A DNA stretch of 64,000 nucleotides from Negativicutes bacterium (GTDB lineage: Bacteria; Bacillota; Negativicutes; UBA1444): assembly GCA_963665275.2 (NCBI GenBank), contig CAXXIN010000015.1, forward strand, positions 32,001-96,000. Reading direction: 5' to 3'. The notes beneath the pieces are model-generated. The model saw nothing but the letters and a program-made list of their open reading frames with translations. It was not told where the DNA came from and made no database searches. Shown one piece after another: positions 1 through 64,000 of the stretch (position 1 is its first letter; the number at the start of each line of letters is the position of its first letter). The position numbers were made by a program, and so were the translations under genes.

Positions 1-640
1 ACCCGATGTCGGAAGAAATCTCCTCGGTCTTGCCGATGTCATGCAGCAACGCGCCGGCGATCACCATGTCCCGGTCGACGCCCGGTACGGTACCCACGAT
101 GGCTACCGCGGTTTCAGCCACATCCACCGTATGCTCCAGCAGTCCGCCGATATAAGCGTGATGAAAACGCTTGGCCGCCGGGTTCCGGATGAATTGCTCC
201 CAGCGGGAGCCGCTGAAGATTTCGCCCAGCAATGCGCGCAGCGGCGGGCGACTCACCTGCGCCACCAATTTATTCAGTTTGGTTTTGTACGCCTCCATAT
301 CTTTGGAAGCCGCCGGCAATAAGTGGGATACGTCTTTTCCCGCCGGGATCAGATCGATATAGTCAGCCAGGAACTGCAGTTTGCCGTCTCCGCCGTACCG
401 ATCCGCCTGAATCTGGCCGCTGGCCACGACCGGCGCCGCTGAAGTCAGTTCTTTCACCCGCGCCACAGATTCGGCGTTGAAACAAATGAAGCCCATCGAA
501 CCGCTCGGATCTTCCACCGAGCCCCGGACGAACCAGGATCCGTTCGCGGACTGCGAACTCTTCTGAACCCAGAGAATCATCTCCTGATGATCCAATTTAT
601 TTCCTACCCGCAGTTCGGCTAATTTCACGCACATCACCAT
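1..640 (-). CDS. yhaM: 3'-5' exoribonuclease YhaM family (OB-fold + HD domain), 3' end truncated by the window edge
   Basis: Not in the ORF track. Manual minus-strand translation gives ...NPAAKRFHHAYIGGLLEHTVDV...GALLHDIGKTEEI, the YhaM/CBF HD signature. Start is uncertain (652/640/634/628). Confidence 0.8.
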   Translation of the reverse strand, partial: MVMCVKLAELRVGNKLDHQEMILWVQKSSQSANGSWFVRGSVEDPSGSMGFICFNAESVARVKELTSAAPVVASGQIQADRYGGDGKLQFLADYIDLIPAGKDVSHLLPAASKDMEAYKTKLNKLVAQVSRPPLRALLGEIFSGSRWEQFIRNPAAKRFHHAYIGGLLEHTVDVAETAVAIVGTVPGVDRDMVIAGALLHDIGKTEEISSDIG

Positions 641-666
641 TCCTGTTTCCATATTCCAAACATACG

Positions 667-701
667 AAAAGCGCGGCTGAAACGGTCAGAACGCGCTTTT
701 T
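667..701. terminator. Probable intrinsic terminator downstream of the GntP gene
   Basis: AAAAGCGCG...CGCGCTTTTT inverted repeat with T/A tracts on both sides. Confidence 0.55.
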
Positions 702-755
702 CCTTGTTTCATCTCATATTGTATCTTTTTTATGGTCCAACCGTCAAATCCAATC

Positions 756-2099
756 TTACACCAAAACGATCTTCAAAATGTAGACTACCGCCATGCCCAC
801 CAGTCCCTGTACCAAGGTGCCCAGCGTCTGGCACTTGTAGGCGATGTCGACTTTCAGGCCGGAGAACTGCGACACGACCCAGAAGTAAGAGTCATTCGCA
901 TGCGAAACGATCATGGAGCCGCAGCCGACCGACATGGTGGCAAGCACCGCGCCCATCGGACTGGCCAGGCCCAGTGAACCCAGCAGCGGATACACGATGG
1001 TGGATGTCGTGATCAGTGCGACAGTAGACGAGCCTTGGGCCGTCTTGAGAGCTGCGGCAATGATGAACGGCAGGAATATCCCCAAGTTGTAGCTCGCCAG
1101 ACTGCTGCCCAGATAATCGGCGATTTTGCTGGCGGCCAGCAAAGCGCCGAGGGAACCGCCTGCAGCGGTGATCATGATAATAGCGGCTGAATCGCGGAGA
1201 CCCTCACCCATCCAGCCGGACAGCACCTCTTCATTGAGTTTCGGCACCAGGAACAAGCACAGCACAACGCCGAAAAGCAGTGAAACTGTTGGCTCGCCGA
1301 CAAAATCGATCGCAACCTTCAGTTCGCCTTTGCCAAAGGGTAAACTGGGGAAGTTAGCGACGGATTTCAAAGCGATCAACAGAATGGGCAGAATCAACGG
1401 TGCAAAGGCAGCTGTGGCGCTCGGCAAACTCTTGAATTTCTCCAACAACTCCTCATAGGTGACCGATGTATCGGCTTTCACGTCATATTGGCTGGCAAAT
1501 TTAATCGCCCAGAGATAGCCGGCATAGGCCACCGGCACAGCTACGATCAAGCCTAAAACGATGACCATGCCCAGATCGGCCTTCAGATTGTTGGCGGCAG
1601 CGATCGGCCCGGGAGTAGGCGGCACCAGCGTATGGGTCGCATATAATCCGGTGGAAAGCGCTGTAGCCATGACAGCCATGGAAACGCCGGATTTCTTGGA
1701 CAACGACTTATTCAGTGCGGACAGAATAACGAAACCGGAGTCGCAAAAAACCGGAATGGAGGTGATATAGCCGATGATCGTCATGGCCAGTGCCGGACGT
1801 TTGGGTCCGACCCAGTTCAAAACGGTTTCGGCCATGGTCAGCGCCGCACCGGTCTTTTCCAGCATGACCCCGATGATCGTGCCGAATATGATGACGAGGC
1901 CAATCCTTTCGACGGTACCGCCGAAGCCTTTCATGATCGTCTGTGTGACGACCACCGGATTCATGAAGGTTGCAAATCCGACGAAAAATGACGCGATGAT
2001 CAAGGAAAGGAATGCGTGAACCTTGTACTTGGAAATCAACAAAACGATCATTACGATGGCGATGACGAGAATGACCAGCAGCATGGGTCCTTGAACCAT
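756..2099 (-). CDS. GntP family permease (gluconate/glycerate:H+ symporter)
   Basis: Motifs IPVFCDSGFVIL, HTLVPPTPGP, KTAQGSSTVA and SHANDSYFW; very hydrophobic; GGGAGG RBS before ATG 2099; next to glycerate kinase. Confidence 0.9.
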   Translation of the reverse strand: MVQGPMLLVILVIAIVMIVLLISKYKVHAFLSLIIASFFVGFATFMNPVVVTQTIMKGFGGTVERIGLVIIFGTIIGVMLEKTGAALTMAETVLNWVGPKRPALAMTIIGYITSIPVFCDSGFVILSALNKSLSKKSGVSMAVMATALSTGLYATHTLVPPTPGPIAAANNLKADLGMVIVLGLIVAVPVAYAGYLWAIKFASQYDVKADTSVTYEELLEKFKSLPSATAAFAPLILPILLIALKSVANFPSLPFGKGELKVAIDFVGEPTVSLLFGVVLCLFLVPKLNEEVLSGWMGEGLRDSAAIIMITAAGGSLGALLAASKIADYLGSSLASYNLGIFLPFIIAAALKTAQGSSTVALITTSTIVYPLLGSLGLASPMGAVLATMSVGCGSMIVSHANDSYFWVVSQFSGLKVDIAYKCQTLGTLVQGLVGMAVVYILKIVLV

Positions 2100-2231
2100 A
2101 ATTCGAAACCTCCCTTTCAACTATAAATGGGGTGAGTCGAGATCCTGACCGGCCTTGGCAAAGCCTTACAAGAATCATAATTATGGATTTATTTTCAAAA
2201 TCCTGCTGAAATTCTCAGATTATTTTGTTTT

Positions 2232-3371
2232 TTACAAAACGATGCAAACCCGCAGGATTCTGCAGAGGCGTGCTGTAGCTTCTTCGATGAGCGAATCTCC
2301 GCTCTTCATACAGTCCTCCAGTGAAATGGGGCCGCTGCAGATGCTCATGGTCGCGTCAATTCCCTGCTCCAATACATCATCCGCTCCGTCGCCGAGTCCG
2401 CCGGAAATGCAAAAAACCGGCACGCCGAATTGTTTCGCCACTTTGGCCACGCCGACCGGCGCTTTGCCGAACGCCGTCTGAAAATCTGTCCGCCCTTCGC
2501 CAGTGATGACAAATACAGCCTCTTTGACTACCTCCGCGAAATTGACGGCCTCTAGCACGATTTCCACACCCGGCTTCAGTTTCGCCGGCGTGAAGAACAT
2601 CAACCCGGCGCCCAGTCCACCGGCAGCTCCGGCTCCCGGCAGCTTGGCCACATCACGTCCGGTCGCCGATGCCGCACACTGGGAAAAATGCATCAGAGCC
2701 GCATCCAGCTCACGCACCACTTCCGGCGTAGCGCCTTTTTGCGGACCGAAGACCGCCGACGCGCCGCGCACCCCGCACAGGGGATTATCTACGTCGCAGG
2801 CCACCGTGATTTCCGTCTCCTGCAATCGCGGGTCCAGTCCAGTCAAGTCGATCTTTGTCAGGTGTATGAGCGAACCGCCGCCTGGCGGCAGCTCTGTTCC
2901 TTCCTTGGACAGGAACTTGGCCCCCAGCGCCCGTGCCATGCCGATCCCGCCGTCATTGGTTGCACTGCCGCCGATCCCGAGAATGATCCGCCTGAGACCC
3001 GCATCCAGCGCAGCCCGCACGAGTTCCCCCGTGCCATAAGTCGTCGTGACTAGCGGATTGCGCTTGTCTTTGGGAACTAGCGGCAGACCGGATGCAGCCG
3101 CCATTTCGATCACGGCCGTCCTGCCGTCGCCGAGAATACCCCAGCAGGCTTTCAGAGGTTCGCCCAGCGGCCCCCGGACTTCGGTGAATCGCAGTTCCCC
3201 CTGCGTTGCGGTTACCAGTGCTTCCACGGTTCCTTCGCCGCCGTCGGCGATCGGAATTTTGCACACTTCCATATTCGGGAAAACTCTCAATATGCCACGT
3301 TCCATGGCTTCTGCAACACCCACAGCCGATACGCTGCCCTTGTAAGAATCCGGCGCCACAACTACACGCAT
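2232..3371 (-). CDS. glxK: Glycerate kinase (GlxK/GarK family)
   Basis: APDSYKGS, IADGGEGT, GIGGSATNDGG, GAGAAGG and ITGEGRTD.QT..GK motifs. Confidence 0.93.
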   Translation of the reverse strand: MRVVVAPDSYKGSVSAVGVAEAMERGILRVFPNMEVCKIPIADGGEGTVEALVTATQGELRFTEVRGPLGEPLKACWGILGDGRTAVIEMAAASGLPLVPKDKRNPLVTTTYGTGELVRAALDAGLRRIILGIGGSATNDGGIGMARALGAKFLSKEGTELPPGGGSLIHLTKIDLTGLDPRLQETEITVACDVDNPLCGVRGASAVFGPQKGATPEVVRELDAALMHFSQCAASATGRDVAKLPGAGAAGGLGAGLMFFTPAKLKPGVEIVLEAVNFAEVVKEAVFVITGEGRTDFQTAFGKAPVGVAKVAKQFGVPVFCISGGLGDGADDVLEQGIDATMSICSGPISLEDCMKSGDSLIEEATARLCRILRVCIVL

Positions 3372-3472
3372 GCAAACTTCCTCCATATTCTCATATTGGT
3401 GAAAAATTCCGACACGACTATTTTTCGACGCCAATAGAGCAATTGCCTGCCGGAAATAAAACGAATTGTTAA

Positions 3473-4528
3473 TCAGGGTCTTAGAAGTATTTTCAGGGCT
3501 TGACCAGACTCCAGCAAGGCGAAGGCTTCCTCAAACTTCTCCAAAGGAAGGATATGGCTGACACAAGCTGAGACATCAAGCCCCGCGTTCAATAAACCGT
3601 TCATCACTTTCCATGTTTGATACATCTCGCGGCCACTAATGCCATACATATTCACGCCGCGGTAAAATAATTCAGTAAAGTTAATGGGAACTTCACGTGA
3701 AGGCAAGCCGGCGATAACCATTTCGCCGCCAGCCCTAACATACTTTGTAGCTTTCTGTATCCCAGAAACATTACCGGAGAATTCCATTACCACATCAACA
3801 CCCAAGCCGTCACTGTTTTCCAGAATCCGTTGGACAACCTCTTCCTGCAGCGGATTTACAACTAAATTTGCGCCCATTTCATAGGCCACTTTCGCTCGAT
3901 ATTCGTTGGGTTCAATGCATATGATTTTTCCGGCGCCCATTTTTTTCACTATGGCGGTAGCCATGAGTCCGATAGGTCCGCAACCAACGATCGCTATCGT
4001 TTTTCCGCCGATCGGGCATTTTGTCGCAGCATAGACTGCCGTACCCAGCGGTTCCAGCATGGCATTATTCTCTTCAGAAACCAGCGGATTACACACCATT
4101 GCGTTTTCCGCCGGAATGGTTACATATTCAGCAAAACAGCCGTCGAAATGAACCCCAATTGCTCTTGTATTGATGCACAAATTGTCTTTTCCGTCCAAAC
4201 ACAAGGGGCAGGTGTGGCAAGCAACGTGACTTTCCGCTGAAACAAGCTCTCCAAGGCGCGATTCTTTTACGCCGACACCGACCTCAACAATTTCTCCACA
4301 GAATTCATGCCCCATGATAACCGGCGGCTTCATCCGCTTGGCTGCAAACTCCGCCCATTCTTTGATATGCAAATCGGTTCCGCAGATTGCTGCGAGATGT
4401 ACTTTAATAAGCACTTCACCTGATGCAGGCGATGGTATTGGTTTTTCCTGCAGTTCAACGTGCCCTGGTCCCGAATTTGTTTTTACTAAACATTTCATAT
4501 TCATAATGTGACTTGCAACCCCTTTCAA
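3473..4528 (-). CDS. tdh: Zn-dependent MDR dehydrogenase, L-threonine 3-dehydrogenase-like
   Basis: CGTDLH, GHE, structural Zn CHTCPLC...C, GCGPIG, and the Tdh-like C-terminal GISGREMYQTW; true start may be a few codons downstream. Confidence 0.7.
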   Translation of the reverse strand: MKGVASHIMNMKCLVKTNSGPGHVELQEKPIPSPASGEVLIKVHLAAICGTDLHIKEWAEFAAKRMKPPVIMGHEFCGEIVEVGVGVKESRLGELVSAESHVACHTCPLCLDGKDNLCINTRAIGVHFDGCFAEYVTIPAENAMVCNPLVSEENNAMLEPLGTAVYAATKCPIGGKTIAIVGCGPIGLMATAIVKKMGAGKIICIEPNEYRAKVAYEMGANLVVNPLQEEVVQRILENSDGLGVDVVMEFSGNVSGIQKATKYVRAGGEMVIAGLPSREVPINFTELFYRGVNMYGISGREMYQTWKVMNGLLNAGLDVSACVSHILPLEKFEEAFALLESGQALKILLRP

Positions 4529-4548
4529 ATCCTACTAATTACTTCTGG

Positions 4549-4758
4549 TTAATGTACCATATCCCTCTTTTGGACTTCAGAAAAAAGCAGGGATGAGCAA
4601 AAAAAAACGCTGCCGAGCAGCGCCAGACTGTAGACCATAACCTCAAAAAGCTGAATATTTTCTGCCCAAAATCTTGAAACAAAGGAGCGCATTGCATCAT
4701 CAAAAATGTTTCCGAGAATATTCGACACTATCTCTGAGAGAAAGGCGGCGGTGTTCAT
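4549..4758 (-). CDS. Small hypothetical membrane protein
   Basis: 69-aa ORF with one hydrophobic segment filling the gap between lipS1 and tdh; GGAG upstream. Confidence 0.3.
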   Translation of the reverse strand: MNTAAFLSEIVSNILGNIFDDAMRSFVSRFWAENIQLFEVMVYSLALLGSVFFCSSLLFSEVQKRDMVH

Positions 4759-4821
4759 ATCTCCAGGCGAGGGCTCGCTATCAAATGGCCTCCAAAAGCG
4801 AAATGAAGCTTGAAATGCATG

Positions 4822-5700
4822 TCACGTCCCGCAGCAACTTTCTCGATATGTTATTTGATATCTGAGCGAGCGCACATAGGAAACCGTTTCGTCGGCAGGA
4901 TAAGCGATGGCGGCAAATCCGGCATCCACAGCCAGAAGTTCAACCGCACGGGCGTAATTCCCTGGCGGGCGCGCACAGCCCAGCATAAGCGGCAAATCAG
5001 GCAACTTCTCTCTGGCAACTGTGAACAAATTTTTGATTTCCAGCGGATCAGGCGGTGCCACCGCCTGCATCTTCGTCCCTGCCAACGGTTGCAATACTAC
5101 GAATATCAGACAGGATGCGCCTTCGGCGGCCACCATATCAATTGCCGCGTATTCGCCGCGTAATTCGCCATAATGCAGTCCTGCGACGATATGCGGCATC
5201 GCCCGCAACCCGGCCTTGCGCGCAGTTCGAAGACTACGGAGATAATGCTCTGGAGTCCGTTCCAAATGATACACTCTCCTGATGGTTTCAGGATCGCCGA
5301 TCAAATCGAGGGCCACTCCAGCGACGTTTGCCTCTGCCAACACCATAGCGGTCTTTTCATCAAGGAGGCCCGGATGAACGATGACCGACAGACCCATTTT
5401 TACAACTTCCTGTAAGGCAGCACCAAACGGAACAAGTGGCACGCTGCCATCACAGCAGGCGCCACCGCTGATCAGCACACCACGGCAGCCTTCCCTGCAA
5501 AGTTTTTCGGCCACCTGCACGAGCGCCGCAGGCGTCGGCGCTGCCAGCATATTCCGTAGCAACTGCCCCTCGCAATGGTCGCAAAGACAGCCGCACTCAG
5601 TTCCCGAAATGCTGATATTGGCGAACGAAGACGGTTTATTGACATAAAATTCGTTGTCATAGTGGCGCGAACCCGGAACATAAAAAGTGAATTCAGTCAC
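4822..5700 (-). CDS. lipS1: Radical SAM lipoyl synthase subunit LipS1
   Basis: ISISGTECGCLCDHC (CxxxCxxC), GCAR and a C-terminal CC (ESCCGT) match the GC(M/A)R and CC motifs described for LipS1; adjacent to a LipS2-like gene. Confidence 0.85.
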   Translation of the reverse strand: MTEFTFYVPGSRHYDNEFYVNKPSSFANISISGTECGCLCDHCEGQLLRNMLAAPTPAALVQVAEKLCREGCRGVLISGGACCDGSVPLVPFGAALQEVVKMGLSVIVHPGLLDEKTAMVLAEANVAGVALDLIGDPETIRRVYHLERTPEHYLRSLRTARKAGLRAMPHIVAGLHYGELRGEYAAIDMVAAEGASCLIFVVLQPLAGTKMQAVAPPDPLEIKNLFTVAREKLPDLPLMLGCARPPGNYARAVELLAVDAGFAAIAYPADETVSYVRSLRYQITYRESCCGT

Positions 5701-6763
5701 GCCATATTTCTCCTTTGATCGTTATCAAATCGTTCTCATCCGGCCAAAACGGATAGTTACGTAGAACAGGGCCGGGCCGTTCATTGCCAAAAGGTCGGTT
5801 GCAGGCCAAACACCCCTGTCGGTCAGGACAGCCGGATGTCATGAACGGTTTTCCTGCTGCCAGATCCTCGCCCAACAAATCCTGCAACGGCTGACCAAAG
5901 CCTGTGATTCTGCCTTTGTCGAACGTTATCGCATCGCACCCAATCTGGCAATTATTCAGCAAGTGCGCGGCCAGTTGAATCCTTCGATAATGGCTGTTAG
6001 AAGGGGGTAAACGGTTCGATAGAGCACTTCCGGGTTCCGGGCAGAAGGAAAACAAATGGGCCTGCGCGCCGCAGTATCTGGCTTGGGCAATGGCCTGAAC
6101 CATTTCCTGCTCGGTTTCTCCCAAGCCGACGATGAAATGAACGCTGACATGATCGCGTCCAAACACCCTCACCGCACTTTCCAGCGCCATCCAATATTTT
6201 TCCCAGCGATGGGGACCGCCCACCGTCATTCCGCGCATCGCCTCAAATAGTTCGGGGGTCGCCGCATCGACAGCGACTCCCACCCAATCCGCACCCGCTT
6301 CTTTTAGCTTGCGGAAAAACGCCTCGGTATCGTGCACCAAAGTCGGCGATACCAATACACTGACCGGCGCTCCGACAGGAGAGGCGAGCCGTCGCACCAT
6401 CTCCACGCAATCAGTTTCCGCCCGCGGATGCGTGATCATTGACACGCAAATGCGACCGATTCTTTTCACCCCAGCTGCGGCTTCCCGCGGTGGATGAGTC
6501 AGAATCTCAACTATTTTCGCCAACTCATATACTGGCCATTTTACTCGGATGAAGGTAGAGTTTTCCGGCTGGGCCTGCCTTTCCCTGGCCAATCCGCAAT
6601 AGCTGCAGTTGGCCTTACATCCGTCCGGATAGGTCATCAGCAAATTCAAACTTCCGGGATAAGCGTTGCGATAAAAGCTTCCCCGCTCCAACCCGAGCGC
6701 CATTGCACCAGCCAAGCTGGTCTGCACGAAATCAGGACTTTCGATTACATGTGACGATTGCAC
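5693..6763 (-). CDS. lipS2: Radical SAM lipoyl synthase subunit LipS2
   Basis: LMTY..GCKANCSYC and RVKWP; C-terminal TSGCP...CNRP matches the TxGCP..C(N/D)RP motif of LipS2. Confidence 0.85.
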   Translation of the reverse strand: MQSSHVIESPDFVQTSLAGAMALGLERGSFYRNAYPGSLNLLMTYPDGCKANCSYCGLARERQAQPENSTFIRVKWPVYELAKIVEILTHPPREAAAGVKRIGRICVSMITHPRAETDCVEMVRRLASPVGAPVSVLVSPTLVHDTEAFFRKLKEAGADWVGVAVDAATPELFEAMRGMTVGGPHRWEKYWMALESAVRVFGRDHVSVHFIVGLGETEQEMVQAIAQARYCGAQAHLFSFCPEPGSALSNRLPPSNSHYRRIQLAAHLLNNCQIGCDAITFDKGRITGFGQPLQDLLGEDLAAGKPFMTSGCPDRQGCLACNRPFGNERPGPVLRNYPFWPDENDLITIKGEIWRD

Positions 6764-6801
6764 GAACTAGCCCCCTATCTATCATCAGCATACTGCGAAA
6801 T

Positions 6802-7878
6802 CTACTTCGCATAATACTCGGGAAAAGCGACCCAACTGCGGCGGATAAGTCCGGAAAATTTATGATGGTCATCTGTCCATCCCCGCTCACGGGCAAGGAA
6901 GCGGCTATGCGCCCTGGCAAGAGATTCTCCGTATTCCGCCTTCAAGATTCGGGTGTAATTTTCAGCCAGCGCAGAACCGCCAGTCTTCTTTTGATCCAGA
7001 ACAGCTTCTGCGGCTAGCTTTCCACTGACAACTGCGGCAGCAATTCCGGCCCCGGTGATCGGATGTGTGCATCCTGCAGCGTCTCCGGCCAGCAACATAT
7101 GATCGCCTGCCAGATGGTCAACCAGGCCTGCCGCCGGAATCAATCCCCCTGTTGTCCTGTGTACTGCGCTGTCTCGCACAACTTGTGCAGAGACTAACTC
7201 ACGGCAAAACTTTCCGAGCAGTTCCTGCAGAGATCCGTTCAAAGATGCATGAACTGCCATACCAACATTGGCCGAAGCCCCTTTGGGAAAAACCCAGGCA
7301 TAGCCACCATAATAGGTCGGATCGAAGTAGATGTGCGCAAATTCCAGTGGTCCCGCCAGGCCGATCTCATATTGCATAGCCACACAACTCTCAGTTGGAT
7401 GGTTGCCCAGTTTCAGGCTGATTACCGAGCGCGGCCCGTCGCAGCCAACGATATAATCGGCAGTTACGGTCGCATGGCCGGCGCCATTTTGCAATGTAAC
7501 CGTTCGCGAACCTGCATCTGTCACCCGTACTCCGGTCATGAGGCGTACCCCGGCGCGGACTGCTTCATCGGCCAGATGGTTCTCCCAGGAACCCCGATTG
7601 ATCGTAAAGCCAGGCGCCCGCGTTACTTGAACGAGTTCACCCTGAATAAACGTTTTAATTCCCTTCAATGTCTGCGCCACATCAGCGTCTCGTAGCGAGA
7701 CATATTTTTTCAGGATACTCGGTACATACTCTGCGCACTGGATGTTTTCACCAACTGATTGCTGCTGCTCGATCAGCAGTACTTTCAACCCTGCCTCGGC
7801 TAACCGTCGCGCAGCACAGCTTCCTGCAGGACCCGCTCCCACAACTGCCGCATCATAATCCGTCGGCACAGTTCTCAT
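6802..7878 (-). CDS. lipT: FAD-dependent oxidoreductase, geranylgeranyl-reductase family (LipT-like)
   Basis: VVGAGPAGS, GCDGPRS, YAWVFPKG and GDAAG...PITGAGI motifs; lies between a ligase and lipS2, as in lipS1/lipS2/lipT clusters; GGGAGG RBS before ATG 7878. Confidence 0.75.
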   Translation of the reverse strand: MRTVPTDYDAAVVGAGPAGSCAARRLAEAGLKVLLIEQQQSVGENIQCAEYVPSILKKYVSLRDADVAQTLKGIKTFIQGELVQVTRAPGFTINRGSWENHLADEAVRAGVRLMTGVRVTDAGSRTVTLQNGAGHATVTADYIVGCDGPRSVISLKLGNHPTESCVAMQYEIGLAGPLEFAHIYFDPTYYGGYAWVFPKGASANVGMAVHASLNGSLQELLGKFCRELVSAQVVRDSAVHRTTGGLIPAAGLVDHLAGDHMLLAGDAAGCTHPITGAGIAAAVVSGKLAAEAVLDQKKTGGSALAENYTRILKAEYGESLARAHSRFLARERGWTDDHHKFSGLIRRSWVAFPEYYAK

Positions 7879-9001
7879 AATATCCTCCCTGCCCATCGCG
7901 GATGCTCGCCTTGCCATTGCTTGATCGTTCCACCGCCAGCAGCATGACCGCGATAAAATCCTCGGCGGTAACTCCCAAGATGTGAACGTCTCCCTTTGCA
8001 AAAAAAGCACGGATTCTCTCACTAATTTGATTACCACAGACAGGAGTGTTTTTCAGCACCGTTTCCAGGTCGTTGACAGCCCTGGTCGGATAAGCGAAAA
8101 AATCGCCGCTAATCATAACGTATTTAATGACGCGAACGTCTTCGTCCAATCTCATTTGAACCCGGATCAGCCCGCCAGGCGCCTTGTAATTGACTGTACT
8201 ATCCATCGTGTTGACGACTCCGCTACTTTTACCGTACACCCAGTCATCCGATTGGAAATACGGCAGAGTTTCTGCCAACATGGATTCCTCCTGCGCCGTC
8301 AGCTTTCCGCGAACCATTTCATAACCCAGTGTTTCTGCAAACCCATTTAAGATCTCCTGCTTGATTGTGTCGAGTGGGGGCGCCGTGCCCAGCTGTTCGC
8401 TGATGGAAGTGACCCGTCCGCGCATGGAGGAAATCGCCTTATCGCTAATTTTTTCTATCGGGAATCGCAGCACCCGCAACATTTCATCCACATCAAAATC
8501 CACCAACAGGCTGCATTGAAAGACAAAAGACCCTTCCAACTCCGTCCCGCCTGTTCCCGAAATCTTTCTGCCGTTGATTTCGATATCGTTCACCGGCCGA
8601 TAGGCTGCACGCATCCCCAACCTGTTCAGACCTGCCACCATTGCCTCACAGAGCACTCTGTACATGCCTTCTACCCTCCGAGGAATACCTGGAGTGTTTT
8701 TTGCCGCATACAATTCCCAGCCAAGTTCCAGCGGACCCCAATACAAATTGCCTCCACCCGTGATCCGGCGATTGATGTCGATGCCCTTCTCCTGGCAATA
8801 TGGCACATTTACTTCCAAAAATACATTTTGGTGGAGTCCGACCAAAGCGCAGGGTTTGAACTGCAAAAACCGGAAGGTGTTGGGGATTAGCCCGCGGCTG
8901 TGAGCGTTCACGATCACCTGATCCAATGCCATATGTTCCGCCGCAGTGCGTGGCGGTGAATCCAGAACTCTTAACTTCTTGCCACTCCCGACGTCAAGCA
9001 T
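7853..9001 (-). CDS. Lipoate:protein ligase, fused catalytic + accessory domain (sLpl(AB)-like)
   Basis: MALDQ, RRITGGG, NDIEINGRKISGTG, and a C-terminal accessory domain YKAPGGLIRV...ISGDFFAYP. Confidence 0.85.
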   Translation of the reverse strand: MLDVGSGKKLRVLDSPPRTAAEHMALDQVIVNAHSRGLIPNTFRFLQFKPCALVGLHQNVFLEVNVPYCQEKGIDINRRITGGGNLYWGPLELGWELYAAKNTPGIPRRVEGMYRVLCEAMVAGLNRLGMRAAYRPVNDIEINGRKISGTGGTELEGSFVFQCSLLVDFDVDEMLRVLRFPIEKISDKAISSMRGRVTSISEQLGTAPPLDTIKQEILNGFAETLGYEMVRGKLTAQEESMLAETLPYFQSDDWVYGKSSGVVNTMDSTVNYKAPGGLIRVQMRLDEDVRVIKYVMISGDFFAYPTRAVNDLETVLKNTPVCGNQISERIRAFFAKGDVHILGVTAEDFIAVMLLAVERSSNGKASIRDGQGGYYENCADGL

Positions 9002-9413
9002 CCCGCTTGAGCTCCTCCGTAATCAGGGCAACAATAGAACCAGAATTCATTAATCCTTCCAGCTCTTGCGGTCTAGTCAATTCAATCTCAACAAACCAGC
9101 ATGCATAAGGATTTTGGCTGATCAGGCCAGGAGTGGATATCACAGCTTCGTTGACCTTTGTTATCTTGCCGCTCACCGGTGCATAAACCCGCCCCACCCA
9201 TTTCCCCGCCTCCAGCGATCCGCAACTGTCGCCGGCGCTAATATTCGATTCAATACCCGGCAAGGCCAGATACAGTACATCTCCTGTCACATCCAGCCCA
9301 TACGGGGTCAGACCGAACTGGACTTTTTCACCATCCTTACGGATCCATTGATAGTGGGTATCGTAATACAAATCATCGGGAAAGTTATATTTGTCGATAT
9401 TCATCTGCCACAC
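8994..9413 (-). CDS. GcvH-family lipoyl carrier protein (LbpA-like, KWVG type)
   Basis: FPDDLYY..HYQW, lipoyl-Lys context LEAGKWVGRVYAPVSG, NPY..W. Confidence 0.85.
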   Translation of the reverse strand: MWQMNIDKYNFPDDLYYDTHYQWIRKDGEKVQFGLTPYGLDVTGDVLYLALPGIESNISAGDSCGSLEAGKWVGRVYAPVSGKITKVNEAVISTPGLISQNPYACWFVEIELTRPQELEGLMNSGSIVALITEELKRDA

Positions 9414-9425
9414 CTCACCCTGTTA

Positions 9426-10595
9426 TTACCCTTCCACCGCGCGTAGCAGCAATTCGGCCACATCGATCACTTCCAACGGCAATTTTTCTGTGCGAGCAGC
9501 CTTCTCCAGCATCTGTTCACACTGCTGGCAGGCTGAGACCACGATGCTCGCCCCTGTTGCAGCCGCTTCCCGAATTCGCCTGCGAGCGATCGCTTCCGCG
9601 AGCGCCGCGTCGACGCTCTGCAGATTACCGCCTCCGCCGCAGCAGGTAGATTCCGCACCAGACGTGGCCATTTCCACGAACGTGATTCCTGGAATGCTGC
9701 GAATAACCTCTCGGGGAGACTCGAACACGCCTCCGTTGCGACCCAGATCACAAGGATCGTGATAAGTGACCGTTTCCTCCAATTCATTCGGGACCAGCTT
9801 GCCTTCACGGATCAGTCCGGCCAGATATTCCATGGCATGAACTACCTGAAACCCAAGTTCTTCGCCTAGAATTCCGGGATAGACGTGCGTCCACGTATGA
9901 TAGCAGGATGAGCAGCCTGTCACCAACGTTTTAGCTCCTGTTGCTCGCACAGCTTCCACATTGTGCCTTGCATATTCAATAATTTCTCCCGCATGCCCGG
10001 CGGCTGCCAGAGGAAAACCGCAGCACCATTCCTCAGCACCCAGAGTGGTGTAATTCACACCCGCTTTTTCCAGAAGTTGAACTATGGCCAGCGGGATTTG
10101 TGCTGCGCGTGGAAAGAAGGAAGATACACAGCCAACAAAATATACTACTGCCGCGTCTTCCGCCCGATCCAGATTTTCCGGAACCTCATCGAGATCTTCT
10201 GCCCATTCAAGGCGATCTGCATTGGGGAAAGTCGAGATATTTCGTCTGTTTTTCAAATTTTCCGCGAGAGCGTTGTAGGCGTCAGGGGCTTTGCCGGCCG
10301 CGACCAGTTCGGCCCGCAAATCTTTCCAAAAGGACTGCAAATCGATGCGGGCCGCACAGTTCTTCGTACAAGCGCCGCACATCGTGCACTGGCTGATCCG
10401 CTTGGCGTACTCAGGCCCAATTTCCGTCTTGCATTTCAGGGCAAAGATTTCTCTCGCCAAAGATATTTTGGCTCGCGGCGATGCCGATTCCCAACCGATT
10501 TCTTTAAAAACCGGACACTCAGAACGACAATTGCCACACCGTCCGCAAATCAAGGATTCCTCTGTCAGATTTTTGTAGAAACTATCCGAACTCAT
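9426..10595 (-). CDS. Fe-S oxidoreductase with two [4Fe-4S] motifs and two CCG domains (HdrD/GlcF family)
   Basis: CGRCGNCRSECP and CTMCGACTKNC; CCG domains YFVGC...WCCG...GCSSC and YHDPC...TCCGGGG...SACQQC; ATGA overlap with the upstream gene. Confidence 0.88.
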   Translation of the reverse strand: MSSDSFYKNLTEESLICGRCGNCRSECPVFKEIGWESASPRAKISLAREIFALKCKTEIGPEYAKRISQCTMCGACTKNCAARIDLQSFWKDLRAELVAAGKAPDAYNALAENLKNRRNISTFPNADRLEWAEDLDEVPENLDRAEDAAVVYFVGCVSSFFPRAAQIPLAIVQLLEKAGVNYTTLGAEEWCCGFPLAAAGHAGEIIEYARHNVEAVRATGAKTLVTGCSSCYHTWTHVYPGILGEELGFQVVHAMEYLAGLIREGKLVPNELEETVTYHDPCDLGRNGGVFESPREVIRSIPGITFVEMATSGAESTCCGGGGNLQSVDAALAEAIARRRIREAAATGASIVVSACQQCEQMLEKAARTEKLPLEVIDVAELLLRAVEG

Positions 10596-12055
10596 TTCTG
10601 CAATCCCCCTGTTCTCCCGCGATATATTGCTCTTGTTGCGGCCAGAACCTCCATCCCCAGGCCGAAAAACACTGGATTCAACAGGAAGGGAGCTTTGTAG
10701 AGTTTGCCGGGATTCATAATATTGCATGGATCCAATCGGGCTTTCCGTTTTCTAAGCTCGTCCAACTCCGCCTGACTATGGAGCCTATTCAGGTATGGTG
10801 TGTTCCAAAGGCCCACGCCATATGGCACACCACCATATTTCTCCCCAATATCCTGCAGTTTCTTCGTAAAAGCCAACCCTTGCAAAAATCCGGCCCTGTC
10901 CCTTTCATCCGTATGATATGCGGTCATCACCATGAGATGATCCGTGGTTTCTACATGAGAGTAGCTTATCAGCCCCAAACGTGTGTCGAGGTCATACCGT
11001 GCCACAGAATCGAGATATGCGGCTAGTCCCTTGATGGGCAACCAGATCTCCGCTCCGATCATCGACGGCCCTTCCCGTTTCAATACGAATGAAAAGAAAC
11101 GATGCTCCCATTCGTGTTGTGCTTCTTCTTCCCCTAAATCCCAGCCTCCAGTCGCTTGCAGACAGTCTCTGAATTCCCTGGCAGCTCTTTCAGTCTCTGC
11201 AACCGTGCCATCCGCATCGAAAGCAATCGTGAAAGACCGGGTGCTTTTTTCGCTCCCCAACCCCGCGCGATAGCGTTCGGCATTACATCCCGGGTCTGAA
11301 AAATGCAGATTGAACGGTTTGTCGGCCAGCTTGACAGCCTTTTCGATAAAAAGCTGTGCGTTAGCAGCATCACTGAACGCCGCCAATCCATGCCATTCAG
11401 ATTCAGGACGGGGACGCACCTGCAATTCAACTTCCGTGATGATACCGAGAGTTCCTTCGGAGGCAGCAATCCATGTCAAGGATGGATCACTGGTCCGGGT
11501 CAGTTCCCTTACCTGACCGTCCGGCAAGACAATTCGGGCCGACAGAATCTGATCAATCAAGGGTCCATATTTGAGACTGCCGATCCCATAGCCCAGCATC
11601 GCCAGCCAGCCGCCGACCGTAGCACTCCGCGCGCTGCTCGGATAGGATCGGATGGCCAGACCATGACGGTTCAGTTCACTTTCCAGCGCCCACCAGGTGA
11701 TTCCTGCCTGTATCCTGACAATGTGTTTCTCCGCATCGATTTGAATAATTTCGTTTAATCCATTCAGATCCAATAATATCCCTTTGTTCATGCAAACTGA
11801 ATTGAAGAAAGCGGTCGACCCGCCAGCACGAGGTGTCAGAGGAATCTGCCCGTCCGCTGCTATTTTTACTATCGATGCTACCTCGTCAGTGGTTTGCGGC
11901 CGAATTACGATGTCAGGCAACGTATTGCCAAAAAACAGAACCAAAAAATCCGGCACCGGTGCAACGTCCCGTTCGTAAAATTCTCGTTCAAAACGGTCCA
12001 CCGTGGCGCGATCGCCAAACATCGTCTGCAAATTATTACATACTTCTGGTTTCAT
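10592..12055 (-). CDS. FAD-binding oxidoreductase (GlcD/FAD_binding_4 family), non-canonical C-terminus
   Basis: P..VIRP, PRAGGS, YPSSARSATVGGW, SEGTLGIITE and LDP.NIMNPGKL motifs. Confidence 0.85.
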   Translation of the reverse strand: MKPEVCNNLQTMFGDRATVDRFEREFYERDVAPVPDFLVLFFGNTLPDIVIRPQTTDEVASIVKIAADGQIPLTPRAGGSTAFFNSVCMNKGILLDLNGLNEIIQIDAEKHIVRIQAGITWWALESELNRHGLAIRSYPSSARSATVGGWLAMLGYGIGSLKYGPLIDQILSARIVLPDGQVRELTRTSDPSLTWIAASEGTLGIITEVELQVRPRPESEWHGLAAFSDAANAQLFIEKAVKLADKPFNLHFSDPGCNAERYRAGLGSEKSTRSFTIAFDADGTVAETERAAREFRDCLQATGGWDLGEEEAQHEWEHRFFSFVLKREGPSMIGAEIWLPIKGLAAYLDSVARYDLDTRLGLISYSHVETTDHLMVMTAYHTDERDRAGFLQGLAFTKKLQDIGEKYGGVPYGVGLWNTPYLNRLHSQAELDELRKRKARLDPCNIMNPGKLYKAPFLLNPVFFGLGMEVLAATRAIYRGRTGGLQK

Positions 12056-12095
12056 CCTGCATCCCCCTAACAGAAGCTACTTTCATCTGGCAGCA

Positions 12096-12512
12096 TCACG
12101 GTTTTGCATGTTTAGCGGCTTCTTCGGCAATGAATTTCTCCACTTCCGGTCCATGCAGCAATTTGGAGAGACCACCTGCCAGATCGCCAGGCGTCATCAC
12201 ACAAATCCAGCCTGTTCCATAGGAATCGCTGTTCAAAAGTTGCGGAGTGCCGGGCAAAGCCATATTAACTTCCAAGACTTTCCCGGTCATTGGAACCTGG
12301 ATTTTGCCCGCCCATTTTCCCGACTGAATGGAACTCAAGGTTGCACCCTCCACCAGCTCCTTCCCTGCGCGGGGAATGCGGATGAACGTGATTTCACCGG
12401 CCAACTGCTGCATGAAATCGGTTACGCCGATACGGATATTGGCTCCCTCCACCTTCACCCATGCGTGATCTCGGGTATAGTATAAGTCTTGTGGAATGTT
12501 GTACTGAGCCAT
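12096..12512 (-). CDS. Second GcvH-family lipoyl carrier protein (LbpA-like, KWAG type)
   Basis: IPQDLYYTRDHAWV, IGVTDF, IQSGKWAGKI.PMTG, N.DSYGTGWI. Confidence 0.85.
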   Translation of the reverse strand: MAQYNIPQDLYYTRDHAWVKVEGANIRIGVTDFMQQLAGEITFIRIPRAGKELVEGATLSSIQSGKWAGKIQVPMTGKVLEVNMALPGTPQLLNSDSYGTGWICVMTPGDLAGGLSKLLHGPEVEKFIAEEAAKHAKP

Positions 12513-12530
12513 AGCTGTTTCCTCCTACGT

Positions 12531-13433
12531 TTATGGATTCTGTGCATCAGAGAGTTCTGCAAGCTCCAGGTCATGGATAACATCGTTCCGTAACAACTGT
12601 ATTGTGTATCCGGGTGCTTCAGCGTTTGGTCCATGAATTGGCCGAAAACGCAGATAAGTTTGTTCATTTATTTTGATTTGGCGCATCGGACTGCGCTTAC
12701 CGGGTAACTCCAGAAATTCTCTATCGGTAAGCGTTCCGGCCACTGCTTTTGTTTTCCTTTTCATTTCCTCCGTATAGCAGGCCGGCTCCATTTCACCGAG
12801 CCAGGTCGCAAAATGGCTGATCAGCTGCTTTTCAACGGACCCCGGCTCCAGGGGAGCGCTCATCTCTTCGTCCATAGTCGTCAAAAAGCGTTCCAACGAA
12901 AGCTTCATCAACTCCCTGAATCGGGCATCCGGTAAATTTAAAACGCCAGCCATAGTCCGCCGGTCAAAAGAAAGCAGGATATTGCCTGTATACACCGCCA
13001 TCCCATTTATATCGCCGGCGCCATTACCGGAAATTTTCCGACCGTTCACCACTATGTCAGCGGGAGGACTTATTGCCGCCTCAATTTGAAAATCAGCCAA
13101 TGTTGCGACGGCTGGCTGCAGAAATCGGGCAAAAAATCGGTTTCGATTACCGTTCAGCAGCGGATTATCCCTTGACAGCACTAACTGAAAAAAAATCTGA
13201 CCCGAGTCCAGGAGTACCACACCGCCGCCGATCTCCCGTCTGATGATTGGTATGTCGTTTTCTCTGCAATAATTCTCATCCACTTCTTGCTCCAGATCAT
13301 CATGCAGACCCAGGCAGACGCAACGGGAAGAAGGGCGGCAAACGACCAGCCCTTCCTGCCCGATTTGCGCTAGTGTGTGATAAATTGCCTGAGTTTCGTC
13401 CCAAGGGAGATCCCCTGGATGATATAACTTCAT
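12531..13433 (-). CDS. Lipoate:protein ligase / octanoyltransferase catalytic-domain protein
   Basis: RREIGGGVV.LD and DIVVNGRKISGNGA (BPL/LplA/LipB fold); no full accessory domain. Confidence 0.82.
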   Translation of the reverse strand: MKLYHPGDLPWDETQAIYHTLAQIGQEGLVVCRPSSRCVCLGLHDDLEQEVDENYCRENDIPIIRREIGGGVVLLDSGQIFFQLVLSRDNPLLNGNRNRFFARFLQPAVATLADFQIEAAISPPADIVVNGRKISGNGAGDINGMAVYTGNILLSFDRRTMAGVLNLPDARFRELMKLSLERFLTTMDEEMSAPLEPGSVEKQLISHFATWLGEMEPACYTEEMKRKTKAVAGTLTDREFLELPGKRSPMRQIKINEQTYLRFRPIHGPNAEAPGYTIQLLRNDVIHDLELAELSDAQNP

Positions 13434-13436
13434 ATT

Positions 13437-13736
13437 CTAAAACAGCTCATCTCCGCTCTTGTTTCCCAGGCCAGGATGACCGTCAAACCGAACGACCCCG
13501 ACGGCCACCGCTTCTCCGGCAGCCTTTTTCACCCTCGCCGTGCCGTCGATGCCGAAGCCTCCGCACAGCTCAATTGCCGCGATTCCCTGTCCGACTAGTT
13601 CCCTGGTGATTTTTTCCGCCGAACTGTAGTCCTTGACCCCAACTACAGTCAGTGATACCGCCGGTGTATCCACCACGGCGCGGTGCTTCTGACTATCGGC
13701 CTCCGGTGCGATGAATATAAATGCCGCTTTCAACAT
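13437..13736 (-). CDS. DUF6506 family protein
   Basis: LKAAFIF.AP, IELCGGFG and VGVVRFD.HPGL..KSGD recognised as the DUF6506 pattern. Confidence 0.65.
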   Translation of the reverse strand: MLKAAFIFIAPEADSQKHRAVVDTPAVSLTVVGVKDYSSAEKITRELVGQGIAAIELCGGFGIDGTARVKKAAGEAVAVGVVRFDGHPGLGNKSGDELF

Positions 13737-13777
13737 ATCTGTTTCCTCCTTTGGTATATCAAATTATTCATATACTC

Positions 13778-14680
13778 TTATATAATCCTGGTCGTCATCG
13801 CCTCTGCGAAGCAGCCGGCGGCATGAAAAGAACTTCTCACCAAGGGACCCGCAGTAGCCTGGCAGAACCCCATTTGATAGGCTTTTTCCTCCAGCATCCG
13901 GAAAGTATCGGGATGAATATATTCCACAATCGGCAAGTGATTTGGCGAAGGACGGAGATATTGACCCAGTGTCAACATTTGGCAGCCAACATCGCGAAGA
14001 TCCTTCAAAACGGCTATCACTTCGTCCGTATTCTCTCCCAATCCCATCATCAGCCCTGATTTGCTGACAATCCCTGTACCTGATTTCCACACACGGTCAA
14101 GCAACTGCAATGTCCGCTGATATTTTGCCTGCGGTCGGACCAGAGGATATAATCTCGGCACTGTTTCAGTATTATGGTTGATGACATCAGGTCTGGCATC
14201 CAATACCTTTTCCAGTGCCGCCATATCCCCCTGGAAATCCGGAATCAAGACCTCGACGGTTGCCAGCGGTAATGCTTCTCTGATTGCGCGGATCGTTGCG
14301 GCAAAATGCGCCGCGCCACCATCGCAGAGATCATCTCTTGTCACGGAAGTAACCACAACATGCTTGAGTCCCAGATGTCCGGCCGTGGAAGCAACCGCGA
14401 ACGGTTCCCCCGCATCGACCTGCATTGGTTGACCGTGCTGCACCGCGCAAAAACGACAATTCCGCGTACAGGTATCGCCCAGAATCATGAAAGTGCAGGT
14501 CTTTTCTGCGAAACACTGCCCGACGTTGGGACAATCGGCACTTTCACAGACCGTGTGCAAGCGGCCTTTTTCCAGTAGTGTTTTCATTTTTTCCAGGAGC
14601 TTTTCATCCGGCGCCGGACGGGTTAGCCATGCCGGTCTCTCATCCACCAATCCATCTTGCATGGTTTTATTCAAATGCAT
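13778..14680 (-). CDS. lipA: Lipoyl synthase LipA
   Basis: [12 protein letters not shown] (CX4CX5C), [33 protein letters not shown] and RSSFHA. Confidence 0.95.
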
Positions 14681-15008
14681 CCAGAGCCTTCATTACGCTT
14701 GTCGCCATATAGGCCATGGCTGGCGAACCGCCAAATGCGACGGCAACCGACGCGGCTTCCAGGATCTCTTCCCGGCTGGCGCCTTCAGCCAGGGCATTTT
14801 TAATGTGAAGGTTGATACAGTATTCGCACCTTACTGTTAGAGCAATACCGAGGCCAATCAGTTCCTTGTATTTGCGTTCGAGTTCTCCTTCCACATAGGC
14901 TGCCTGGTCTGTTTGCACAAAGGCCGCCATCAACTCCGGGCATTCCTCCTGCAGTTTTCCCATGCCTTCCTGCAGTTCATCCATCAATTCCAAGCTATCT
15001 GCTGCCAT
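14667..15008 (-). CDS. Carboxymuconolactone decarboxylase / AhpD-like protein
   Basis: KELIGLGIA...RCEYCI..H...GAS.EEI.E (CxxC...H AhpD core). Confidence 0.85.
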
Positions 15009-15065
15009 TCTAATTCCCTACCTTTATTATGTACTTTGTCTATTTTTCGACTGCCTCATAGTTCC

Positions 15066-16277
15066 TTAAATAAATATCTTATGCGGCTGTTCGATCAGTT
15101 TAATCAAAATCGCCAGGAATTCGGCCGCCGGGGCGCCGTCGATGATCCTGTGGTCAAAGGCAAAAGACAGTCCCATCATCGGCCGGATAACAATGGCATC
15201 CCCGACGACCGCAGGAATTCTCACGGTTCGTCCTACACCCAGGATGGCTGATTCCGGCTGGTTTATAATCGGCGTAAAATAATCGACCGAGCCATAACCG
15301 CCCAGATTGGTGATAGTAAAGGTGCCCCCTGTCATTTCCGAAGCGTCGATCTTGTTTTTGCGGGCACGTTTGGCAAAATCACGAACCTCACCGGAAACTT
15401 CATCCAGGCTTTTCTGGTCGGCATTGTGGACCACCGGTACTACAAGCCCGTTCGGAATGGCGACCGCCACGCCTATATTGATATCTTTCAGTACTTTTAT
15501 TTCGTCACCGCTCAGAGTTACATTCACTTTGGGATATTTGACCAGAGCCTTAGCGACCGCTTTAATCAGCAGATCCGTGACCGAAACTTTTTGAGTCTCC
15601 TTCAGATCCGCATTGATCGTCGTCCTTAGCGCCAAAAGACCCGTCATATCCACACTGACAAAATGAGTGACCTTTGCCGCCAAAGCCCAACTTTGGGCCA
15701 TGTTTTCGCCGATAACCTGCCGCATTCCTTCATACGGAATCGTCTCCCAAACCGGGCGTGAATCCGCCGGCGCCGGAGGATTGGCTATAAAAGCTTCCAC
15801 ATCTTCCCTGGTGATGCGTCCCTCGGGGCCGGTACCGGTGATCAACGCAAAATCCGCCACGTTGTTTTCCTGCGCCAATTTGCGGGCCGCCGGCGAAATT
15901 TTGACACCATCCCTGCCTGCCGTCCTGTCTGCCGTCCTGTCTGCTTGAATAGAAGTCGCCGTTACCGCCGCCGGACCGGCTGCATTTACTGGAGCTGCCG
16001 CCGCGCCCGCTTCGGCCAGCACCGCACTGATGTCTTCGCCTGCCGCACCTATGACGCCGAGCAACGCCCCTATCGGCAGCTTCGCTTTCTTTTCGGCAAC
16101 AATTTTCAGCAGCACTCCATCTGCCGGAGCCTCAAGCACATTCGCAATTTTATCAGTCATGATCTCCAGAAGCGCCTCGCCTTTTTTGACCGCGTCTCCC
16201 TCATTTTTTCGCCATTTACCGACAATGCCGACTTTCATGGAAAGTCCCATCTTGGGCATTTTTACTTGGGTTGCCAT
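15066..16277 (-). CDS. acoC: Dihydrolipoamide acetyltransferase E2 of the acetoin dehydrogenase complex
   Basis: Lipoyl domain (MPKMG...MTDKIA), subunit-binding domain (SPAARKLA...GTGPEGRIT.EDV) and catalytic DHRIIDGA. Confidence 0.92.
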   Translation of the reverse strand: MATQVKMPKMGLSMKVGIVGKWRKNEGDAVKKGEALLEIMTDKIANVLEAPADGVLLKIVAEKKAKLPIGALLGVIGAAGEDISAVLAEAGAAAAPVNAAGPAAVTATSIQADRTADRTAGRDGVKISPAARKLAQENNVADFALITGTGPEGRITREDVEAFIANPPAPADSRPVWETIPYEGMRQVIGENMAQSWALAAKVTHFVSVDMTGLLALRTTINADLKETQKVSVTDLLIKAVAKALVKYPKVNVTLSGDEIKVLKDINIGVAVAIPNGLVVPVVHNADQKSLDEVSGEVRDFAKRARKNKIDASEMTGGTFTITNLGGYGSVDYFTPIINQPESAILGVGRTVRIPAVVGDAIVIRPMMGLSFAFDHRIIDGAPAAEFLAILIKLIEQPHKIFI

Positions 16278-16292
16278 TCCTGCTCCTCCTTG

Positions 16293-17303
16293 CTAGCCTG
16301 CAACATTACGCATATTACAGCTATATCCTTTTGCGACCGCAGCGCGCAACGTTTCTTCCACGTCCACTACTTTCGGTCCATCAAATGTAAGTTGGATCTG
16401 CGCCCTGTCATTTTCTCCGATTTCCACTTCACGCTCGCCGTCCAGAGCGATCACACAAGGCGCCACGTTCACTTCGACCACCCCACCTATCGGAAGGGGT
16501 TTATAATTCCTGATTTGTACCATTTCAATCAGCCCCGGCGCGATCGGTACCCGTACCTGAATATCGCCTTCGCCGATGTCGAGAACCATCCCGTGAAAAT
16601 CACGGGCCGTTATTGGCGCCAAATTGCCAACAATGGCCGAAATCCCTATATTATGTGCTTCTCCCCGAGTCACAGCGATCTGTTTGATCCGTTTCACATC
16701 CCAAATTGCTCGCGAGCCAATGAAATTATCCTTCAAAACAACCGCATCCACCAAGGCAATATCCACGGGGATTCCATTCTTATAGATCACTAGTTTTTTG
16801 CTGGGGTTAACCATAGGTGGACCGGCTACGATACCCTTTGCGATGACGCCGGCGGCCAGGCCGGCTATGGACCCCTCAATCATGCCGGGAAATACATTGT
16901 TGGTCCCGGTGGAAATGGGAAGAATCGGCACATTGCCGCAACCTTTGGCCACCAGGCGATTGGTTCCGTCACCTCCCAGCGTGACAATGCAGTCCACTCC
17001 CGACGCAGCCATAGCTTCGGCGGCGTTGAAGGAGTCGATCTGTGTTGCGCTCAGGCAGATGTCAGTCGGAATATATTCCATATCCGGACGGTGCCTGCTG
17101 TCGATCTGTTCAGCTGCAGCCAGGACAATTCCATAGTAATCAGGCATATAGACAAGCTCCTTGATCCCAACGGATGCCAGGCTCAAGATCAGGCGGCGAA
17201 CAATATTCGCTTTTTCCTGATTGTCAAAGATCGTTCCATATGCCACCAGTCGCCGGATATCCTTGCCTGATGCCGGGTTGGCGATGATACCAACTATTCC
17301 CAT
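16293..17303 (-). CDS. acoX: Acetoin catabolism protein X (ATP-NAD kinase family)
   Basis: GIIANPASGKDIRRLVA, LGGDGTNR, STGTNNVFP and ALDGERE; located within the aco operon. Confidence 0.88.
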   Translation of the reverse strand: MGIVGIIANPASGKDIRRLVAYGTIFDNQEKANIVRRLILSLASVGIKELVYMPDYYGIVLAAAEQIDSRHRPDMEYIPTDICLSATQIDSFNAAEAMAASGVDCIVTLGGDGTNRLVAKGCGNVPILPISTGTNNVFPGMIEGSIAGLAAGVIAKGIVAGPPMVNPSKKLVIYKNGIPVDIALVDAVVLKDNFIGSRAIWDVKRIKQIAVTRGEAHNIGISAIVGNLAPITARDFHGMVLDIGEGDIQVRVPIAPGLIEMVQIRNYKPLPIGGVVEVNVAPCVIALDGEREVEIGENDRAQIQLTFDGPKVVDVEETLRAAVAKGYSCNMRNVAG

Positions 17304-17329
17304 TCACTTTCACCCCTCATAGATTCGGA

Positions 17330-18298
17330 TTAAAATAAGCTTTTGACTGCCGCAATAATCTGTTCTTCGCTCGGGATGACCGCTTTTTCCAGAATAGGCG
17401 CGAACGGAATCGGCGTATACGGCATCGCTACGCGCTTGATCGGTGCATCCAGAAGATCGAAGCCTTCTTCAGAAACCATCGCCGCAATTTCTCCGCCATA
17501 TCCGCCAATTTTCACTGCTTCATGAACGATCACCAGCCGACCGGTTTTCCCCACAGAGGTCAGAATCGCCTCTTTATCAAGGGGAACCAGTGTGCGAGGA
17601 TCGAGTACTTCTACAGAAATTCCTTCTTTTTCCAAGACCTCAGCGGCTGCCAGCGCCTTGTGCACCATCCAGGACCAGGCAACGATGGTAACGTCTTTGC
17701 CGGCCTTTTTGATGTCGGCTTTGCCCAGCGGAACTAAATATTCGCCCTCTGGAACCTCGCCCTCAAGGCCCAGCAACTGTTTATGCTCCAGATACACGAC
17801 CGGATTGTCATCGGCGATGGCAGCCATCATCAAGCCTTTAGCATCCGCCGCGGTTGAGGGCATAACGGTTTTAACCCCTGGGATATGGGTAAACCAAGCT
17901 TCCATGCACTGCGAATGTTGTGCGGCTGCGGACGAGCCGGCGCCGCAGGCAGCGCGGATAACCATGGGAACTTTGGCCTTGCCGCCGAACATATACCGCA
18001 TCTTTGCAGCTTGGTTGAAGAGTTCATCCATACAGACTCCCATGAAATCGACGAACATGATTTCTGCGATCGGCCGCAAACCGGTGGCAGCAGCCCCCAC
18101 CGCGGCGCCAACAATCGCCGTCTCGGTAATCGGCGTGTCAATTACCCGCCCGGGAAATTCTTTATAGAGTTCGCCGGTCACGCCGAAGCAGCCGCCAAAC
18201 TTACCAACATCTTCGCCCCAAATAAATACGTTAGGGTCTTTTTTCATGGCCACACGCATTCCGTCACGAATGCCTTCAAGATATGTCATTTTCGTCAT
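17330..18298 (-). CDS. acoB: TPP-dependent acetoin dehydrogenase E1 beta subunit
   Basis: GEDVG..GG.FGVT, DTPITE, NQAAKMRYMFGG and AAQHSQ. Confidence 0.92.
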   Translation of the reverse strand: MTKMTYLEGIRDGMRVAMKKDPNVFIWGEDVGKFGGCFGVTGELYKEFPGRVIDTPITETAIVGAAVGAAATGLRPIAEIMFVDFMGVCMDELFNQAAKMRYMFGGKAKVPMVIRAACGAGSSAAAQHSQCMEAWFTHIPGVKTVMPSTAADAKGLMMAAIADDNPVVYLEHKQLLGLEGEVPEGEYLVPLGKADIKKAGKDVTIVAWSWMVHKALAAAEVLEKEGISVEVLDPRTLVPLDKEAILTSVGKTGRLVIVHEAVKIGGYGGEIAAMVSEEGFDLLDAPIKRVAMPYTPIPFAPILEKAVIPSEEQIIAAVKSLF

Positions 18299-18343
18299 TA
18301 TTATCCATCCTTTCCCGATTTGGATTCCTCATTACCAAAAAGA

Positions 18344-19306
18344 TCAACCAGCGTAGACATCCGCCAAAACTTCATCGACATTCGCGTCCGGACTGTTTGT
18401 GGCGAAAACGATCGCCTCATTGATCTTTCCTGCCACTTTGGCCGTAATGGCATCCAACTCAGCTTGTTGAGCATATTTCAGTTCCACGAGCTTATTTCCC
18501 AGTCGAGGAATCGGATCTTTTTTCAGCCAAGCATCCTGTTCGGCTGAATCTTTGTAAGCCCCGGGATCTCCTTCAAAATGGCCGCGCCATCTCCAAGTTT
18601 TGCATTCGATCAGGCTGGGACCATCACCTCTTCTGGCTCTGGCAACCGCTTCTTCGGCCGCTTCATGGACCGCAATCACATCGTTGCCGTCTACTGTAAC
18701 GCCTGGCATCCCATACGCGCTAGCCCGTTCAGAAACGTCGACGACCTTCATGTGGTCACGTTGACAGTTGGAAATCCCATAGAGGTTATTCTCGCATACA
18801 TAAACTACCGGAAGTTTCCAAATAGAAGCCATATTCAGGGACTCATGAAAAGTGCCGCGATTCGAAGCGCCGTCGCCAAAGAAGCACACAACCACTGCAT
18901 CAGACTTTCTGTATTTGCAGGCAAAAGCTGCGCCTGTGGCGATTGGCTGTCCTGCGCCTACGATTCCGTTAGCTCCCAAGATCCCCAGGTCGACGTCGGC
19001 AATATGCATTGACCCGCCTTTGCCTTTGCAATAGCCAGTCGCTTTACCGAACAACTCAGCCATCATCAAATCCACTTTGCCGCCTTTTGCGATCAGATGA
19101 CCATGTCCACGGTGCGTGCTAGTGATGAAATCTTTGCTCGTCAGGCCTGACAATACTCCGGTCGCCACCGCTTCTTCTCCGAGATACAGGTGTACGAATC
19201 CAGGCAGTTTGTTGTCGGCGAACAATTCCACGGCTTTGCTTTCAAAAGCCCGGATTGTCGACATTGTTTCATAAAAACCAAGCAGCTTTTCCTTTGTTAG
19301 TTCCAT
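18344..19306 (-). CDS. acoA: TPP-dependent acetoin dehydrogenase E1 alpha subunit
   Basis: PGFVHLY.GEEA, STHRGHGH, GKGGSMH, TPP motif GDGASN...ENN and GHFEGD. Confidence 0.92.
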   Translation of the reverse strand: MELTKEKLLGFYETMSTIRAFESKAVELFADNKLPGFVHLYLGEEAVATGVLSGLTSKDFITSTHRGHGHLIAKGGKVDLMMAELFGKATGYCKGKGGSMHIADVDLGILGANGIVGAGQPIATGAAFACKYRKSDAVVVCFFGDGASNRGTFHESLNMASIWKLPVVYVCENNLYGISNCQRDHMKVVDVSERASAYGMPGVTVDGNDVIAVHEAAEEAVARARRGDGPSLIECKTWRWRGHFEGDPGAYKDSAEQDAWLKKDPIPRLGNKLVELKYAQQAELDAITAKVAGKINEAIVFATNSPDANVDEVLADVYAG

Positions 19307-19383
19307 ACTAATTCCCTCCTTCTTGAATTGGGCGCAATGGACAAAATGCTTCCTGAGTTCCCGCTCGACCTTTTTTTCAAAAT

Positions 19384-19761
19384 TTATTTCCGGGACTTCA
19401 CCTCCTGTTCAACATCGACATAAACAGTAAGAGCAGCCACAGCAATCACGATCGTATCGCCGGAACCAAGTTCAGGCAGATCCAGACCGCGAACCGCCAG
19501 GCCGCCTGCAACAACTTCCAGCTCCGTCGTCCCAAACGGAATCATTTCCAGCACTTCGGAGTTGCGGATCTGTTCCGGGTGAGGCACGCCCAGCTTGACT
19601 GCGACGTGCATCCTGTGGGGGCTGTCAACTCCAAGAATATCGAATAAGCCGCAAAGGCAACTATGAGAAATCGCGTCTTTTACCGCCCGTTGAGCGGCTT
19701 TGGTTACATCTCCGCCATGAAGGTCTGCACCGGCGCCAATTTCGACGATATATCGTTTCAT
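19384..19761 (-). CDS. Lin0512 family protein
   Basis: MKRYIVEIG.G.DLHG.D.TKAA.RAVKDAI, PFG and V.GGL pattern; first gene after the sigma54 promoter. Confidence 0.75.
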   Translation of the reverse strand: MKRYIVEIGAGADLHGGDVTKAAQRAVKDAISHSCLCGLFDILGVDSPHRMHVAVKLGVPHPEQIRNSEVLEMIPFGTTELEVVAGGLAVRGLDLPELGSGDTIVIAVAALTVYVDVEQEVKSRK

Positions 19762-19817
19762 CCCCACTTTAGTACACCTCACTAGCTAAATTTTTAAATG
19801 CACATATAGTTTCCTAA

Positions 19818-19834
19818 TGCATAGGACGTGCCAA
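19818..19834 (-). promoter_or_regulatory. Sigma54 -24/-12 promoter of the aco/lipoate operon
   Basis: Minus strand TTGGCACGTCCTATGCA = GG-N10-GC consensus, downstream of a sigma54 activator gene. Confidence 0.88.
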
Positions 19835-19864
19835 ATAAAAAAAACCACCTGTTTTCAGGTGGTT
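19835..19864 (-). terminator. Intrinsic terminator of acoR
   Basis: Minus strand AACCACCTG-AAAA-CAGGTGGTT followed by a long T run. Confidence 0.8.
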
Positions 19865-19899
19865 GGACACTTTAGCGGCACAAACAACATTTGTCTGAT

Positions 19900-19947
19900 T
19901 GTAGCCGCGCGATACAATATCGTAGCGTTATGTAGCGCAGCGATACA
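19900..19947. promoter_or_regulatory. Two putative AcoR upstream activator sites
   Basis: TGTAGC-N5-GATACA at 19900-19916 and 19931-19947 (31-bp spacing), upstream of the sigma54 promoter. Confidence 0.65.
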
Positions 19948-19967
19948 ATATTTTCGTTATACCATAA

Positions 19968-21992
19968 TCACAGCTTGAAATTGTCGATCCCGTATCGCTG
20001 TAACTTGCGATAAATGGTAGTCCTTGCAACTCCAAGCTTCTTGGCAACGCGGCTGATATTGCCGCCATACTGATTCAAAAAAGCAACAATTTCCGCCTGT
20101 TCCGTTTGCTCCATTGCCAATATGCGCTGCTGTTTAACAGAATCCCCCAAAACAACCTGGGGAAATGGCTGAGGTTCAAAGCAGTCCGCATGAGCCTGAG
20201 GGTTATATATTTCGGGGGGTAAGTGCCGCAGCATGATGGTCTGCTCTTCAGAGATACTGACCACACGTTCCGCTACATTATACAATTCTCGCACATTGCC
20301 GGGCCAATTGTAGCTGCGCAGACAATCCAGCACTTTTTCATCGACTGAATATTTGTGGCCCCTTTCTTTGCCTATCTTATCTATAATATGCTGAAACAAT
20401 ACGATAATATCATTGCCGCGTTCTCGCAGGGGCGGCACTGTAATTGAAATAACATTCAACCTGTAATAAAGGTCCTGCCGGAAAGCGCCTTTTTCCACTT
20501 CTTTCAGCAGCGTTTTATTGGTAGCGCAGATTACGCGCACGTCCGCCGGAATGACCCGTTCGCCGCCAATACGAACTAGTTTTTTCTCCTGTAGTACCCG
20601 TAGCAGTGCGACCTGTTGTTCCAACGGCATATCAGCAATTTCATCCAAAAACAAAGTGCCGCCTGCAGCGAGCTCGAATTTTCCAGGTCTCCCTCCACGT
20701 TTAGCGCCGGTAAAGGCTCCTTCCTCATATCCGAATAGTTCGCTGCTGATCAGTTCCCGCGGTATCGCTCCACAGTTCACCGCAATAAACGGGCCATCGC
20801 TTCGTTCGCTGTGATGGTGAATGGCTTGCGCAAATAATTCTTTGCCTGTACCGCTTTCGCCTTGCAACAAGACATTGGAAAAACTCGTAGCCGCAAGTGA
20901 AGCGATCCTGACAGATTCCAATAATTTGGCACTATTGCCGATAATATCACCAAATTCGAAATTCGTATAATGACCGCTAAAGTGATTTACCAATCGTCTT
21001 ACTTGTTTAATTGGCCGCAGAATGATGACTCCGCCGTTTATTTTTCCCCGTTCATCAGTCAGCGGTTCTCCGGAGACCAAGCAATGGCTGGTGCCGTTCT
21101 TGATCGGCACCATGACCTCCACATCAGAATATGGCTGTTTGTTGTCCAACATGGTTCGCGTAAAATGGGCGGTATCGCCAAAAATCCCTTCGATGGGACG
21201 ACCGACTACATCTTTGCTCGAACTCCCGAGTATCTGTTTGACTACAATATTAACTTCATTAACAATTCCGCGATTGTCAATCAGAACAACCCCATCGGAC
21301 ATCGTGTTGAAGATACTGGTTAACCTTTTGTTAGCCAACGTAAGTTCATTGTTTTTTTGCTGAATCCTAAGTTGCATGGAAACAGCTTCAGCAGCGGCGA
21401 CAACCATCCCCAGCGTATGAGAATAGGTCGATTGAGCCGGTCCCGAAATATCCAGCACAGCCATAATTTTCCCATTTTGATCGGTTATAGGCGCCGCCGA
21501 ACACGTCCAGTGATGGTGACGCAGACAAAAATGCTCACAGCCTGATACTTGCATCGGCAGCCCCGTTGACAAGGAAGTGCTGATCGCATTCGTTCCAACA
21601 TGGTCTTCATGCCAGTTCGCGCCTGGTAAAAAGGACAATTCCCGCGCATTTTGAATGCGATCAGGATCACCAAAGATCTCTAGAACATACCCCTGCACAT
21701 CCGTAAGAACTACTACAAAACTGGAACCCCGGAAAAACTGATAAAGATTCTGCATGAAGGGTGTGGCTGCACGAATAATAACTTCATTTTTTTCCAGCAG
21801 TTGCTTCAGTTCATGCTGTTCGAGTACTATCCGGCCTCTGCCATCAGCAGGATTCACTCTGGTATCTGAGCACTTCCTCCAGGATTCGACGATAGGTGAA
21901 GATATGATTCCTTGTTTTATTTCACCAGAGTTGACGAAGGTTTTCCAAGCCAACGCCTTTTGCTGTAAGGATCGTTCCCCCGTATTTTTCAT
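19968..21992 (-). CDS. acoR: Sigma54-dependent activator, AcoR family (GAF-PAS-AAA+-Fis HTH)
   Basis: GTNAI...[11 protein letters not shown] domain, [48 protein letters not shown] and a C-terminal HTH. Confidence 0.9.
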
Positions 21993-22195
21993 TCGTCCCC
22001 CCCCTTTGTGAAGTGGTCAAGTAAAAACGGGTGCATAAAACCGCAAAAAAGTTAACCTTTTGTATGACCATTCGCCAATTATTATTCTATTCCTGCCGTT
22101 TATCACTCCAGTTTCAAAATTCGCTGGAAATACTATCAACCGGTTCAAGCGGTTATCCCTGTAAATTAGGTATTTGGATACAAAATGAAGGCTCT

Positions 22196-22602
22196 CTAGA
22201 CAACACTCAGTCCAGCTTGCGCCAAAGCCTGCCGTAAATCAGCGATAATATCTTCAGCATATTCCAGTCCAATATAGGAAACATTGGAACAAATGACATG
22301 GGCGTCTTTGTTCAGGAAAGCAAAAAAACACCGGCCTGTGCGGCAACCCCGCTCCCCAGCACTACACAGTCTTCGCCGCCTTCCAGCACAGCCAGTTTTT
22401 CCTGCAGGTAGATCTGGTTGGCGGAAGTCGTGCGGGTATAAATCAGTTGATTGGGATCGCTCCAATTCATCGTGGAAGCATCTTCCGGCAATCGATAGCT
22501 GTTTGCCATCGTTAGCGGTCGCCGAATACTGCCGGTTTCCTTATCAATCTCATTACCGGCATGAACACAGTTTGTGTAAAAGCCTTTTTCCGACTTGGCC
22601 AT
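22196..22602 (-). pseudogene. Trans-sulfuration PLP enzyme (cystathionine gamma-synthase/lyase family), internally deleted and frameshifted
   Basis: N-terminus (T.CVHAG, YTR, LEGGE, SGVAA) fused directly to the family C-terminus (IGLEYAEDIIADLRQAL); frameshift in the A7 run at 22322-22328. Confidence 0.8.
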
Positions 22603-22638
22603 AACATTCAGTCCCTTCTCTTTCCTTGTTTATACAAA

Positions 22639-22673
22639 CCGACTGGGGATATGTTGCCCATATTCCCAGTCGG
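22639..22673. other. Strong intergenic hairpin without a U tract
   Basis: CCGACTGGGGATATG-ttgcc-CATATTCCCAGTCGG, 15-bp stem with one imperfect pair. Confidence 0.5.
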
Positions 22674-22686
22674 CGATAAGACCCTT

Positions 22687-23514
22687 TTAGAAGGCAGGAA
22701 CAACTGCCCCTTTATATTTCTCTTCGATGAATGTCTTGACTTCCGGTGAAGTCAGCGCTTTGGACAGTTTTTCAATTTCCGGCCGTTTTTCATCACCCTT
22801 GCGCACTGCCAAAACATTGGCGTAGGGAGAGTCTTTGGCTTCCAGGAAAATTGCGTCTTTTGACGGCGCCAGTTTCGCTTCTAATGCATAATTGGCATTA
22901 ATAACAGCAATGGTGACATCATCAAGAGCCCGGGGCAGCAATGGAGCTTCCAGTTCTTTGATGACCAGTTTTTTGGGATTGTCCGTTACATCTTTGACGG
23001 TTCCCTTGATGCCAACGCCGTCTTTCAGTTTAATCAGGCCTGCTTTAGCCAGTATGGCCAAGGAACGGCCGCCATTTGTCGGATCATTCGGAATCGCCAC
23101 CTGAGCACCATCAGAAATATCCTTCAGATCTTTTATTTTTTTGGAATAAATGCCCATTGGTTCGATATGCACCGCGACCGTGTAGGTCAGATCCAATTTG
23201 CGGTCCGTGCTGAATTGTTGCAAATAAGGGATGTGTTGAAAGAAGTTGGCGTCCAGTTCTTTTTCCGCCAACGCCACATTCGGCCGGACATAATCGGTGA
23301 ATTCAATAATTTTGAGTTCAATTCCTTCTTTTTCCAGGGCTGGTTGGATCGCCTTCAGGATTTCCGCATGTGGCACCGCCGTAGCGCCCACTTTCAAAAC
23401 AACCTTTTTGGGTGCGGGTGCTGCCGGGGCCGGCGTTTCTGCTTTGCCGCCGCACCCTGCGGTGACTAAGGCCAGGGACAGTACTGCAAGAATGACTGCA
23501 ATAATTTTTTTCAT
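22687..23514 (-). CDS. metQ: Methionine ABC transporter substrate-binding lipoprotein (MetQ/NlpA)
   Basis: Lipobox TAGC, GATAVPHAEIL, DANFFQHIPYL, IPNDPTNGGR; under a SAM riboswitch. Confidence 0.92.
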   Translation of the reverse strand: MKKIIAVILAVLSLALVTAGCGGKAETPAPAAPAPKKVVLKVGATAVPHAEILKAIQPALEKEGIELKIIEFTDYVRPNVALAEKELDANFFQHIPYLQQFSTDRKLDLTYTVAVHIEPMGIYSKKIKDLKDISDGAQVAIPNDPTNGGRSLAILAKAGLIKLKDGVGIKGTVKDVTDNPKKLVIKELEAPLLPRALDDVTIAVINANYALEAKLAPSKDAIFLEAKDSPYANVLAVRKGDEKRPEIEKLSKALTSPEVKTFIEEKYKGAVVPAF

Positions 23515-23543
23515 GTTCTTTCCTCCTCGTATTTGTATTTATT

Positions 23544-23891
23544 TTAAATTCCGTCACCGCTAACGCCAGTCAGATCAGGAAGCCGCCTTTTTTCCGTCCG
23601 GTCTATCTGCACGATTCTACCACCTTGAAGTTTAACGACAACTTGTCCAAATTGCAGACCCTTCAGAGCGGCCGCAAGCGCGGAAAGTTTCCCTTTTGAA
23701 TTGGCGGCTGCCCTGTTGTGATCTCCTGCTGGAGATTTTCGCGGCGCAGGAAATTGATACTTTTCGTTCCGTTCGAGTTGAACAATCCGAGAATCCTGCA
23801 CAATAAAAACCAGGGAGCCAAATACTGTATCTTCAATTAACCGGGTCACTGTCAAACCAACTTCATTGGCCAAGGGATGATGATCTTGCAT
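23544..23891 (-). CDS. Tandem YezD/DUF2292 domain protein
   Basis: Two copies of the FG.v.i.vQ.g.IVQie..EK motif (FGSLVFIVQDSRIVQLERNEK; FGQVVVKLQGGRIVQIDRTEK). Confidence 0.75.
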   Translation of the reverse strand: MQDHHPLANEVGLTVTRLIEDTVFGSLVFIVQDSRIVQLERNEKYQFPAPRKSPAGDHNRAAANSKGKLSALAAALKGLQFGQVVVKLQGGRIVQIDRTEKRRLPDLTGVSGDGI

Positions 23892-24042
23892 GAAAATCAC
23901 TCCATTTCTTTTTACAAAGCATACTTTATTCCAGTGCCTGTAATAAATCTTCAATAATATCGGCAGGGATATCAGCGCGAGTTTGCACCGCCGGAAATGT
24001 AATCAAGGATTCCACTCTGCCCCATGGATAGATGCCGGAATC

Positions 24043-24074
24043 AAAAAACCTCTGTCCGAAAGAACAGAGGTTTT
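24043..24074 (-). terminator. Expression-platform terminator of the SAM riboswitch
   Basis: Minus strand AAAACCTCTGT-TCTTTCGG-ACAGAGGTTTTTT. Confidence 0.85.
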
Positions 24075-24087
24075 GCAAACTCTTGTT

Positions 24088-24190
24088 CTCTCATCTGCCA
24101 GGATTTCTCCTGCTGGATTTGGCACCACTGCATTGCTGCCGGTTGCCGGGTGTCATCGGGCCAGTCCCTCGACCACTCTTGATAAGAGAT
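24088..24190 (-). ncRNA. SAM-I (S-box) riboswitch
   Basis: Minus strand CTCTTATCAAGAGTGGTCGAGGGACTGGCCCGATGACACCCGGCAACC...GGTGCCAAATCC.GCAG...CTGGCAGATGAGAG; upstream of metQ. Confidence 0.95.
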
Positions 24191-24214
24191 GCACTATGTA
24201 ATTTTATTATCCCG

Positions 24215-24244
24215 ATTTTATTACTAAGATATAGGGGTTGTCAA
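24215..24244 (-). promoter_or_regulatory. Putative sigmaA promoter of the riboswitch leader
   Basis: TTGACA-N18-TAAAAT. Confidence 0.6.
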
Positions 24245-24265
24245 TACTTGATTTGTGTTTTTTAT

Positions 24266-24505
24266 TCAGTTATGAGAAGAGGTCAACAGCTGATTCAAGC
24301 TTCCAGTCTGATATCCGGCCAGATCGACGGTTACAAAAAGAAATCCAAGCCCTCGAAGTTTCTCGGCAATTGCTGGTCCGTGTTCCGCATTGGCTATCCG
24401 GCCGATTTCCGATGCATCCACTTCAATCCGCGCCAGATTGCCATGGTGGCGAACCCGGACTTGCCCCTGGCAATATTTTTTAATGATCATTTCCGCTTTT
24501 AATAC
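24266..24505 (-). pseudogene. larE: C-terminal remnant of the LarE-family ATP-dependent sulfur transferase
   Basis: QVRVRHHG.LARIEV...LGF.FVTVDL.GY.TGSLN is the LarE C-terminus; the PP-loop N-terminal part is absent. Confidence 0.7.
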
Positions 24506-24565
24506 TCGGATATAAACATTGTCAAATTCGAAAGACATTAATATCCTTTGCATCACTAACGAATA

Positions 24566-25252
24566 TTATTCCTGCTTAAGGGGAATGGCGATGATATACA
24601 CGTTGCGGGTGATCTGCCCCGGCTTCAGATACTGGACATCAAACCACATGTCCCGGAAGCGCCAGGCGTTAAAAGAGGAAATACCGTCCGGGTTGTTCGG
24701 ATTGCCCCAATGGGACGAGGGATCGGCGAAAAAGATAGTATCAGGCCCCTTGGTTGGCGACTCATAGGCCGCATGATAGCCTGTCGCCACCACCCAGTGT
24801 CCGCCCCAGTCGATCCATTCGACCAGTACAGGAATCCCTTTATTCAAATATTCCCGCACCAATTCAAGCGAGCCGTCTTCCCCACTGATCACTACGAAGC
24901 CGTTTTTCTCCAGCCAAGCTACCATCTGGTCTGTTGTTGTTCCAGGTCGTGGAGATTTCATATCCCCTGTTCCCATTTCCCGGGCGATTCGCATTTCAGT
25001 TTCTGCAGTCAGATCCTTATTACTCAACATATTGTACCAATGCATCAGCGACATAACTGCAGCCGGTCCGCAGGTGGCATCATTCGTTTGCTGATATCCC
25101 TTTACTCCCAGAGAAACATACCAAGGATTGGGAGTCATCTCATAATAGTTGGCTGCTGAAACCGAACTTGGCAACGTGGCAGCCGAAACTCCTCCGACTG
25201 CCACCAACACTAGAATCAAGCTTATGCATACAAAGGCTTTCATTATTTTCAT
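24566..25252 (-). CDS. Secreted C39-like (papain-fold) cysteine peptidase
   Basis: Signal peptide; QQTNDATCGPAA (Q...C), GGHWVVATGY (H) and ADPS (D). Confidence 0.8.
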   Translation of the reverse strand: MKIMKAFVCISLILVLVAVGGVSAATLPSSVSAANYYEMTPNPWYVSLGVKGYQQTNDATCGPAAVMSLMHWYNMLSNKDLTAETEMRIAREMGTGDMKSPRPGTTTDQMVAWLEKNGFVVISGEDGSLELVREYLNKGIPVLVEWIDWGGHWVVATGYHAAYESPTKGPDTIFFADPSSHWGNPNNPDGISSFNAWRFRDMWFDVQYLKPGQITRNVYIIAIPLKQE

Positions 25253-25298
25253 CGTCTTTATTACCTCAACCTCAATCGCACCTTCTCCTCAAAAACAG

Positions 25299-25925
25299 TT
25301 ACCGCCCAGGGCCCATCATCCAAATGCCATATCCGTTTTTTTGCCATTGCTGCATGTTTGCGATCTGCTGATCCGCCTGGGCCTGGGTGATCCAGCCCCA
25401 TTCTACCTGTTTATTTAAAACTTGTTTGCGGTTTTCGATCATCTGGTCCTGCCATGTGGTCATCTGCTGCTTCTGCTCGTCCGTCAGGTTCGCCGCCTTC
25501 TGTGCATATGGGGAATAGTAGCCCTTACCACCCCACATCATGCCATAGCCCCGATGGCCCGAACCCATCATACCGCCGCCCATCATACCTCCACCGCCTG
25601 ATTTCATCATACCTCCACCGCCGGCTCCCACCATCCACATGCCATATCCGTTACTCTGCCATTGCTGCATGTTAGTGATCTGCTGGTCAGCCTGGATTTG
25701 GGTAACCCAACCCCACTCAACTTGTTTTTTCAATACTTGCTTGCGATTGTCGATCAACTGGCTCTGCCAGGTCGCAATCTGCTGTTTTTGCTCGTCTGTC
25801 AGATTCGTCGCTTGCTGTATGTACGGACAGAAACCCGTTTGATCATCGGCATCAGCCGAGGCGATGTTCCCGGTCAAAGAACCTGACAACATGAGTATCA
25901 AGAGAACCAAGAGTATTTTTTTCAT
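25299..25925 (-). CDS. Secreted protein with two DUF2680/YckD-like repeats and a Gly/Met-rich linker
   Basis: Internal duplication NLTDEQKQQ..TWQ.Q.I.NRKQVL.KQVEWGW.TQ.QADQQI.NMQQWQ.NGYG; linker GGGMMKSGGGGMMGGGMMG. Confidence 0.75.
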   Translation of the reverse strand: MKKILLVLLILMLSGSLTGNIASADADDQTGFCPYIQQATNLTDEQKQQIATWQSQLIDNRKQVLKKQVEWGWVTQIQADQQITNMQQWQSNGYGMWMVGAGGGGMMKSGGGGMMGGGMMGSGHRGYGMMWGGKGYYSPYAQKAANLTDEQKQQMTTWQDQMIENRKQVLNKQVEWGWITQAQADQQIANMQQWQKNGYGIWMMGPGR

Positions 25926-26055
25926 CAGTAGTCCCTCCCTATTGCTTTTTTCAAGCTTCAAATCACTTGATATTATTCTTGCCGCTGGTCACAGGCTGAT
26001 AAACCATCAGATTTTCTCGCCATCCCCTACGAATGGCTTAGCGACATCATCAGGC

Positions 26056-26301
26056 CTATGAAAGATTTGCCTTCATTTTTTCGAATTCTTCGTGACTGAT
26101 TTCACCTCGTGCATAACGTTGTTTCAGAATTTCCAGTGCCGTATTCTCTGATGTCCGTGCAATTGATTTTGAATGGTTCATCAGCATGCGAATCAGAAAA
26201 AAGCCACCAACAAGAATGACCACCACAAAAACCAGCATGAAGATCCCTCCTCCGGCCCAGCCGTCCATCATTCCATAACCCCGTCCATATCCACATCCCA
26301 T
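26056..26301 (-). CDS. SHOCT domain membrane protein
   Basis: GYGMM N-terminus, one TM helix, ALEILKQRYARGEIS.EEFE. Confidence 0.85.
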   Translation of the reverse strand: MGCGYGRGYGMMDGWAGGGIFMLVFVVVILVGGFFLIRMLMNHSKSIARTSENTALEILKQRYARGEISHEEFEKMKANLS

Positions 26302-26379
26302 AATTGCACCTCCATTTTTCGGGGATCCGCTTAATCTGTGCTGCTTGAGGCTCGTTCATGCACAAACATTCCTTTTCTG

Positions 26380-28677
26380 CTACTTCTTTGGTTCCAATGT
26401 CATATGGCATTTGGGACAGTTGCCGGGCTTTTCCTGTTGCACCTCCGGATGCATCGGGCATGTGTACACAACCTTCTTTTCAGAACCGCTTTCGTTACTC
26501 ATGATTTTGCTCCTTTCATCCTCAGATTCAAGATTGACCGCTCGCAGTCGCAAAGCATTGCTGATGACCGAGACAGAACTCAGACTCATGGCTGCACCGG
26601 CGAAAATCGGGCTGAGCAGCAGGCCGAAAAATGGGTAAAGCACCCCTGCCGCCACCGGAATCCCCAGCGCGTTGTAGATGAAGGCAAAAAACAGGTTCTG
26701 CCGAATGTTCCCCATGGTCGCGCGGCTAAGACGGATGGCCTTGGCAATGCCGCGGAGGTCGCCTTTCACGAGGGTGATGCCGGCGCTTTGCATGGCCACA
26801 TCGGTGCCGGTCCCCATGGCAATGCCGACCTCCGCTTCGCTGAGGGCGGGTGCGTCGTTGATGCCGTCACCGGCCATCGCCACATGCTTGCCTTCCGCGC
26901 GAAGCTTCTTGACATGGGCGACTTTTCCGGCGGGGTCGATCTCCGCCTCCATCGCATCGATATTGAGTTGTTTCGCCACCACGTCGGCAGTACGCCGATT
27001 ATCGCCGGTAAGCATGACAACTTCCAACCCGAGCGCGTGGAGGTCGTGGATCGCGTCGATCGTGGTCGTTTTGATCGGGTCTGCGACGGCAAGGATTCCT
27101 GCCGGTTTGCCATCGATAGCGACGAACATCGCAGTCTTGCCTTCTTCTTGAAGTTTCGCAACCGAGGCCTCAAACGGCTCCAGGCCGGAGATCTTTTCCG
27201 TTCGCAGGAAATCCGGTTTGCCGACCAGCACCGCATGACCAGCGACATTGCCGATAACGCCGCCCCCTGTGACCGAACGAAAGTCTTTCACATCTCCGAA
27301 AGCAATTCCCTGCGCTTTCGCTCCCTGCACGATCGCGGCGGCGAGCGGGTGTTCGCTGCTCTGCTCCAACGAAGCAGCAAGATTCAGGAACTCCTTTGCG
27401 TCAAAACCGGTGGCAGGCAAGACGTCCACGAGCTTTGGCTTACCCTCCGTGAGAGTGCCTGTCTTGTCCACAACGAGTGTAGTGACTTTTTCCAACCGCT
27501 CGAGCGCCTCGGCGTTTTTCACGAGCACTCCTGCCTGCGCGCCGCGACCGACACCGACCATGATGGACATGGGCGTGGCCAGGCCGAGGGCGCACGGGCA
27601 GGCGATGATGAGAACCGCGACAGCGTTCACGATAGCATGCGCAAGTTTGGGCTCCGGTCCAATCCACATCCATATGGCGAAAGTAACCACCGAAACTGCC
27701 ACCACCGCTGGCACAAAAATGCCCGCAACCTTGTCGGCGAGACCTTGAATGGGTGCTCGGCTGCGCTGGGCCTCCGCGACCATGTTTACGATCTGTCCGA
27801 GCAGCGTATCACTGCCAATCCGCTCGGCGCGCATGACGAAACTGCCGGGTCCATTGACTGTGCCGCCCGTCACCTTGTCGCCGACGGTTTTTTCCACCGG
27901 CAGCGGTTCGCCGGTGATCATGGACTCTTCCACGCTTGAATGGCCCTCGACTACCGAACCGTCAACGGGCACTTTGTCACCTGGAACCACACGCAGCAAG
28001 TCACCGACTCTTACCTGCTCGAGCGGGACTTCGTGATCTCCCCCCGGTTCGACCTTTCGCGCCGTAGGCGACGCCAGGTTAAGCAACGCCTTGATGGCAC
28101 TGCCTGTGCGGCTGCGAGCGCGGAGTTCGAGCACTTGCCCAAGAAGCACCAGCACGACGATCACTGCCGCGGCCTCAAAGTAGATGTCGACCTTGCCCTC
28201 ATGCTGCATCGTGTGCGGAAACAGGCCGGGCATTAGCATCGCTATGGCGCTAAAGATGAATGCTGCCCCCACACCCATGGCGATCAGCGTAAACATGTTC
28301 AAGTTGCGCGTTACTATCGAGTTCCAACCGCGTTGGAAGAATGGCCACCCGGCCCACCAGACCACCGGCGTGGCAAGTGCAAATTGCAGCCAGCGCGAGG
28401 TGTGGCTATCTGCCCAGGGCAGAGCGGCCAGTGCCGGGACAATGTGAGCCATCGCCATAACAAACACAGGCAGCGTCAGTGCGGCGCCGATCCGAAAGCG
28501 CTTTGTCATGTCGAGAAGTTCAATGTTCTCCTCGTCATCCGCTCCCGCTGTCGCCGTCTTAAGTTCCAATGCCATACCACACTTGGGGCAATAGCCGGGA
28601 TGGTCCTGTAGAACTTCAGGATGCATCGGGCAAGTATATACTTTTTTACCTGAGGCAGGCACGACAGCTGTCACCAT
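26380..28677 (-). CDS. copA: Cu(I)-translocating P1B-type ATPase with N- and C-terminal YTCPMHP metal-binding domains
   Basis: [37 protein letters not shown] and MSLSS transmembrane ligands; YTCPMHP...CPKC at both ends. Confidence 0.93.
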
Positions 28678-28852
28678 AGCTACAGTCTCCTTTCAGGCAA
28701 GACCGATAACACGCTATATTATAAAGCAATTCCAAAAAAGCGATAGTCGATATACATTAATATCCAATTATTAGTTTATGTCAAAATAACGCACAATTCA
28801 TTAGAACGATGAAATAAATCTTCGTTAAAAAACAGGACTAGTTTTGTTCAGA

Positions 28853-28897
28853 TGTACAAGATTGCCCGAGATTATGCAACACGGGCAATCTTGTACA
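28853..28897. repeat. Perfect 16-bp inverted repeat
   Basis: TGTACAAGATTGCCCG-N13-CGGGCAATCTTGTACA. Confidence 0.7.
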
Positions 28898-29135
28898 GAG
28901 CTTGGGCCGGTGTCGAACAACCTTCCAGCTATCGACAGGCAGATATCTATGCCAAATAAGTCGACGAATTACCACCTTACCTGTTCCGGCATTTCCATCA
29001 TGAAATTCCGTTATGGTCTCGGAGTATCCGTGGGCTTATTGCCTGTGTATTAATGATTCCCTCCCAATGCTTAGCGCAAGGAACGCCCGGAAGATGCTTC
29101 CGGACGTTCTAAACTCCTATTCTGTTGTCAATCCG

Positions 29136-29447
29136 TTATTTCCCAAGCACAGGTACGTTTCCCTGTGGCCCTGCAGGCATCATCGGATTCATTTTCCCTT
29201 GCTGCATCATCGGGTTGGCTTGATTGCCGCCGTTCATCATCTGATCCATGTTCTTTTTCATTTGATCAGCTTGTTCTTGCGTCAAGATTCCCGCCTTGAC
29301 ATTGGTGTCCAACATCTGCTGTCGCAGTGCCGGGTCAGAGCAAGGCATCCCACTGGGCCCTTGCGCTGCCATCGCTATGCCTGCAACTCCCAGAACGCCA
29401 AGGATCAGAGCCACGGTCAGAATCAAACCTGTTTTTTTATTGAACAT
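29136..29447 (-). CDS. Secreted Met-rich DUF2680-like protein
   Basis: Signal peptide; LD..VKAG.LTQEQAD.MK motif; Met-rich tail. Confidence 0.7.
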   Translation of the reverse strand: MFNKKTGLILTVALILGVLGVAGIAMAAQGPSGMPCSDPALRQQMLDTNVKAGILTQEQADQMKKNMDQMMNGGNQANPMMQQGKMNPMMPAGPQGNVPVLGK

Positions 29448-29477
29448 TTTGTTTTCCCCCTCTTTGTTTATGAGCCA

Positions 29478-29520
29478 ATCATATCAATGAATTATGAAGA
29501 ACTTATGAAGAAGTTGTGAA
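29478..29520 (-). promoter_or_regulatory. Three 11-bp-periodic direct repeats plus an extended -10 (putative OmpR-family operator/promoter)
   Basis: Minus strand TTCACAA-N4-TTCATAA-N4-TTCATAA, then TGATATGAT. Confidence 0.6.
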
Positions 29521-29654
29521 GGACTGATGTTGTTTTTTTACCGTTGATTGTATTGTATTGTGCCTCGTTTTGCACAATGATAAAATGATATTATAAATTA
29601 TCGCAATATTTCGCCAATAATAGCATTTCCCGCTCAAAAGATGGAGGTGAGAAC

Positions 29655-30116
29655 ATGAGTGTCGGTTTTTTAGCAATGCCTCACGTGGTGTTCGGCGTCT
29701 GGGGTCTATTCGTCGCTTTGTGGCTTATCGCTGAAGTCGTCAATATCAGTGAAAAGAATCTGAGCCGAATAAAAACGGCGAGCTGGGTTCAGGCCATTTT
29801 CGAATGGATTTCATTTTTGTCCGGAGGTTGGTGGTATTACACTTACTATGCCTCTGAAAAGGCAATCATCCTCAAAGGATCCTTTCCTCAGGGCCATAAT
29901 TTTTTCATGGAAACCAAGGAACATATTTTTTTGGTTTTGCTGCTACTCAGCACATTCATCCCCATCATTGCCTATCAAAACAACCTGCTCACCAACGCAC
30001 CTGCGCGAAAACTCATCATCGTTACGGCTTCGCTTCTGATTATCCTCGGTTTTGTAATGGAAGGGTCCGGTTCCCTGATCGTGCAGGCAGTAAAAATGGG
30101 CTTGGGAGGTAAATGA
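29655..30116 (+). CDS. Hypothetical membrane protein (about 4 TM)
   Basis: GGAGGTG RBS; hydrophobic helices; His residues (HVVFG, ETKEH). Confidence 0.7.
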   Translation: MSVGFLAMPHVVFGVWGLFVALWLIAEVVNISEKNLSRIKTASWVQAIFEWISFLSGGWWYYTYYASEKAIILKGSFPQGHNFFMETKEHIFLVLLLLSTFIPIIAYQNNLLTNAPARKLIIVTASLLIILGFVMEGSGSLIVQAVKMGLGGK

Positions 30117-30117
30117 C

Positions 30118-30420
30118 ATGTTGAGTAAAATGACGGTTGGTTTTGGTCTGTCAACGGCTGTTATTTCCGTCGCCACGGCTCTCCTACTGATTTTCAAGGA
30201 GACTGCCCCTCCGTTCAAGGCCTGGATGGCTGCGTTGACCACCCACCACTGGGTAACTCATGGAGTATTTGTCGTTGTGGGTTTTATCGTTCTGGGCTTT
30301 GCATTTTCACAGACAGACCTGCAGAAAAAATTTGACGGAGACAACTTATCGAACTACATCATTGGATCCGTAATACTATCCTTCCTGCTGACCTACGGTT
30401 TCTACTCGACACACCTGTAG
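30118..30420 (+). CDS. Hypothetical membrane protein (about 3 TM)
   Basis: GGAGGT RBS; abuts the previous gene; HHWVTHG motif. Confidence 0.7.
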   Translation: MLSKMTVGFGLSTAVISVATALLLIFKETAPPFKAWMAALTTHHWVTHGVFVVVGFIVLGFAFSQTDLQKKFDGDNLSNYIIGSVILSFLLTYGFYSTHL

Positions 30421-30611
30421 ACCACCAGGAAGCGGTCCACTATTTCTCCAAACAGGCATTTTGGTGTTCTCATCCCAAAATCCCATCACTGATCGCCTGT
30501 GGTCTGGGGCGGCGCATTCCATGGAGGGGACTCTTTTTTTATCCAGCGATTTTACGAGGCAAAGCGAGTGATATGGATTCAGAAAGAAATTGATGTGAAG
30601 GAGGAATTTTC

Positions 30612-31985
30612 GTGACGAACCGATGGGCAGTAATCCTTCTGATTGCCTTCTTCTTTGGGCTGACACCTGTCTATGCGGCGAATATTTCCCTTGATCTGCA
30701 GGAAACGATGTGGGAACTCAAACCTGGACTGTCAACAAAGGTATGGAGTTACAATGGCGCAGTACCTGGTTTTCCGATTGTAGTCGCTGAAGGGGAACGA
30801 GTCGTAGTGGATGGCGTCAGCCACCTGCCCGTGACTACGAATATACACTGGCATGGACTCCTGGTCCCCAACGATCAGGACGGTCCCAGCCGGATCATCG
30901 CGCCGGGGGATTCGTTCCACTATGAATTCACAGCAACCGAAGCCGGCACGTACTGGTATCACTCTCATTTTCGCCCGGTACTCACACAGGTCGATATGGG
31001 CCTGTACGCTCCCTTCATTGTGAAAACAGCAACAGACAATCAGTATAGCGGCGATCATGTGCTGATACTCGATGATTGGTATCTGGACTCCAATGGGAAC
31101 CGGCTCTCCGGCACGGCCCGAGGCGATATGGAACGCTATGGCAACATCGAAACCGTAAATGGCAAAACTGGACCTGCGATTGAACCCTTGATTTTTCAGT
31201 CGGGGGAACTGCACAAAATTCGGTTTATCAATGCTTCCACGGCGGCGGTGCACACGCTGCGCATCACGGGTCATCAGTTTCGCGTCACTCACACCGATGG
31301 TCACCCTCTGGTTGAAGACTACTTGACGGATATGGTGACCCTGTCGCCTGGCGAGCGCCTGGACGTAGAAGTGGGAGCTGCCGGTGAGATCGGCAAAAAT
31401 TATGCCATCCAGAGCGACCGCAGCGAATTGGGCCTGCTGGTGCCGATCCGTTATCGGGAAGGCCAGGCGCCTCTGGTTGTCTCGCCTTTCCTGCGTGCTA
31501 CCCCGCGGCCTTTTCCAGGAATCGAAAGTAAAAAACCGGACTTTGTCCTGGAACTGAACTCTGGCATGAACATGGGTGGTATGATGGGCAGCGGTGGCAT
31601 GATGGGCGGACATCAGGGTCATGGGACATCGACGTCAGCGAATAACAGCATGATGCGATGGACCATCAATGGCAAGTCTTTTCCGGATGTCGATCCCCTA
31701 CCGGTTACTGTCGGCCAGGTCGTCAAAGTCCGTTTCTGGAACAAAGACACCATGGGCATGCACAGGATGGACCATCCGATGCACATCCACGGCGCCTATT
31801 TCCAAGTCGTTTCCCTGAACGGACAACGCCCGCCGCGTGAAATGTGGAAAGACACAATTAATGTACCAGCCGGACAATATGTCGACGTGGCCTTTGTGAT
31901 GAAGAATGTGGGGGACTGGATGCTTCACTGCCATATTTTGGACCATGAAGACGGCGGTATGATGACGATGGTCATCGCAAAATAG
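30612..31985 (+). CDS. Multicopper oxidase (CueO/Mco-like) with a Met/His-rich insert
   Basis: HWHG, WYHSH, HPMHIHG and HCHILDHEDGGM copper ligands; MGGMMGSGGMMGGHQGHG insert; signal peptide. Confidence 0.92.
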   Translation: MTNRWAVILLIAFFFGLTPVYAANISLDLQETMWELKPGLSTKVWSYNGAVPGFPIVVAEGERVVVDGVSHLPVTTNIHWHGLLVPNDQDGPSRIIAPGDSFHYEFTATEAGTYWYHSHFRPVLTQVDMGLYAPFIVKTATDNQYSGDHVLILDDWYLDSNGNRLSGTARGDMERYGNIETVNGKTGPAIEPLIFQSGELHKIRFINASTAAVHTLRITGHQFRVTHTDGHPLVEDYLTDMVTLSPGERLDVEVGAAGEIGKNYAIQSDRSELGLLVPIRYREGQAPLVVSPFLRATPRPFPGIESKKPDFVLELNSGMNMGGMMGSGGMMGGHQGHGTSTSANNSMMRWTINGKSFPDVDPLPVTVGQVVKVRFWNKDTMGMHRMDHPMHIHGAYFQVVSLNGQRPPREMWKDTINVPAGQYVDVAFVMKNVGDWMLHCHILDHEDGGMMTMVIAK

Positions 31986-32003
31986 ACAAAGGAGGAAAAC
32001 AGG

Positions 32004-32387
32004 ATGTTCGATTACACAGTTACCAGTCAAAAAGACTTTGACTCCGCAGTGGACAGTCTGAAGCACGCCTTGACCGGTTTCAAGTTCGGCGTACTGTGGG
32101 AACTCGACCTGCCGGCAAAGCTTAAAGAAAAAGGCGTGGAATATCAGGGACAATTCCGCATATTAGAAGTCTGTAATCCTCAGCGAGCGAAAGCCGTATT
32201 GGAAACTAACATCCGGGTGGGATATTTTTTGCCTTGCAAGGTCGTGGTCTATGTTGAAAATGGTGTTACCAAGATTGGTATGCCGCGTCCGTCTGCCCTA
32301 ATCGCGCTTCTTGGCGATAACCGGCTGCAGGAAGAGGCAGCGGAAGTGGAACGCGACCTGATTGCTGCCATCGATCAGGCAAAATAG
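32004..32387 (+). CDS. DUF302 domain protein
   Basis: FGVL...D, ILEVCNP..A and G.FLPCKVVV motifs. Confidence 0.85.
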   Translation: MFDYTVTSQKDFDSAVDSLKHALTGFKFGVLWELDLPAKLKEKGVEYQGQFRILEVCNPQRAKAVLETNIRVGYFLPCKVVVYVENGVTKIGMPRPSALIALLGDNRLQEEAAEVERDLIAAIDQAK

Positions 32388-32444
32388 CGAAATCGCCAGC
32401 GATGGACACCAGCGGCTGTAACAGGAACCGGCATAACGGCTCAG

Positions 32445-32479
32445 GCAAAAGCCCTCTCGCTCATGGAGAGGGCTTTTGC
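32445..32479. terminator. Probable intrinsic terminator
   Basis: GCAAAAGCCCTCTC-N7-GAGAGGGCTTTTGC, perfect 14-bp stem. Confidence 0.7.
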
Positions 32480-32535
32480 ACAGATGGGTCGAATTGTGAA
32501 ATATACGAGATATCTTAAAACAAAACCATAATGAG

Positions 32536-33240
32536 GTGACCACCATGCCGCAAAACTCGGTCCTATTGGTAGATGATGACCCGAAAATCGCCAAATTGCT
32601 ACGAAGTTATTTTGAAAAAGAGGATTATTCCGTTCTCACCGCCTATGACGGAATTACCGCCTTGCAGCTCTATCGCGACAAAAAACCGGACATTCTGGTG
32701 CTCGACCTGATGTTGCCCGGTATGAGCGGGCTGGATGTCTGTCGCCAAATCCGCAAGGAAGGTGAAACGCCCATACTGATGCTGACCGCCCGCGACGAAG
32801 AAACCGACCGACTCATCGGCCTGGAACTTGGCGCGGACGACTATGTGTCCAAACCCTTCAGTCCCAGAGAAGTGGTGGCCCGCGTGAAAGCCATTCTGCG
32901 TCGAACCCGCAAGACCGCAGAAAAAACAGAGCCGTTCCGAATTGGAAAATTCATTATTGACACCGCCGGCTACACGGTCAGTACTGACGAAACCACTCTC
33001 GAGCTTACCCCTACAGAGTACAAAATTTTCGAACTGCTTGCTACTCGTCCGGGGCAAGTTTTAACACGCTTTCAAATAGTCGAACAAATCCAGGGCGTTG
33101 CGTTTGACGGCTACGAACGAACCATCGACGCCCATGTCAAAAATCTGCGCCGCAAAATCGGCGACAATTCAAAGGACCCCAGTATCATCCAGACAGTATA
33201 CGGGGTAGGTTACAAATTTGCCGGTGATGCCCATGCATAG
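32536..33240 (+). CDS. OmpR-family response regulator
   Basis: LLVDDD, LDLMLPG, GADDY..KPFS and winged helix RTIDAHVKNLRRK...TVYGVGY. Confidence 0.93.
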   Translation: MTTMPQNSVLLVDDDPKIAKLLRSYFEKEDYSVLTAYDGITALQLYRDKKPDILVLDLMLPGMSGLDVCRQIRKEGETPILMLTARDEETDRLIGLELGADDYVSKPFSPREVVARVKAILRRTRKTAEKTEPFRIGKFIIDTAGYTVSTDETTLELTPTEYKIFELLATRPGQVLTRFQIVEQIQGVAFDGYERTIDAHVKNLRRKIGDNSKDPSIIQTVYGVGYKFAGDAHA

Positions 33241-34330
33241 CATTACCTCTCGCATTACAGGACTGGTGTTTCTATCGATCCTCTTCACTGTGGTCTTGCT
33301 CGTAACTCTGGCCAACCACCAGATGAGTCTCCATTTTAGCGCCTATCTGGCCGCACAGACTACAGGCATGGGAATGATGTCCATGACGGGGTCGGCGGAG
33401 CAGACATTTCTGGATTCCATCCACCGTTCATTGTATTGGGTTGGTGGAGGCATTCTGCTGGTCGGTTTGTTTGCCAGTTATGTTCTGGCTCGCAGCATCA
33501 CCATCCCCATCCGTAAGTTAGGCGAAGCCTTGTCCACTCTGGAAATGGGTCAGTATGGAAAAACCGTCGCCATTGATTCCCGCAGTGAAGTCGGTAAGCT
33601 GGCTGATGGATTCAACAGGATGTCCCAGTCACTGGCAGAGCAGGTTGCGCTGCGGCGACGCCTGTTGGCGGACGTAGCTCACGAACTGCGGACGCCGCTT
33701 ACCGTCATTCAGGGTAACCTCGAAGGTATGCTCGAAGGAGTCGTCGAGCGAAGTGATGAAACCTTGAACTCCTTACGGGAAGAAACGGATTATCTCAGCC
33801 GCATGATCAAAGATCTGCGCGACCTATCTCTGGCCGAAGCCAGACAATTGGCACTTGAAACCGAAGCAACGGATGTCAGCCTGCTAATCCATCGGGCCGT
33901 CAGCATGCTGGAACCGCTGGCCTTGGAACGGAATGTCTCCCTGCGTGAAGAATTGATGCCAACACCCAATATTTTAATGGACTCCCGTCGAATTAGCCAA
34001 GTGCTCTATAACCTGTTGACCAACGCCATCCGTTACACGCCGGAAAATGGCGAAGTTAGCATCGGTGCCCGGATCGTAGCCCGAAACAACCGAGATTGGC
34101 TGCAAATTGACATCAGCGATAATGGGTGCGGTATTGCAGAGGAAGATCTCCCGTTTGTCTTTGAGCATTTTTACCGTGCGGACAAAGCCCGCGACAAAAA
34201 GAGCGGCGGTTCAGGTATTGGCTTAGCTATCGTAAAACAATTGGTTGAAATTCACGGCGGTTCCGTAGAAGTTCATAGCACATTAGGAAAAGGCAGCCGC
34301 TTTTCTGTTTTGCTGCCGATCATTTCGTGA
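33233..34330 (+). CDS. Sensor histidine kinase (HAMP-HisKA-HATPase, BaeS-like)
   Basis: Two TM helices, DVAHELRTPL, NLLTNAIRY, DNGCGI, F.HFYR and GSGIGLAI; Met/His-rich short sensor loop. Confidence 0.92.
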   Translation: MHSITSRITGLVFLSILFTVVLLVTLANHQMSLHFSAYLAAQTTGMGMMSMTGSAEQTFLDSIHRSLYWVGGGILLVGLFASYVLARSITIPIRKLGEALSTLEMGQYGKTVAIDSRSEVGKLADGFNRMSQSLAEQVALRRRLLADVAHELRTPLTVIQGNLEGMLEGVVERSDETLNSLREETDYLSRMIKDLRDLSLAEARQLALETEATDVSLLIHRAVSMLEPLALERNVSLREELMPTPNILMDSRRISQVLYNLLTNAIRYTPENGEVSIGARIVARNNRDWLQIDISDNGCGIAEEDLPFVFEHFYRADKARDKKSGGSGIGLAIVKQLVEIHGGSVEVHSTLGKGSRFSVLLPIIS

Positions 34331-35108
34331 CAATCGGGAATTTTTCCGCCAACCACTCCAGAATCAAACGGGGTGGGACTTCATAGTTGCCGGTGGCAAC
34401 GTGATCAATCTGTGGTTTTAAAAACAGTTTAGGGCCCGTATATTTTTCATATAGATCACTAGAGCCTTGGATGGGAACGGCCACGTCCTCCAAACCATGT
34501 ATCACTAACAAGGGAGACTTTAGCTGAACTGCATTGCCAAGGGGATCATAATTATTTTCTAGCAGATCTTTCACGAACTGTCCTTCCAGTCTGAATCCTT
34601 TGCCAAAGAAATTCGCGATTGTTTTCCCCGCGACAGATTGCGCCCACAACTCCGCCCCCAGTATGTGCTGGAAGTTGGGAATCGGATAGATCACCGGCGC
34701 GAAGACAATGCGCGCGGCAATGCCCTCATCTGCGGCGCTATGAGTCAATGCAATCAGCCCGCCCAAGCTGTGACCGTAAAGCAGAAGCGGCGAAGCGGAG
34801 AATCGGGGCTGGTTTCTCACCCATGCAAGAACATTGATCAAATCTTCTTTCCAGCCAGTGACGATTGTATCGGTTGGAAAATCGCCGTCACTGTCGCCAG
34901 AGCCGAGATAATCAAAACGAACAACTATATATCCCGAACGTTCCAATTCTTTGGCCAGGTTCAGGGTCAATTGGTTCGCACCGATCTTGTCGCCGGTAAA
35001 ACCATGGCAGCAGACAATAATGGGGGTATCCTTGTTCACCTCATCAGGCATGTGAAGCATTGCCGACAACCGCTTCCCCCGGCTGGGAATCCAGAAATGA
35101 TCTTTCAT
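34320..35108 (-). CDS. Alpha/beta hydrolase
   Basis: CHGFTG, RFDY.G.GDSDG, GHSLGG, IHG..D and DH. Confidence 0.85.
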   Translation of the reverse strand: MKDHFWIPSRGKRLSAMLHMPDEVNKDTPIIVCCHGFTGDKIGANQLTLNLAKELERSGYIVVRFDYLGSGDSDGDFPTDTIVTGWKEDLINVLAWVRNQPRFSASPLLLYGHSLGGLIALTHSAADEGIAARIVFAPVIYPIPNFQHILGAELWAQSVAGKTIANFFGKGFRLEGQFVKDLLENNYDPLGNAVQLKSPLLVIHGLEDVAVPIQGSSDLYEKYTGPKLFLKPQIDHVATGNYEVPPRLILEWLAEKFPIVTK

Positions 35109-35203
35109 GTGTACTCCTCCTGATCTTTCGATTCAAAATACTTCACTTCTACACTGATATGCAAATACCCTCCAACTCTGCAACAAGTCAAACTCGATGA
35201 AAA

Positions 35204-35250
35204 GGGGACTGTCTCAAAATAGGTTTCCAAACCTACTTGAGCCAGCCCCC
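35204..35250. repeat. Palindromic REP/MITE-like element, copy 1 (also terminator-like)
   Basis: GGGGACTGTCTCAAAATAGGTTT-CC-AAACCTACTTGAGCCAGCCCC; a related copy lies at 60150-60193. Confidence 0.6.
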
Positions 35251-35279
35251 TTTTTTGCTATCCCGAACCTTGACCGAAG

Positions 35280-35660
35280 TTAGTCTAAAACCGCAATGGC
35301 CTCAATCTCCACCACGGCGCCTTTAGGCAGACCGCCCACCTCGACGGTGGACCGAGCCGGTGGATTGACTTTGAAAAACTCAGCGTACACTTCATTCATG
35401 GCCGCAAAGTTTTTCAGATCCGATAAGAACACGGTAGTTTTCACGACTTGATCCATTGAGCAGCCTGCCGCCTGCAAAACAGCCGCCAAGTTGGTGAGCG
35501 ATTGCTTGGTCGCAGCCGCAATATCAGTGACTAACTCGCCTGTTGCCGGATTGACCGGGATTTGGCCGGAGACAAACACCATGCCGCCTGCCTTAATACC
35601 CTGAGCGTATGGACCAATGGCCGCCGGAGCCAGTTCCGTCGCAATTTGAGTGTTTTTCAT
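35280..35660 (-). CDS. ridA: RidA family enamine/imine deaminase
   Basis: APAAIGPY.Q, SGQIP, VVKTTVFL, MN.VY..FF, PPARS and VEIEAIA; real start MKNTQ at 35660 with GGGAGG RBS. Confidence 0.92.
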   Translation of the reverse strand: MKNTQIATELAPAAIGPYAQGIKAGGMVFVSGQIPVNPATGELVTDIAAATKQSLTNLAAVLQAAGCSMDQVVKTTVFLSDLKNFAAMNEVYAEFFKVNPPARSTVEVGGLPKGAVVEIEAIAVLD

Positions 35661-35700
35661 AGTCGTTTCCTCCCATTCACATGTGGCGAACGCCGCTGCC

Positions 35701-38700
35701 TCAAGCCTTGAGTCCAGCGAGTTTGCGGTAATTTTCCAGTCTTTCTTTCGCATCCTCTTCGGTCTTGACGAACAAGGCCTCGGACTGCTCGGGGTATTGT
35801 TTTTTGCAGAGAAGAGTATCGTACTTCGCCCATCAGAAACTCGCGGAAGCTCGCCGTCGGCTCTTTTGAATCGAGTACGAACGGATTGGTTCCCTTCTCC
35901 TTCAATTCGGGGTTGTATCGATATAGGCCCCAATAGCCGCATTCGACCGCCCGTTTTGATTCGGCCTGACTGCAGCCCATGCCGGCCTTCAATCCGTGAT
36001 TGATGCACGGCGAGTAAGCGATGATGAGCGACGGTCCCGGATAGGCCTCCGCCTCGGCAATGGCTTTTAGGGTCTGGGCCTTATCAGCCCCCATGGCGAT
36101 TTGAGCGACATAGACATAGCCGTAGCTCATGGCGATCATGCCCAGGTCTTTCTTCTTGGTCTTCTTGCCGCTGGCGGCAAATTTGGCGATGGCCGCGGTC
36201 GGAGTCGCCTTGGAGGACTGACCGCCGGTATTGGAGTACACTTCGGTATCGAACACCAGCACGTTGACGTTCTCACCCCGACGCCAGCACGTGGTCCAGT
36301 CCGCCGAAGCCGATGTCATAGGCCCAACCGTCGCCGCCGAACAGCCAGTGCGAGCGTTTGACCAAGAAATCCCTGTTTTCATAAATGTCATTGAGCAGCG
36401 CATCGCTACCTTTGATTTTTTCCAGGGCGGCAATGAAACGATCGGCGCGCTCCCGAGTCCCGGTGCTGTTATCCTGATTGCTCAGCCAATCACTGCAGGC
36501 TGCCTTGAATTCCGCATCCAGATCCAGCGCCGCAGCCTGCTGGATTTTCTGGGCCAGCTGCCTGCGCAGTTGTTTCACGCCCACCATCATTCCCAGGCCG
36601 TATTCGGCATTGTCTTCAAACAGTGAATTCCCCCAGGCCGGTCCGTGGCCGAGATGGTTCGTCGTATAGGGGATGGCCGGCGCGCTGCCGGTCCAGACGG
36701 ACGAGCAACCGGTGGCGTTGGCGATCATCAGCCGGTCGCCGAACAACTGCGTCACGAGTTTGGCGTAGCCTGTCTCCAGACAACCGCCGCAAGCGCCCGA
36801 GAATTCGAGCAGCGGTTGTTCGAACTGGCTGCCTTTCACGGTAAAGAGGCTCATGGGATTCGGCTTGGGTGCGAGGTTTATCGCATAGTCCCACAGGGAA
36901 TCCTGATGCCGTTGGGTGTCCAGCGGCTTCATTTCCAGCGCTTTTTCCTTGGCCGGGCATACCTCGGCGCAGTTGCCGCAACCGGTGCAATCATTGACAG
37001 AGACAGCCAACCTGAACTGCAGGTCTTTGGCGCCGATCGCCGGTTTGGCGTTAAAGCCTGCCGGGGCAGCCGCCATTTCCGCCGCATTGACCAGTATCGG
37101 ACGAATGCAGGCGTGAGGGCAGACGAAGGAACACTGGTTGCACTGAATGCATTTGTCCATCTGCCATTCCGGCACGTTGATGGCGATGCCGCGTTTTTCA
37201 TAGGCGGACGAGCCCAATGGGAAGGTTCCGTCTTCCTGACCGACGAAGGCGCTGACCGGCAGTTTGTCACCTTCCTGGCGATTCATCGGTACGAGAATGT
37301 TGGTGATGAATTCCGGCGCCGCTTTTTGGCTTTCGCTACTGCAGGCGCAGGCGAACTTGGCTTGGTCGGCCGTCGTATCGGTCGCCGCTTTCCAAGCTGC
37401 CGGCGGCTCAATCTTAATCAAGGCATCCATCCCCTGAATAATGGCGGCATTATTCATCTCAATGACCTTGCTGCCTTTTTTGCCATAGGAGCTGACGACT
37501 GCGTCCTTCAGGTATTGGAGAGCTTTCTCCTGGGGAATGATGTCCGCCAGCTTGAAGAAGGCTGACTGCATGAGGATGTTGAAGCGTCCGCCGAGGCCGA
37601 GATCCTGAGCGAGTTTCACCGCGTTGATGATGTAGAACTGAATGTTCTTTTCGGCGATGAACTGCTTCATGCTGCCTGGCAGTTTTTCATCCAGTTCTTC
37701 GGCTGTCCAGGTCGTGTTCAGCAGGAAAGTCCCGCCGGGTTTCAGCCCTTCCAGCAGATCGTATTTGTCTACATAGGACTGCTGGGAACAGGAAATGAAA
37801 TCCGCTTTGTTGATGAGGTACGGCGCTTTGATCTGTTGGTTGCCAAAACGCAGATGTGATACGGTAATGCCGCCGGATTTCTTGGAATCGTAGGCGAAAT
37901 ACGCCTGTGCATACATGTCGGTTTTGTCTCCGATGATTTTGATTGCGCTCTTGTTGGCTCCGACCGTTCCATCGGCGCCCAGTCCCCAGAATTTGCAGGC
38001 GGTTGTTCCTGGAGCTGTCACGTCGATATCTTGTCCGAGGGACAATGAGGTGTAATTGACATCATCGATGATCCCTACGGTGAAGTTGTCTTTGGGCTGG
38101 CTCAGTTTCAGGTTGTCAAACACTTCCTGAATATGGCCGGGGATGATGTCTTTGCCGCCGACGCCGCAGCGTCCGCCGACGATGAGGGGTTGATGTTCCT
38201 TGCCATAGAAAGCGGTCTTGACATCCATGTACAGCGGTTCAGCCTGGGAACCCATCTCCTTGGTCCGGTCGAGAACAGCGATCCGCTGCACGGTTTTGGG
38301 AATGTGTTTGAAGAAATGCTCCAGAGAGAACGGCCGATAGAGATGAACAGTGAGGAGACCGACCTTCTCGCCGCGGGCATTGAGGTAATCCACCACTTCT
38401 TCGATGGTTTCACACATGGAACCCATGGCGACGATCAAACGATCCGCATCCGGCGCACCGTGATAGTTGAACAGGTGGTATTCACGGCCGGTGAGTGAGT
38501 TGATTTGGGCCATATAGTCTTCCACGATGTCCGGCAGATCCTTCCAGAAGCGATTGGAAACTTCCCGTTGTTGGAAGTGGATGTCCGGATTCTGCACGGT
38601 GCCGCGCAATACCGGATGATCCGGGTTGAGGGCTCCGCGGCGGAACGCATTCACCGCATCCCAGTCCATCAGTTTCTCCAGTTCGTCATATTCAAGAACT

Positions 38701-39260
38701 TCGATCTTTTGCACTTCATGAGAAGTCCGGAAGCCGTCAAAGAAATTGAGGAAGGGAACCCGTCCCTTGATCGCCGACAGATGGGCCACAGCCGCCAAAT
38801 CCATGACTTGTTGCACGCTGCTTTCGGCGAGCATGGCAAAGCCGGTCTGCCTCGTTGCCATTACGTCGGAATGGTCTCCGAATATACTGATCGCATTGGC
38901 GCCGATGACGCGGGCACTAACATGAAATACGCCGGGAAGAAGTTCGCCGGCAATCTTGTACATGTTGGGAATCATCAGCAGCAAGCCTTGCGACGCCGTA
39001 TAGGTCGTCGTCAATGCGCCTGCTTGCAACGAACCGTGCACAGCACCGGCAGCACCGCCTTCCGACTGCATTTCCACAACCTGAACGGTCTGCCCGAATA
39101 TATTCTTCCTTCCTTGTGCTGACCACTCATCGGTACTTTCAGCCATGTTGGACGAAGGGGTGATTGGAAAAATGGCGGCAACGTCGGTAAACGCGTAAGA
39201 TACATGAGCTGCCGCAGTATTTCCGTCCATTGTCTTCATTTTTCTTTTGTTTTTTGTCAT
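35701..39260 (-). CDS. nifJ: Pyruvate:ferredoxin (flavodoxin) oxidoreductase, with two apparent +1 frameshifts
   Basis: DGNTAAA, FPITPSS, EMQSEGGAAG, two 4Fe-4S motifs, GACGGC, GGDGWAYDIG. Removing one base at C4 36276-36279 and one at T6 35800-35805 restores ...DTEVYSNTGGQ...YPEQSEALFVKTEEDAKERLENYRKLA* (stop 35701-35703). Confidence 0.9.
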
Positions 39261-39346
39261 TAAAACACTCTCCCATTCCGTTTATTGACTGTAACTATTA
39301 TACTACATCCATAAGGCGTTTAATTTTTGTGTTTAATTTTTCCTAT

Positions 39347-40003
39347 TTACTTGCCAGTCACAAAAATCACTCGCGCCACAGCAATGCCACCGGCGATGAT
39401 GACGATGGACAGCAGCGAACCCGGCAACCCGATCTTGGGAGCTATGAACGTAATCGCCAATCCCAGGATAATAGTCAGGATACCGATTTTAAGATGTCTG
39501 CGGGATAGTTCGGCGTAAACGGCGCCAAATACCGCCGGCAGGATGAAGCCGAACGCTTTGGTTACAAATTTCGGCACCATCGGCATGATCGCCGCTCCGA
39601 TAAACGTGAACAGCGTTAGAATCGCCACCGACACGAATACCGACCCGGCAATCCCGATGGTCGCCATCACATCTCCTTCAGGTGAACCCGGCTCAGCTCC
39701 GGCGACTCTCTGCGCCATTGTGGCGGCCGGCACACGGATATCGGCAACATTGCCGCACAACCAGCTGATATACGATCCGCCGATTCCCAGCATCGGGTAA
39801 AAGGATAACGGTTGTACGAGCCAGCTGACGCCGAAAGCGCTCAGCGCCACCGCGTAAATCTGCACCAAGTCAGTGAATTGCGGCATGACGCCTACGACTC
39901 CAGCGAGATAAAGGGCCGGAACAAAATTGGCGATCAAGCCTGCGACCAGAGTAAACATTCCGATGCGGGCAGACTGGGCCTGAAAATCATAATTGCCTTC
40001 CAT
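39347..40003 (-). CDS. Uncharacterised membrane protein, partner of DUF5058 (copy 1)
   Basis: Multi-TM; P.SFYP.LG..GSY.SWL.GN...RVP motif; near-identical to 51508-52167. Confidence 0.8.
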   Translation of the reverse strand: MEGNYDFQAQSARIGMFTLVAGLIANFVPALYLAGVVGVMPQFTDLVQIYAVALSAFGVSWLVQPLSFYPMLGIGGSYISWLCGNVADIRVPAATMAQRVAGAEPGSPEGDVMATIGIAGSVFVSVAILTLFTFIGAAIMPMVPKFVTKAFGFILPAVFGAVYAELSRRHLKIGILTIILGLAITFIAPKIGLPGSLLSIVIIAGGIAVARVIFVTGK

Positions 40004-40051
40004 ATCGATCCTCCTCTATCAATTTGTGAAACAAATCATCAGGGGGTACTC

Positions 40052-40747
40052 TTAGAAAAAGTAGGCCGCCGTGAACATACCAATCAGCATCGCGATTCCC
40101 AGAGCCGGTTCCTGCAGCCGGGGGTAATTGCCGGCATACTTTGAAATCAGATACATGGAAACAAAAGCCACGATTCCGGCCACAAACTGTCCGCCGCCCT
40201 TAATCAGGGCAGGACTCCACAGGGAAGCAAACAGGCCGATCGCAGCGCCCGTCATGATGAGCTTCACCCACGCGGGATTATATTTTTGATTCATTTTCTT
40301 GATGGCGGAGTTCATGCGCTTGACGAAGATCAGCGCCACCAGCATCCAGCCGGCATTGTTCATCGCCATGCCCCAGATCGCATAGCTGAAAGCCTTGAGA
40401 TCAAAAGCAGCGGATCGCATTTCAACACCGTACACTTTCGTGGCCAGCGCCGACATGGCCAGCTCGGTCCGGGCAGCGCCGATGTCGTTCATCCGCATCC
40501 AAGTTGTAGGACCACCAAGCACTGCCAGCAGCGCCAGCAGGATGACTACTGGAGCCAGAGATGGCCCGATCGCGGTGATCATGGCAGCGCGCATCCCCTT
40601 GATGCACTCGCTGCGGGGCATTCCCAGTTTGTTGGCCGCCCTGAATCCTTCCCGCATAAACAGGGCGCTCTGGACCAAAACCACGATCACCATGACACTA
40701 GAGGCGATCCACATTCCTGGACTGTTCATTACCGTCTGCAGATTCAT
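40052..40747 (-). CDS. DUF5058 family membrane protein (copy 1)
   Basis: ITAIGPSLA, LGGP.TWMR...IG....EL and L.E.ALGIAMLIGM; near-identical to 52194-52889. Confidence 0.75.
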   Translation of the reverse strand: MNLQTVMNSPGMWIASSVMVIVVLVQSALFMREGFRAANKLGMPRSECIKGMRAAMITAIGPSLAPVVILLALLAVLGGPTTWMRMNDIGAARTELAMSALATKVYGVEMRSAAFDLKAFSYAIWGMAMNNAGWMLVALIFVKRMNSAIKKMNQKYNPAWVKLIMTGAAIGLFASLWSPALIKGGGQFVAGIVAFVSMYLISKYAGNYPRLQEPALGIAMLIGMFTAAYFF

Positions 40748-40771
40748 AGTTACCCTCCCCCTTTTTTGCGG

Positions 40772-41935
40772 TTACTGATTATCCATATTCAACACGCAGG
40801 CGATCATCAATTTTGACCTTTCAAACAGCGTGTCAACCACGGCAAATTCCTCCGGGCTGTGATTGCGTCCACCTTTCACTCCCATCGAACACACAGTAGG
40901 AACGCCCGCTATGATGGTATAAGCGGAATCCGACGCGCCACCAACATATTTCGCATACGGCGTTCCAAAGCCGTTTTCTTCTGATGTTTTCTTGACCAAC
41001 TCAAACAACTGTTTCACGCCTTCAGTTGTCTTCATCGGCTTAATCCCTTCCATAAAGACAACTTGGGTTGTTGTCCCGTCGACAACAGTCTTTGCCCCCA
41101 CCGCCTGGAGCTGTTCGAGAATCCAAGGCAAGTCATCCGGATCCTTATAGCGCACATCAATATCGATTTTCGCATAGTCGGGGACAGCCGTGGACGTCTT
41201 CCCACCCTGCATGACCCCCACGTTGAAACTGATTCCCTTATCCCAATCCGTCAATTTTTGAACATCAATAATCTTATGCGCGATTTCCAAAATTGCGCTC
41301 CGACCATTTTCCGGATCATTCCCGGCATGCGCCGCCACGCCGTTGACCTCCAACATAAAACGTGCCACACCCTTACGTCCAACCACGATTCCATTATCGA
41401 CAAATCCGGTTTCGGTATTGAACGCGGCCGCATATCCCTTCGCTTCTTCCAGGAAAACTTCCGGCGCGTTGGATCTGGCGTGCAGCACCTCTTCATCCCC
41501 AGCTAAAACAACTTTAATAGGGCGCGAGCTGTATCCAATAGACTTCAACGCTTTTATCGCATAGAGAAAAGCAACGATACCGCCCTTCATATCGAGAACT
41601 CCCGGGCCATAAGCCTTGCCGTCCGTGATGGTAAAAGGTTGTCTGGCAATGGCGCCTGCCGCAATCGCGGTATCCATATGCCCCATAAAAATGACACCTG
41701 GTTTGGTTCCGGCCTCTCCCAACTCTGCGACTAGCATGTTGCCGGCATTCTCGAACTCGACCGTGCGGGAAGAAGCTCCAACTTCATCCAGCACCTTTTT
41801 GAATCTGGCGGCAACCGCGTCAATCCCTGGTTTTTCGTGTGGCCCGCTCTCCATATTGACCACTTCTTGCCACAGCGACACCATTTCTTCCCGCCGGTCG
41901 TCTACAAACTGAAAAGCCCTCTGTTTTTGATTCAT
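40772..41935 (-). CDS. M20 family metallopeptidase/amidohydrolase (carboxypeptidase G2-like)
   Basis: GHMDT, GPGVLDMKGG, GDEE, GVAAHAG, GGASD and HSPEE. Confidence 0.9.
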   Translation of the reverse strand: MNQKQRAFQFVDDRREEMVSLWQEVVNMESGPHEKPGIDAVAARFKKVLDEVGASSRTVEFENAGNMLVAELGEAGTKPGVIFMGHMDTAIAAGAIARQPFTITDGKAYGPGVLDMKGGIVAFLYAIKALKSIGYSSRPIKVVLAGDEEVLHARSNAPEVFLEEAKGYAAAFNTETGFVDNGIVVGRKGVARFMLEVNGVAAHAGNDPENGRSAILEIAHKIIDVQKLTDWDKGISFNVGVMQGGKTSTAVPDYAKIDIDVRYKDPDDLPWILEQLQAVGAKTVVDGTTTQVVFMEGIKPMKTTEGVKQLFELVKKTSEENGFGTPYAKYVGGASDSAYTIIAGVPTVCSMGVKGGRNHSPEEFAVVDTLFERSKLMIACVLNMDNQ

Positions 41936-42025
41936 CTCTTTATCCTCCTTTATGTGTTAAACACTTCGCGAACACTAGAGACATTCTATTGATCAAGGGT
42001 TATACCCGGGGGCAATAATAATTCG

Positions 42026-42080
42026 CAAAAAGCGCTTCAACCAAAGATATTCTCGTTATTCTTTGTTCAAAGCGCCTTTG
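42026..42080 (-). terminator. Probable terminator after the GRE activase gene
   Basis: Long imperfect inverted repeat CAAAAAGCGCTTCAACCAAAGA...TCTTTGTTCAAAGCGCCTTTG; T run on the minus strand. Confidence 0.55.
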
Positions 42081-42119
42081 CTTTCTCAAGCAATGGGACC
42101 TGTGGCAGATGTCTTTCGT

Positions 42120-43028
42120 TTATTTGAAATCTACAATGTGCAGCCCATATTCGGTTATTATTCTTTTTATCTCGTCTATTTTTGCGGCATCCGGTGTACT
42201 AAAGGACTGGCTGGCAGCCCCAACTGCGTTATATTTAGCGGCTCCGAAATCATGGTAAGGGAGAAGTTCCACCCCTTCCACGCTGGTATTACTCTTCAGA
42301 TATTCACACATTTTCCTGATATTTTTCTCGCTGGCGTTCACTTCTTCGATCAGCGGGACTCGTACTATCGTGTTCGGATTCAATTTGGATATCGCTGCAA
42401 TATTCTCCAAAATCCTGCGATTGCCGACTCCGGTCATTTGCTGATGAACCTCGTCATCCATATGCTTGATATCCACAAACACACAATCCAGATGCCCAAC
42501 GATATCTTTTGCCGAATCCCAGTCGAAATACCCGCTCGTTTCCACTGCGGTATCGATCCCCAACCGGTTGCAGGCCGTCACTAGTTGCCGCAAAAATTCA
42601 GGCTGTGCGAAGGGCTCTCCGCCGGAGAAAGTGACGCCTCCGCCGGATTCACGGTAAAAAATCGCATCTCTTTTGATTACCGCCAAAACGTCTTCGACCA
42701 TCACCGTAGAGCCTATCTTCTTGCGGGCGCCTGTTGGGCAAACTTCGCAACAGCGAAAGCAGGCTATGCATTTTTCACGGTCAAACTCACTTTTGTTTTC
42801 ATCTCCCATGGTAGCGGCTGCGGTAGGGCAAGCCTCTCCACATCGACCGCAGCCGCTGCACTTTTCACGGAGGTACAATACTTCAGGATTGCCATTCCAC
42901 GATTCCGGATTGGCGCACCACCGGCAACGCAGCGGACAGCCTTTGAAAAAGACTGTGCTGCGTATTCCCTCCCCGTCGTTGATCGACCAGCGCTGGATCT
43001 GAAAGATATTTCCCTTACATGGTTTCAT
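42120..43028 (-). CDS. Glycyl-radical enzyme activating enzyme (radical SAM with ferredoxin insert)
   Basis: DGEGIRSTVFFKGCPLRCRWCANPES, CSGCGRC...CP, CIACFRC...CP and GGVTFSGGEP. Confidence 0.93.
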   Translation of the reverse strand: MKPCKGNIFQIQRWSINDGEGIRSTVFFKGCPLRCRWCANPESWNGNPEVLYLREKCSGCGRCGEACPTAAATMGDENKSEFDREKCIACFRCCEVCPTGARKKIGSTVMVEDVLAVIKRDAIFYRESGGGVTFSGGEPFAQPEFLRQLVTACNRLGIDTAVETSGYFDWDSAKDIVGHLDCVFVDIKHMDDEVHQQMTGVGNRRILENIAAISKLNPNTIVRVPLIEEVNASEKNIRKMCEYLKSNTSVEGVELLPYHDFGAAKYNAVGAASQSFSTPDAAKIDEIKRIITEYGLHIVDFK

Positions 43029-45384
43029 AGGTCGTTCTTTCTATAATCGCGTCCTGCGCTTCGCGGGACAAGTTGACGAATTGCGTGCTGTAACCGGCGA
43101 CCCGGACCAGCATATCCCGGTAGTCCTCTGGATGCTCCTGCGCTTTGCGCAGCGTTTCGGTCGAAATCACGTTAAACTGAACATGAAACGCGCCAAGTGC
43201 AAAGTACGCCCTGATAATAGCGGCCAAATTTTTCAGGTTCCGCTCCGACTTCAGCAGTTCCGGCGCCAGTTTTACGTTCATCAGCGTACCGCCGGAATGG
43301 ATGTCATGATTGATTTTGGCGACTGAACGCATCGCCGCGGTAGGGCTCGTCAAATCAGTGCCCGCATGCGGAGAAACGCCTTCCGTCAAAGGAGTTTGCG
43401 ATTTTCTTCCATCCGGAGTCGCACCAATCACACTGCCGGCCGGGATATAGTTGGAGATTCCCATAAACGCCGAGTTAAACAGCGAGCCAAAATAATCTTT
43501 ATACGAACGGATTTGTTGGTGATAAAACTCGGTAATTTCTACGGCGATTGAATCGACATAGTCGATATCGTTGCCATATTTGGGGCAGGCCAGCGCCGCT
43601 TGCCTCAGTTCTTCAAACCCTTTCCAGTCCGCATCCAATGCCTGGCAGATTTCTGCCAATGTGTATTTTTTGTCCTCGAATACCAATTTTTTAATCATCG
43701 CCAGGGAATTCGCCGTGTCCGCCACGCCAATCCCTGTGAGAACCGGCCCAACATTATATTTGGCGCCGCCCTTGCTCAAGTCTTGGCCTTTTTCCATGCA
43801 GCCGTCCACAAGCAGGGACAGGTAAGGCCTGGGCACCATTTCCGCATGGATTTGCTGCGCAGTGATCGTGCCGATAACCGAATGCTTGATCAAATAAGCA
43901 ATCTGCCGGTAAACGGCTGCTTTAACTTCATCATAGTTGGTAAATGACGAGGCGTTCTGTTCAGTCACTCCCATATTTTTACCTGTGATCCGGCTCTTGC
44001 CGTTGTTGAGGGCGTATTCGACCGCCGCCGCCAGGTTGATGCTGACCGCCGAGGTCCACTCACCCACTTTTCGGAAGTGGGGAACCACGCATCCACAGTT
44101 GCTCCAGTCCCGTGCATCTTCGGGGGAGAGGCCCGCCGCAACCAGCATGGCCGAGCCGACCCGGTCATTGTGTACCGCCGGGAATCCTGTCCCCACGCTG
44201 ATCAATTTGCATACCGCCAGCAGAAACTCATCCGGACTGTCGGGATGAATTCGTACGCTGAGACCCGGCTGATGCGTCTTCACATTTTCAGTTGCTTTCA
44301 GGCACATATAGGAGAGTTCGTTGGTTGCATCGCGTCCATCCCGTGTCCTGCCGCCTACGGTCAAATTTTGGAACGAATTGTATCCGGCAAAAAACTTGGC
44401 GGTGTTGCTGGAAATGGCCCACACCCATTCCGACAGCTTAATCCACAGGGCCTCAATCAGTTCCTGGGCTTTTTCCGTTGTGAGAACGCCTGCTTCGATA
44501 TCCTTGGCGAAATACGGGTACATGTACTGATCAAATCGTCCCAAATTCAGGGCCAACGAATTCTCGGACAGGATGGAACCCAGTTGGGTAAACCACACCA
44601 TCTGCACCGCTTCATAGAAAGTGGTTGGAGGGTTTTCCGGCACTCTCCGGCAAGTTTCGGCAATTGCCAATAACTCGGCTTTGCGCAGAGCATCTGTTTC
44701 CGTCTGCGCCGCTTTTTCCGCTTGGTCCGCATATCGGTTGGCGAGGGTGATGATCCCTTCAGATACCAGTACTGCCGCCCGGTAGAAATCGACTTTCTCC
44801 AGGGCTTCGGCCGTAACTGCCTCAATACTGTCAAGATGGGCCTGCGCCTCTTTTTTGATCCCGCCAAAACCCTTTTTGAATATCACATCCTGATAATCAG
44901 CGGTAACTTCTCCTACGGCATTACGCCACTTCGAATCATTGTCGATGATGCCGGTATCAATCAAAATGTTGGCGGTTTCCGGGTTGATGCGCGCCAAAAA
45001 GGTCTCTTCCAGCGACTTGCCTTGCCAGTAAGGGAATATATCCTTACGCAAGGTGCGTTTGGAAATGTCATCAACACAGTATGGATCCTGATTACGACTC
45101 TCGAAAGTGTCCATCTCGCTGTCGACCCATTTCCACGAGTATTCAGGGCAAATGATGCCCGACTTGCGAAACTCACCGATCGCCCCGACAATCAACTCGT
45201 TATCAAATATAGTGGCCGGAATGCTCTCGCAGACAGCTTTGAACGCTTTAGCCCGCCTGATGATCACTGCTTCTCCCTCTGTCTGTTTATGCGACGCGGT
45301 AAAAGCCAGCGCACGTTTAACACTGATCGATGGTTTGGAATCAATGTACGACCTTTTAAACTCTTCAATCCGTTTGCTTGACAT
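43015..45384 (-). CDS. Glycyl radical enzyme (PFL2/dehydratase-like length), substrate unknown
   Basis: 789 aa; LGRFDQY, QNLTVGG, Cys loop WSNCGCVVPH, PKYGND, ATPDGR and Gly loop VRVAGYS. Confidence 0.92.
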   Translation of the reverse strand: MSSKRIEEFKRSYIDSKPSISVKRALAFTASHKQTEGEAVIIRRAKAFKAVCESIPATIFDNELIVGAIGEFRKSGIICPEYSWKWVDSEMDTFESRNQDPYCVDDISKRTLRKDIFPYWQGKSLEETFLARINPETANILIDTGIIDNDSKWRNAVGEVTADYQDVIFKKGFGGIKKEAQAHLDSIEAVTAEALEKVDFYRAAVLVSEGIITLANRYADQAEKAAQTETDALRKAELLAIAETCRRVPENPPTTFYEAVQMVWFTQLGSILSENSLALNLGRFDQYMYPYFAKDIEAGVLTTEKAQELIEALWIKLSEWVWAISSNTAKFFAGYNSFQNLTVGGRTRDGRDATNELSYMCLKATENVKTHQPGLSVRIHPDSPDEFLLAVCKLISVGTGFPAVHNDRVGSAMLVAAGLSPEDARDWSNCGCVVPHFRKVGEWTSAVSINLAAAVEYALNNGKSRITGKNMGVTEQNASSFTNYDEVKAAVYRQIAYLIKHSVIGTITAQQIHAEMVPRPYLSLLVDGCMEKGQDLSKGGAKYNVGPVLTGIGVADTANSLAMIKKLVFEDKKYTLAEICQALDADWKGFEELRQAALACPKYGNDIDYVDSIAVEITEFYHQQIRSYKDYFGSLFNSAFMGISNYIPAGSVIGATPDGRKSQTPLTEGVSPHAGTDLTSPTAAMRSVAKINHDIHSGGTLMNVKLAPELLKSERNLKNLAAIIRAYFALGAFHVQFNVISTETLRKAQEHPEDYRDMLVRVAGYSTQFVNLSREAQDAIIERTTYETM

Positions 45385-45454
45385 GAAAACTCCTCCTCAT
45401 TTCGTTTCACTTTATCTTCAATCATGCAGAACGACCATCGCTCAGCACGATCAT

Positions 45455-45475
45455 TATTTTCGATTTTCGAAAATA
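45455..45475. promoter_or_regulatory. Palindromic operator upstream of the GRE gene
   Basis: TATTTTCGA-TTT-TCGAAAATA, perfect 9-bp inverted repeat. Confidence 0.65.
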
Positions 45476-45494
45476 TATCAAATAAATATTTGGT

Positions 45495-46160
45495 TTACCG
45501 GCTCAAATATTTGCCCAGATTTTTCTTTGCGTCTGTCATGTGCTTACGCAGTAATTTCTGAGCCGCTTTCACATCATTTTTAGCGCAGGCGTCCAGCAAC
45601 ATCCGATGCTCGTTTTGCGATTTTTCCTGATAATGCAAGGTTGATAAATAGAGTCGCATATAGCGTTCAATGTTATTGTGCATGTTTTGAATAAGCAAGA
45701 GCAATTTAGGCCGATTCGCCGCATGATACAGGATTTCATGAAACTGCCAGTTCAGTCCGCCCCAACGTTTGCTGTCGCCTTCCGAATCGACTTCCTTCAA
45801 CACTTCTTCGGCGGCGTCTAGCTCCGCTTCGGTCAAATTGGGAATCGCCAACTCTAATGCTCCTAATTCCAGATACAGCCGTATATCGAAAATTTCCTGC
45901 GCTTCCTCGGCAGACAGCTCACTGACCACCGCGCCGCGATTGGGATAAAATTTGACGAGCCCTTCGGCTTCCAGACTTTTGAGCGCTTCGCGCAGCGCGC
46001 TCATGCTGACGTTGAACTTCGAGGAGAGTTCCTCTTGTTTTAACTGGACTCCTCCGCTCAGTTCACCGGATAAAATGGCCTCCCGCAGGCTATTGGTGAT
46101 CATTTCCGGCAAAGTACAATATGCGGTTTGTATCTGCGTTTTGAAATTGTAGTTTTTCAT
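45495..46160 (-). CDS. GntR family regulator (FCD domain)
   Basis: LREAILSGEL, VS...REAL..L.AEGLV...PNRGA, N..FH..L and S.NEH; start taken at MKNYN. Confidence 0.9.
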   Translation of the reverse strand: MKNYNFKTQIQTAYCTLPEMITNSLREAILSGELSGGVQLKQEELSSKFNVSMSALREALKSLEAEGLVKFYPNRGAVVSELSAEEAQEIFDIRLYLELGALELAIPNLTEAELDAAEEVLKEVDSEGDSKRWGGLNWQFHEILYHAANRPKLLLLIQNMHNNIERYMRLYLSTLHYQEKSQNEHRMLLDACAKNDVKAAQKLLRKHMTDAKKNLGKYLSR

Positions 46161-46273
46161 GTCTTTACTATACAATATTTCATCCGCTTCGTAAACAGAA
46201 TTTTCGAATGTATACATTATTTTTATGTTCTGACAAATCGTCTATATCTCTATAAAATAATATGTTCAAGGAA

Positions 46274-47299
46274 TTAATATTCTTCGAAGATTCGTTGGAT
46301 TTCTTTCACATCCTGAGTTTTGCTCAAAGCCAGCATCAACAAGATTCGCGCTTTTTGCGCATTATGCATCATGGCAGCTACAAATCCGGCTTGACGCCAC
46401 TTCGCGGTAAGTGTGCTCAAGCCTGTGCCGACTCTCGACCCTACGACAATCGCCACCCCTTTTTCACGAGCCTTCACCAGGCTTTCCATCGCATCATCCG
46501 GCACATTGGCATGTCCAAGACCCGCATTGACAATCCCTTTCGCACCTGCCAAAACGGCAGCATCAATGAATAATCCGTCCGAACCCAGCGTGGTGTAATT
46601 CACGTCAACCCGTGGCAGTTCCGTCAAGTTCGCCACGTCAAATTCCGTTTGATAGGTATGTTTTTTCTGGAGTGAAGAAATAAAAAACGGTTTGGAATTT
46701 TGCATATAGCCGAGAAACCCGGTATCAGGACAATGAAAGGTAGCAACGTTGGTTGAATGGGTTTTTGTCACGCCAAAGGCACTGCTGATTTGGTCGTTCA
46801 TACAAACCATGACGCCCTTGTCTTTGGCTTCCAGACTTGCCGCCAGAGCCACGGCATTCACGAGGTTGAGCGGTCCATCCGCACTTAGTCCGGTTGACGG
46901 TCGCATAGAACCGACTAGAACGACCGGTTTGTCAGATTTTACGACGAGATTTAAAAAATATGCCGTCTCTTCCAACGTATCAGTACCGTGGGTAATAACA
47001 ACCCCGTTGATATCCTTCGACGCGAGTAATTCATTGGTCCGTTTCGCTAGTTTCAGCCAGTCGCCAATGCCAAGTTTGGAACTGGCGATATTAATCACCT
47101 GTTCACCGGAAATCTGCGCGAACTGCTCAATTTCCGGTACAGCAGCAATCAAGCTCTGAATAGCTACCGGCGATATCCCCGCATTGCTCCCATAATCCGT
47201 CAGCGCCAAACTATCGGCGCCTCGGCTGGCAATAGTACCTCCGGTAGCTAAAATCGCAATATGCGCCTTATCCTGATTTTCTTTTTGTACCTGGTTCAT
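46274..47299 (-). CDS. Asparaginase/glutaminase family amidohydrolase (type II-like, no signal peptide)
   Basis: ATGGTIA, HGTDTLEETAYFL, GSMRP..SADGP.NL and KARILL.LAL. Confidence 0.9.
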   Translation of the reverse strand: MNQVQKENQDKAHIAILATGGTIASRGADSLALTDYGSNAGISPVAIQSLIAAVPEIEQFAQISGEQVINIASSKLGIGDWLKLAKRTNELLASKDINGVVITHGTDTLEETAYFLNLVVKSDKPVVLVGSMRPSTGLSADGPLNLVNAVALAASLEAKDKGVMVCMNDQISSAFGVTKTHSTNVATFHCPDTGFLGYMQNSKPFFISSLQKKHTYQTEFDVANLTELPRVDVNYTTLGSDGLFIDAAVLAGAKGIVNAGLGHANVPDDAMESLVKAREKGVAIVVGSRVGTGLSTLTAKWRQAGFVAAMMHNAQKARILLMLALSKTQDVKEIQRIFEEY

Positions 47300-47317
47300 A
47301 ATGCTCTCCCTTGTAAG

Positions 47318-48607
47318 TTAGATACGAATATAACCGCGACCGTCCTTGATTTCAATTTGGGTCCCATATTCATTGGAAAGATTGGCCAGTTCAGTTAGAA
47401 TTCGATTGCCGTCTTCAATCGAGGCCAATTCCGGCCTGCCTTTCACGGATCGCTTCTTCTCAAAGCCGAGTGTGATCGGAATCAATTCAACGCGCTCAAT
47501 CTTGCCGTCCTCAACCTGGAATGAAGCCATCACCGATTCAAATACTTTTCGGTTTACCGCCAGTCCCTTGGTTCCATTTTTGCTGCGGGCATCGAAGGCA
47601 TCCGAAGGTGTGTGGCTCGCATCCAGACCGTAAATGTCGAAAAACTCGGCAGGTTGCCGTTCGATTGAATCGTTCTGAATGATAAAATCACCCAAGCTAT
47701 AGAAAATGGGTTGGTTTTTATAGACCTCGAAACCTCGCAAAATGTGGGGACCGTGCCCCAGATAGGCGTGAGCTCCGCTATCAATGCACAAACGGGCAAA
47801 GTCGCGGGTGAAATCAGCGGAGATGTCCTTGGTCGCACCTTTAAACTCATGCACGTGATGGCTGACCAATACAACATCCGCTTGCCGCCCGGCCTCTTTA
47901 ATAGCTTTCACGATGCGTTCCGCGTCTTTTTGATTATACGTGGTAACCGATCCTTGGTCCCCGACTTCAAAGCGGATATTGCCAATCGCGAAACCTTCCT
48001 CCGGCTTGGCAAAGCCCTCACTTTCCAATTGGAAACGCCGGGCATTGACATCGGTTTTATTTACGATTTCTTTCAATGTCTCGATATCCTCTTGGGGCAG
48101 ATAGTGAACCGCATTGAAACGCAGCATGTTGATTCCCGGCCGTCCTATAACATCCGGCCGCTGCTCGCCGGCAATATGCCAGTCTTTTCCCGTCGAGCTT
48201 ACGCTAATCAGCGCAACACGCCCCTGTGCGGTTTCCAGATACTTGGGTTGGCTTGCTTCTGCCATATTATTGCCGATCCCGGCATAAACGCACTCGGCAT
48301 TATCCAGATGCCGCATAGTGGTGAGCAGGCCTTCATGGCCCCAATCCAGAGCATGGTTGGTGGCGCAGGCATACAAATTGAAGCCGATCCAATTCAAATC
48401 CTGAACGATCTGTGGCCGGGCAGCGACCCACGTTCCTCCGCTGACCGCAGCCGGAGATACTTCAAAATCATGAACCAACAATTCGAAATTGGTAAATCGG
48501 ACATCCGCTGTTTCCAACAAAGCCTTGAGTTTCAGACAAGGCTCGGCAGTGCGCGGCAACCGTTGGGCCAGCAAGGAGTCTCCTGTTGCAATAATCGAAA
48601 TGGTCAT
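47318..48607 (-). CDS. CapA/PGA_cap family metallophosphoesterase-like protein
   Basis: ATGD, TNFE, ATNH.LDWG, VSHH.HE, GHGPH.LRG.E.Y and FYSLGDF. Confidence 0.8.
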   Translation of the reverse strand: MTISIIATGDSLLAQRLPRTAEPCLKLKALLETADVRFTNFELLVHDFEVSPAAVSGGTWVAARPQIVQDLNWIGFNLYACATNHALDWGHEGLLTTMRHLDNAECVYAGIGNNMAEASQPKYLETAQGRVALISVSSTGKDWHIAGEQRPDVIGRPGINMLRFNAVHYLPQEDIETLKEIVNKTDVNARRFQLESEGFAKPEEGFAIGNIRFEVGDQGSVTTYNQKDAERIVKAIKEAGRQADVVLVSHHVHEFKGATKDISADFTRDFARLCIDSGAHAYLGHGPHILRGFEVYKNQPIFYSLGDFIIQNDSIERQPAEFFDIYGLDASHTPSDAFDARSKNGTKGLAVNRKVFESVMASFQVEDGKIERVELIPITLGFEKKRSVKGRPELASIEDGNRILTELANLSNEYGTQIEIKDGRGYIRI

Positions 48608-48612
48608 GAACT

Positions 48613-50238
48613 CTATTCCGTCCTTCCCAGAACTCTGCCTTGATATACTTTTTGGTGGCAGCCTTTGTCGATGGCCACTTGCCCGTTCACAATGACGGTT
48701 TCAATCCCTGTGGAGTATTGTTTTGGCTCGGTATAGGTCGCCTGGTCCTGCACCGAATCCGGATTGAAGATGACAATATCCGCGTAATATCCCTGCCGGA
48801 TCAGACCGCGTCCGCCCAAGCCGAGGCGCCGCGCAGGACGGTCTGTCATCTTTTGGATGGCGTCTTCGAGTGAAAGCGCTTTCAATTCCCTTACATAGCG
48901 TGCCAATAGGCGGGTTGGCGTGCCAAAAGCCCGCGGATGGGGCTTGCCGTAGGAAAGGATGCCTTCCGCTGACAAACTCATGGCATCCGAGCCGATCATC
49001 GCCTGCGGTTGCTGCAGGAACGTGATTACATCCTCTTCCTTCATGGCGTAATAGTTCATCTGCACCCGGCCGTTTTCCGCAATCAACAGGTCAAACGCCG
49101 CATCATAGGGATCTTTTCCCTGCAACTCAGCGATTTCCGTAATGAATTTCCCTTCCAGAACCTTATTTTCTTCACTGCGAACCGAAGACACAAAGAATTT
49201 CCCCCAGCCGCCCGCTGATTTGACGAAGTTTTGCCATCCCGGCAAACCTTCGTTGATTTCCTGCCGCAGCCGAGTTCGAATTGAGGAATCGCCAAGCCGC
49301 CCGATCATCTTGTCCACGCCGCCTTCGAATATCCATGGCGGCATGCAGGCGGAAAGCGAAGTCAGGCCGGCAGTGTAGGGGTATACGTCATAGGACACTT
49401 CGATTCCCGAGCGTTCCGCTCTCGCCAGTCGCTCCAGCACCAAATCGGTCTTACCCAGCATATTCTGGCTCAACAGTTTCATATGCGAGATATGCACCGG
49501 CACGCCACCGGCTTCGCCAATCTGCAGCGCCTCCTCGATCGCATCCATGATCCCGTCGCTCTCTGTGCGCATGTGCGTGCAGTAAATCCCTTTATACGGT
49601 GCGATGGTCTTGCAAAGTTCGCCAATCTCCTCCATGGAAGAATATTCACCCGGCAGGTAGACCAGGCCGGAACTAAGTCCCAAAGCGCCTTCCGACATCG
49701 ACGCATCGACGAGGCGTTGCATCTCTTTCAATTCCACCGCATTGGGGTTTCCTTTGGCAAACCCCATCACAGCAATCCTCACCACGCCCTGCCCTACCAG
49801 CGGTGCGATATTCAACGCCGGAGGGGTATTTTTAACATGTTGCAAATACTCATCGAAGCTCGCCCACGGGAGTTCAATCTTGACCGGGATCGATCCAATC
49901 AGGCGGGTGCCTAGATAGTCAATCAGAAGCTCCCTGTTCTCCTCTTTGATCGGCGCTGGACCGATGCCGCAGTTGCCTACAACTTCGGTGGTCACACCGC
50001 TATATATCTTGCTGTTGGCATTCCGGTCATACACAACGGACAGGTCTGAATGGGTATGCATATCAATAAAACCAGGCGCCACAACATTGCCGTGGGCATC
50101 GATCGTTGCACCGCTTTCGCAGTCAGTCAGATTGCCGATTGCTGCGATCCTGTCCCCCACTATCCCAACATCGCCGTGATAAGCGATTTTCCCGCTGCCA
50201 TCGACGATACGGCCGTTAATAATCTTGAGATCAAACAT
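48613..50238 (-). CDS. N-acyl-D-amino-acid deacylase (D-aminoacylase) 1
   Basis: PGFIDMHTHSD, GVTTEVVGNCG, GLSSGL.Y.PG, HMR.E, HISH.K, DVYPY, GSD and HPRAFGT. Confidence 0.9.
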   Translation of the reverse strand: MFDLKIINGRIVDGSGKIAYHGDVGIVGDRIAAIGNLTDCESGATIDAHGNVVAPGFIDMHTHSDLSVVYDRNANSKIYSGVTTEVVGNCGIGPAPIKEENRELLIDYLGTRLIGSIPVKIELPWASFDEYLQHVKNTPPALNIAPLVGQGVVRIAVMGFAKGNPNAVELKEMQRLVDASMSEGALGLSSGLVYLPGEYSSMEEIGELCKTIAPYKGIYCTHMRTESDGIMDAIEEALQIGEAGGVPVHISHMKLLSQNMLGKTDLVLERLARAERSGIEVSYDVYPYTAGLTSLSACMPPWIFEGGVDKMIGRLGDSSIRTRLRQEINEGLPGWQNFVKSAGGWGKFFVSSVRSEENKVLEGKFITEIAELQGKDPYDAAFDLLIAENGRVQMNYYAMKEEDVITFLQQPQAMIGSDAMSLSAEGILSYGKPHPRAFGTPTRLLARYVRELKALSLEDAIQKMTDRPARRLGLGGRGLIRQGYYADIVIFNPDSVQDQATYTEPKQYSTGIETVIVNGQVAIDKGCHQKVYQGRVLGRTE

Positions 50239-50361
50239 TATCCTGCACTTCCCTTCCTTGAATACCTGCGAATGGCTAAAAACGACCCCTAATGAAAATG
50301 CCAAATCCGGCGCAGATGGGATTCCACGCCGGATGCAGCTTCGTCAATCTTGAGATCCGAT

Positions 50362-51474
50362 CTACTTGATGACTTCCCTGCCGACCATCATCCGTTCCAG
50401 TGCTTTTTCATCCACTGCGTAACTGACGCCGTTCGTCTCATCAGGCACGATGAGCGTGCACCGATCGGTAATATTGACATGAGGAGTCGTGATATCGTCT
50501 TTGAAATAGCGGTTGCTGGCAGCGATATCATGGGCCAGGAGAGTGAAGTTCGGCAGACTGGCGAACGAGATGTTCTGTACGCGCCCGATGCCGAGTTCCG
50601 TCATGCCGCCGACCCATATGGGGATGTTGTGCTGCATGCAGAGATCGTGAATCCTGACAGACTCGCACAAACCGCCGCAGCGGCTGGATTTGATGTTGAT
50701 GATTTTGCAGCTGCCCATCGCGATGGCATGCCGCGCCGTGTCATATGAAACGATGCTTTCATCGAGGCAGACCGGTGTCTTGATGGCTTTCTGCAACACG
50801 GCATGGTCGATGATGTCGTCTTCGGCCAGCGGCTGCTCGATGTATTGCAGGTTCAGATCATCCATGGCCCGGAACAGGTCGATGTCCGCCAGCGTGTAAT
50901 CCGAGTTGGCATCCACGGTCAGCGTGATATCCGGATAATGGCGGCGGATTTCCCGCAGCACTTCGATATCCCAGCCTGGCTTGATCTTAATCTTGGTCCG
51001 GTGATAGCCTTCCGCCAGATACTTTTCGATCTTTCCGAGCAGGGAAGCTACTGTCGGTTCAATGCCGAGACTCACACCGACCTTGACCTCGGATTGCGTC
51101 CCCCCGAGCAGGGTCTTCAGCGACTTGCCCTCCCGCTGGGAATGCAGTTCCCAGAGCGCGTTCTCCACGGCGGCGATGGCGAGACGGTTGCCACGGATAA
51201 AGGTCATTTTGCGCATAAAGTCGTATGGGTCCTGAATCTCTTGGTGCAAAATCACCGGCGCGATGATGTTCTTGATGATGTGGAAGCAGGTGCCGTTGTC
51301 TTCAGGATTATACAGCGGTCCATAAAACGCTTTACATTCGCCATAGCCAGTAAGCCCCTCTGAATAAACCTTGATGATCAGGGCATCCCGTTCGACAAAT
51401 CGGGTGAAACTGGTTTCAAAGGGGTGGAGGAACGGGTTTTTCACATGAATAATATCAATTCGGTCAATTTTCAT
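50362..51474 (-). CDS. NSAR/OSBS subfamily enolase-superfamily enzyme (N-acylamino-acid racemase-like)
   Basis: PFETSF, GVSLGI, KIKIKPG (KxK), VDAN, IEQP, LDES, INIK and GGM.E; no men genes nearby and flanked by aminoacylases. Confidence 0.85.
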   Translation of the reverse strand: MKIDRIDIIHVKNPFLHPFETSFTRFVERDALIIKVYSEGLTGYGECKAFYGPLYNPEDNGTCFHIIKNIIAPVILHQEIQDPYDFMRKMTFIRGNRLAIAAVENALWELHSQREGKSLKTLLGGTQSEVKVGVSLGIEPTVASLLGKIEKYLAEGYHRTKIKIKPGWDIEVLREIRRHYPDITLTVDANSDYTLADIDLFRAMDDLNLQYIEQPLAEDDIIDHAVLQKAIKTPVCLDESIVSYDTARHAIAMGSCKIINIKSSRCGGLCESVRIHDLCMQHNIPIWVGGMTELGIGRVQNISFASLPNFTLLAHDIAASNRYFKDDITTPHVNITDRCTLIVPDETNGVSYAVDEKALERMMVGREVIK

Positions 51475-51507
51475 TACTCACAACTTCCTTCCTGTAATAC
51501 CACGATA

Positions 51508-52167
51508 TTATTTTTTGCCGGTCAAATAAACTACCCGCGCCATCGCAATTCCGCCAGCGATTACGGCGATGGAGAGCATCGATCCCGGCAGTCCGATCTT
51601 AGGCGCGAAATAAGTAATCGCCAATCCCAGGATAATAGTCAGGATACCGATTTTAAGATGTCTGCGGGATAGTTCGGCGTAAACGGCGCCAAATACCGCC
51701 GGCAGGATGAAGCCGAACGCTTTGGTTACAAATTTCGGCACCATCGGCATGATCGCCGCTCCGATAAACGTGAACAGCGTTAGAATCGCCACCGACACGA
51801 ATACCGACCCGGCAATCCCGATGGTCGCCATCACATCTCCTTCAGGTGAACCCGGCTCAGCTCCGGCGACTCTCTGCGCCATTGTGGCGGCCGGCACACG
51901 GATATCGGCAACATTGCCGCACAACCAGCTGATATACGATCCGCCGATTCCCAGCATCGGGTAAAAGGATAACGGTTGTACGAGCCAGCTGACGCCGAAA
52001 GCGCTCAGCGCCACCGCGTAAATCTGCACCAGATCGGTGAATTGCGGCATGACGCCTACGACTCCTGCGAGATAAAGGGCCGGAACAAAATTGGCGATCA
52101 AACCTGCGACCAGAGTAAACATTCCGATGCGGGCAGACTGGGCCTGAAAATCATAATTGCCTTCCAT
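51508..52167 (-). CDS. Uncharacterised membrane protein, partner of DUF5058 (copy 2)
   Basis: Near-identical to 39347-40003. Confidence 0.8.
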   Translation of the reverse strand: MEGNYDFQAQSARIGMFTLVAGLIANFVPALYLAGVVGVMPQFTDLVQIYAVALSAFGVSWLVQPLSFYPMLGIGGSYISWLCGNVADIRVPAATMAQRVAGAEPGSPEGDVMATIGIAGSVFVSVAILTLFTFIGAAIMPMVPKFVTKAFGFILPAVFGAVYAELSRRHLKIGILTIILGLAITYFAPKIGLPGSMLSIAVIAGGIAMARVVYLTGKK

Positions 52168-52193
52168 ATCGATCCTCCTCTATCAATTTCTTT

Positions 52194-52889
52194 CTAGAAA
52201 AAATAGGCCGCGGTAAACATACCGATCAACATGGCGATCCCCAGAGCCGGTTCCTGCAGCCGGGGGTAATTGCCGGCATACTTTGAAATCAGATACATGG
52301 AAACAAAAGCCACGATTCCGGCCACAAACTGTCCGCCGCCCTTAATCAGGGCAGGACTCCACAGGGAAGCAAACAGGCCGATCGCAGCGCCCGTCATGAT
52401 GAGCTTCACCCACGCGGGATTATATTTTTGATTCATTTTCTTGATGGCGGAGTTCATGCGCTTGACGAAGATCAGCGCCACCAGCATCCAGCCGGCATTG
52501 TTCATCGCCATGCCCCAGATCGCATAGCTGAAAGCCTTGAGATCAAAAGCAGCGGATCGCATTTCAACACCGTACACTTTCGTGGCCAGCGCCGACATGG
52601 CCAGCTCGGTCCGGGCAGCGCCGATGTCGTTCATCCGCATCCAAGTTGTAGGACCACCAAGCACTGCCAGCAGCGCCAGCAGGATGACTACTGGAGCCAG
52701 AGATGGCCCGATCGCGGTGATCATGGCAGCGCGCATCCCCTTGATGCACTCGCTGCGGGGCATTCCCAGTTTGTTGGCCGCCCTGAATCCTTCCCGCATA
52801 AACAGGGCGCTCTGGACCAAAACCACAAGCACCATGAAACTGGAAGCAATCCACATCCCTGGACTGTTCATTACCGATTGCAGATTCAT
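52194..52889 (-). CDS. DUF5058 family membrane protein (copy 2)
   Basis: Near-identical to 40052-40747. Confidence 0.75.
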   Translation of the reverse strand: MNLQSVMNSPGMWIASSFMVLVVLVQSALFMREGFRAANKLGMPRSECIKGMRAAMITAIGPSLAPVVILLALLAVLGGPTTWMRMNDIGAARTELAMSALATKVYGVEMRSAAFDLKAFSYAIWGMAMNNAGWMLVALIFVKRMNSAIKKMNQKYNPAWVKLIMTGAAIGLFASLWSPALIKGGGQFVAGIVAFVSMYLISKYAGNYPRLQEPALGIAMLIGMFTAAYFF

Positions 52890-52909
52890 AGTTACCCTCC
52901 TCCATTATT

Positions 52910-54541
52910 TTATTGTGCTTTGTGTGTAAGCACTCTACCACCGAAAACTTTCTGGTGAATTCCATTAGCCAACACAATATTTCCATTCACGACAACATAG
53001 TCAAACCCACTCGAATAGTGCTTGGGATCGCTGTACACGGAATTGTCCCGTACCCTATCCGGGTCGAACACGACTACGTCGGCATAGTACCCTTCCTGAA
53101 GCAGCCCTCGTTTGGGCAGCCCCAAACGCCATGCAGGCATATAGGCCATTTTCTTCACAGCTTCTTCCAAACTCAGGACTTTTTTCTCTCTCACATACCG
53201 CCCCAGCACCCTTGCTCTGGTGCCGAACGCGCGAGGATGGGGCATACCGAACGACATGACTCCCTCAGTCGATACGCTCATCCCGTCAGAGCCGACCATT
53301 GCCATGGGATGCGTCAGAATATTGACCAAATCTTCTTCCGACATAAGCAGAAGCACGATCAAAACTTTTCCTTTTTCGGCGATCAACAGGTCGAAAACTG
53401 CCGTGTACGGATCTTTCCCCTGCATGTCGGCGATTTGTTGAATGGTTTTCCCTTCCAGACACTTATTCGCTTGGCTGTTGACAGTGGTGATCGTTATATT
53501 TTCCCAACCGCCTGCCGCTTTAAACAAGTTCTGCCAGCCAGTTATTCCATTCTCGACATCAACGACGATTTTTGCCCGGATTTCGGCATCAGCAAGGCGG
53601 GTCAATAGTTTTTCGACCCCTCCTTCAAAAGCCCACGGCGGCATGCACGCAGTCAAGCCGGTCATCCCGGATGTATACGGATAGACATCAAACGTTGTTT
53701 CAACCCCGGCTTGATTGGCTGCGTCAATTCGCGCCAGCAGCTCCGGCGAGCGCCCCCAGACCGACTCCCCCGCCACCTTTAAATGGGAAATGTGGACAGG
53801 AACTCCCGCTTCTTCGCCAATGGTCAGGGCCTCCTCCAAGGCGTCGAATACGCCTTCGCTTTCATTCCTGATGTGGGTCACGTAAAACCCTTGATACGGT
53901 TTCATTTCTTTTGATAGTTCCGCCAGTTCATTCGTAGAGGAAAACTCCCCCGGCATATAAATCAGACCGGAGCTAAGCCCGACAGCCCCTTCCGCCATAC
54001 CGGCTTTAACCAGCGCTTTCATTTCAGCCATTTGCGTGTCCGAGGGCGTGTCCTTGCCAAAACCCATGACCGCAATTCGCACTGGCCCCTGGGCAAGCAA
54101 CGCGACCACATTTAATGCCGGAGGGTGTCCCCTGACATAATCCAGATACTCTGCCATCGATGACCAATGAAGTTCGATAGTGACAGGGAGGTTGCCGATC
54201 ATCCGGGTTCCCAAATAATCGATCAGCAGCTGGCGGTTCGCCTCCGAAACCGGCGCTACGCCAATCCCGCAATTCCCCACCACTTCGGTAGTCACTCCGT
54301 CGAAGATCTTGCTGTTTGTATGCGGATCAAATAGCACCGCCAGGTCTGAATGCGTATGCATGTCAATAAAGCCCGGTGAAACGATTTTTCCAGTTGCATC
54401 GATTGTTTGGCGACTGGTTGCGTCAGCCAAATCGCCAATGGCAACAATCCGGTCGCCAACAATTCCCACATCCGACGAAAATGCCGGATTCCCGGAGCCA
54501 TCCACAATCAACCCGTTGACAATTTTGATATCGAATGTCAC
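52910..54541 (-). CDS. N-acyl-D-amino-acid deacylase (D-aminoacylase) 2
   Basis: Same motif set as 48613-50238; GTG start after GGAGGTG RBS. Confidence 0.9.
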   Translation of the reverse strand: MTFDIKIVNGLIVDGSGNPAFSSDVGIVGDRIVAIGDLADATSRQTIDATGKIVSPGFIDMHTHSDLAVLFDPHTNSKIFDGVTTEVVGNCGIGVAPVSEANRQLLIDYLGTRMIGNLPVTIELHWSSMAEYLDYVRGHPPALNVVALLAQGPVRIAVMGFGKDTPSDTQMAEMKALVKAGMAEGAVGLSSGLIYMPGEFSSTNELAELSKEMKPYQGFYVTHIRNESEGVFDALEEALTIGEEAGVPVHISHLKVAGESVWGRSPELLARIDAANQAGVETTFDVYPYTSGMTGLTACMPPWAFEGGVEKLLTRLADAEIRAKIVVDVENGITGWQNLFKAAGGWENITITTVNSQANKCLEGKTIQQIADMQGKDPYTAVFDLLIAEKGKVLIVLLLMSEEDLVNILTHPMAMVGSDGMSVSTEGVMSFGMPHPRAFGTRARVLGRYVREKKVLSLEEAVKKMAYMPAWRLGLPKRGLLQEGYYADVVVFDPDRVRDNSVYSDPKHYSSGFDYVVVNGNIVLANGIHQKVFGGRVLTHKAQ

Positions 54542-54570
54542 TCGATTCACCTCCGTCCCACTAATTTTCC

Positions 54571-55446
54571 TTATCGGTAGCAAACGTCCTGGATTCGTTC
54601 TTCATAAAGTTCCATAATTTTTTTCGTCACCGAGCCCACTTTGCCGTTGCCAACTGGTTTTCCATCGATTTTGACCAGGGGAATCACGGCCAGTGAATTC
54701 GTGATCAGGGCTTCGTCGGCGCCAAGATAAAAATCCAGCGGCACAAAATCTTCAACAACCGAAATGCCGCTTTGTTTCGCAAGCTCGATCACAGTTGCCC
54801 GGGTGATGCCCGGTAAAATATACTTCCCATTGGGAGAAGTATATAAAACTCCGTCTTTGACGGCAAAACAGTTGCTGTGCGCACATTCAGTGACAACATC
54901 CTTGCCCTTAATTTCCCGAATCAAAAGACTTTCATAGCATCCTGCCGCCACTGCTGCATTTTTGGCCAGTACACTGCCCAACAGGTTCAACGATTTCACA
55001 TGACACAACAGATGACGATCATCCGAGTGAGAAATCGCAGTCGCGCCGACCGTAAAATATTCTTGCGGGTAGGGTTTCAAGGGCGAGATTGTCCCCGAGA
55101 ATAGAGACCGAATATCCGGAGCGCTGGCATGTGCTCGGGGCGAGGAATACCCCCGCGTATACTGGACATAGATGAGTGCATCCTGCAAACCCGATTCTTT
55201 CGTCATGTTACCGATGATTTCCGTCATTTCTTCATGGGAAAAGCTCGGTTTGATACCGACCAGATTGCAACTTCGCTGCAATCGATTCAAATGATCGTCC
55301 ATCAAGAAATGGCGCCCATTCAATAAACACCATGCATCGTATACTCCATCGCCGAATTGATAACCACGATCTTCGAGCTTCGCCACCGGTTGGTCGATAT
55401 CGACCAGTTTTCCGTCAAACATTCCGACTGCCCGCACGTTTTTCAC
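54571..55446 (-). CDS. dat: Class IV PLP aminotransferase, D-amino-acid transaminase-like
   Basis: EDRGYQFGDGVY, H..RL, Y.Q.TRG...R.H, KSLNLL, TE...SN and ILPGITR. Confidence 0.8.
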   Translation of the reverse strand: MKNVRAVGMFDGKLVDIDQPVAKLEDRGYQFGDGVYDAWCLLNGRHFLMDDHLNRLQRSCNLVGIKPSFSHEEMTEIIGNMTKESGLQDALIYVQYTRGYSSPRAHASAPDIRSLFSGTISPLKPYPQEYFTVGATAISHSDDRHLLCHVKSLNLLGSVLAKNAAVAAGCYESLLIREIKGKDVVTECAHSNCFAVKDGVLYTSPNGKYILPGITRATVIELAKQSGISVVEDFVPLDFYLGADEALITNSLAVIPLVKIDGKPVGNGKVGSVTKKIMELYEERIQDVCYR

Positions 55447-55464
55447 CTCATTCTTTGATTTTTT

Positions 55465-56790
55465 TTAGCGCGACGGTTTCTGAAGCAGCAAGCACCCTTT
55501 TTCATAAAATCCATTCATAATATCGGTGGGTACCATACTGCCGCCGGTGGCCCACGCAATATGCACGGCGCCTTCCTGTGCTATAGGCAATCGGGCTGGA
55601 CCGACGAAACCAGCCAATGCGGAAGGTTCCAAAAAGACGCCTTCCGTATCAGCCAACTGCGCAAGCAGCCGATACATTTCGCCGTCCTCCACCGTATACA
55701 CTCCACTGATAAGCCGGCCAACGTTCTTGCCGACAAAGCCCGAGGGACGCCCCACAGCGAGTCCATCCGCCTCAGTGATGTTGTCGATGCCGAAATCCTG
55801 AACCGATACAGCATCATGCAATCCGGTCATCAATCCAATCAACATGGCCGGGGCATGCGTCGGTTCGGCGAAGTAACAATGGACATTTCTCCCGAAAATC
55901 AGTTTCAGTCCAAACGTGATCCCGCCGGGAGAGCCGCCCACACCGCAAGGAAGATAAACAATCAAGGGCCGCTTGTCATCGATGGTGATATTCATCTCGT
56001 CCAGTTGTTTCTTCAGCCGGAGGGCAGCCACCGCATACCCAAGAAACAGATCCGTCGAGTTTTCATCATCAATGAAATGACTGTTTGCTTCTTTCTCCGA
56101 TTGTTTTCGCCCTTCTGTCACCGCCTGTGAAAAATCAGCGTCGTACTCGATGACGCGAACCCCCTTGGATCGCAGCAGATCTTTCTTCCAGGTTTTTGCA
56201 TCCGCCGACATATGCACCGTCACTTTGAAACCCAGTTTCGCGCTCATGATGCCGATGCTCAGGCCGAGATTTCCTGTCGACCCCACAGCAATGGAGTACC
56301 CTGCATAGAGCCTCCGGAACGGCTCGCTGTCGATGATACTGTAATCATCGGCTTCACTCAGCAGTTGGTGCTCGATGGCCAACTCTTCCGCGACTTTCAG
56401 CACTTCATACACTCCGCCCCGAGCCTTGATCGAGCCGGCGATGGGGAGATGACTGTCGTATTTCGCATAGATTTTCCCCGGAATCTGCCGCTGTAACAGG
56501 CGTTCCAATTCCTGCTGCATGCGGGGAACCTGCAGCAATGGGGACTCGATGATCCCACGGGTAGCCTGTGTTTCGGGAAAGGCCTTCGCAATATAAGGTG
56601 CAAATCGCAACAGACGCCGTTCTGCATCTTCGACATCGTTCAACCCCAAAGCCAAAGGAAGCGAATCCAGCGTTGGCACGCAGGCCGGATTCGACCACCA
56701 TACTTCCCGCGTGTCGATGAGATCCTGCAGCAGGGGGTACTCCGCAATCCATTCAGCTAAAGTCCGCCCCATAATATTTTGCTCCTGCAT
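55465..56790 (-). CDS. dsdA: D-serine ammonia-lyase
   Basis: [46 protein letters not shown] and WATGGSMVP. Confidence 0.93.
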
Positions 56791-56848
56791 TACAGCTCCA
56801 CCCTCCGGTACATTTTTCGTCCAGTTTTATCGTAATATTTTAGGCTGC

Positions 56849-57991
56849 TCAAACCGCATCGACTGACAACGCCAATAACTTGGCCCGTTCCACGAGTCCG
56901 GCCAGAACGATATACTCCCGGTCGCTGTGATTGAGTTCGCCCAAGGCTCCCATCGAGCAAATTGAAGGAGCGCCGGCACGGACGGTCCACCCTGCGTCAG
57001 AAGCCCCGCCGCCAACCTTTTTCTCGACATCCAGCCCCAATTTCTTGCCCTGTTCCCGCACGATTTCGTACAGTTTCAAGTTTCCTTCCGTCACTTCCAT
57101 TGGTGTGAACCGTTCCCTGAGATTCGCCACCTCGGTAGTCGTACCGGGAACAATGCTTTGCGAAGCGATTTTTCGCAGACTCTCTATTCCTTCCGCACCG
57201 TCAGCTGCAGTCAAATAGCGCATGTCGATGACGACAGAAGCGTAGTCGGGCACTGCATTGGCCACCGTTCCGCCTTTGATGACGCCGCAGTTGAAGGTAA
57301 GTCCCCGGTTTTTGTCCGTAAGGTTGTTGACGGCGATGATCTTGTGCGCCAATTCCACAATCGCACTGGCGCCTTTGTCCAAATCTGCGCCTGCATGGGC
57401 CGAAACTCCCTTAACAATCAGCTCCGGATGGATATTGCCTTTACGCCCCACCAGAACTGCTTGCCCGGCGCTGGCGGTTTCCATATTGAATACCGCATCT
57501 TTGCCTTTGGCGTATTTCTCGAACAGTTCGGGCGCATTGGTTTTGGGATGGGCGAACTCTTCGTCGCCGGCAAAGAACACCGTAACATTCTTGTCATTCC
57601 AGCCGGATTCATAAAGAGCTTCCAGCGCAAAGAGAGCGATCGTGATGCCGCCCTTCATGTCCAAAACTCCGGGTCCATATGCTTTATCGTCCCGGATGGT
57701 AAAAGGCCTGGCTGCTACCGTCCCCACAGGAAAAAGCGTGTCCATGTGGCCGATGATCATGACTTCTTTGCTACCCGTCCCTTTCTTTTTGGCCAGCAGA
57801 TGCGTACAGGCGCCCGGAACATCCATATATTCCACATCAAATTTCATTTCCTGAAGTTTGTCGCCAATAATGCGAGCTACTTTCGCAACGCCCTCCGGAC
57901 TGTCGTTCCCTGAATCTATGTTCACCAATTTCTCTAAAAAACCGATCATTTTGTCATGTTTTGCTTCGATGGCCTTCACTAGCTTCTCCAT
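56849..57991 (-). CDS. M20 family metallopeptidase/amidohydrolase 2
   Basis: GHMDT, GPGVLDMKGG, GDEE, GVSAHAG, GGASD and HSDRE; paralog of 40772-41935. Confidence 0.9.
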   Translation of the reverse strand: MEKLVKAIEAKHDKMIGFLEKLVNIDSGNDSPEGVAKVARIIGDKLQEMKFDVEYMDVPGACTHLLAKKKGTGSKEVMIIGHMDTLFPVGTVAARPFTIRDDKAYGPGVLDMKGGITIALFALEALYESGWNDKNVTVFFAGDEEFAHPKTNAPELFEKYAKGKDAVFNMETASAGQAVLVGRKGNIHPELIVKGVSAHAGADLDKGASAIVELAHKIIAVNNLTDKNRGLTFNCGVIKGGTVANAVPDYASVVIDMRYLTAADGAEGIESLRKIASQSIVPGTTTEVANLRERFTPMEVTEGNLKLYEIVREQGKKLGLDVEKKVGGGASDAGWTVRAGAPSICSMGALGELNHSDREYIVLAGLVERAKLLALSVDAV

Positions 57992-58084
57992 GCCGCCATT
58001 CCTCCTTTATTTCATCTGGACGTTTTCGTTTGTCCCTTCTTTTCGAATAGTCCGATTAATGATATTATATGGTTAAATGACGCG

Positions 58085-58116
58085 CCCTAATATTGTCCCT
58101 AATATGTCCAAAATAT
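58085..58116. promoter_or_regulatory. Direct repeats in the divergent promoter region
   Basis: CCCTAATATTGT-CCCTAATATGT-CCAAAATAT, about 11-12 bp period. Confidence 0.45.
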
Positions 58117-58157
58117 TAATTTACTCCCTCGCATTCTGGCAGTAAAGGAGAGCCCAA

Positions 58158-59477
58158 ATGAAAGTTGGAATCATCGGTCCCTCACAAATAGTCGCCAAAA
58201 CTGCCCGGATCATCAAGAAGGAATTCCCGCAAATTGAACCGGTCGAATATGTCTATTCCACTTATACGGAAACACCCGCCCTACTGAAGTACCACCAGTT
58301 GGAGGTGGATGCCCTTCTATTCACCGGAAAAACGCCGTACACGCTGGCTGGTAAATTCATCAAGCCGACTGTACCGTGGGAGTTCGTTCCCCGCAGCGGC
58401 AGTTCTCTGATGCGAATATTGCTGTACGCCAAACTCTGGACCGATTATGATATTTCCAACATCAGTTTCGACACCTACAATCAGGACTTACTTCATGAAG
58501 CCTATCAGGAAATCGGCATCCCTATTGAACAGCTGAGAATCTTCATCGCGGAGGAAGAAAAGCTCTCCGACAACTATCAAACCCACATCTGTGATTTTCA
58601 CAAAAAGAACTATTTGGGCGGCCACGTTTCCTGCTGTATCACCGCTCTGCAGGGGGCGTACGACGAACTTCGCGCGTGTGCGGTTCCCTGTCTGCTGCTG
58701 GAGCCGACAGCCAACATCATCAGAGAAACTCTCTACAAACTGCAGTTGAAACATTTGGTGAAAGTAAGCCAACAAAGCCAGCTGGTGGCCATTTGTATCC
58801 AGATTGACGCGCCCAGTGAACTTTCTTTGCTGGCTGATGACGAATATCAGACCGCTCTGAACCGGACGAAAGTGTCGGAACAGATTTACTTGTTTGCGCA
58901 ACGCATCCAGGCTGCAGTCATTGAAAGCGGCGATAAAAACTATCTGCTCTTTACGACCACGCAGTTATTGGAGAATGAAACCAACAACCTGAAAAGCATT
59001 GAATTGCTTCATGCCGTCCAAGCCAACACCGCCAGCACCGTCAGCGTAGGGATCGGATACGGGCAGACCGCCAACGAAGCCAAAATCGGCGCGACCCGCG
59101 GCATGCTGCATGCCAGTAAAAAAGGCGGAAACCTCGCCTTTATCGTCTATGAAGGAAAAAAAATCATCGGCCACTTGGCAAGTATCGCTCCGAACACAGA
59201 AAAAGCAGAACCGCTCATCGATGAAAAATTTCTACGCATCTCGGAAAAGGTCGGAGTCAGTATCAACACCGTATTCAAATTAAGCTGTATCGCGGAGCAA
59301 TATGGGAAAAGCGATTTCACCATCAAGGAATTGGCGCCGCTGTTTGGCGTAACAACGAGAACGATGAACAGAGTGATTGAGAAATTTGAACAAACAGGGT
59401 TTTGTAAAATCATCGGTAAAAGGATCATCGGCAAATCCGGCCGCCCCAGCCGAATCATTCACCTGAATCTTGGGTGA
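58158..59477 (+). CDS. Putative transcriptional regulator (N-terminal ligand domain, degenerate cyclase-like middle, C-terminal HTH)
   Basis: Divergent from the amidohydrolase operon; SVGIGYG.TA.EA and C-terminal T..ELA..FGVT.RT.NR...GRP.R. Confidence 0.7.
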   Translation: MKVGIIGPSQIVAKTARIIKKEFPQIEPVEYVYSTYTETPALLKYHQLEVDALLFTGKTPYTLAGKFIKPTVPWEFVPRSGSSLMRILLYAKLWTDYDISNISFDTYNQDLLHEAYQEIGIPIEQLRIFIAEEEKLSDNYQTHICDFHKKNYLGGHVSCCITALQGAYDELRACAVPCLLLEPTANIIRETLYKLQLKHLVKVSQQSQLVAICIQIDAPSELSLLADDEYQTALNRTKVSEQIYLFAQRIQAAVIESGDKNYLLFTTTQLLENETNNLKSIELLHAVQANTASTVSVGIGYGQTANEAKIGATRGMLHASKKGGNLAFIVYEGKKIIGHLASIAPNTEKAEPLIDEKFLRISEKVGVSINTVFKLSCIAEQYGKSDFTIKELAPLFGVTTRTMNRVIEKFEQTGFCKIIGKRIIGKSGRPSRIIHLNLG

Positions 59478-59545
59478 CATTATAGATATGCCCGATCTTT
59501 TCCATCCAAGATCCAGCCGACATCAGAAAATTCATGATCCGCTTC

Positions 59546-59581
59546 AAGACCGTCACAGGAGTGGCGGTCTTTTCATTTTTT
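59546..59581 (+). terminator. Intrinsic terminator
   Basis: AAGACCGTCAC-AGGA-GTGGCGGTCTT followed by TTCATTTTT. Confidence 0.75.
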
Positions 59582-59651
59582 AAAATCCTTCTCTTTTCTA
59601 AGAACTTCTACCGTTGATGGATAGTGACCCGATAATTTCGCGCGGAAAGGA

Positions 59652-60122
59652 ATGAGCTGTTGCATGAACCAGACAGAGATTCTCGATTTGATTACCTATC
59701 GCTGCACTTCCAACGGTTTTCACCAAGTATCATCCCCCCTGACGTATCAGGACCAGGAGGTATTGGTCTGCGCTCTCGCCAACTGGGAAGAGGAATATCA
59801 TTTCTTCGGGTTTGAAGTTGTCAGCAGTACCGAATTTCTATCCAACCCAACAGCAAAAACCAACGCATATAAAGACCCTGTCTTTTTCAACCGGATGACG
59901 CAAGAAATAGACCTTTCCCCTCTGAGTCACGCAAATTCGGATTCCCTGAATTGCAAGTTTGGTTTTTATAAGATCGTGCCTGATGAACCTGCCTGTCGAC
60001 TGATGGTGAAAAATCTCTGGCTATCTGATCCCAATGCAGCGGCGCGGGTTGTGCTGGTCGCACACGACGGGACCTGGCTTACGGGCAGGGACATGCTGGG
60101 AATCACAGTATTACTGTCCTAA
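59652..60122 (+). CDS. Hypothetical protein
   Basis: 156-aa ORF with GGAAAGG upstream; no motif recognised. Confidence 0.55.
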   Translation: MSCCMNQTEILDLITYRCTSNGFHQVSSPLTYQDQEVLVCALANWEEEYHFFGFEVVSSTEFLSNPTAKTNAYKDPVFFNRMTQEIDLSPLSHANSDSLNCKFGFYKIVPDEPACRLMVKNLWLSDPNAAARVVLVAHDGTWLTGRDMLGITVLLS

Positions 60123-60149
60123 TGTACAACTCTCAACTCAAATACTACA

Positions 60150-60193
60150 GGGGCTGCCTCACATTAGGTTTTTAAACCTGAGTGATGCAGCCC
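60150..60193. repeat. Palindromic REP/MITE-like element, copy 2
   Basis: GGGGCTGCCTCACATTAGGTTT-TT-AAACCTGAGTGATGCAGCCC between convergent genes; related to 35204-35250. Confidence 0.6.
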
Positions 60194-60198
60194 TTTAA

Positions 60199-61167
60199 TC
60201 ATTGCTGATTGTCGGATTCGCAGGGTTCGGTTCCTGATGACTGGACGAGACAGTTGGATTGCTCCCTACGGCTCATCATTTCATCCATCGTGTCATCATC
60301 TTCCACTTTGCGGACATCCACCGTCACTTCCATATTACGGTTGCCAGGCAAGGTCTTATAACTTCCTTTCACCGGTACGATATCGCAATAATCGCGACCA
60401 TGCCCCAATTTTATATAACGCCAGTTCATCGTTTCATTATTCGTCGGATCGAAGCCCAGCCAGCCTACGCCGGGAATGAACGCCTCCACCCAGGCATGGG
60501 AAGCCTGCTGAAAGGCCGCTGTTGCAGTCTGCAAGTCGCTGACAAAATGATAACCACTGATATAGCGGGCGGGAATTCCCAGCACCCGGCAACAGGCCAG
60601 CATCAGATGGGCAAAATCCTGGCAGACTCCCCGCCGAAGCAAAAGTGTATCCTGTGCCGTGGTGTTCACATTCGTTACGCCCGGCTCATACAAAAAACCT
60701 TCATGAATGGTACTGCTCAAGGTACGAACGGTTTCATACACATTCCCGCTCTTTGCGTTCGTCGCTACTTCCGCGGCAAATGCACGGATATCCGTAGAAA
60801 ACTGAATATAGGATGTCGCAAGCAAAAACTCAGCATAGCGATTTTGAAACGCATCATCACAGAGAATTGCATGTTCTTCCGCCACACTCAGTCTGCCGCT
60901 CGAACGAGGCTCCTGACTCTGGGTAACGACGACAGAGTGACTGTGGATCTTTAGTTGCTGATGCGGCTGAGTTACAGAAAATGAGTGAACCCGATTTTCA
61001 AAGTAATCTTCATAAGTAAATAAATTCGTTTGCGGGTCCGTCACAATTAAATGATGCAGGCAGGACTGGCGGTAGTTCGTGCGGGGTGACAGTCGCACCT
61101 CATTGATGTTGTCGGTCGCCGGATGGTCATACAGGTACTGGGTGGTATGATGGATATCAAATTTCAT
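60199..61167 (-). CDS. Transglutaminase family protein (Bact_transglu_N + core)
   Basis: HHTTQY.Y, GVCQDFAHLM, IPARYISGY, SHAWVE, FDPTN and GRDY.D. Confidence 0.92.
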   Translation of the reverse strand: MKFDIHHTTQYLYDHPATDNINEVRLSPRTNYRQSCLHHLIVTDPQTNLFTYEDYFENRVHSFSVTQPHQQLKIHSHSVVVTQSQEPRSSGRLSVAEEHAILCDDAFQNRYAEFLLATSYIQFSTDIRAFAAEVATNAKSGNVYETVRTLSSTIHEGFLYEPGVTNVNTTAQDTLLLRRGVCQDFAHLMLACCRVLGIPARYISGYHFVSDLQTATAAFQQASHAWVEAFIPGVGWLGFDPTNNETMNWRYIKLGHGRDYCDIVPVKGSYKTLPGNRNMEVTVDVRKVEDDDTMDEMMSRREQSNCLVQSSGTEPCESDNQQ

Positions 61168-61172
61168 TCAGC

Positions 61173-62139
61173 CTAATCCTCCATGTTAAAGACGGTCATC
61201 GAAAATTCCCGGCTCATCTCATTGCACAGCACCAACAGAGAATGCAGAAAATTCGCTTGATCCTCCACCGTACTGCTTTCCTCATCGAGGCCGAGCAGCA
61301 AAGCCTGAATTCGCTTGAGCAGACGGGTTATTCTTCCCACTCTCAGCTGGGAATTACCCTCCAGACGCTGCATAAGCTTCAGGTTGCGGTCCAGCCCCAG
61401 CAACGCGTAAGATACAGAGCGCGGGAATTCCAAATTGAGCAAAAGAAAACGGTAGACATTTTCCGCAGTCAGCTCGGATGCATAAAACCGGCGAAACCCC
61501 TCTACCCCATCCACGGTCTTTGAGCAGGGTCAGCAATTGCTGATACTGCTCGGGCGAAACTTGATCCCGGCAAACTTCGCTGCATTTTACGAGCATTTGC
61601 AGGATGCGCACCGTGTTTTCCGCCCGTTCCATATATCGGCCGCATTGCAGAATATGCCATTCATGCCGGCGTAGCATCGAAGAGTCCGCAATGCCATAAA
61701 ATAAAGCAATCCGTTCTTTAATATGTTGATAAAAAAGATATGGGGATGCCTCAAAGATTGCCGAAATGTTTTTGTCCCTAAGCCAAAGATAAGTTTCGTT
61801 GATAGCCTCCCACACAAAACCGGGAATCCGCTCGCGCACAGCCCGGGCGTTGTTCCGCGCCAGATTCAGACAGCTTGCGATCGAGTTTGCATGATCAGGG
61901 TCCAACGTCAAAAAAAACAAAATACTTTTTTCCCCCGGTTCGGGATGTCCCGTCTGGTAACTCTGCAATTCACCGAGCATTTCCATCAACCGCTGCCACA
62001 GCGGCAGCCGATCCGCCTCGAAACCTGACGATTCCTGGTATTCCTGAAAATTGGCGTCAATCAGACGGGCATGATAGTCTACCCGTTCAGTATAACGGCC
62101 CAGCCAAAAAAAAATATCCTCCATCACCCGTCTGCTCAT
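61173..62139 (-). CDS. Alpha-E domain protein (DUF403), one apparent +1 frameshift
   Basis: FWLGRYTER, AR.NAR..RE, GRYMERAE and FLLL...FPRS; the frame changes at T3 61519-61521. Confidence 0.85.
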
Positions 62140-63611
62140 GCCCTCGCCTCCCCCATTTCTTCCGGGTTTCCTTGCAAAATCCAGGTATCTTTGCTGCCGC
62201 CCCCTTGGGACGAATTTACCACCAAAGAACCTGGCTTGAGGGCCACGCGAGTCAGTCCTCCAGGCACCACATAAACTTCCTCCCCCGCCCCCATGACCAC
62301 ATACGGGCGAAGGTCTACGTGACAAGGACTAATCCGGGCATTCTGAAAGCAAGGAACCCTTGATAGCTGAATAGTCGGCTGGGCAATGTAACGACTCGGC
62401 GTTTCCTGTATTTTCGCAGCAAATAGCGCTAATTCTTGCTTCGACGCCTGCGGTCCGATCAACATGCCGTAGCCACCCGATAGGGAGGTCTCCTTCACCA
62501 CCATCTCCGGCAAGTGTTCAAGCACGTACTCCCTTGCTTCCGTTTTTTCCAGCACATAGGTAGGAACATTCTCCAATATGGGCTCTTCATTGAGGTAATA
62601 GCGGATGATGTCAGGGATGAACCGATAAATGGCCTTATCATCGGCTACTCCTGTTCCCGGAGCGTTGGCAATCGCCACATTTCCAGCCCGATACGCATTC
62701 ATGATGCCTGGAACCCCAAGGAGCGAATCTGGACGGAAAGAAACAGGGTCCAGGTATTCATCGTCAAGTCGTCGGTAAATGACGTCGACTTGTTGCAGGC
62801 CTTGAATCGTTTTCTCATACACCTTGTGGTCAACGACCTTCAAATCGCTTCCTTCCACCAAATTGATTCCCATTTCTTGCGCCAGGAAGGTATGTTCGAA
62901 ATACGCCGAATTATGCTGCCCAGGAGTCAACAGAACAACGCGGGGATTGGACTTCCCCCCCGGAGTGAGGCTGCGCAGCGCGATAAGAAACTGGTTGAGC
63001 CCACGTGATAAAGACTGAACCCTATATTTTTCGAACAGGTCTGGAAACAGATTTCGCATCAGAGCGCGGTTCTTATATAGATACGATATGCCTGAAGGAG
63101 TGCGGAGGTTATCCTCCAAAACAAAATAACGCCCCCCTGCATCACGAATGATATCAATCCCCGATAGGCTGATATATACTCCACCTGGAACATCCACATG
63201 CATCATTTCCGGGCGAAAATACACGTTGGATATGATATCGCGTCTTGGAATAATACCTTCCCTGAAAATGTGCTGCTCATGATATGCATCCCACAGAAAA
63301 CGGTTGATGGCCTTGGCCCGTTGCCGCACACCGCTGGAAACCACCTTCCATTCCTGCGCCGGAATGATGCGGGGAATGGAATCAAAGGGGATGGTTCGTT
63401 CCAGGCTTTCCTGATCACTGGTTCCATAGAGTGTGAAAGTGATCCCCTGCTTGACCATCTGGGAATAAACCGCTTCCTGCCGGGTCTGCAGCGCCTTGGG
63501 CGACAGGGAAACAAACCAATCTTGCGCAGCCTGGTAATGAGGCCGAGTCGTCCCGTCATTCTCAAACATTTCGTCGTAAAATTTCTCCGAATGCTCGTAT
63601 TCCTGGAACAT
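62136..63611 (-). CDS. Circularly permuted type 2 ATP-grasp protein
   Basis: GITFTLY, IPFD.IPRII, VLEDNLRTPSGISY, NSAYFEH, VIYRR.DD, ANAPGTGVADDK and VVNSSQGGGSKDTW. Confidence 0.93.
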   Translation of the reverse strand: MFQEYEHSEKFYDEMFENDGTTRPHYQAAQDWFVSLSPKALQTRQEAVYSQMVKQGITFTLYGTSDQESLERTIPFDSIPRIIPAQEWKVVSSGVRQRAKAINRFLWDAYHEQHIFREGIIPRRDIISNVYFRPEMMHVDVPGGVYISLSGIDIIRDAGGRYFVLEDNLRTPSGISYLYKNRALMRNLFPDLFEKYRVQSLSRGLNQFLIALRSLTPGGKSNPRVVLLTPGQHNSAYFEHTFLAQEMGINLVEGSDLKVVDHKVYEKTIQGLQQVDVIYRRLDDEYLDPVSFRPDSLLGVPGIMNAYRAGNVAIANAPGTGVADDKAIYRFIPDIIRYYLNEEPILENVPTYVLEKTEAREYVLEHLPEMVVKETSLSGGYGMLIGPQASKQELALFAAKIQETPSRYIAQPTIQLSRVPCFQNARISPCHVDLRPYVVMGAGEEVYVVPGGLTRVALKPGSLVVNSSQGGGSKDTWILQGNPEEMGEARA

Positions 63612-63785
63612 AACACATTCACCCCTTATCTACGTTTTCCGGAAAAAACAAGAAGACTCCTGCAGCAAGCGCTGCGGAAGTCTTCTTTGACCGACTACAA
63701 TATTAAATGCATTTTATCACAATAGTATTTGTGTCTGCAAGTAAACGACTAATTGGTGGTGTGGTTAACTTGAGATAATGTCCCT

Positions 63786-64000
63786 TGTAGATTATCGTGA
63801 GAAAATGTCACCATGAAGAACGAGGTGCAGTATCTCATGAGCCAATCTCAACTGAATAGGTATGCGGTAATCCATCAGGTGATTAAAGGAAATCTCAGTC
63901 TGCAGGAAACTCCGCCCTCGGGATCAGCAGGCGCATGGCTACTTTGAGGTGATGCGGCAGCTTCTCTGTAAACCACGGGATGCCTGTCAGCATTTACGCC
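63786..64000 (+). mobile_element. Degenerate IS remnant (ISNCY/IS1202-like DDE transposase), runs off the window
   Basis: TGT...GAGAAAATGTCAC end-like sequence; MSQSQLNRYAVIHQVIKGNLS HTH start at 63837, then after frameshifts GYFEVMRQLL...HGMPVSIYA of the integrase core. Confidence 0.6.

Follow-up and report, generated by a model that had tools for sequence, protein, structure and literature searches.

The canonical acetoin dehydrogenase system of Pelobacter, Clostridium magnum and Bacillus consists of AcoA, AcoB, AcoC and AcoL, together with AcoX and the sigma54-dependent activator AcoR. In the mycobacterial relay of AhpD, DlaT (E2) and Lpd, the partner of AhpD in electron exchange is the dihydrolipoamide bound to E2. 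Methanogen TfrAB oxidises thiols at its CCG subunit and passes the electrons to a flavoprotein, where an organic acceptor is reduced, and the GcvH of Bacillus subtilis is a scaffold or relay in the lipoylation of E2. The sHdr-LbpA system of sulfur oxidisers comprises sHdrC1B1AHC2B2, LbpA1/2 and sLpl(AB)-LipS1-LipS2-LipT, according to excerpts of PMC6067878 and PMC10332631; the latter excerpt describes the sLpl(AB)-LipS1/S2 pathway as serving LbpA-type carriers. References on the acetoin dehydrogenase enzyme system are given in PMC13692748.

The operon described here shares with AcoABCL the E1 alpha and beta subunits, a full E2 with PSBD, a gene in the AcoX position, a sigma54 activator, a lipoyl synthase within the operon and a butanediol-type dehydrogenase nearby. 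Unlike AcoABCL, it has no AcoL/E3 and carries an AhpD-like gene in its place, and it adds two H carriers, a flavin/CCG pair and a second lipoylation pathway. An AhpD gene with a CxxC...H motif directly 3’ of a lipoylated E2 recalls the mycobacterial relay; however, neither AhpC nor Lpd is present in the operon, and the proposed flow would run from E2 to other lipoyl carriers. Free GcvH-like carriers beside an HdrB-type CCG enzyme and sLpl(AB)-LipT-LipS1/S2 genes are features in common with sHdr-LbpA as excerpted. In contrast to that system, the operon lacks HdrA, separate HdrB/HdrC pairs and sulfur-transferase genes, its flavin subunit has the GlcD/VAO fold, its carriers are without the pair of conserved cysteines by which LbpA is defined, and where sHdr-LbpA serves sulfur oxidation, the setting here is an E1-E2 operon of acetoin type in anaerobes. 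The CCG protein has the architecture of TfrAB subunit B (ferredoxin-type clusters and two CCG domains), and the electron direction of TfrAB is the one needed here. Its partner, however, has a GlcD fold and is not a fumarate reductase, its score against the TfrB model is below cut-off, and the thiol is presumed to be dihydrolipoamide bound to a protein. GlcDEF glycolate oxidase and pairs of D-lactate dehydrogenase with an HdrD-like protein have the same folds and two-gene architecture, but the present pair has lost the catalytic Glu-His and the metal ligands, and has its own N-terminal motif, a hydrophobic C-terminal extension and an obligatory linkage to H proteins.

Results

The unit extends for 15.2 kb from Lin0512 to LipS1, with a sigma54 -24/-12 site on one side and a terminator on the other. 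It encodes E1 alpha/beta, AcoX, E2, an AhpD-like protein, LipA, two GcvH-like carriers, a GlcD-fold flavoprotein, an HdrD-like Fer4/2xCCG protein and sLpl(AB)-LipT-LipS2-LipS1. Pfam and NCBIfam searches found all of its genes on the minus strand, the strand of every feature given below, and in the order that an earlier note on this DNA had reported for a tightly packed aco/lipoyl/flavin-CCG run. That note had also seen no E3, GcvT or GcvP in the window (the whole 64-kb stretch analysed), and tblastn with this genome’s own proteins as queries agrees.

The unit is preceded by a gene for an AcoR-like sigma54-dependent activator of GAF-PAS-AAA+-HTH_8 architecture (19968..21992; Pfam Sigma54_activat 230 bits, GAF, PAS, HTH_8), for which no NCBIfam equivalog reached its cut-off. 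A terminator-like hairpin lies 3’ of the activator gene (19843..19864; 9-bp stem, 5 GC pairs, T-run). On our reading of the sequence, two 21-nt direct repeats (ATATTGTATCGC..GCTACA; 19900..19951, copies at 19951-19931 and 19920-19900) stand upstream of the sigma54 site and are candidate binding sites for the activator. The -24/-12-like element TGGCACgtcctATGC (19819..19833) is intergenic, upstream of Lin0512; read from 19833 to 19819 as TGGCAC-N5-aTGC, it has one mismatch to the sigma54 consensus TGGCAC-N5-TTGC. A second terminator-like hairpin closes the unit (4606..4624; 8-bp stem, 5 GC pairs, T7 run). Given this site, the repeats and the strong hairpins at both ends, a single sigma54-driven transcription unit, as previously proposed, is plausible; the window as a whole contains no excess of this motif type (73 matches, 75.6 expected). 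Downstream, beyond the terminator, lies a gene for a Zn-dependent alcohol dehydrogenase resembling Tdh and butanediol dehydrogenase (3473..4528; ADH_N and ADH_zinc_N; NF003808 379.4 bits, cut-off 380). SDR and Zn-ADH genes are interspersed at many related loci.

The core begins with a Lin0512-family protein (19384..19782; PF09585 138 bits; TIGR02058 98 bits, over cut-off), a TPP-dependent E1 alpha of acetoin/pyruvate type (18344..19306; PF00676 302 bits; TIGR03182 377 bits, below the cut-off of 394) and E1 beta (17330..18298; Transket_pyr and Transketolase_C; NF006667 383 bits, over cut-off). The next protein has an NAD-kinase/DAGK-like fold (16293..17303; PF01513 48.9 bits) and no NCBIfam match; its name, AcoX, follows from gene position in aco operons. 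E2 (15066..16277; PF00364, PF02817 at 59.9 bits, PF00198 at 281 bits) has a lipoyl domain with the lipoyl-lysine motif TDK, an E3_binding domain (PSBD) and a catalytic acyltransferase domain.

Directly 3’ of E2 lies the gene for the AhpD-like CMD protein (14667..15008; PF02627 77 bits; TIGR00778 44.5 bits, over cut-off), the slot taken by E3 in other operons. Its CxxC...H residues (C61, C64 and H68) are invariant in all 33 sequences. By tblastn, the slot after E2 holds only E3 at 11 loci, only AhpD at 35, both at none and neither at one, where blastp did detect AhpD. The E3 label requires at least four changes on a quick tree. The gene that alternates with E3 after E2 is thus the AhpD-like one and not the flavin/CCG trio, which also occurs at loci without AhpD. 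The earlier note had listed the AhpD-like gene and left it out of its inference.

Both carriers are free GcvH-like proteins whose lipoyl lysine is set in G-K-W/Y-V/A-G, not in ESVKA. H1 (12096..12512; PF01597 109 bits; motif QSGKWAG) scores 115.9 against NF002270 (cut-off 117) and 99.3 against TIGR00527 (cut-off 115.85); H2 (8994..9413; PF01597 102 bits; motif EAGKWVG) is 27% identical to it. Two sets of lipoylation genes surround them. The first is lipoyl synthase LipA (13778..14680; NF004019 396 bits and TIGR00510 367 bits, both over cut-off) and, across a DUF6506 gene (13437..13736; PF20116 125 bits), an LplA/LipB-family protein like the LipM or LipL transferases (12531..13433; PF21948 113 bits), which consists of the catalytic domain, with no C-terminal domain found by Pfam. 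The second begins with an Lpl(AB)-type lipoate:protein ligase that has a C-terminal domain (7853..9001; PF21948 153 bits and PF10437; every NCBIfam match below cut-off). It continues with a FAD oxidoreductase of the geranylgeranyl-reductase family (6802..8037; TIGR02032 197 bits, over cut-off), called LipT-like after the name used in an excerpt of PMC10332631. Two radical SAM proteins follow, LipS2-like (5693..6763; NF053743 224 bits, cut-off 270) and LipS1-like (4822..5700; NF053742 202.5 bits, cut-off 230); these lipoyl synthase models are their best matches, at full length but below cut-off. The Pfam match of LipT starts near residue 60, so that this gene and the ligase gene probably do not truly overlap, and the true start of LipT probably lies near 7875.

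The flavoprotein (10592..12055) contains FAD_binding_4 (PF01565, 128 bits) and a weak FAD-oxidase_C match (PF02913, 52.7 bits). We aligned its family against the seven canonical paralogues of this genome, all of which keep H..H and GEHG. In 41 of 42 family members GEHG is replaced by G-P-Y-G, and just 17 of the 42 keep the second metal His; the family is further marked by an N-terminal motif of its own and, at the C-terminus, by a specific extension of about 30 aa that is hydrophobic in a hydropathy analysis. With the Glu-His of hydroxyacid dehydrogenases lost almost throughout, this is not a plain lactate/glycolate dehydrogenase, and its 137 bits against the glcD NCBIfam model (cut-off 567.9) agree with this.

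The partner is an HdrD/TfrB-like iron-sulfur protein (9426..10595; PF02754 twice and Fer4_8). Its listed ORF spans 9426-10727; the most likely start is M45 (nt 10595), within two residues of which 37 of 43 homologues begin. All 18 of its cysteines are invariant in 43/43 sequences, leaving intact two CxxCxxCxxxC ferredoxin motifs and two complete HdrB-type CCG signatures, CX(34-35)CCX(35-36)CXXC, in line with the thiol/disulfide role previously assigned to such domains. The best NCBIfam match is the thiol:fumarate reductase subunit TfrB (NF004898, 170.8 bits over residues 59-430; cut-off 385), and the profile matches HdrB chains (E 4e-11). The closest solved sequence, PDB 9ojn_A (E 1.5e-51, profile positions 71-387), is an 'iron-sulfur-binding reductase' of 1042 aa, much longer than the CCG protein, with extra N- and C-terminal regions; it is not, to our knowledge, a user of lipoyl proteins.

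Among 86 related loci, 72 have the FAD and CCG genes, and 70 of these 72, across phyla, also have an H gene. The FAD and CCG parts form one polypeptide in 54 of the best 150 family representatives, and one fusion of 1391 aa joins three H-like domains, which lack the lipoyl lysine, to FAD, Fer4 and two CCG domains. On a WOR-3 contig, genes for HdrA-like, MvhD and FrhB-like proteins precede the pair. LipA or LipS is found at 61 of the 72 pair-bearing loci, mostly directly adjacent; some loci have no E1/E2 nearby.

Discussion

Two lipoyl carriers, a thiol-exchange protein and an Hdr-like flavin/Fe-S enzyme probably make up an undescribed lipoate-dependent redox system, and not a simple replacement of E3. 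Our best reading is that H1, the GlcD-fold flavoprotein and the Fer4/2xCCG protein may form one enzyme, a lipoyl-H-dependent Hdr/Tfr-like oxidoreductase that exchanges electrons with the lipoyl/dihydrolipoyl group of a free GcvH-like protein, with AhpD coupling it to E2. We regard this specific assignment as an even call. Gene content, motifs, conservation, fusions and E3 distribution were observed directly; the individual electron transfers, the way they run and the acceptor are what we infer. The AhpD-like protein would take electrons from dihydrolipoyl-E2 by dithiol/disulfide exchange and pass them to lipoyl-H1 (and H2). The CCG protein would then carry out the thiol/disulfide chemistry at its non-cubane cluster sites of HdrB type, which two ferredoxin-type [4Fe-4S] clusters would connect to a FAD whose pocket appears no longer suited to a 2-hydroxy acid; from there the electrons would reach an acceptor. 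LipA and the small transferase may lipoylate E2, and possibly H1, and sLpl(AB)-LipT-LipS2-LipS1 the H carriers. Several findings count against this reading, besides the distribution of E3 given below: E2 retains its E3_binding domain, CCG proteins of the same architecture also carry out plain electron transfer to quinone, the H-like domains of the 1391-aa fusion have no lipoyl lysine, and the position of the pair, nearly always beside a lipoyl synthase gene and at some loci far from any E1/E2, fits cofactor assembly too.

In a somewhat unlikely alternative, one of the genome’s E3 paralogues re-oxidises E2 in trans, and the trio is an input module of the kind proposed for sHdr-LbpA. The flavoprotein would oxidise a small neutral pathway substrate (an alcohol, an aldehyde hydrate or a hydroxyketone), the CCG protein would reduce lipoyl-H, and E3 would hand the electrons to NAD+. 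The retained PSBD and the SDR and Zn-ADH genes of related loci fit this proposal, and a shared E3 is proposed to re-oxidise dihydrolipoamide in sHdr-LbpA in the excerpt of PMC6067878. The absence of E3 from the window does not extend to the genome: a search for lpdA/acoL returned four lipoamide dehydrogenases over the curated cut-off, all on other contigs. E3 is over cut-off in 36/42 cluster-bearing genomes, usually in a gcv operon, and in 19/20 cluster carriers in a survey of the class; supply in trans is therefore possible nearly everywhere. The trio even shares an operon with an E3-like gene at 14 of the 72 loci (TIGR01350 375-464 bits, full length), which shows that its function is not made redundant by E3 and that it is not simply E3’s replacement. 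What does hold widely is the linkage of the pair to free H proteins, which the earlier note had seen in this operon.

Other findings speak for independence from E3 or against its supply in trans. A first scan with the CCG protein as query found no E3 within 10 kb at any of 50 loci, and this genome’s remaining three E1-E2 clusters lack the trio and each carry an E3 of their own. In carrier genomes E3 mostly lies 4-8 kb from gcvT (23/42, read manually), and a strong GcvT is likewise missing from the four genomes that have no E3, which suggests that E3 tracks glycine cleavage and not this operon. Among the four, only the relative G007 is of high quality (completeness 100, contamination 10), a single case; the rest are MAGs of unknown completeness. 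G007 has no E3 genome-wide (best score 135 bits), yet it keeps the intact operon, which contains its only PF00198 and GCV_H matches; where its sister genome has a 7.8-kb GcvH...E3 segment, it has about 0.8 kb instead, between flanks 94-95% identical. Supply in trans also leaves unexplained why AhpD occupies the slot of E3 after E2. The earlier proposal of the pair as an E3 substitute thus keeps the support of G007 and of the 50 loci, and is weakened by the E3 genes of most carriers, the retained PSBD, the E3-like genes in cis and the alternation of AhpD, in place of the pair, with E3. Its observation is confirmed and its interpretation partly supported.

We consider it unlikely that the pair assists in assembling the lipoyl cofactor, whether by giving LipA or LipS1/S2 electrons or sulfur or by oxidising nascent dihydrolipoyl, with H1 and H2 as scaffolds or relays for E2. 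The adjacency to LipA or LipS would follow directly, as would an archaeal contig with LipS2-LipS1-Lpl-LipT-FAD-CCG and no E1/E2 within 10 kb, and an actinomycete contig with Lpl-LipA-FAD-CCG; NCBIfam TIGR04169, which ties AhpD-like proteins to radical SAM enzymes, matches below cut-off (53.7 bits). However, the E2-E3-LipB-LipA cluster on contig C16 of this genome does without the pair, H(GKW)-CCG pairs occur without a nearby lipoyl synthase (L061, L068), the pair is linked to HdrA/MvhD in WOR-3, and the H-FAD-CCG fusion argues that H is part of the enzyme itself. The LipA and sLpl(AB)-LipS1/S2 pathways, as described in the excerpt of PMC10332631, require no such enzyme.

It is highly improbable that the AhpD-like protein, the H carriers and the pair are a lipoyl-dependent antioxidant or thiol-repair system merely riding in the operon, on the model of mycobacterial AhpD-DlaT-Lpd or lipoyl-dependent Ohr/OsmC. 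The AhpD active-site motif is invariant, one E3 of this genome (L017) adjoins an H gene and has a thioredoxin-like gene nearby, and a Syntrophomonas locus (L072) groups E3 with OsmC, thioredoxin-like and H genes. But Pfam and NCBIfam find no peroxiredoxin, Ohr or OsmC in the operon, AhpD is missing at some trio loci, and tight, conserved co-transcription with a catabolic E1-E2 under a substrate-type sigma54 activator points to a catabolic role. The idea of an ordinary D-lactate/glycolate-type dehydrogenase (GlcD and GlcF), here by chance, has in its favour the automatic naming as D-lactate dehydrogenase family and the Pfam domains of the pair, and we give it almost no credence in view of the pair’s altered catalytic and metal residues, its glcD score, its linkage to H genes and the three canonical GlcD+CCG pairs that this genome already has.

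We therefore return to the lipoyl-H-dependent oxidoreductase. If electrons do flow from E2 through AhpD and the lipoyl carriers to this enzyme, the operon would be independent of NAD-linked E3. The module may be a general accessory of acetoin-type E1-E2 operons: in this lineage the operon has no E3 and the AhpD-like gene follows E2, and in some others the module stands next to a normal E3.

An acetoin-type operon with a carrier-flavoprotein-CCG trio

ORF listing and family scans bear out every gene of the minus-strand operon described in the earlier note. Its order is Lin0512, E1 alpha, E1 beta, an NAD-kinase-like gene in the AcoX position, E2, an AhpD-like CMD gene (14667-15008), LipA, DUF6506, a catalytic-domain-only LplA/LipB-family gene, the GcvH-like carrier H1 (12096-12512), a GlcD-fold flavoprotein (FAD_binding_4/FAD-oxidase_C; 10592-12055), a Fer4+2xCCG protein (the CCG protein), a second GcvH-like carrier, H2 (8994-9413), Lpl(AB), LipT, LipS2 and LipS1. 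E2 is complete in the family scan, with lipoyl, E3_binding/PSBD and catalytic domains; LipA scores above its curated NCBIfam cut-offs; and LipT is a geranylgeranyl-reductase-family flavoprotein that probably starts near nt 7875. For the CCG gene, the most likely start is M45 of its long ORF, at nt 10595 and immediately behind the flavoprotein stop. As judged by gene content, E1 alpha, E1 beta, E2, the AcoX-position gene and a sigma54 activator match acetoin dehydrogenase. AcoL/E3 (dihydrolipoamide dehydrogenase) is absent from the window, as are GcvT and GcvP, in agreement with the earlier note, and no E3 lies within 10 kb of the cluster in 50 of 50 related loci. Our best-supported reading, to which we give about an even chance, is that H1, the flavoprotein and the CCG protein (the trio) form an HdrD/TfrB-like oxidoreductase that depends on lipoyl-H and goes with acetoin-type E1-E2 complexes.

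The sigma54 activator gene (GAF-PAS-AAA-HTH in family scans; 19968-21992, minus strand) ends in a terminator-like hairpin (19864-19843) and is separated from Lin0512 by an interval with two 21-nt direct repeats. A TGGCAC-N5-aTGC element (19833-19819) lies about 40 nt ahead of Lin0512. The next strong minus-strand hairpin (4624-4606) falls past LipS1, and a Zn-ADH gene (3473-4528) lies beyond this terminator. Given the promoter-like element and the flanking hairpins, the natural reading is a single sigma54-driven unit of 15.2 kb and 17 genes. The window contains the sigma54 pattern no more often than chance predicts (73 matches; 75.6 expected), so it is the position of the element that carries the promoter argument.

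Elsewhere in the window we observe two copies of a set comprising DUF5058, an uncharacterised gene and an M20 peptidase (39347-41935 and 51508-57991); the second copy has amidohydrolase, class IV aminotransferase and PALP genes in addition. At 42120-45384 lie the genes for a PFL-like glycyl-radical enzyme of 789 aa, its activase and a GntR regulator, and a PFOR-like ORF of 995 aa occupies 36273-39260.

The cluster is conserved, and an AhpD-like gene alternates with E3

A first scan, using the CCG protein as query with one genome per species and BLAST labelling, returned 50 loci. These come from Sporomusa species, Pelosinus, Anaeroarcus, Peptococcaceae, Thermacetogeniaceae, Syntrophomonadaceae, Desulfitobacterium, Desulfosporosinus, Syntrophaceae and Smithella. 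The order that recurs among them is (Lin0512)-E1a-E1b-AcoX-E2-AhpD-(LipB)-LipA-H1-FAD-CCG, where FAD is the flavoprotein, continuing as (DUF6506)-transferase-H2-Lpl(AB)-(LipT)-LipS2-LipS1. No ORF in these 50 loci has E3 as its best match, and the 57 unlabelled ORFs are, by Pfam, transporters, SDRs, thiamine-biosynthesis genes and similar, with no E3 among them. A second scan, using the flavoprotein alignment, returned 78 loci: 36 were new and were annotated, 35 lay on contigs already found by the first scan, 6 appeared under old identifiers, and the 1.9-kb fragment L149 was omitted. Gene presence was scored by tblastn across all 86 loci. The pair of flavoprotein and CCG protein is present in 72. 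An H gene accompanies it in 70 of these; the exceptions are two short WOR-3 contigs. The linkage of the pair with H proteins, which the earlier note proposed to follow in other genomes, is conserved.

Members of the family are found in Bacillota, Thermodesulfobacteriota and Chloroflexota, with scattered occurrences in other phyla, and a profile search finds 1318 family clusters at E <= 1e-30, a count that may take in more distant relatives. Within the class it is present in 21 of 401 genomes surveyed; the carriers are concentrated in one family (14/20), and in the window's genus only the genome holding the window has it (1/12). The distribution in the class is patchy and island-like. The scanned parts of the 64-kb window yielded no mobile-element genes.

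A same-strand E3-like gene is present in 14 of the 72 pair-bearing loci, from Chloroflexota and some Thermodesulfobacteriota and Myxococcota MAGs, typically in the order E1a-E1b-AcoX-E2-E3-LipB-LipA-(SDR)-FAD-CCG-H. All 12 E3-like proteins scanned are full-length matches to TIGR01350 (ten at 375-399 bits, one at 408.3 and one at 464; cut-off 408.8). These second-scan loci rule out strict complementarity of trio and E3. Since the trio coexists with E3, it must have a role that E3 leaves non-redundant.

Immediately behind E2, it is the AhpD-like gene and E3 that alternate. Among 47 loci with both the pair and E2, 35 have an AhpD-like but no E3-like gene, 11 have an E3-like but no AhpD-like gene, and none has both; a single locus, L033, scores for neither, and there AhpD is present by blastp. 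In a quick ML tree built from 68 flavoproteins, the E3 label changes at least four times (SH-aLRT only; rows from relatives are not independent). By TIGR00778 (44.5 bits; cut-off 27.8), the AhpD-like protein belongs to the AhpD family, and all 33 sequences compared keep its CxxC...H residues (C61, C64, H68).

E3 elsewhere in the genome, and a relative without it

A genome-wide search shows the absence of E3 to be local only. Other contigs of the window's genome (3.97 Mb, 92.6% complete) carry four lipoamide dehydrogenases above the TIGR01350 cut-off. Three lie in E1a-E1b-E2-E3 clusters of their own, two of them with their own sigma54 activators and one with LipB and LipA, and none of these clusters contains an H, FAD or CCG gene. 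The fourth adjoins a fusion of DGC and GcvH-like domains. The idea of the earlier note, that the pair together with free lipoyl carriers replaces the missing E3 of the acetoin operon, thus stands in part: the operon is E3-less and the linkage is conserved, but the trio also occurs beside an E3-like gene in 14 of 72 loci, and the genome holds four E3 genes.

The fusion beside the fourth E3 is a 297-residue frame with the lipoyl motif ESGKAV (contig C17, 143309-146243; about 7277-10250 of locus L017), near thioredoxin-like and ArsP-permease genes; with its E3 it is possibly a lipoyl-dependent thiol system. Two other E3 settings were observed. In one Syntrophomonas genome (L072; G003:C12:235500-248004), E3, OsmC, thioredoxin-like and GcvH-like genes are clustered in what looks like a lipoyl-dependent peroxidase set. 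The sole E3-family gene (504 bits) of a 2.3-Mb Thermacetogeniaceae MAG lies in a glutamate-synthase-like cluster (L070; G005:C11:18500-32891) in the order GXGXG, E3-like, CCG+Fer4 protein, GATase_2, Glu_synthase.

Because four E3 genes lie on other contigs, E3 is available in trans; E2 retains its PSBD. The trio could then have an input role like that of sHdr-LbpA while E3 serves the complex from elsewhere, an alternative to which we assign a minor but appreciable probability. E3 above the TIGR01350 cut-off was found in five of five carrier genomes and then in 31 of 37 (32 candidates scored per genome in the 37), and in 19 of 20 other carriers in the class survey. The cluster E2 is the sole PF00198 match in 34 of 42 carriers, and 23 of the 42 have an E3 within 10 kb of gcvT (coordinates read by eye). 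Four carriers (G007, G020, G032 and G033; rechecked with a protein query) lack E3 and likewise a strong GcvT; in G025 the only E3 is a 230-residue fragment, and G018 has no GcvT, its E3 lying at the end of a contig. E3 therefore tracks glycine cleavage rather than the operon, being mostly near gcvT and missing from genomes that also lack a strong GcvT.

What speaks against E3 in trans is G007 (locus L021; also G254), which carries an intact operon and no E3. It is the one high-quality genome among the four (6.1 Mb, 2 contigs, completeness 100, contamination 10); the other three are MAGs. All 18 genes of its cluster are intact, its sole E2 and sole GCV_H matches lie in that cluster, and the best E3 score with all 62 candidates scored is 135 bits. 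Where the sister genome has a 7.8-kb GcvH...E3 segment, G007 has about 0.8 kb; the flanks, on one scaffold, are 94-95% identical, and the sister's gcv operon has no counterpart. The loss of E3 in G007 may be recent, leaving a crippled operon.

Two GcvH-like carriers and the company of the pair

H1 and H2 have the GCV_H fold (PF01597, 109 and 102 bits) and score below the GcvH equivalog (TIGR00527, 99.3 and 94.3 bits; cut-off 115.85). They share 27% identity. Their lipoyl motif is (Q/E)(S/A)GKW(A/V)G, as against ESVKA in the genome's own GcvH, with whose K their lipoyl lysine aligns; in Chloroflexota-type operons the motif is EAGKYVG. No GcvT or GcvP accompanies them in the window, and the true gcvT-H-PA-PB set lies on contig C4. 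The lipoyl lysine, K66, is invariant in 28 of 28 H1 sequences, as expected of LbpA. The part of PMC6067878 available to us describes LbpA as having two strictly conserved cysteines, N- and C-terminal. By comparison, H1 has no Cys among its invariant or 90% columns, and the cysteines of H2 vary. The operon shares with sHdr-LbpA systems both the lipoyl lysine and the sLpl(AB)-LipS1-LipS2-LipT linkage (4822-9001), which is common to most type A loci. It differs in that H1 and H2 lack the conserved cysteines of LbpA and that no HdrA-type gene is present, so the linkage of LbpA to shdr genes (HdrA, HdrB1/B2, HdrC1/C2) is missing.

The radical SAM proteins LipS1 (NF053742, 202.5 bits; cut-off 230) and LipS2 (NF053743, 224.1; cut-off 270) fall below their cut-offs, although both are best and full-length matches. 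According to the accessible portion of 10.64898/2026.10.01.755906, the preferred acceptors of sLpl(AB)-type ligases are of the LbpA type, and canonical ligases favour GcvH; by analogy, each of the operon's two lipoylation lines may have its own kind of acceptor. In type A loci of Syntrophomonas (e.g. L046:17335-20173), a ThiD/ThiE fusion and ThiC directly follow LipS1. These genes would make the island a supplier of cofactors for both E1 (TPP) and E2/H (lipoate).

Beyond the acetoin-type operons, LipS2-LipS1-Lpl-LipT-FAD-CCG occurs on an archaeal contig where an H gene lies upstream and neither E1 nor E2 is found within 10 kb. H...Lpl-LipA-FAD-CCG is encoded on an actinomycete contig, and GcvT-like-H-FAD-CCG on one from Anaerolineales. 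Desulfobacterales have H(GKW)-CCG pairs without the flavoprotein. In the WOR-3 locus L151 (1611-9000), a 1000-aa HdrA-like protein, MvhD (FlpD) and an FrhB-like protein are followed by a flavoprotein with a PYG motif and a CCG protein; the pair appears from its gene context to take the place of HdrBC in a bifurcation-type set.

The constant company of the pair is thus an H protein, and usually lipoyl synthase too. Such company fits an enzyme dependent on a dedicated lipoylated carrier, the arrangement known from shdr-lbpA clusters, and also fits an accessory of cofactor assembly. We consider the latter unlikely, although the frequent lipoyl synthase speaks for it. An antioxidant relay seems to us very unlikely.

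A GlcD-like flavoprotein without hydroxyacid catalytic residues, and its CCG partner

The flavoprotein has the GlcD fold (PF01565, 128 bits; PF02913, FAD-oxidase_C, 52.7 bits), and its PDB matches are LDHD, LctD and glycolate oxidase (E 1e-20 to 1e-23). In D-2-hydroxyacid dehydrogenases, a Glu-His and a His...His pair bind metal and substrate. We aligned 42 family members with seven canonical GlcD-type paralogues from the window's genome, three of which adjoin CCG proteins and which score 180-264 bits on FAD-oxidase_C, where the window's flavoprotein scores 55. All seven paralogues retain H-x6/7-H and S-G-E-H-G. In 41 of the 42 family members the Glu of GEHG is Pro and the His is Tyr; the second metal-ligand His is retained in 17 of 42. 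The family has an N-terminal motif of its own and, at the C-terminus, an additional hydrophobic stretch some 30 residues long. By motif count, the best 150 family representatives (of 1.84 billion proteins searched) comprise 44 PYG, 2 EHG and 104 others. ESM Atlas names for the flavoprotein are automatic and read only 'D-lactate dehydrogenase family'. The plain D-lactate or glycolate dehydrogenase that the earlier note set against its own idea is, in our estimate, highly implausible, with Glu-His replaced in 41 of 42 and a score of 137 bits against a TIGR00387 (glcD) cut-off of 567.9; on this sequence evidence, the pair is neither enzyme.

The CCG protein has two PF02754 domains with both CX(31-39)CCX(35-36)CXXC signatures. 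All 43 CCG proteins aligned keep the cysteines of these signatures (C200/C235/C236/C272/C275 and C326/C362/C363/C400/C403 in the numbering of the long ORF), as well as two CxxCxxCxxxC motifs. Its top NCBIfam match is TfrB (NF004898), at 170.8 bits against a cut-off of 385; it is no TfrB member and would at most work like one. The family profile matches HdrB chains at E ~4e-11 and, best of all, a 1042-aa 'iron-sulfur-binding reductase' (9ojn_A, 1.5e-51). By these similarities the protein looks like a thiol/disulfide enzyme, though not uniquely. GlcF and GlpC have the same architecture and are electron conduits to quinone, so the CCG fold alone is no proof of disulfide chemistry.

Among the best 150 representatives, a CCG-like part is fused behind the flavoprotein in 54, and the full two-CCG part in about 15. 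In the 1391-aa P0005, a match to the Anaerolineae locus L139, a single chain holds three H-like domains together with FAD, Fer4 and two CCG domains; the lipoyl lysine is lost in all three H-like domains. As far as a domain fusion can indicate, P0005 shows the H fold physically associated with the enzyme, and not lipoyl chemistry. Complex prediction for the flavoprotein, CCG protein and H1 scored 0.40, compared with 0.00 for each of two replacements of H1 and 0.38 when chain 1 was replaced, an outcome that speaks neither for nor against binding. Among related arrangements, the Anaerolineae locus L138 has three tandem H-like domains without lipoyl lysine, plus a lysine-bearing H beside a second CCG protein. 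Flavoprotein relatives P0070, P0098 and P0110, up to 2526 aa, are fused to ferredoxin and glutamate-synthase (Glu_synthase, GXGXG) domains.

Discussion

If the trio is a lipoyl-H-dependent oxidoreductase, its electrons could take two routes. In operons with E3, that enzyme would equilibrate the lipoyl groups of E2 and H with NAD(H). In operons without it, as in the window, the evident candidate for a link from dihydrolipoyl-E2 to the H carriers is the AhpD-like CxxC protein, and the flavin/CCG enzyme would be the electron outlet. For the acceptor we can offer only guesses: a neutral pathway carbonyl, quinone or ferredoxin. Quinone coupling is a guess because neither protein of the pair has a strong transmembrane segment; the top 19-residue hydropathy is 1.49, at the flavoprotein C-terminus. 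A bolder version, which we regard as doubtful, is a self-contained, NAD-independent acetoin cleavage without E3, in which the E2 dithiol passes electrons through the AhpD-like relay and free H to a TfrAB-like HdrD-flavoprotein and on to a neutral carbonyl. The carbonyl, e.g. acetaldehyde from E1, would be reduced at a remodelled GlcD pocket, and the redox-neutral net reaction would be acetoin + CoA -> acetyl-CoA + ethanol.

Our literature search found no account of a GcvH-like, GlcD-like and CCG trio or of an E3-less acetoin operon, although supplementary cluster tables of PMC10332631 may list such clusters. The portion of that paper available to us reports canonical lipoate-synthesis genes linked with lipS1/S2 'in several Sporomusa species', gives no explanation there, and makes no mention of the flavin/CCG pair; the operon described here may account for that linkage. 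The system is best called a new form within the theme of Hdr-like enzymes with lipoate-binding proteins.

To our knowledge, only a handful of lipoate-dependent systems exist: 2-oxoacid and acetoin dehydrogenases, glycine cleavage and sHdr-LbpA. The operon offers a candidate role for AhpD-like proteins beside E2, and a testable case of a 2-oxoacid-dehydrogenase-type complex able to dispense with E3, with one complete genome that lacks any E3. An H-flavin-CCG enzyme would add a lipoyl-protein-dependent, Hdr-type oxidoreductase to the carbon catabolism of anaerobes.

Follow-up and report, generated by a model that had tools for sequence, protein, structure and literature searches.

A widespread clade of glycyl radical enzymes with a CGCVVP cysteine loop and probably undescribed chemistry

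[quoted passage not shown] The enzyme is intact, has a dedicated ferredoxin-insert activase and a GntR/FCD regulator, and is kept by selection. It belongs to an uncharacterised clade inside the PFL2/eliminase radiation, branching with a CutC-signature representative. We hold with high confidence that it is a real, active GRE whose chemistry is other than the known Cys-x-Glu kind. A two-thiol reaction on a 2-oxo acid, similar to that of pyruvate formate-lyase (PFL) and TdcE, is the single most likely specific reading, and the statement as a whole, with this mechanism included, is put forward tentatively. The features discussed below are:

35657..39260 (-): pyruvate:ferredoxin oxidoreductase (PFOR), read in two frames (TIGR02176, 1551 bits)
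39347..40747 (-): pair of small multi-pass membrane proteins (Pfam, hydropathy profile), comprising an unnamed 218-aa protein (39347-40003, (-)) and a DUF5058 protein (40052-40747, (-))
40772..41935 (-): M20 metallo-amidohydrolase, carboxypeptidase-G2-like (Pfam Peptidase_M20 and M20_dimer)
42025..42081 (-): stable hairpin with U-run between the activase and M20 genes (RNA fold)
42120..43028 (-): GRE activating enzyme, radical SAM, 302 aa, with two-cluster ferredoxin insert (TIGR02494, 4Fe-4S dicluster matches)
43015..45384 (-): GRE of the CGCVVPH clade, 789 aa (Pfam, NCBIfam, alignment, AlphaFold2)
43093..43095 (-): codon for G764 of the RVAGYS motif, where the radical is stored (invariant in 42/42 sequences)
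44077..44106 (-): Cys loop W427-S-N-C430-G-C432-V-V434-P-H436 (translation, alignment to CutC)
44908..44934 (-): pocket residues S151, K152, N155 and E159, counterparts of CutC Y208, H209, N212 and D216 (HMMER alignment)
45453..45481 (-): promoter-like site TTGATA-17-AATAAT in the GntR-GRE spacer (consensus scan 10/12, a pattern match only)
45463-45474: perfect palindrome ATTTTCGAAAAT, read directly from the sequence and overlapped by the promoter-like site
45495..46217 (-): GntR/FCD transcription regulator, upstream of the GRE (Pfam GntR E 2.5e-14, FCD E 3e-27)

The GRE reading frame is stop-free over its 789 residues, matches the Pfam families PFL-like (E 6e-224) and Gly_radical (E 4e-34) and contains the RVAGYS motif, bearing out the intact GRE of the preliminary description. 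Its sequence recurs with 0 differences in contigs of the public runs X1 and X2; the window itself may derive from one of these two runs. In a family alignment of 42 sequences, 53-93% identical to the window GRE, 209 of the 789 positions are invariant, the Gly and Cys motifs included; of 13 genomes from the order, 9 encode an orthologue. The AlphaFold2 model (pLDDT 82.4) has a TM of 0.94 to CutC and is poor (pLDDT <50) at residues 323-337 and 642-677, two pocket segments included.

Among the NCBIfam models, the protein passes only the subfamily model TIGR01774 and fails every equivalog model, scoring 763 bits against a cut-off of 1050 for CutC (TIGR04394) and 164 bits against 994 for PFL (TIGR01255). 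Of the solved structures, those of CutC, glycerol dehydratase and propanediol dehydratase come closest, at 38-41% identity; 41% is the ceiling for all characterised or solved GREs, and the closest full-length match outside the family, among the best 150 representatives of 1.84 billion proteins, is also 41% identical. The family is monophyletic in the tree (10/10 rows, SH-like support 100, stem 0.45) and joins the CutC-signature representative and a second non-family representative, P0126, with support of 99. A June 2026 review describes Cys-x-Glu as kept by all eliminases and isomerases, finds two loop cysteines only in PFL and TdcE, and lists no GRE with a CGCVVP loop. The uncharacterised GRE class proposed earlier is thus upheld, and no characterised GRE with the same loop was found at high identity.

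Residues 427-436 read WSNCGCVVPH. Loop alignment identifies C432 as the thiyl cysteine, C430 as an extra cysteine and V434 as the residue in place of the eliminase Glu; Val434 aligns with CutC Glu491 and Cys430 with CutC Met487. The preliminary description was therefore right about the atypical NCGCVVP loop, with Val for the catalytic Glu and a second Cys two residues before the thiyl Cys. C430, G431, C432, V433, V434, P435 and H436 are each invariant in 42/42 sequences. CGCVVP recurs in 90 of 91 readable homologous loci (53-94% identity to the window GRE), so the loop is not a product of chance: it is present in 49 of 50 readable genome loci (53-93% identity), the sole deviant being L048 with SLGCVVPN, and in all 41 readable loops of the 48 metagenome loci. 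Across 151 rows, comprising the query and its best 150 representatives of 1.84 billion proteins, at least 105 have Glu at +2, while Cys at -2 combined with the thiyl Cys and Val at +2 appears in two only, the query and a same-family fragment.

When the pocket was mapped by aligning the enzyme in HMMER with the CutC of D. alaskensis (chain 5kdp_A), the site proved both remodelled and strictly conserved. S151, K152, E159, L277, C430, V434 and H436 differ from the CutC pocket yet are invariant, S151, K152 and E159 in 42/42 sequences; F332, F338, T444 and I643 are retained from CutC, and T444, M641 and I643 are likewise invariant. All mapped pocket residues are invariant in 42/42 sequences except positions 155 and 448 (at 53-93% identity). 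The latter, Ser or Asn in the family, lies 16 residues past the thiyl Cys, a position that we take to be that of the pyruvate-binding Arg435 of PFL. P0126, the nearest non-family representative, has K and E at the 152 and 159 sites with a loop that still reads GCVEP, which makes the K/E pair older than the loss of the loop Glu.

The last 14 nt of the GRE gene are also the first 14 nt of the activase gene. The activase scores 354 bits against TIGR02494 (cut-off 174) and passes no equivalog model, and its residues 53-101 give the 4Fe-4S dicluster matches, i.e. the ferredoxin insert, as expected of the cognate activase claimed at first reading; the GntR regulator claimed with it is confirmed by its two domains. 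An activase adjoins the GRE in 47 of 53 loci, the six without one stopping at contig edges. An orthologue of the GntR/FCD protein lies immediately 5' of the GRE in 10 of 53 loci (17 of 97 in a wider count), and an HTH_3-cupin regulator replaces it in other lineages; the GntR/FCD protein is likely the local regulator of the GRE operon, and the palindrome ATTTTCGAAAAT is a candidate operator. The hairpin downstream of the activase (-22.9 kcal/mol, z -4.4; 0/200 shuffles fold as well) is not among the sites listed by the terminator scan; it is possibly a terminator or attenuator dividing GRE-activase from the M20 cassette.

The only consistent neighbours of the GRE are the activase and a regulator, and most loci hold just these three genes. 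Within the window, the M20 protein has carboxypeptidase G2 as its best solved relative (1cg2, E 5e-39), and the adjoining DUF5058 and 218-aa membrane proteins presumably form the uptake module of the M20 cassette. The same DUF5058-type pair is found in L013, where it lies 3' of the activase, and in L003, where it precedes the regulator, and a Gate/YjiG-like pair substitutes for it in L005, L006, L008, L035 and L038. The PFOR gene runs on into the ORF at 35657-36433; as the X1 and X2 contigs have one base fewer at 36276 and at 35800, its frame breaks are probably assembly errors. The same-strand island also holds a class IV aminotransferase and a PLP enzyme. Pfam detected no microcompartment, aldehyde dehydrogenase or P5C reductase families in 32 neighbouring ORFs at 24.5-63.6 kb (a scan that left out the ORFs 24032-24502 and 26102-26461), in line with their reported absence next to the GRE. 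The preliminary description had further suggested an amino-acid or N-acyl/D-amino-acid substrate and a comparison of CGCVVP neighbourhoods. This comparison gives the idea partial backing: several distant lineages share the pairing of an M20 or M20D gene with membrane proteins beside the GRE, yet no more than 14 of 53 loci have such a gene within 7 kb, while the D-amino-acid part, with its NSAR-like racemase, D-aminoacylase-like amidohydrolases and PGA_cap, is confined to the close relatives L003, L086, L124 and L126. Enzymes of 2-oxo-acid, threonine and acetyl-phosphate metabolism occur near the GRE sporadically. Carriers of the family are mostly amino-acid fermenters from gut and sediment.

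With no carboxylate at loop +2, the usual eliminase step, in which the substrate hydroxyl would be deprotonated from the Cys loop and the neighbouring group expelled, would be unable to run as it does in CutC, glycerol dehydratase and HypD. In the proposed mechanism, the invariant second thiol C430 would take part in place of the loop carboxylate. The activase would place the radical on G764, which would oxidise C432 to a thiyl radical; after transfer of the radical from C432 to C430, C430 would attack a 2-oxo acid at its keto carbon, with K152 gripping the carboxylate of the acid. A formyl radical would depart and be quenched by C432-SH to formate, and the acyl group left on C430 would pass to CoA. 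The 2-oxo acid may derive from amino acids or N-acyl amino acids, taken up and processed by the neighbouring M20 cassette, aminotransferase and PLP enzymes.

This 2-oxo-acid reading draws on the loop itself, where two cysteines and the loss of the anionic Glu are what PFL-type chemistry requires, and on genomic context: Pta and AckA in the same orientation immediately 5' of the GRE in L091, L094 and L134; IlvA and IlvE immediately upstream in six Mogibacterium-type loci, and IlvA downstream in L112; an adjoining threonine-aldolase-like enzyme in L052, L103 and L100; NrdD-NrdG 3' of the activase in L092, L093 and L127, formate-dependent class III ribonucleotide reductase being a possible formate sink (June 2026 review); PFOR 3' of the cassette in the window and, beyond it, only in the Sporomusaceae-like relatives L004, L006 and L008; and the aminotransferase and PLP enzyme of the window's island. 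Canonical PFL is missing from three genomes, that of the window, one of Mogibacterium and one of Megasphaera. Against it, the loop is spaced C-G-C where PFL has two neighbouring cysteines, the family's ancestry lies among the eliminases and not in PFL, the activase is not of the PFL-AE type, and Ser/Asn448 stands at the presumed Arg435 position. Of 6 genomes checked, 3 already have a canonical PFL (A-C-C-V-S loop) alongside this enzyme, no adjoining formate channel was seen, pta/ack occurs in one lineage only, and each neighbour of 2-oxo-acid type is limited to one to three lineages. The commonest accessory neighbours, M20/M20D with membrane proteins, point to an amide or amino acid and not specifically to a 2-oxo acid; the invariant E159 is superfluous for PFL chemistry and suits a cationic substrate group; and the low pLDDT falls in pocket segments. 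A dedicated substrate-type regulator beside the gene is also unusual for PFL.

A rather less probable alternative is a lyase or isomerase with a relocated base that would still cleave C-N or C-O bonds by CutC-like 1,2-elimination or by ring-opening. Its substrate would be a small zwitterion, for example an amino acid, a hydroxy-amino acid or a carboxylated quaternary amine. E159, which takes the place of CutC D216, would be the base or ammonium binder, K152 would hold the carboxylate and C430 would only line the pocket. The grouping with the CutC-signature representative, the four retained pocket residues and an acidic residue kept as Glu with a new Lys beside it, a pair that, to judge from P0126, predates the loss of the loop Glu, all favour it, as do amidohydrolase and uptake cassettes that release amino acids; the IlvA and threonine-aldolase-like neighbours would suit threonine itself as substrate. 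It is weakened by the Cys-x-Glu of every characterised eliminase and isomerase, by the loss of both trimethylammonium-holding tyrosines (Y208S, Y506S/N), and by leaving the invariant second Cys and the +2 Val of ~90 sequences unaccounted for.

A further alternative, which we consider unlikely, is a two-thiol hydrogen relay or redox enzyme without a described counterpart among PFL-like GREs. C432 would abstract a hydrogen atom and C430-SH would return one at a different atom or face, giving radical C-C scission of an amino acid (e.g. glutamate to glycine and acrylate) or epimerisation; alternatively, the C-x-C pair would be the electron source for a reduction, as in the cysteine pair of class III ribonucleotide reductase. 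A hydrophobic +2 and a loop devoid of acid/base groups suit homolytic chemistry, as in X-succinate synthases, and C430 is invariant in the alignment. Carboxypeptidase G2, which the M20 enzyme resembles, releases glutamate, and most carriers ferment amino acids. EFR1 ferredoxin (six loci) and, in Anaerotignum, ResA-like and NapH-like proteins lie 3' of the activase, but the ferredoxins may just serve the activase, the ResA-like thiol-disulfide protein looks extracytoplasmic, no reductant system is conserved with the GRE, and the argument is one from chemistry, with no precedent in PFL-like GREs. Split ORFs of the GRE in Terrisporobacter (L020) and Anaeroglobus (L052), and of the activase in I. 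bartlettii (L021), would fit a decaying or non-catalytic paralogue, which the intact, reproduced window ORF, the positions held invariant at identities down to 53%, the adjoining activase and the spread through the order make very improbable. Least credible of all is a plain choline trimethylamine-lyase or PFL, as in the public names of close homologues ('Choline trimethylamine-lyase' in Sporomusa rhizae and S. termitida; 'formate C-acetyltransferase'); CutC is indeed the best solved match, but both equivalog models fail, the catalytic Glu and both tyrosines are replaced, D216 is Glu, and the scan of neighbouring ORFs detected neither cut nor microcompartment genes.

Of known systems, CutC/CutD, the C-N 1,2-eliminase (PDB 5FAU, 5A0U, 9F3X), is the best match in sequence and fold (748 bits, 38-41% identity, TM 0.94); the two enzymes are equally long and share CutC F389, F395, T502 and I700, the nearest tree neighbour is the CutC-signature representative, and both activases carry the ferredoxin insert. 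The window GRE differs by the replacements E491V (of a Glu essential in CutC, June 2026 review), M487C, D216E, H209K, T334L, Y208S and Y506S (Asn in some relatives), and in its score below the CutC cut-off and its lack of cut or microcompartment context. The C-O eliminases B12-independent glycerol dehydratase, 1,2-propanediol dehydratase, HypD, HpyG and HpzG share the PFL2-3 subfamily (TIGR01774) and the fold at 33-40% identity, but C-x-E is retained in all of them, and its Glu forms a hydrogen bond with the hydroxyl of the substrate. A true HypD is encoded elsewhere in the window's genome (1443 bits, cut-off 1100), with its own activase. X-succinate synthases (BSS, MASS) have no acid/base Glu on the Cys loop and a hydrophobic +2, and offer a likeness in homolytic chemistry; they are only 28-29% identical, no genes for their beta/gamma subunits were seen among the annotated neighbours, and the carriers of the window family are gut and sediment amino-acid fermenters, not hydrocarbon degraders. 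PFL and TdcE likewise have no Glu at +2, although they differ from the window GRE in loop spacing, model score, activase type and the Arg435 equivalent, and canonical PFL co-occurs with it in half of the genomes checked. Some family members lie beside pta-ackA, threonine dehydratase, PFOR or NrdDG, a setting that presumably resembles the logic of the tdc operon of E. coli.

The glycyl radical enzyme (GRE) of the window, its activase and its regulator lie side by side on the minus strand:

45495–46217, minus strand: GntR/FCD regulator, with an N-terminal GntR winged helix (PF00392) and a C-terminal FCD domain (PF07729)
43015–45384, minus strand: GRE, stop-free translation of 789 aa
44077–44106, minus strand: codons of the Cys loop W-S-N-C-G-C-V-V-P-H (GRE residues 427–436), read from the translation
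GRE C-terminal domain: predicted radical glycine G764 in RVAGYS, from motif reading
42120–43028, minus strand: GRE activase (radical SAM), 302 aa; TIGR02494 at 354 bits against a cut-off of 174

The GRE matches the full PFL-like domain (PF02901, E 6e-224) and the glycine-radical domain (PF01228, E 4e-34); the barrel and the C-terminal glycine-radical domain with its R-V-x-G motif are both present, which places it among the PFL-like GREs (IPR004184). Its sequence is reproduced with 0 differences in contigs of two public sequencing runs, one of which may be the window's own source. The activase gene begins 14 nt before the GRE gene ends, and activase residues 53–101 give dicluster ferredoxin matches in Pfam. 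The regulator gene is positioned 110 bp upstream of the GRE, and the spacer holds a promoter-like site with the palindrome ATTTTCGAAAAT, a candidate from pattern matching. Between the activase and an M20 gene lies a hairpin (−22.9 kcal/mol, z −4.4), which suggests that GRE and activase form their own transcription unit. In 14 loci that lack a regulator, Rfam revealed no riboswitch upstream of the GRE, nor did it between 30 and 56 kb of the window. The GRE, loop, activase and regulator were each located by ORFs, Pfam and NCBIfam where the preliminary description had placed them, and its whole observation is therefore present.

The Cys loop is the main basis for reading GRE chemistry. A genome scan using one genome per species yielded 80 loci, of which L001–L052 encode proteins 53–93% identical to the window GRE. 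Fifty have a readable loop, and 49 of these read (S/N)-N-C-G-C-V-V-P-H, the exception being S-L-G-C-V-V-P-N in L048; these homologues constitute the CGCVVPH family. The next-best relatives (L053–L080, at most 41% identity) have G-C-V-E-P in 26 of 28 cases, and the remaining two were unread by the loop pattern. A metagenome scan added 48 family loci, with C-G-C-V-V-P in 41/41 readable loops. Aligned with 41 full-length relatives (53–93% identity; 42 sequences), the window protein has 209 invariant positions out of 789, including C430, G431, C432, V433, V434, P435, H436 and G764. The catalytic cysteine of the loop tip, C432, aligns with CutC C489 and is invariant in 42/42.

A search of 1.84 billion cluster representatives, run without a word index, was examined for the query and its best 150 matches (151 rows). 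Among these, the combination of Cys at −2, the catalytic Cys and Val at +2 occurs only in the query and in a fragment from its own family, and Glu is found at +2 in at least 105 rows; the closest full-length non-family protein among the best 150 matches is 41% identical. Orthologues at ≥76% identity exist in 9 of the 13 genomes of the window's order. The clade extends over Negativicutes, Clostridia, Peptostreptococcales, Oscillospirales and some Desulfobacterota and Synergistota MAGs; cultured carriers include Lucifera butyrica, Sporomusa spp., Anaerotignum lactatifermentans and Intestinibacter bartlettii. In Terrisporobacter petrolearius (L020) and Anaeroglobus geminatus (L052) the GRE is broken into two ORFs, and the activase is split in I. 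bartlettii (L021); these splits could be decay or sequencing error.

The sole NCBIfam model passed by the GRE is the subfamily model TIGR01774 (741 bits against 678). A FastTree phylogeny of 57 rows was built from 10 of 25 family rows, representatives P0124–P0174 of 740–899 aa and the genome's own HypD. All 10 family rows fall into a single clade (SH-like 100, stem 0.45). Support of 99 joins this clade to P0126 and to a representative with the CutC pocket signature. P0126 is the closest representative outside the family, and no solved close relative was found for it. Against equivalog models at E ≤ 1e-250, none of L053–L080 reached a match, and only the subfamily model TIGR01774 matched (8/28); the tree landmarks are therefore only the CutC-signature representative and the genome's own HypD. 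A full-text literature search, outside subscription journals and supplements, returned no paper characterising the CGCVVP loop or the family. The proposal of an uncharacterised GRE class holds on these grounds: no equivalog model was passed, the best full-length non-family match is 41% identical, and no literature on the loop was found. According to a June 2026 review (PMC13450708), all GRE eliminases and isomerases keep Cys-x-Glu, and Glu491 is essential in CutC.

Genomic context was counted over the window and 52 genome loci (n=53). Because a greedy ORF picker sometimes preferred antisense ORFs to those of the activase or GRE where loci are GC-rich, the counts were drawn from all ORFs. The activase adjoins the GRE in 47/53, the other six loci stopping at contig edges, and a regulator adjoins it in 32/53 (GntR/FCD in 10, HTH_3-cupin in 22). 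In 14/53 loci the GRE has an M20 or M20D amidohydrolase no more than 7 kb away, usually paired with two small membrane proteins, either DUF5058 and an unnamed 218-aa protein or a Gate/YjiG-like pair. This cassette occurs in Sporomusaceae-like genomes, uncultured Clostridia, a Veillonellaceae MAG, Dysosmobacter, an Oscillospiraceae MAG and an Acidaminococcaceae MAG, and 5 kb off in a C. difficile genome; PFOR (pyruvate:ferredoxin oxidoreductase) follows it in Sporomusaceae-like genomes only. With metagenome loci included, the 97 loci with neighbours have the activase in 69, HTH_3-cupin in 35, GntR in 17, M20 in 12 and M20D in 5.

Further neighbours are leuA-leuCD-leuB-DUF815-ilvA-ilvE ahead of the GRE in six Mogibacterium-type loci, pta-ackA directly upstream in one lineage (L091, L094, L134), NrdD-NrdG after the activase (L092, L093, L127), a threonine-aldolase-like enzyme (L052, L103, L100) or an Fe-S aldo/keto reductase (L023, L092, L093, L131) adjoining the unit, and an alanine racemase upstream (L116). 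In the neighbourhood comparison that had been proposed, the amidohydrolase link recurs, while neighbours other than the activase, regulator and amidohydrolase are sporadic. An azaaromatic (yjdF) riboswitch sits a few kb downstream of the GRE on the opposite strand in two metagenome loci (L113:13884–14005, L129:16671–16792) and is probably unrelated to it.

In the window, the GRE belongs to a ~22-kb same-strand island running from 57991 to 35657, which contains two M20 proteins, two large amidohydrolases, an NSAR-like racemase, a class IV aminotransferase, a PLP enzyme, PGA_cap, asparaginase and PFOR. Two of its features are referred to below:

46274–57991, same strand: amide/D-amino-acid enzyme stretch, from domain matches
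35657–39260: PFOR gene in two frames, with breaks near 36276 and 35800

The stretch at 46274–57991 encodes a type II asparaginase, a PGA_cap/MslH-like protein, two amidohydrolases of ~560 aa, an NSAR/OSBS-like enzyme of the enolase superfamily, the class IV aminotransferase, the PLP enzyme (441 aa) and the second M20, and may represent an N-acyl-D/L-amino acid pathway. The window M20 is most like carboxypeptidase G2 (E 5e-39). Contigs of the public runs X1 and X2 are each one base shorter at 36276 and at 35800; because both runs lack these bases, the PFOR frameshifts are probably assembly errors of the window and not signs of a pseudogene. As the preliminary description had it, microcompartment, aldehyde dehydrogenase and P5C reductase families are absent, with 0 matches in 32 neighbour ORFs scanned over 24.5–63.6 kb (ORFs 24032–24502 and 26102–26461 excluded).

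The DUF5058 and 218-aa membrane pair occurs twice in the window, at 39347–40747 and 51508–52889, ~12.1 kb apart. One copy follows the GRE/M20 unit and the other heads the racemase, amidohydrolase, PGA_cap and asparaginase genes; their identity (96–99% for protein, 91–98% for DNA) indicates a recent duplication. Elsewhere, a copper-handling cluster (26380–34330) comprises a heavy-metal P-type ATPase with HMBD domains, a multicopper oxidase, a DUF302 protein and a two-component system, and a conserved trio at 60199–63611 consists of consecutive circularly permuted ATP-grasp, Alpha-E domain and transglutaminase-like proteins.

The window's genome (92.6% complete) has only one other PFL-like GRE, a true trans-4-hydroxy-L-proline dehydratase HypD (1443 bits against 1100) with its own activase, and no canonical PFL was found in it:

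L081:1084–3648 and 3462–4361, minus strand, contig C16 of G000: HypD and adjacent activase, the called ORFs overlapping at their ends

On the HypD-activase equivalog this activase reaches 410 bits (cut-off 425), and it passes TIGR02494 (336 against 174). One Mogibacterium and one Megasphaera genome have no PFL-like GRE but the family enzyme, which accompanies a canonical PFL with an A-C-C-V-S loop in A. lactatifermentans, I. bartlettii and a C. difficile genome. A complementary distribution of the family and PFL was rejected: as sole PFL-like GRE in two genomes and beside PFL in three, the family enzyme follows no clean pattern.

The active-site pocket was compared with that of CutC, using the residue list of PMC12451663. 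Positions were mapped by HMMER alignment alone, to D. alaskensis CutC chain 5kdp_A.

CutC active-site residues, aligned window GRE residues and their state in 42 family sequences
Y208: S151, invariant
H209: K152, invariant
N212: N155, varies N/Q/S
D216: E159, invariant
T334: L277, invariant
F389: F332, invariant
F395: F338, invariant
M487: C430, invariant
C489: C432, invariant
E491: V434, invariant
Q493: H436, invariant
T502: T444, invariant
Y506: S448, varies N/S/T
L698: M641, invariant
I700: I643, invariant

All mapped residues save 155 and 448 are invariant. By this alignment, the hydrophobic side of the CutC pocket is preserved. The two tyrosines that hold trimethylammonium in CutC are absent from the window GRE. 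The D216 acid is retained as E159, one methylene longer, with a lysine (K152) beside it; the loop Glu is replaced by Val, and a thiol takes the place of Met487, a member of the CutC active-site shell. In P0126 the Lys and Glu are already present at these pocket sites, yet its loop is G-C-V-E-P.

These data show that the GRE, its activase and a regulator form a conserved unit, and that the clade to which the GRE belongs is uncharacterised and branched off beside CutC inside the eliminase radiation. The defining Cys-x-Glu motif is missing from this clade, and a second loop cysteine is invariant; the clade's chemistry would dispense with the loop acid/base and employ two thiols. The reading ranked first, tentatively, has the enzyme cleave a 2-oxo acid derived from an amino acid, in the manner of PFL/TdcE. 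This accords with the acquisition of a second cysteine and the loss of the anionic loop residue, and with scattered neighbours of 2-oxo-acid, threonine, acetyl-phosphate and formate-consumer types. The evidence against it is substantial: the C-G-C spacing in place of C-C, eliminase descent, an eliminase-type activase, co-occurrence with canonical PFL, adjoining substrate-type regulators and the invariant pocket Glu. The site that we take to be equivalent to PFL Arg435 has no Arg, which also counts against 2-oxo-acid cleavage.

Ranked second, and rather unlikely, is a C-N/C-O lyase acting on a zwitterion with a relocated base. A two-thiol hydrogen relay or reductase built on C430 and C432, ranked third, is more doubtful still. 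True CutC or PFL identity is unlikely. CutC is the best solved match by sequence (748 bits), but the GRE scores 763.4 bits on the CutC model (TIGR04394), below the equivalog cut-off of 1050, and of Y208, D216, E491, T502 and Y506 only T502 is kept; on PFL/TdcE (TIGR01255) it scores 164.1 bits, below 994.2, and its cysteines are not adjacent. A dead paralogue is likewise unlikely, given the stop-free ORF and the invariant G764. Overall, it is plausible, if a little short of evenly balanced, that the CGCVVPH clade represents a functionally new GRE class and a second two-cysteine chemotype that evolved independently on the eliminase scaffold. Its members would then either be formate-lyases of 2-oxo acids, by convergence, or cleave C-C or C-N bonds by radical chemistry directly in an amino acid that the linked amidohydrolase cassette sets free. 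If true, amino-acid-fermenting anaerobes of gut, rumen, sludge and sediment would gain an undescribed catabolic step.

The family is a well-defined target for new anaerobic radical chemistry, with a compact adjoining GRE and activase and cultured carriers. Public records label close homologues 'choline trimethylamine-lyase' or 'formate C-acetyltransferase' (P0090, P0117 and many JGI entries), and the residues defining these enzymes are absent from the homologues so named. Because of these labels, similarity-based cutC or pfl surveys may miscount family genes. A widely distributed clade whose loop is invariantly Cys-Gly-Cys-Val-Val also contradicts the current summary that two loop cysteines occur only in PFL/TdcE and that PFL2-type enzymes need Cys-x-Glu.

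PFL/TdcE have adjacent C418-C419, and canonical PFLs of the carrier genomes read A-C-C-V-S, whereas the window GRE has two cysteines spaced C-G-C within C-G-C-V-V. Eliminases and isomerases have Cys-x-Glu on the loop, in contrast to C432-V433-V434 with its invariant V434. X-succinate synthases have a BssD-type activase, whereas the window activase scores 232.7 bits on TIGR04003 (cut-off 496), and none of their small beta/gamma subunits is found among annotated neighbours of at least 80 aa. The HypD model gives 598 bits against a cut-off of 1100. Identity to solved GREs is 40% for glycerol dehydratase, 38% for propanediol dehydratase, 36–38% for HpyG/HpzG, 33% for HypD and 28–29% for X-succinate synthases. 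An AlphaFold2 model built on 25 family sequences (pLDDT 82.4, pTM 0.88; poor at residues 323–337 and 642–677) gave Foldseek TM scores of 0.93–0.94 to CutC and glycerol dehydratase, consistent with a predicted ten-stranded barrel; its likeness to CutC reaches TM 0.94 at 38–41% identity.
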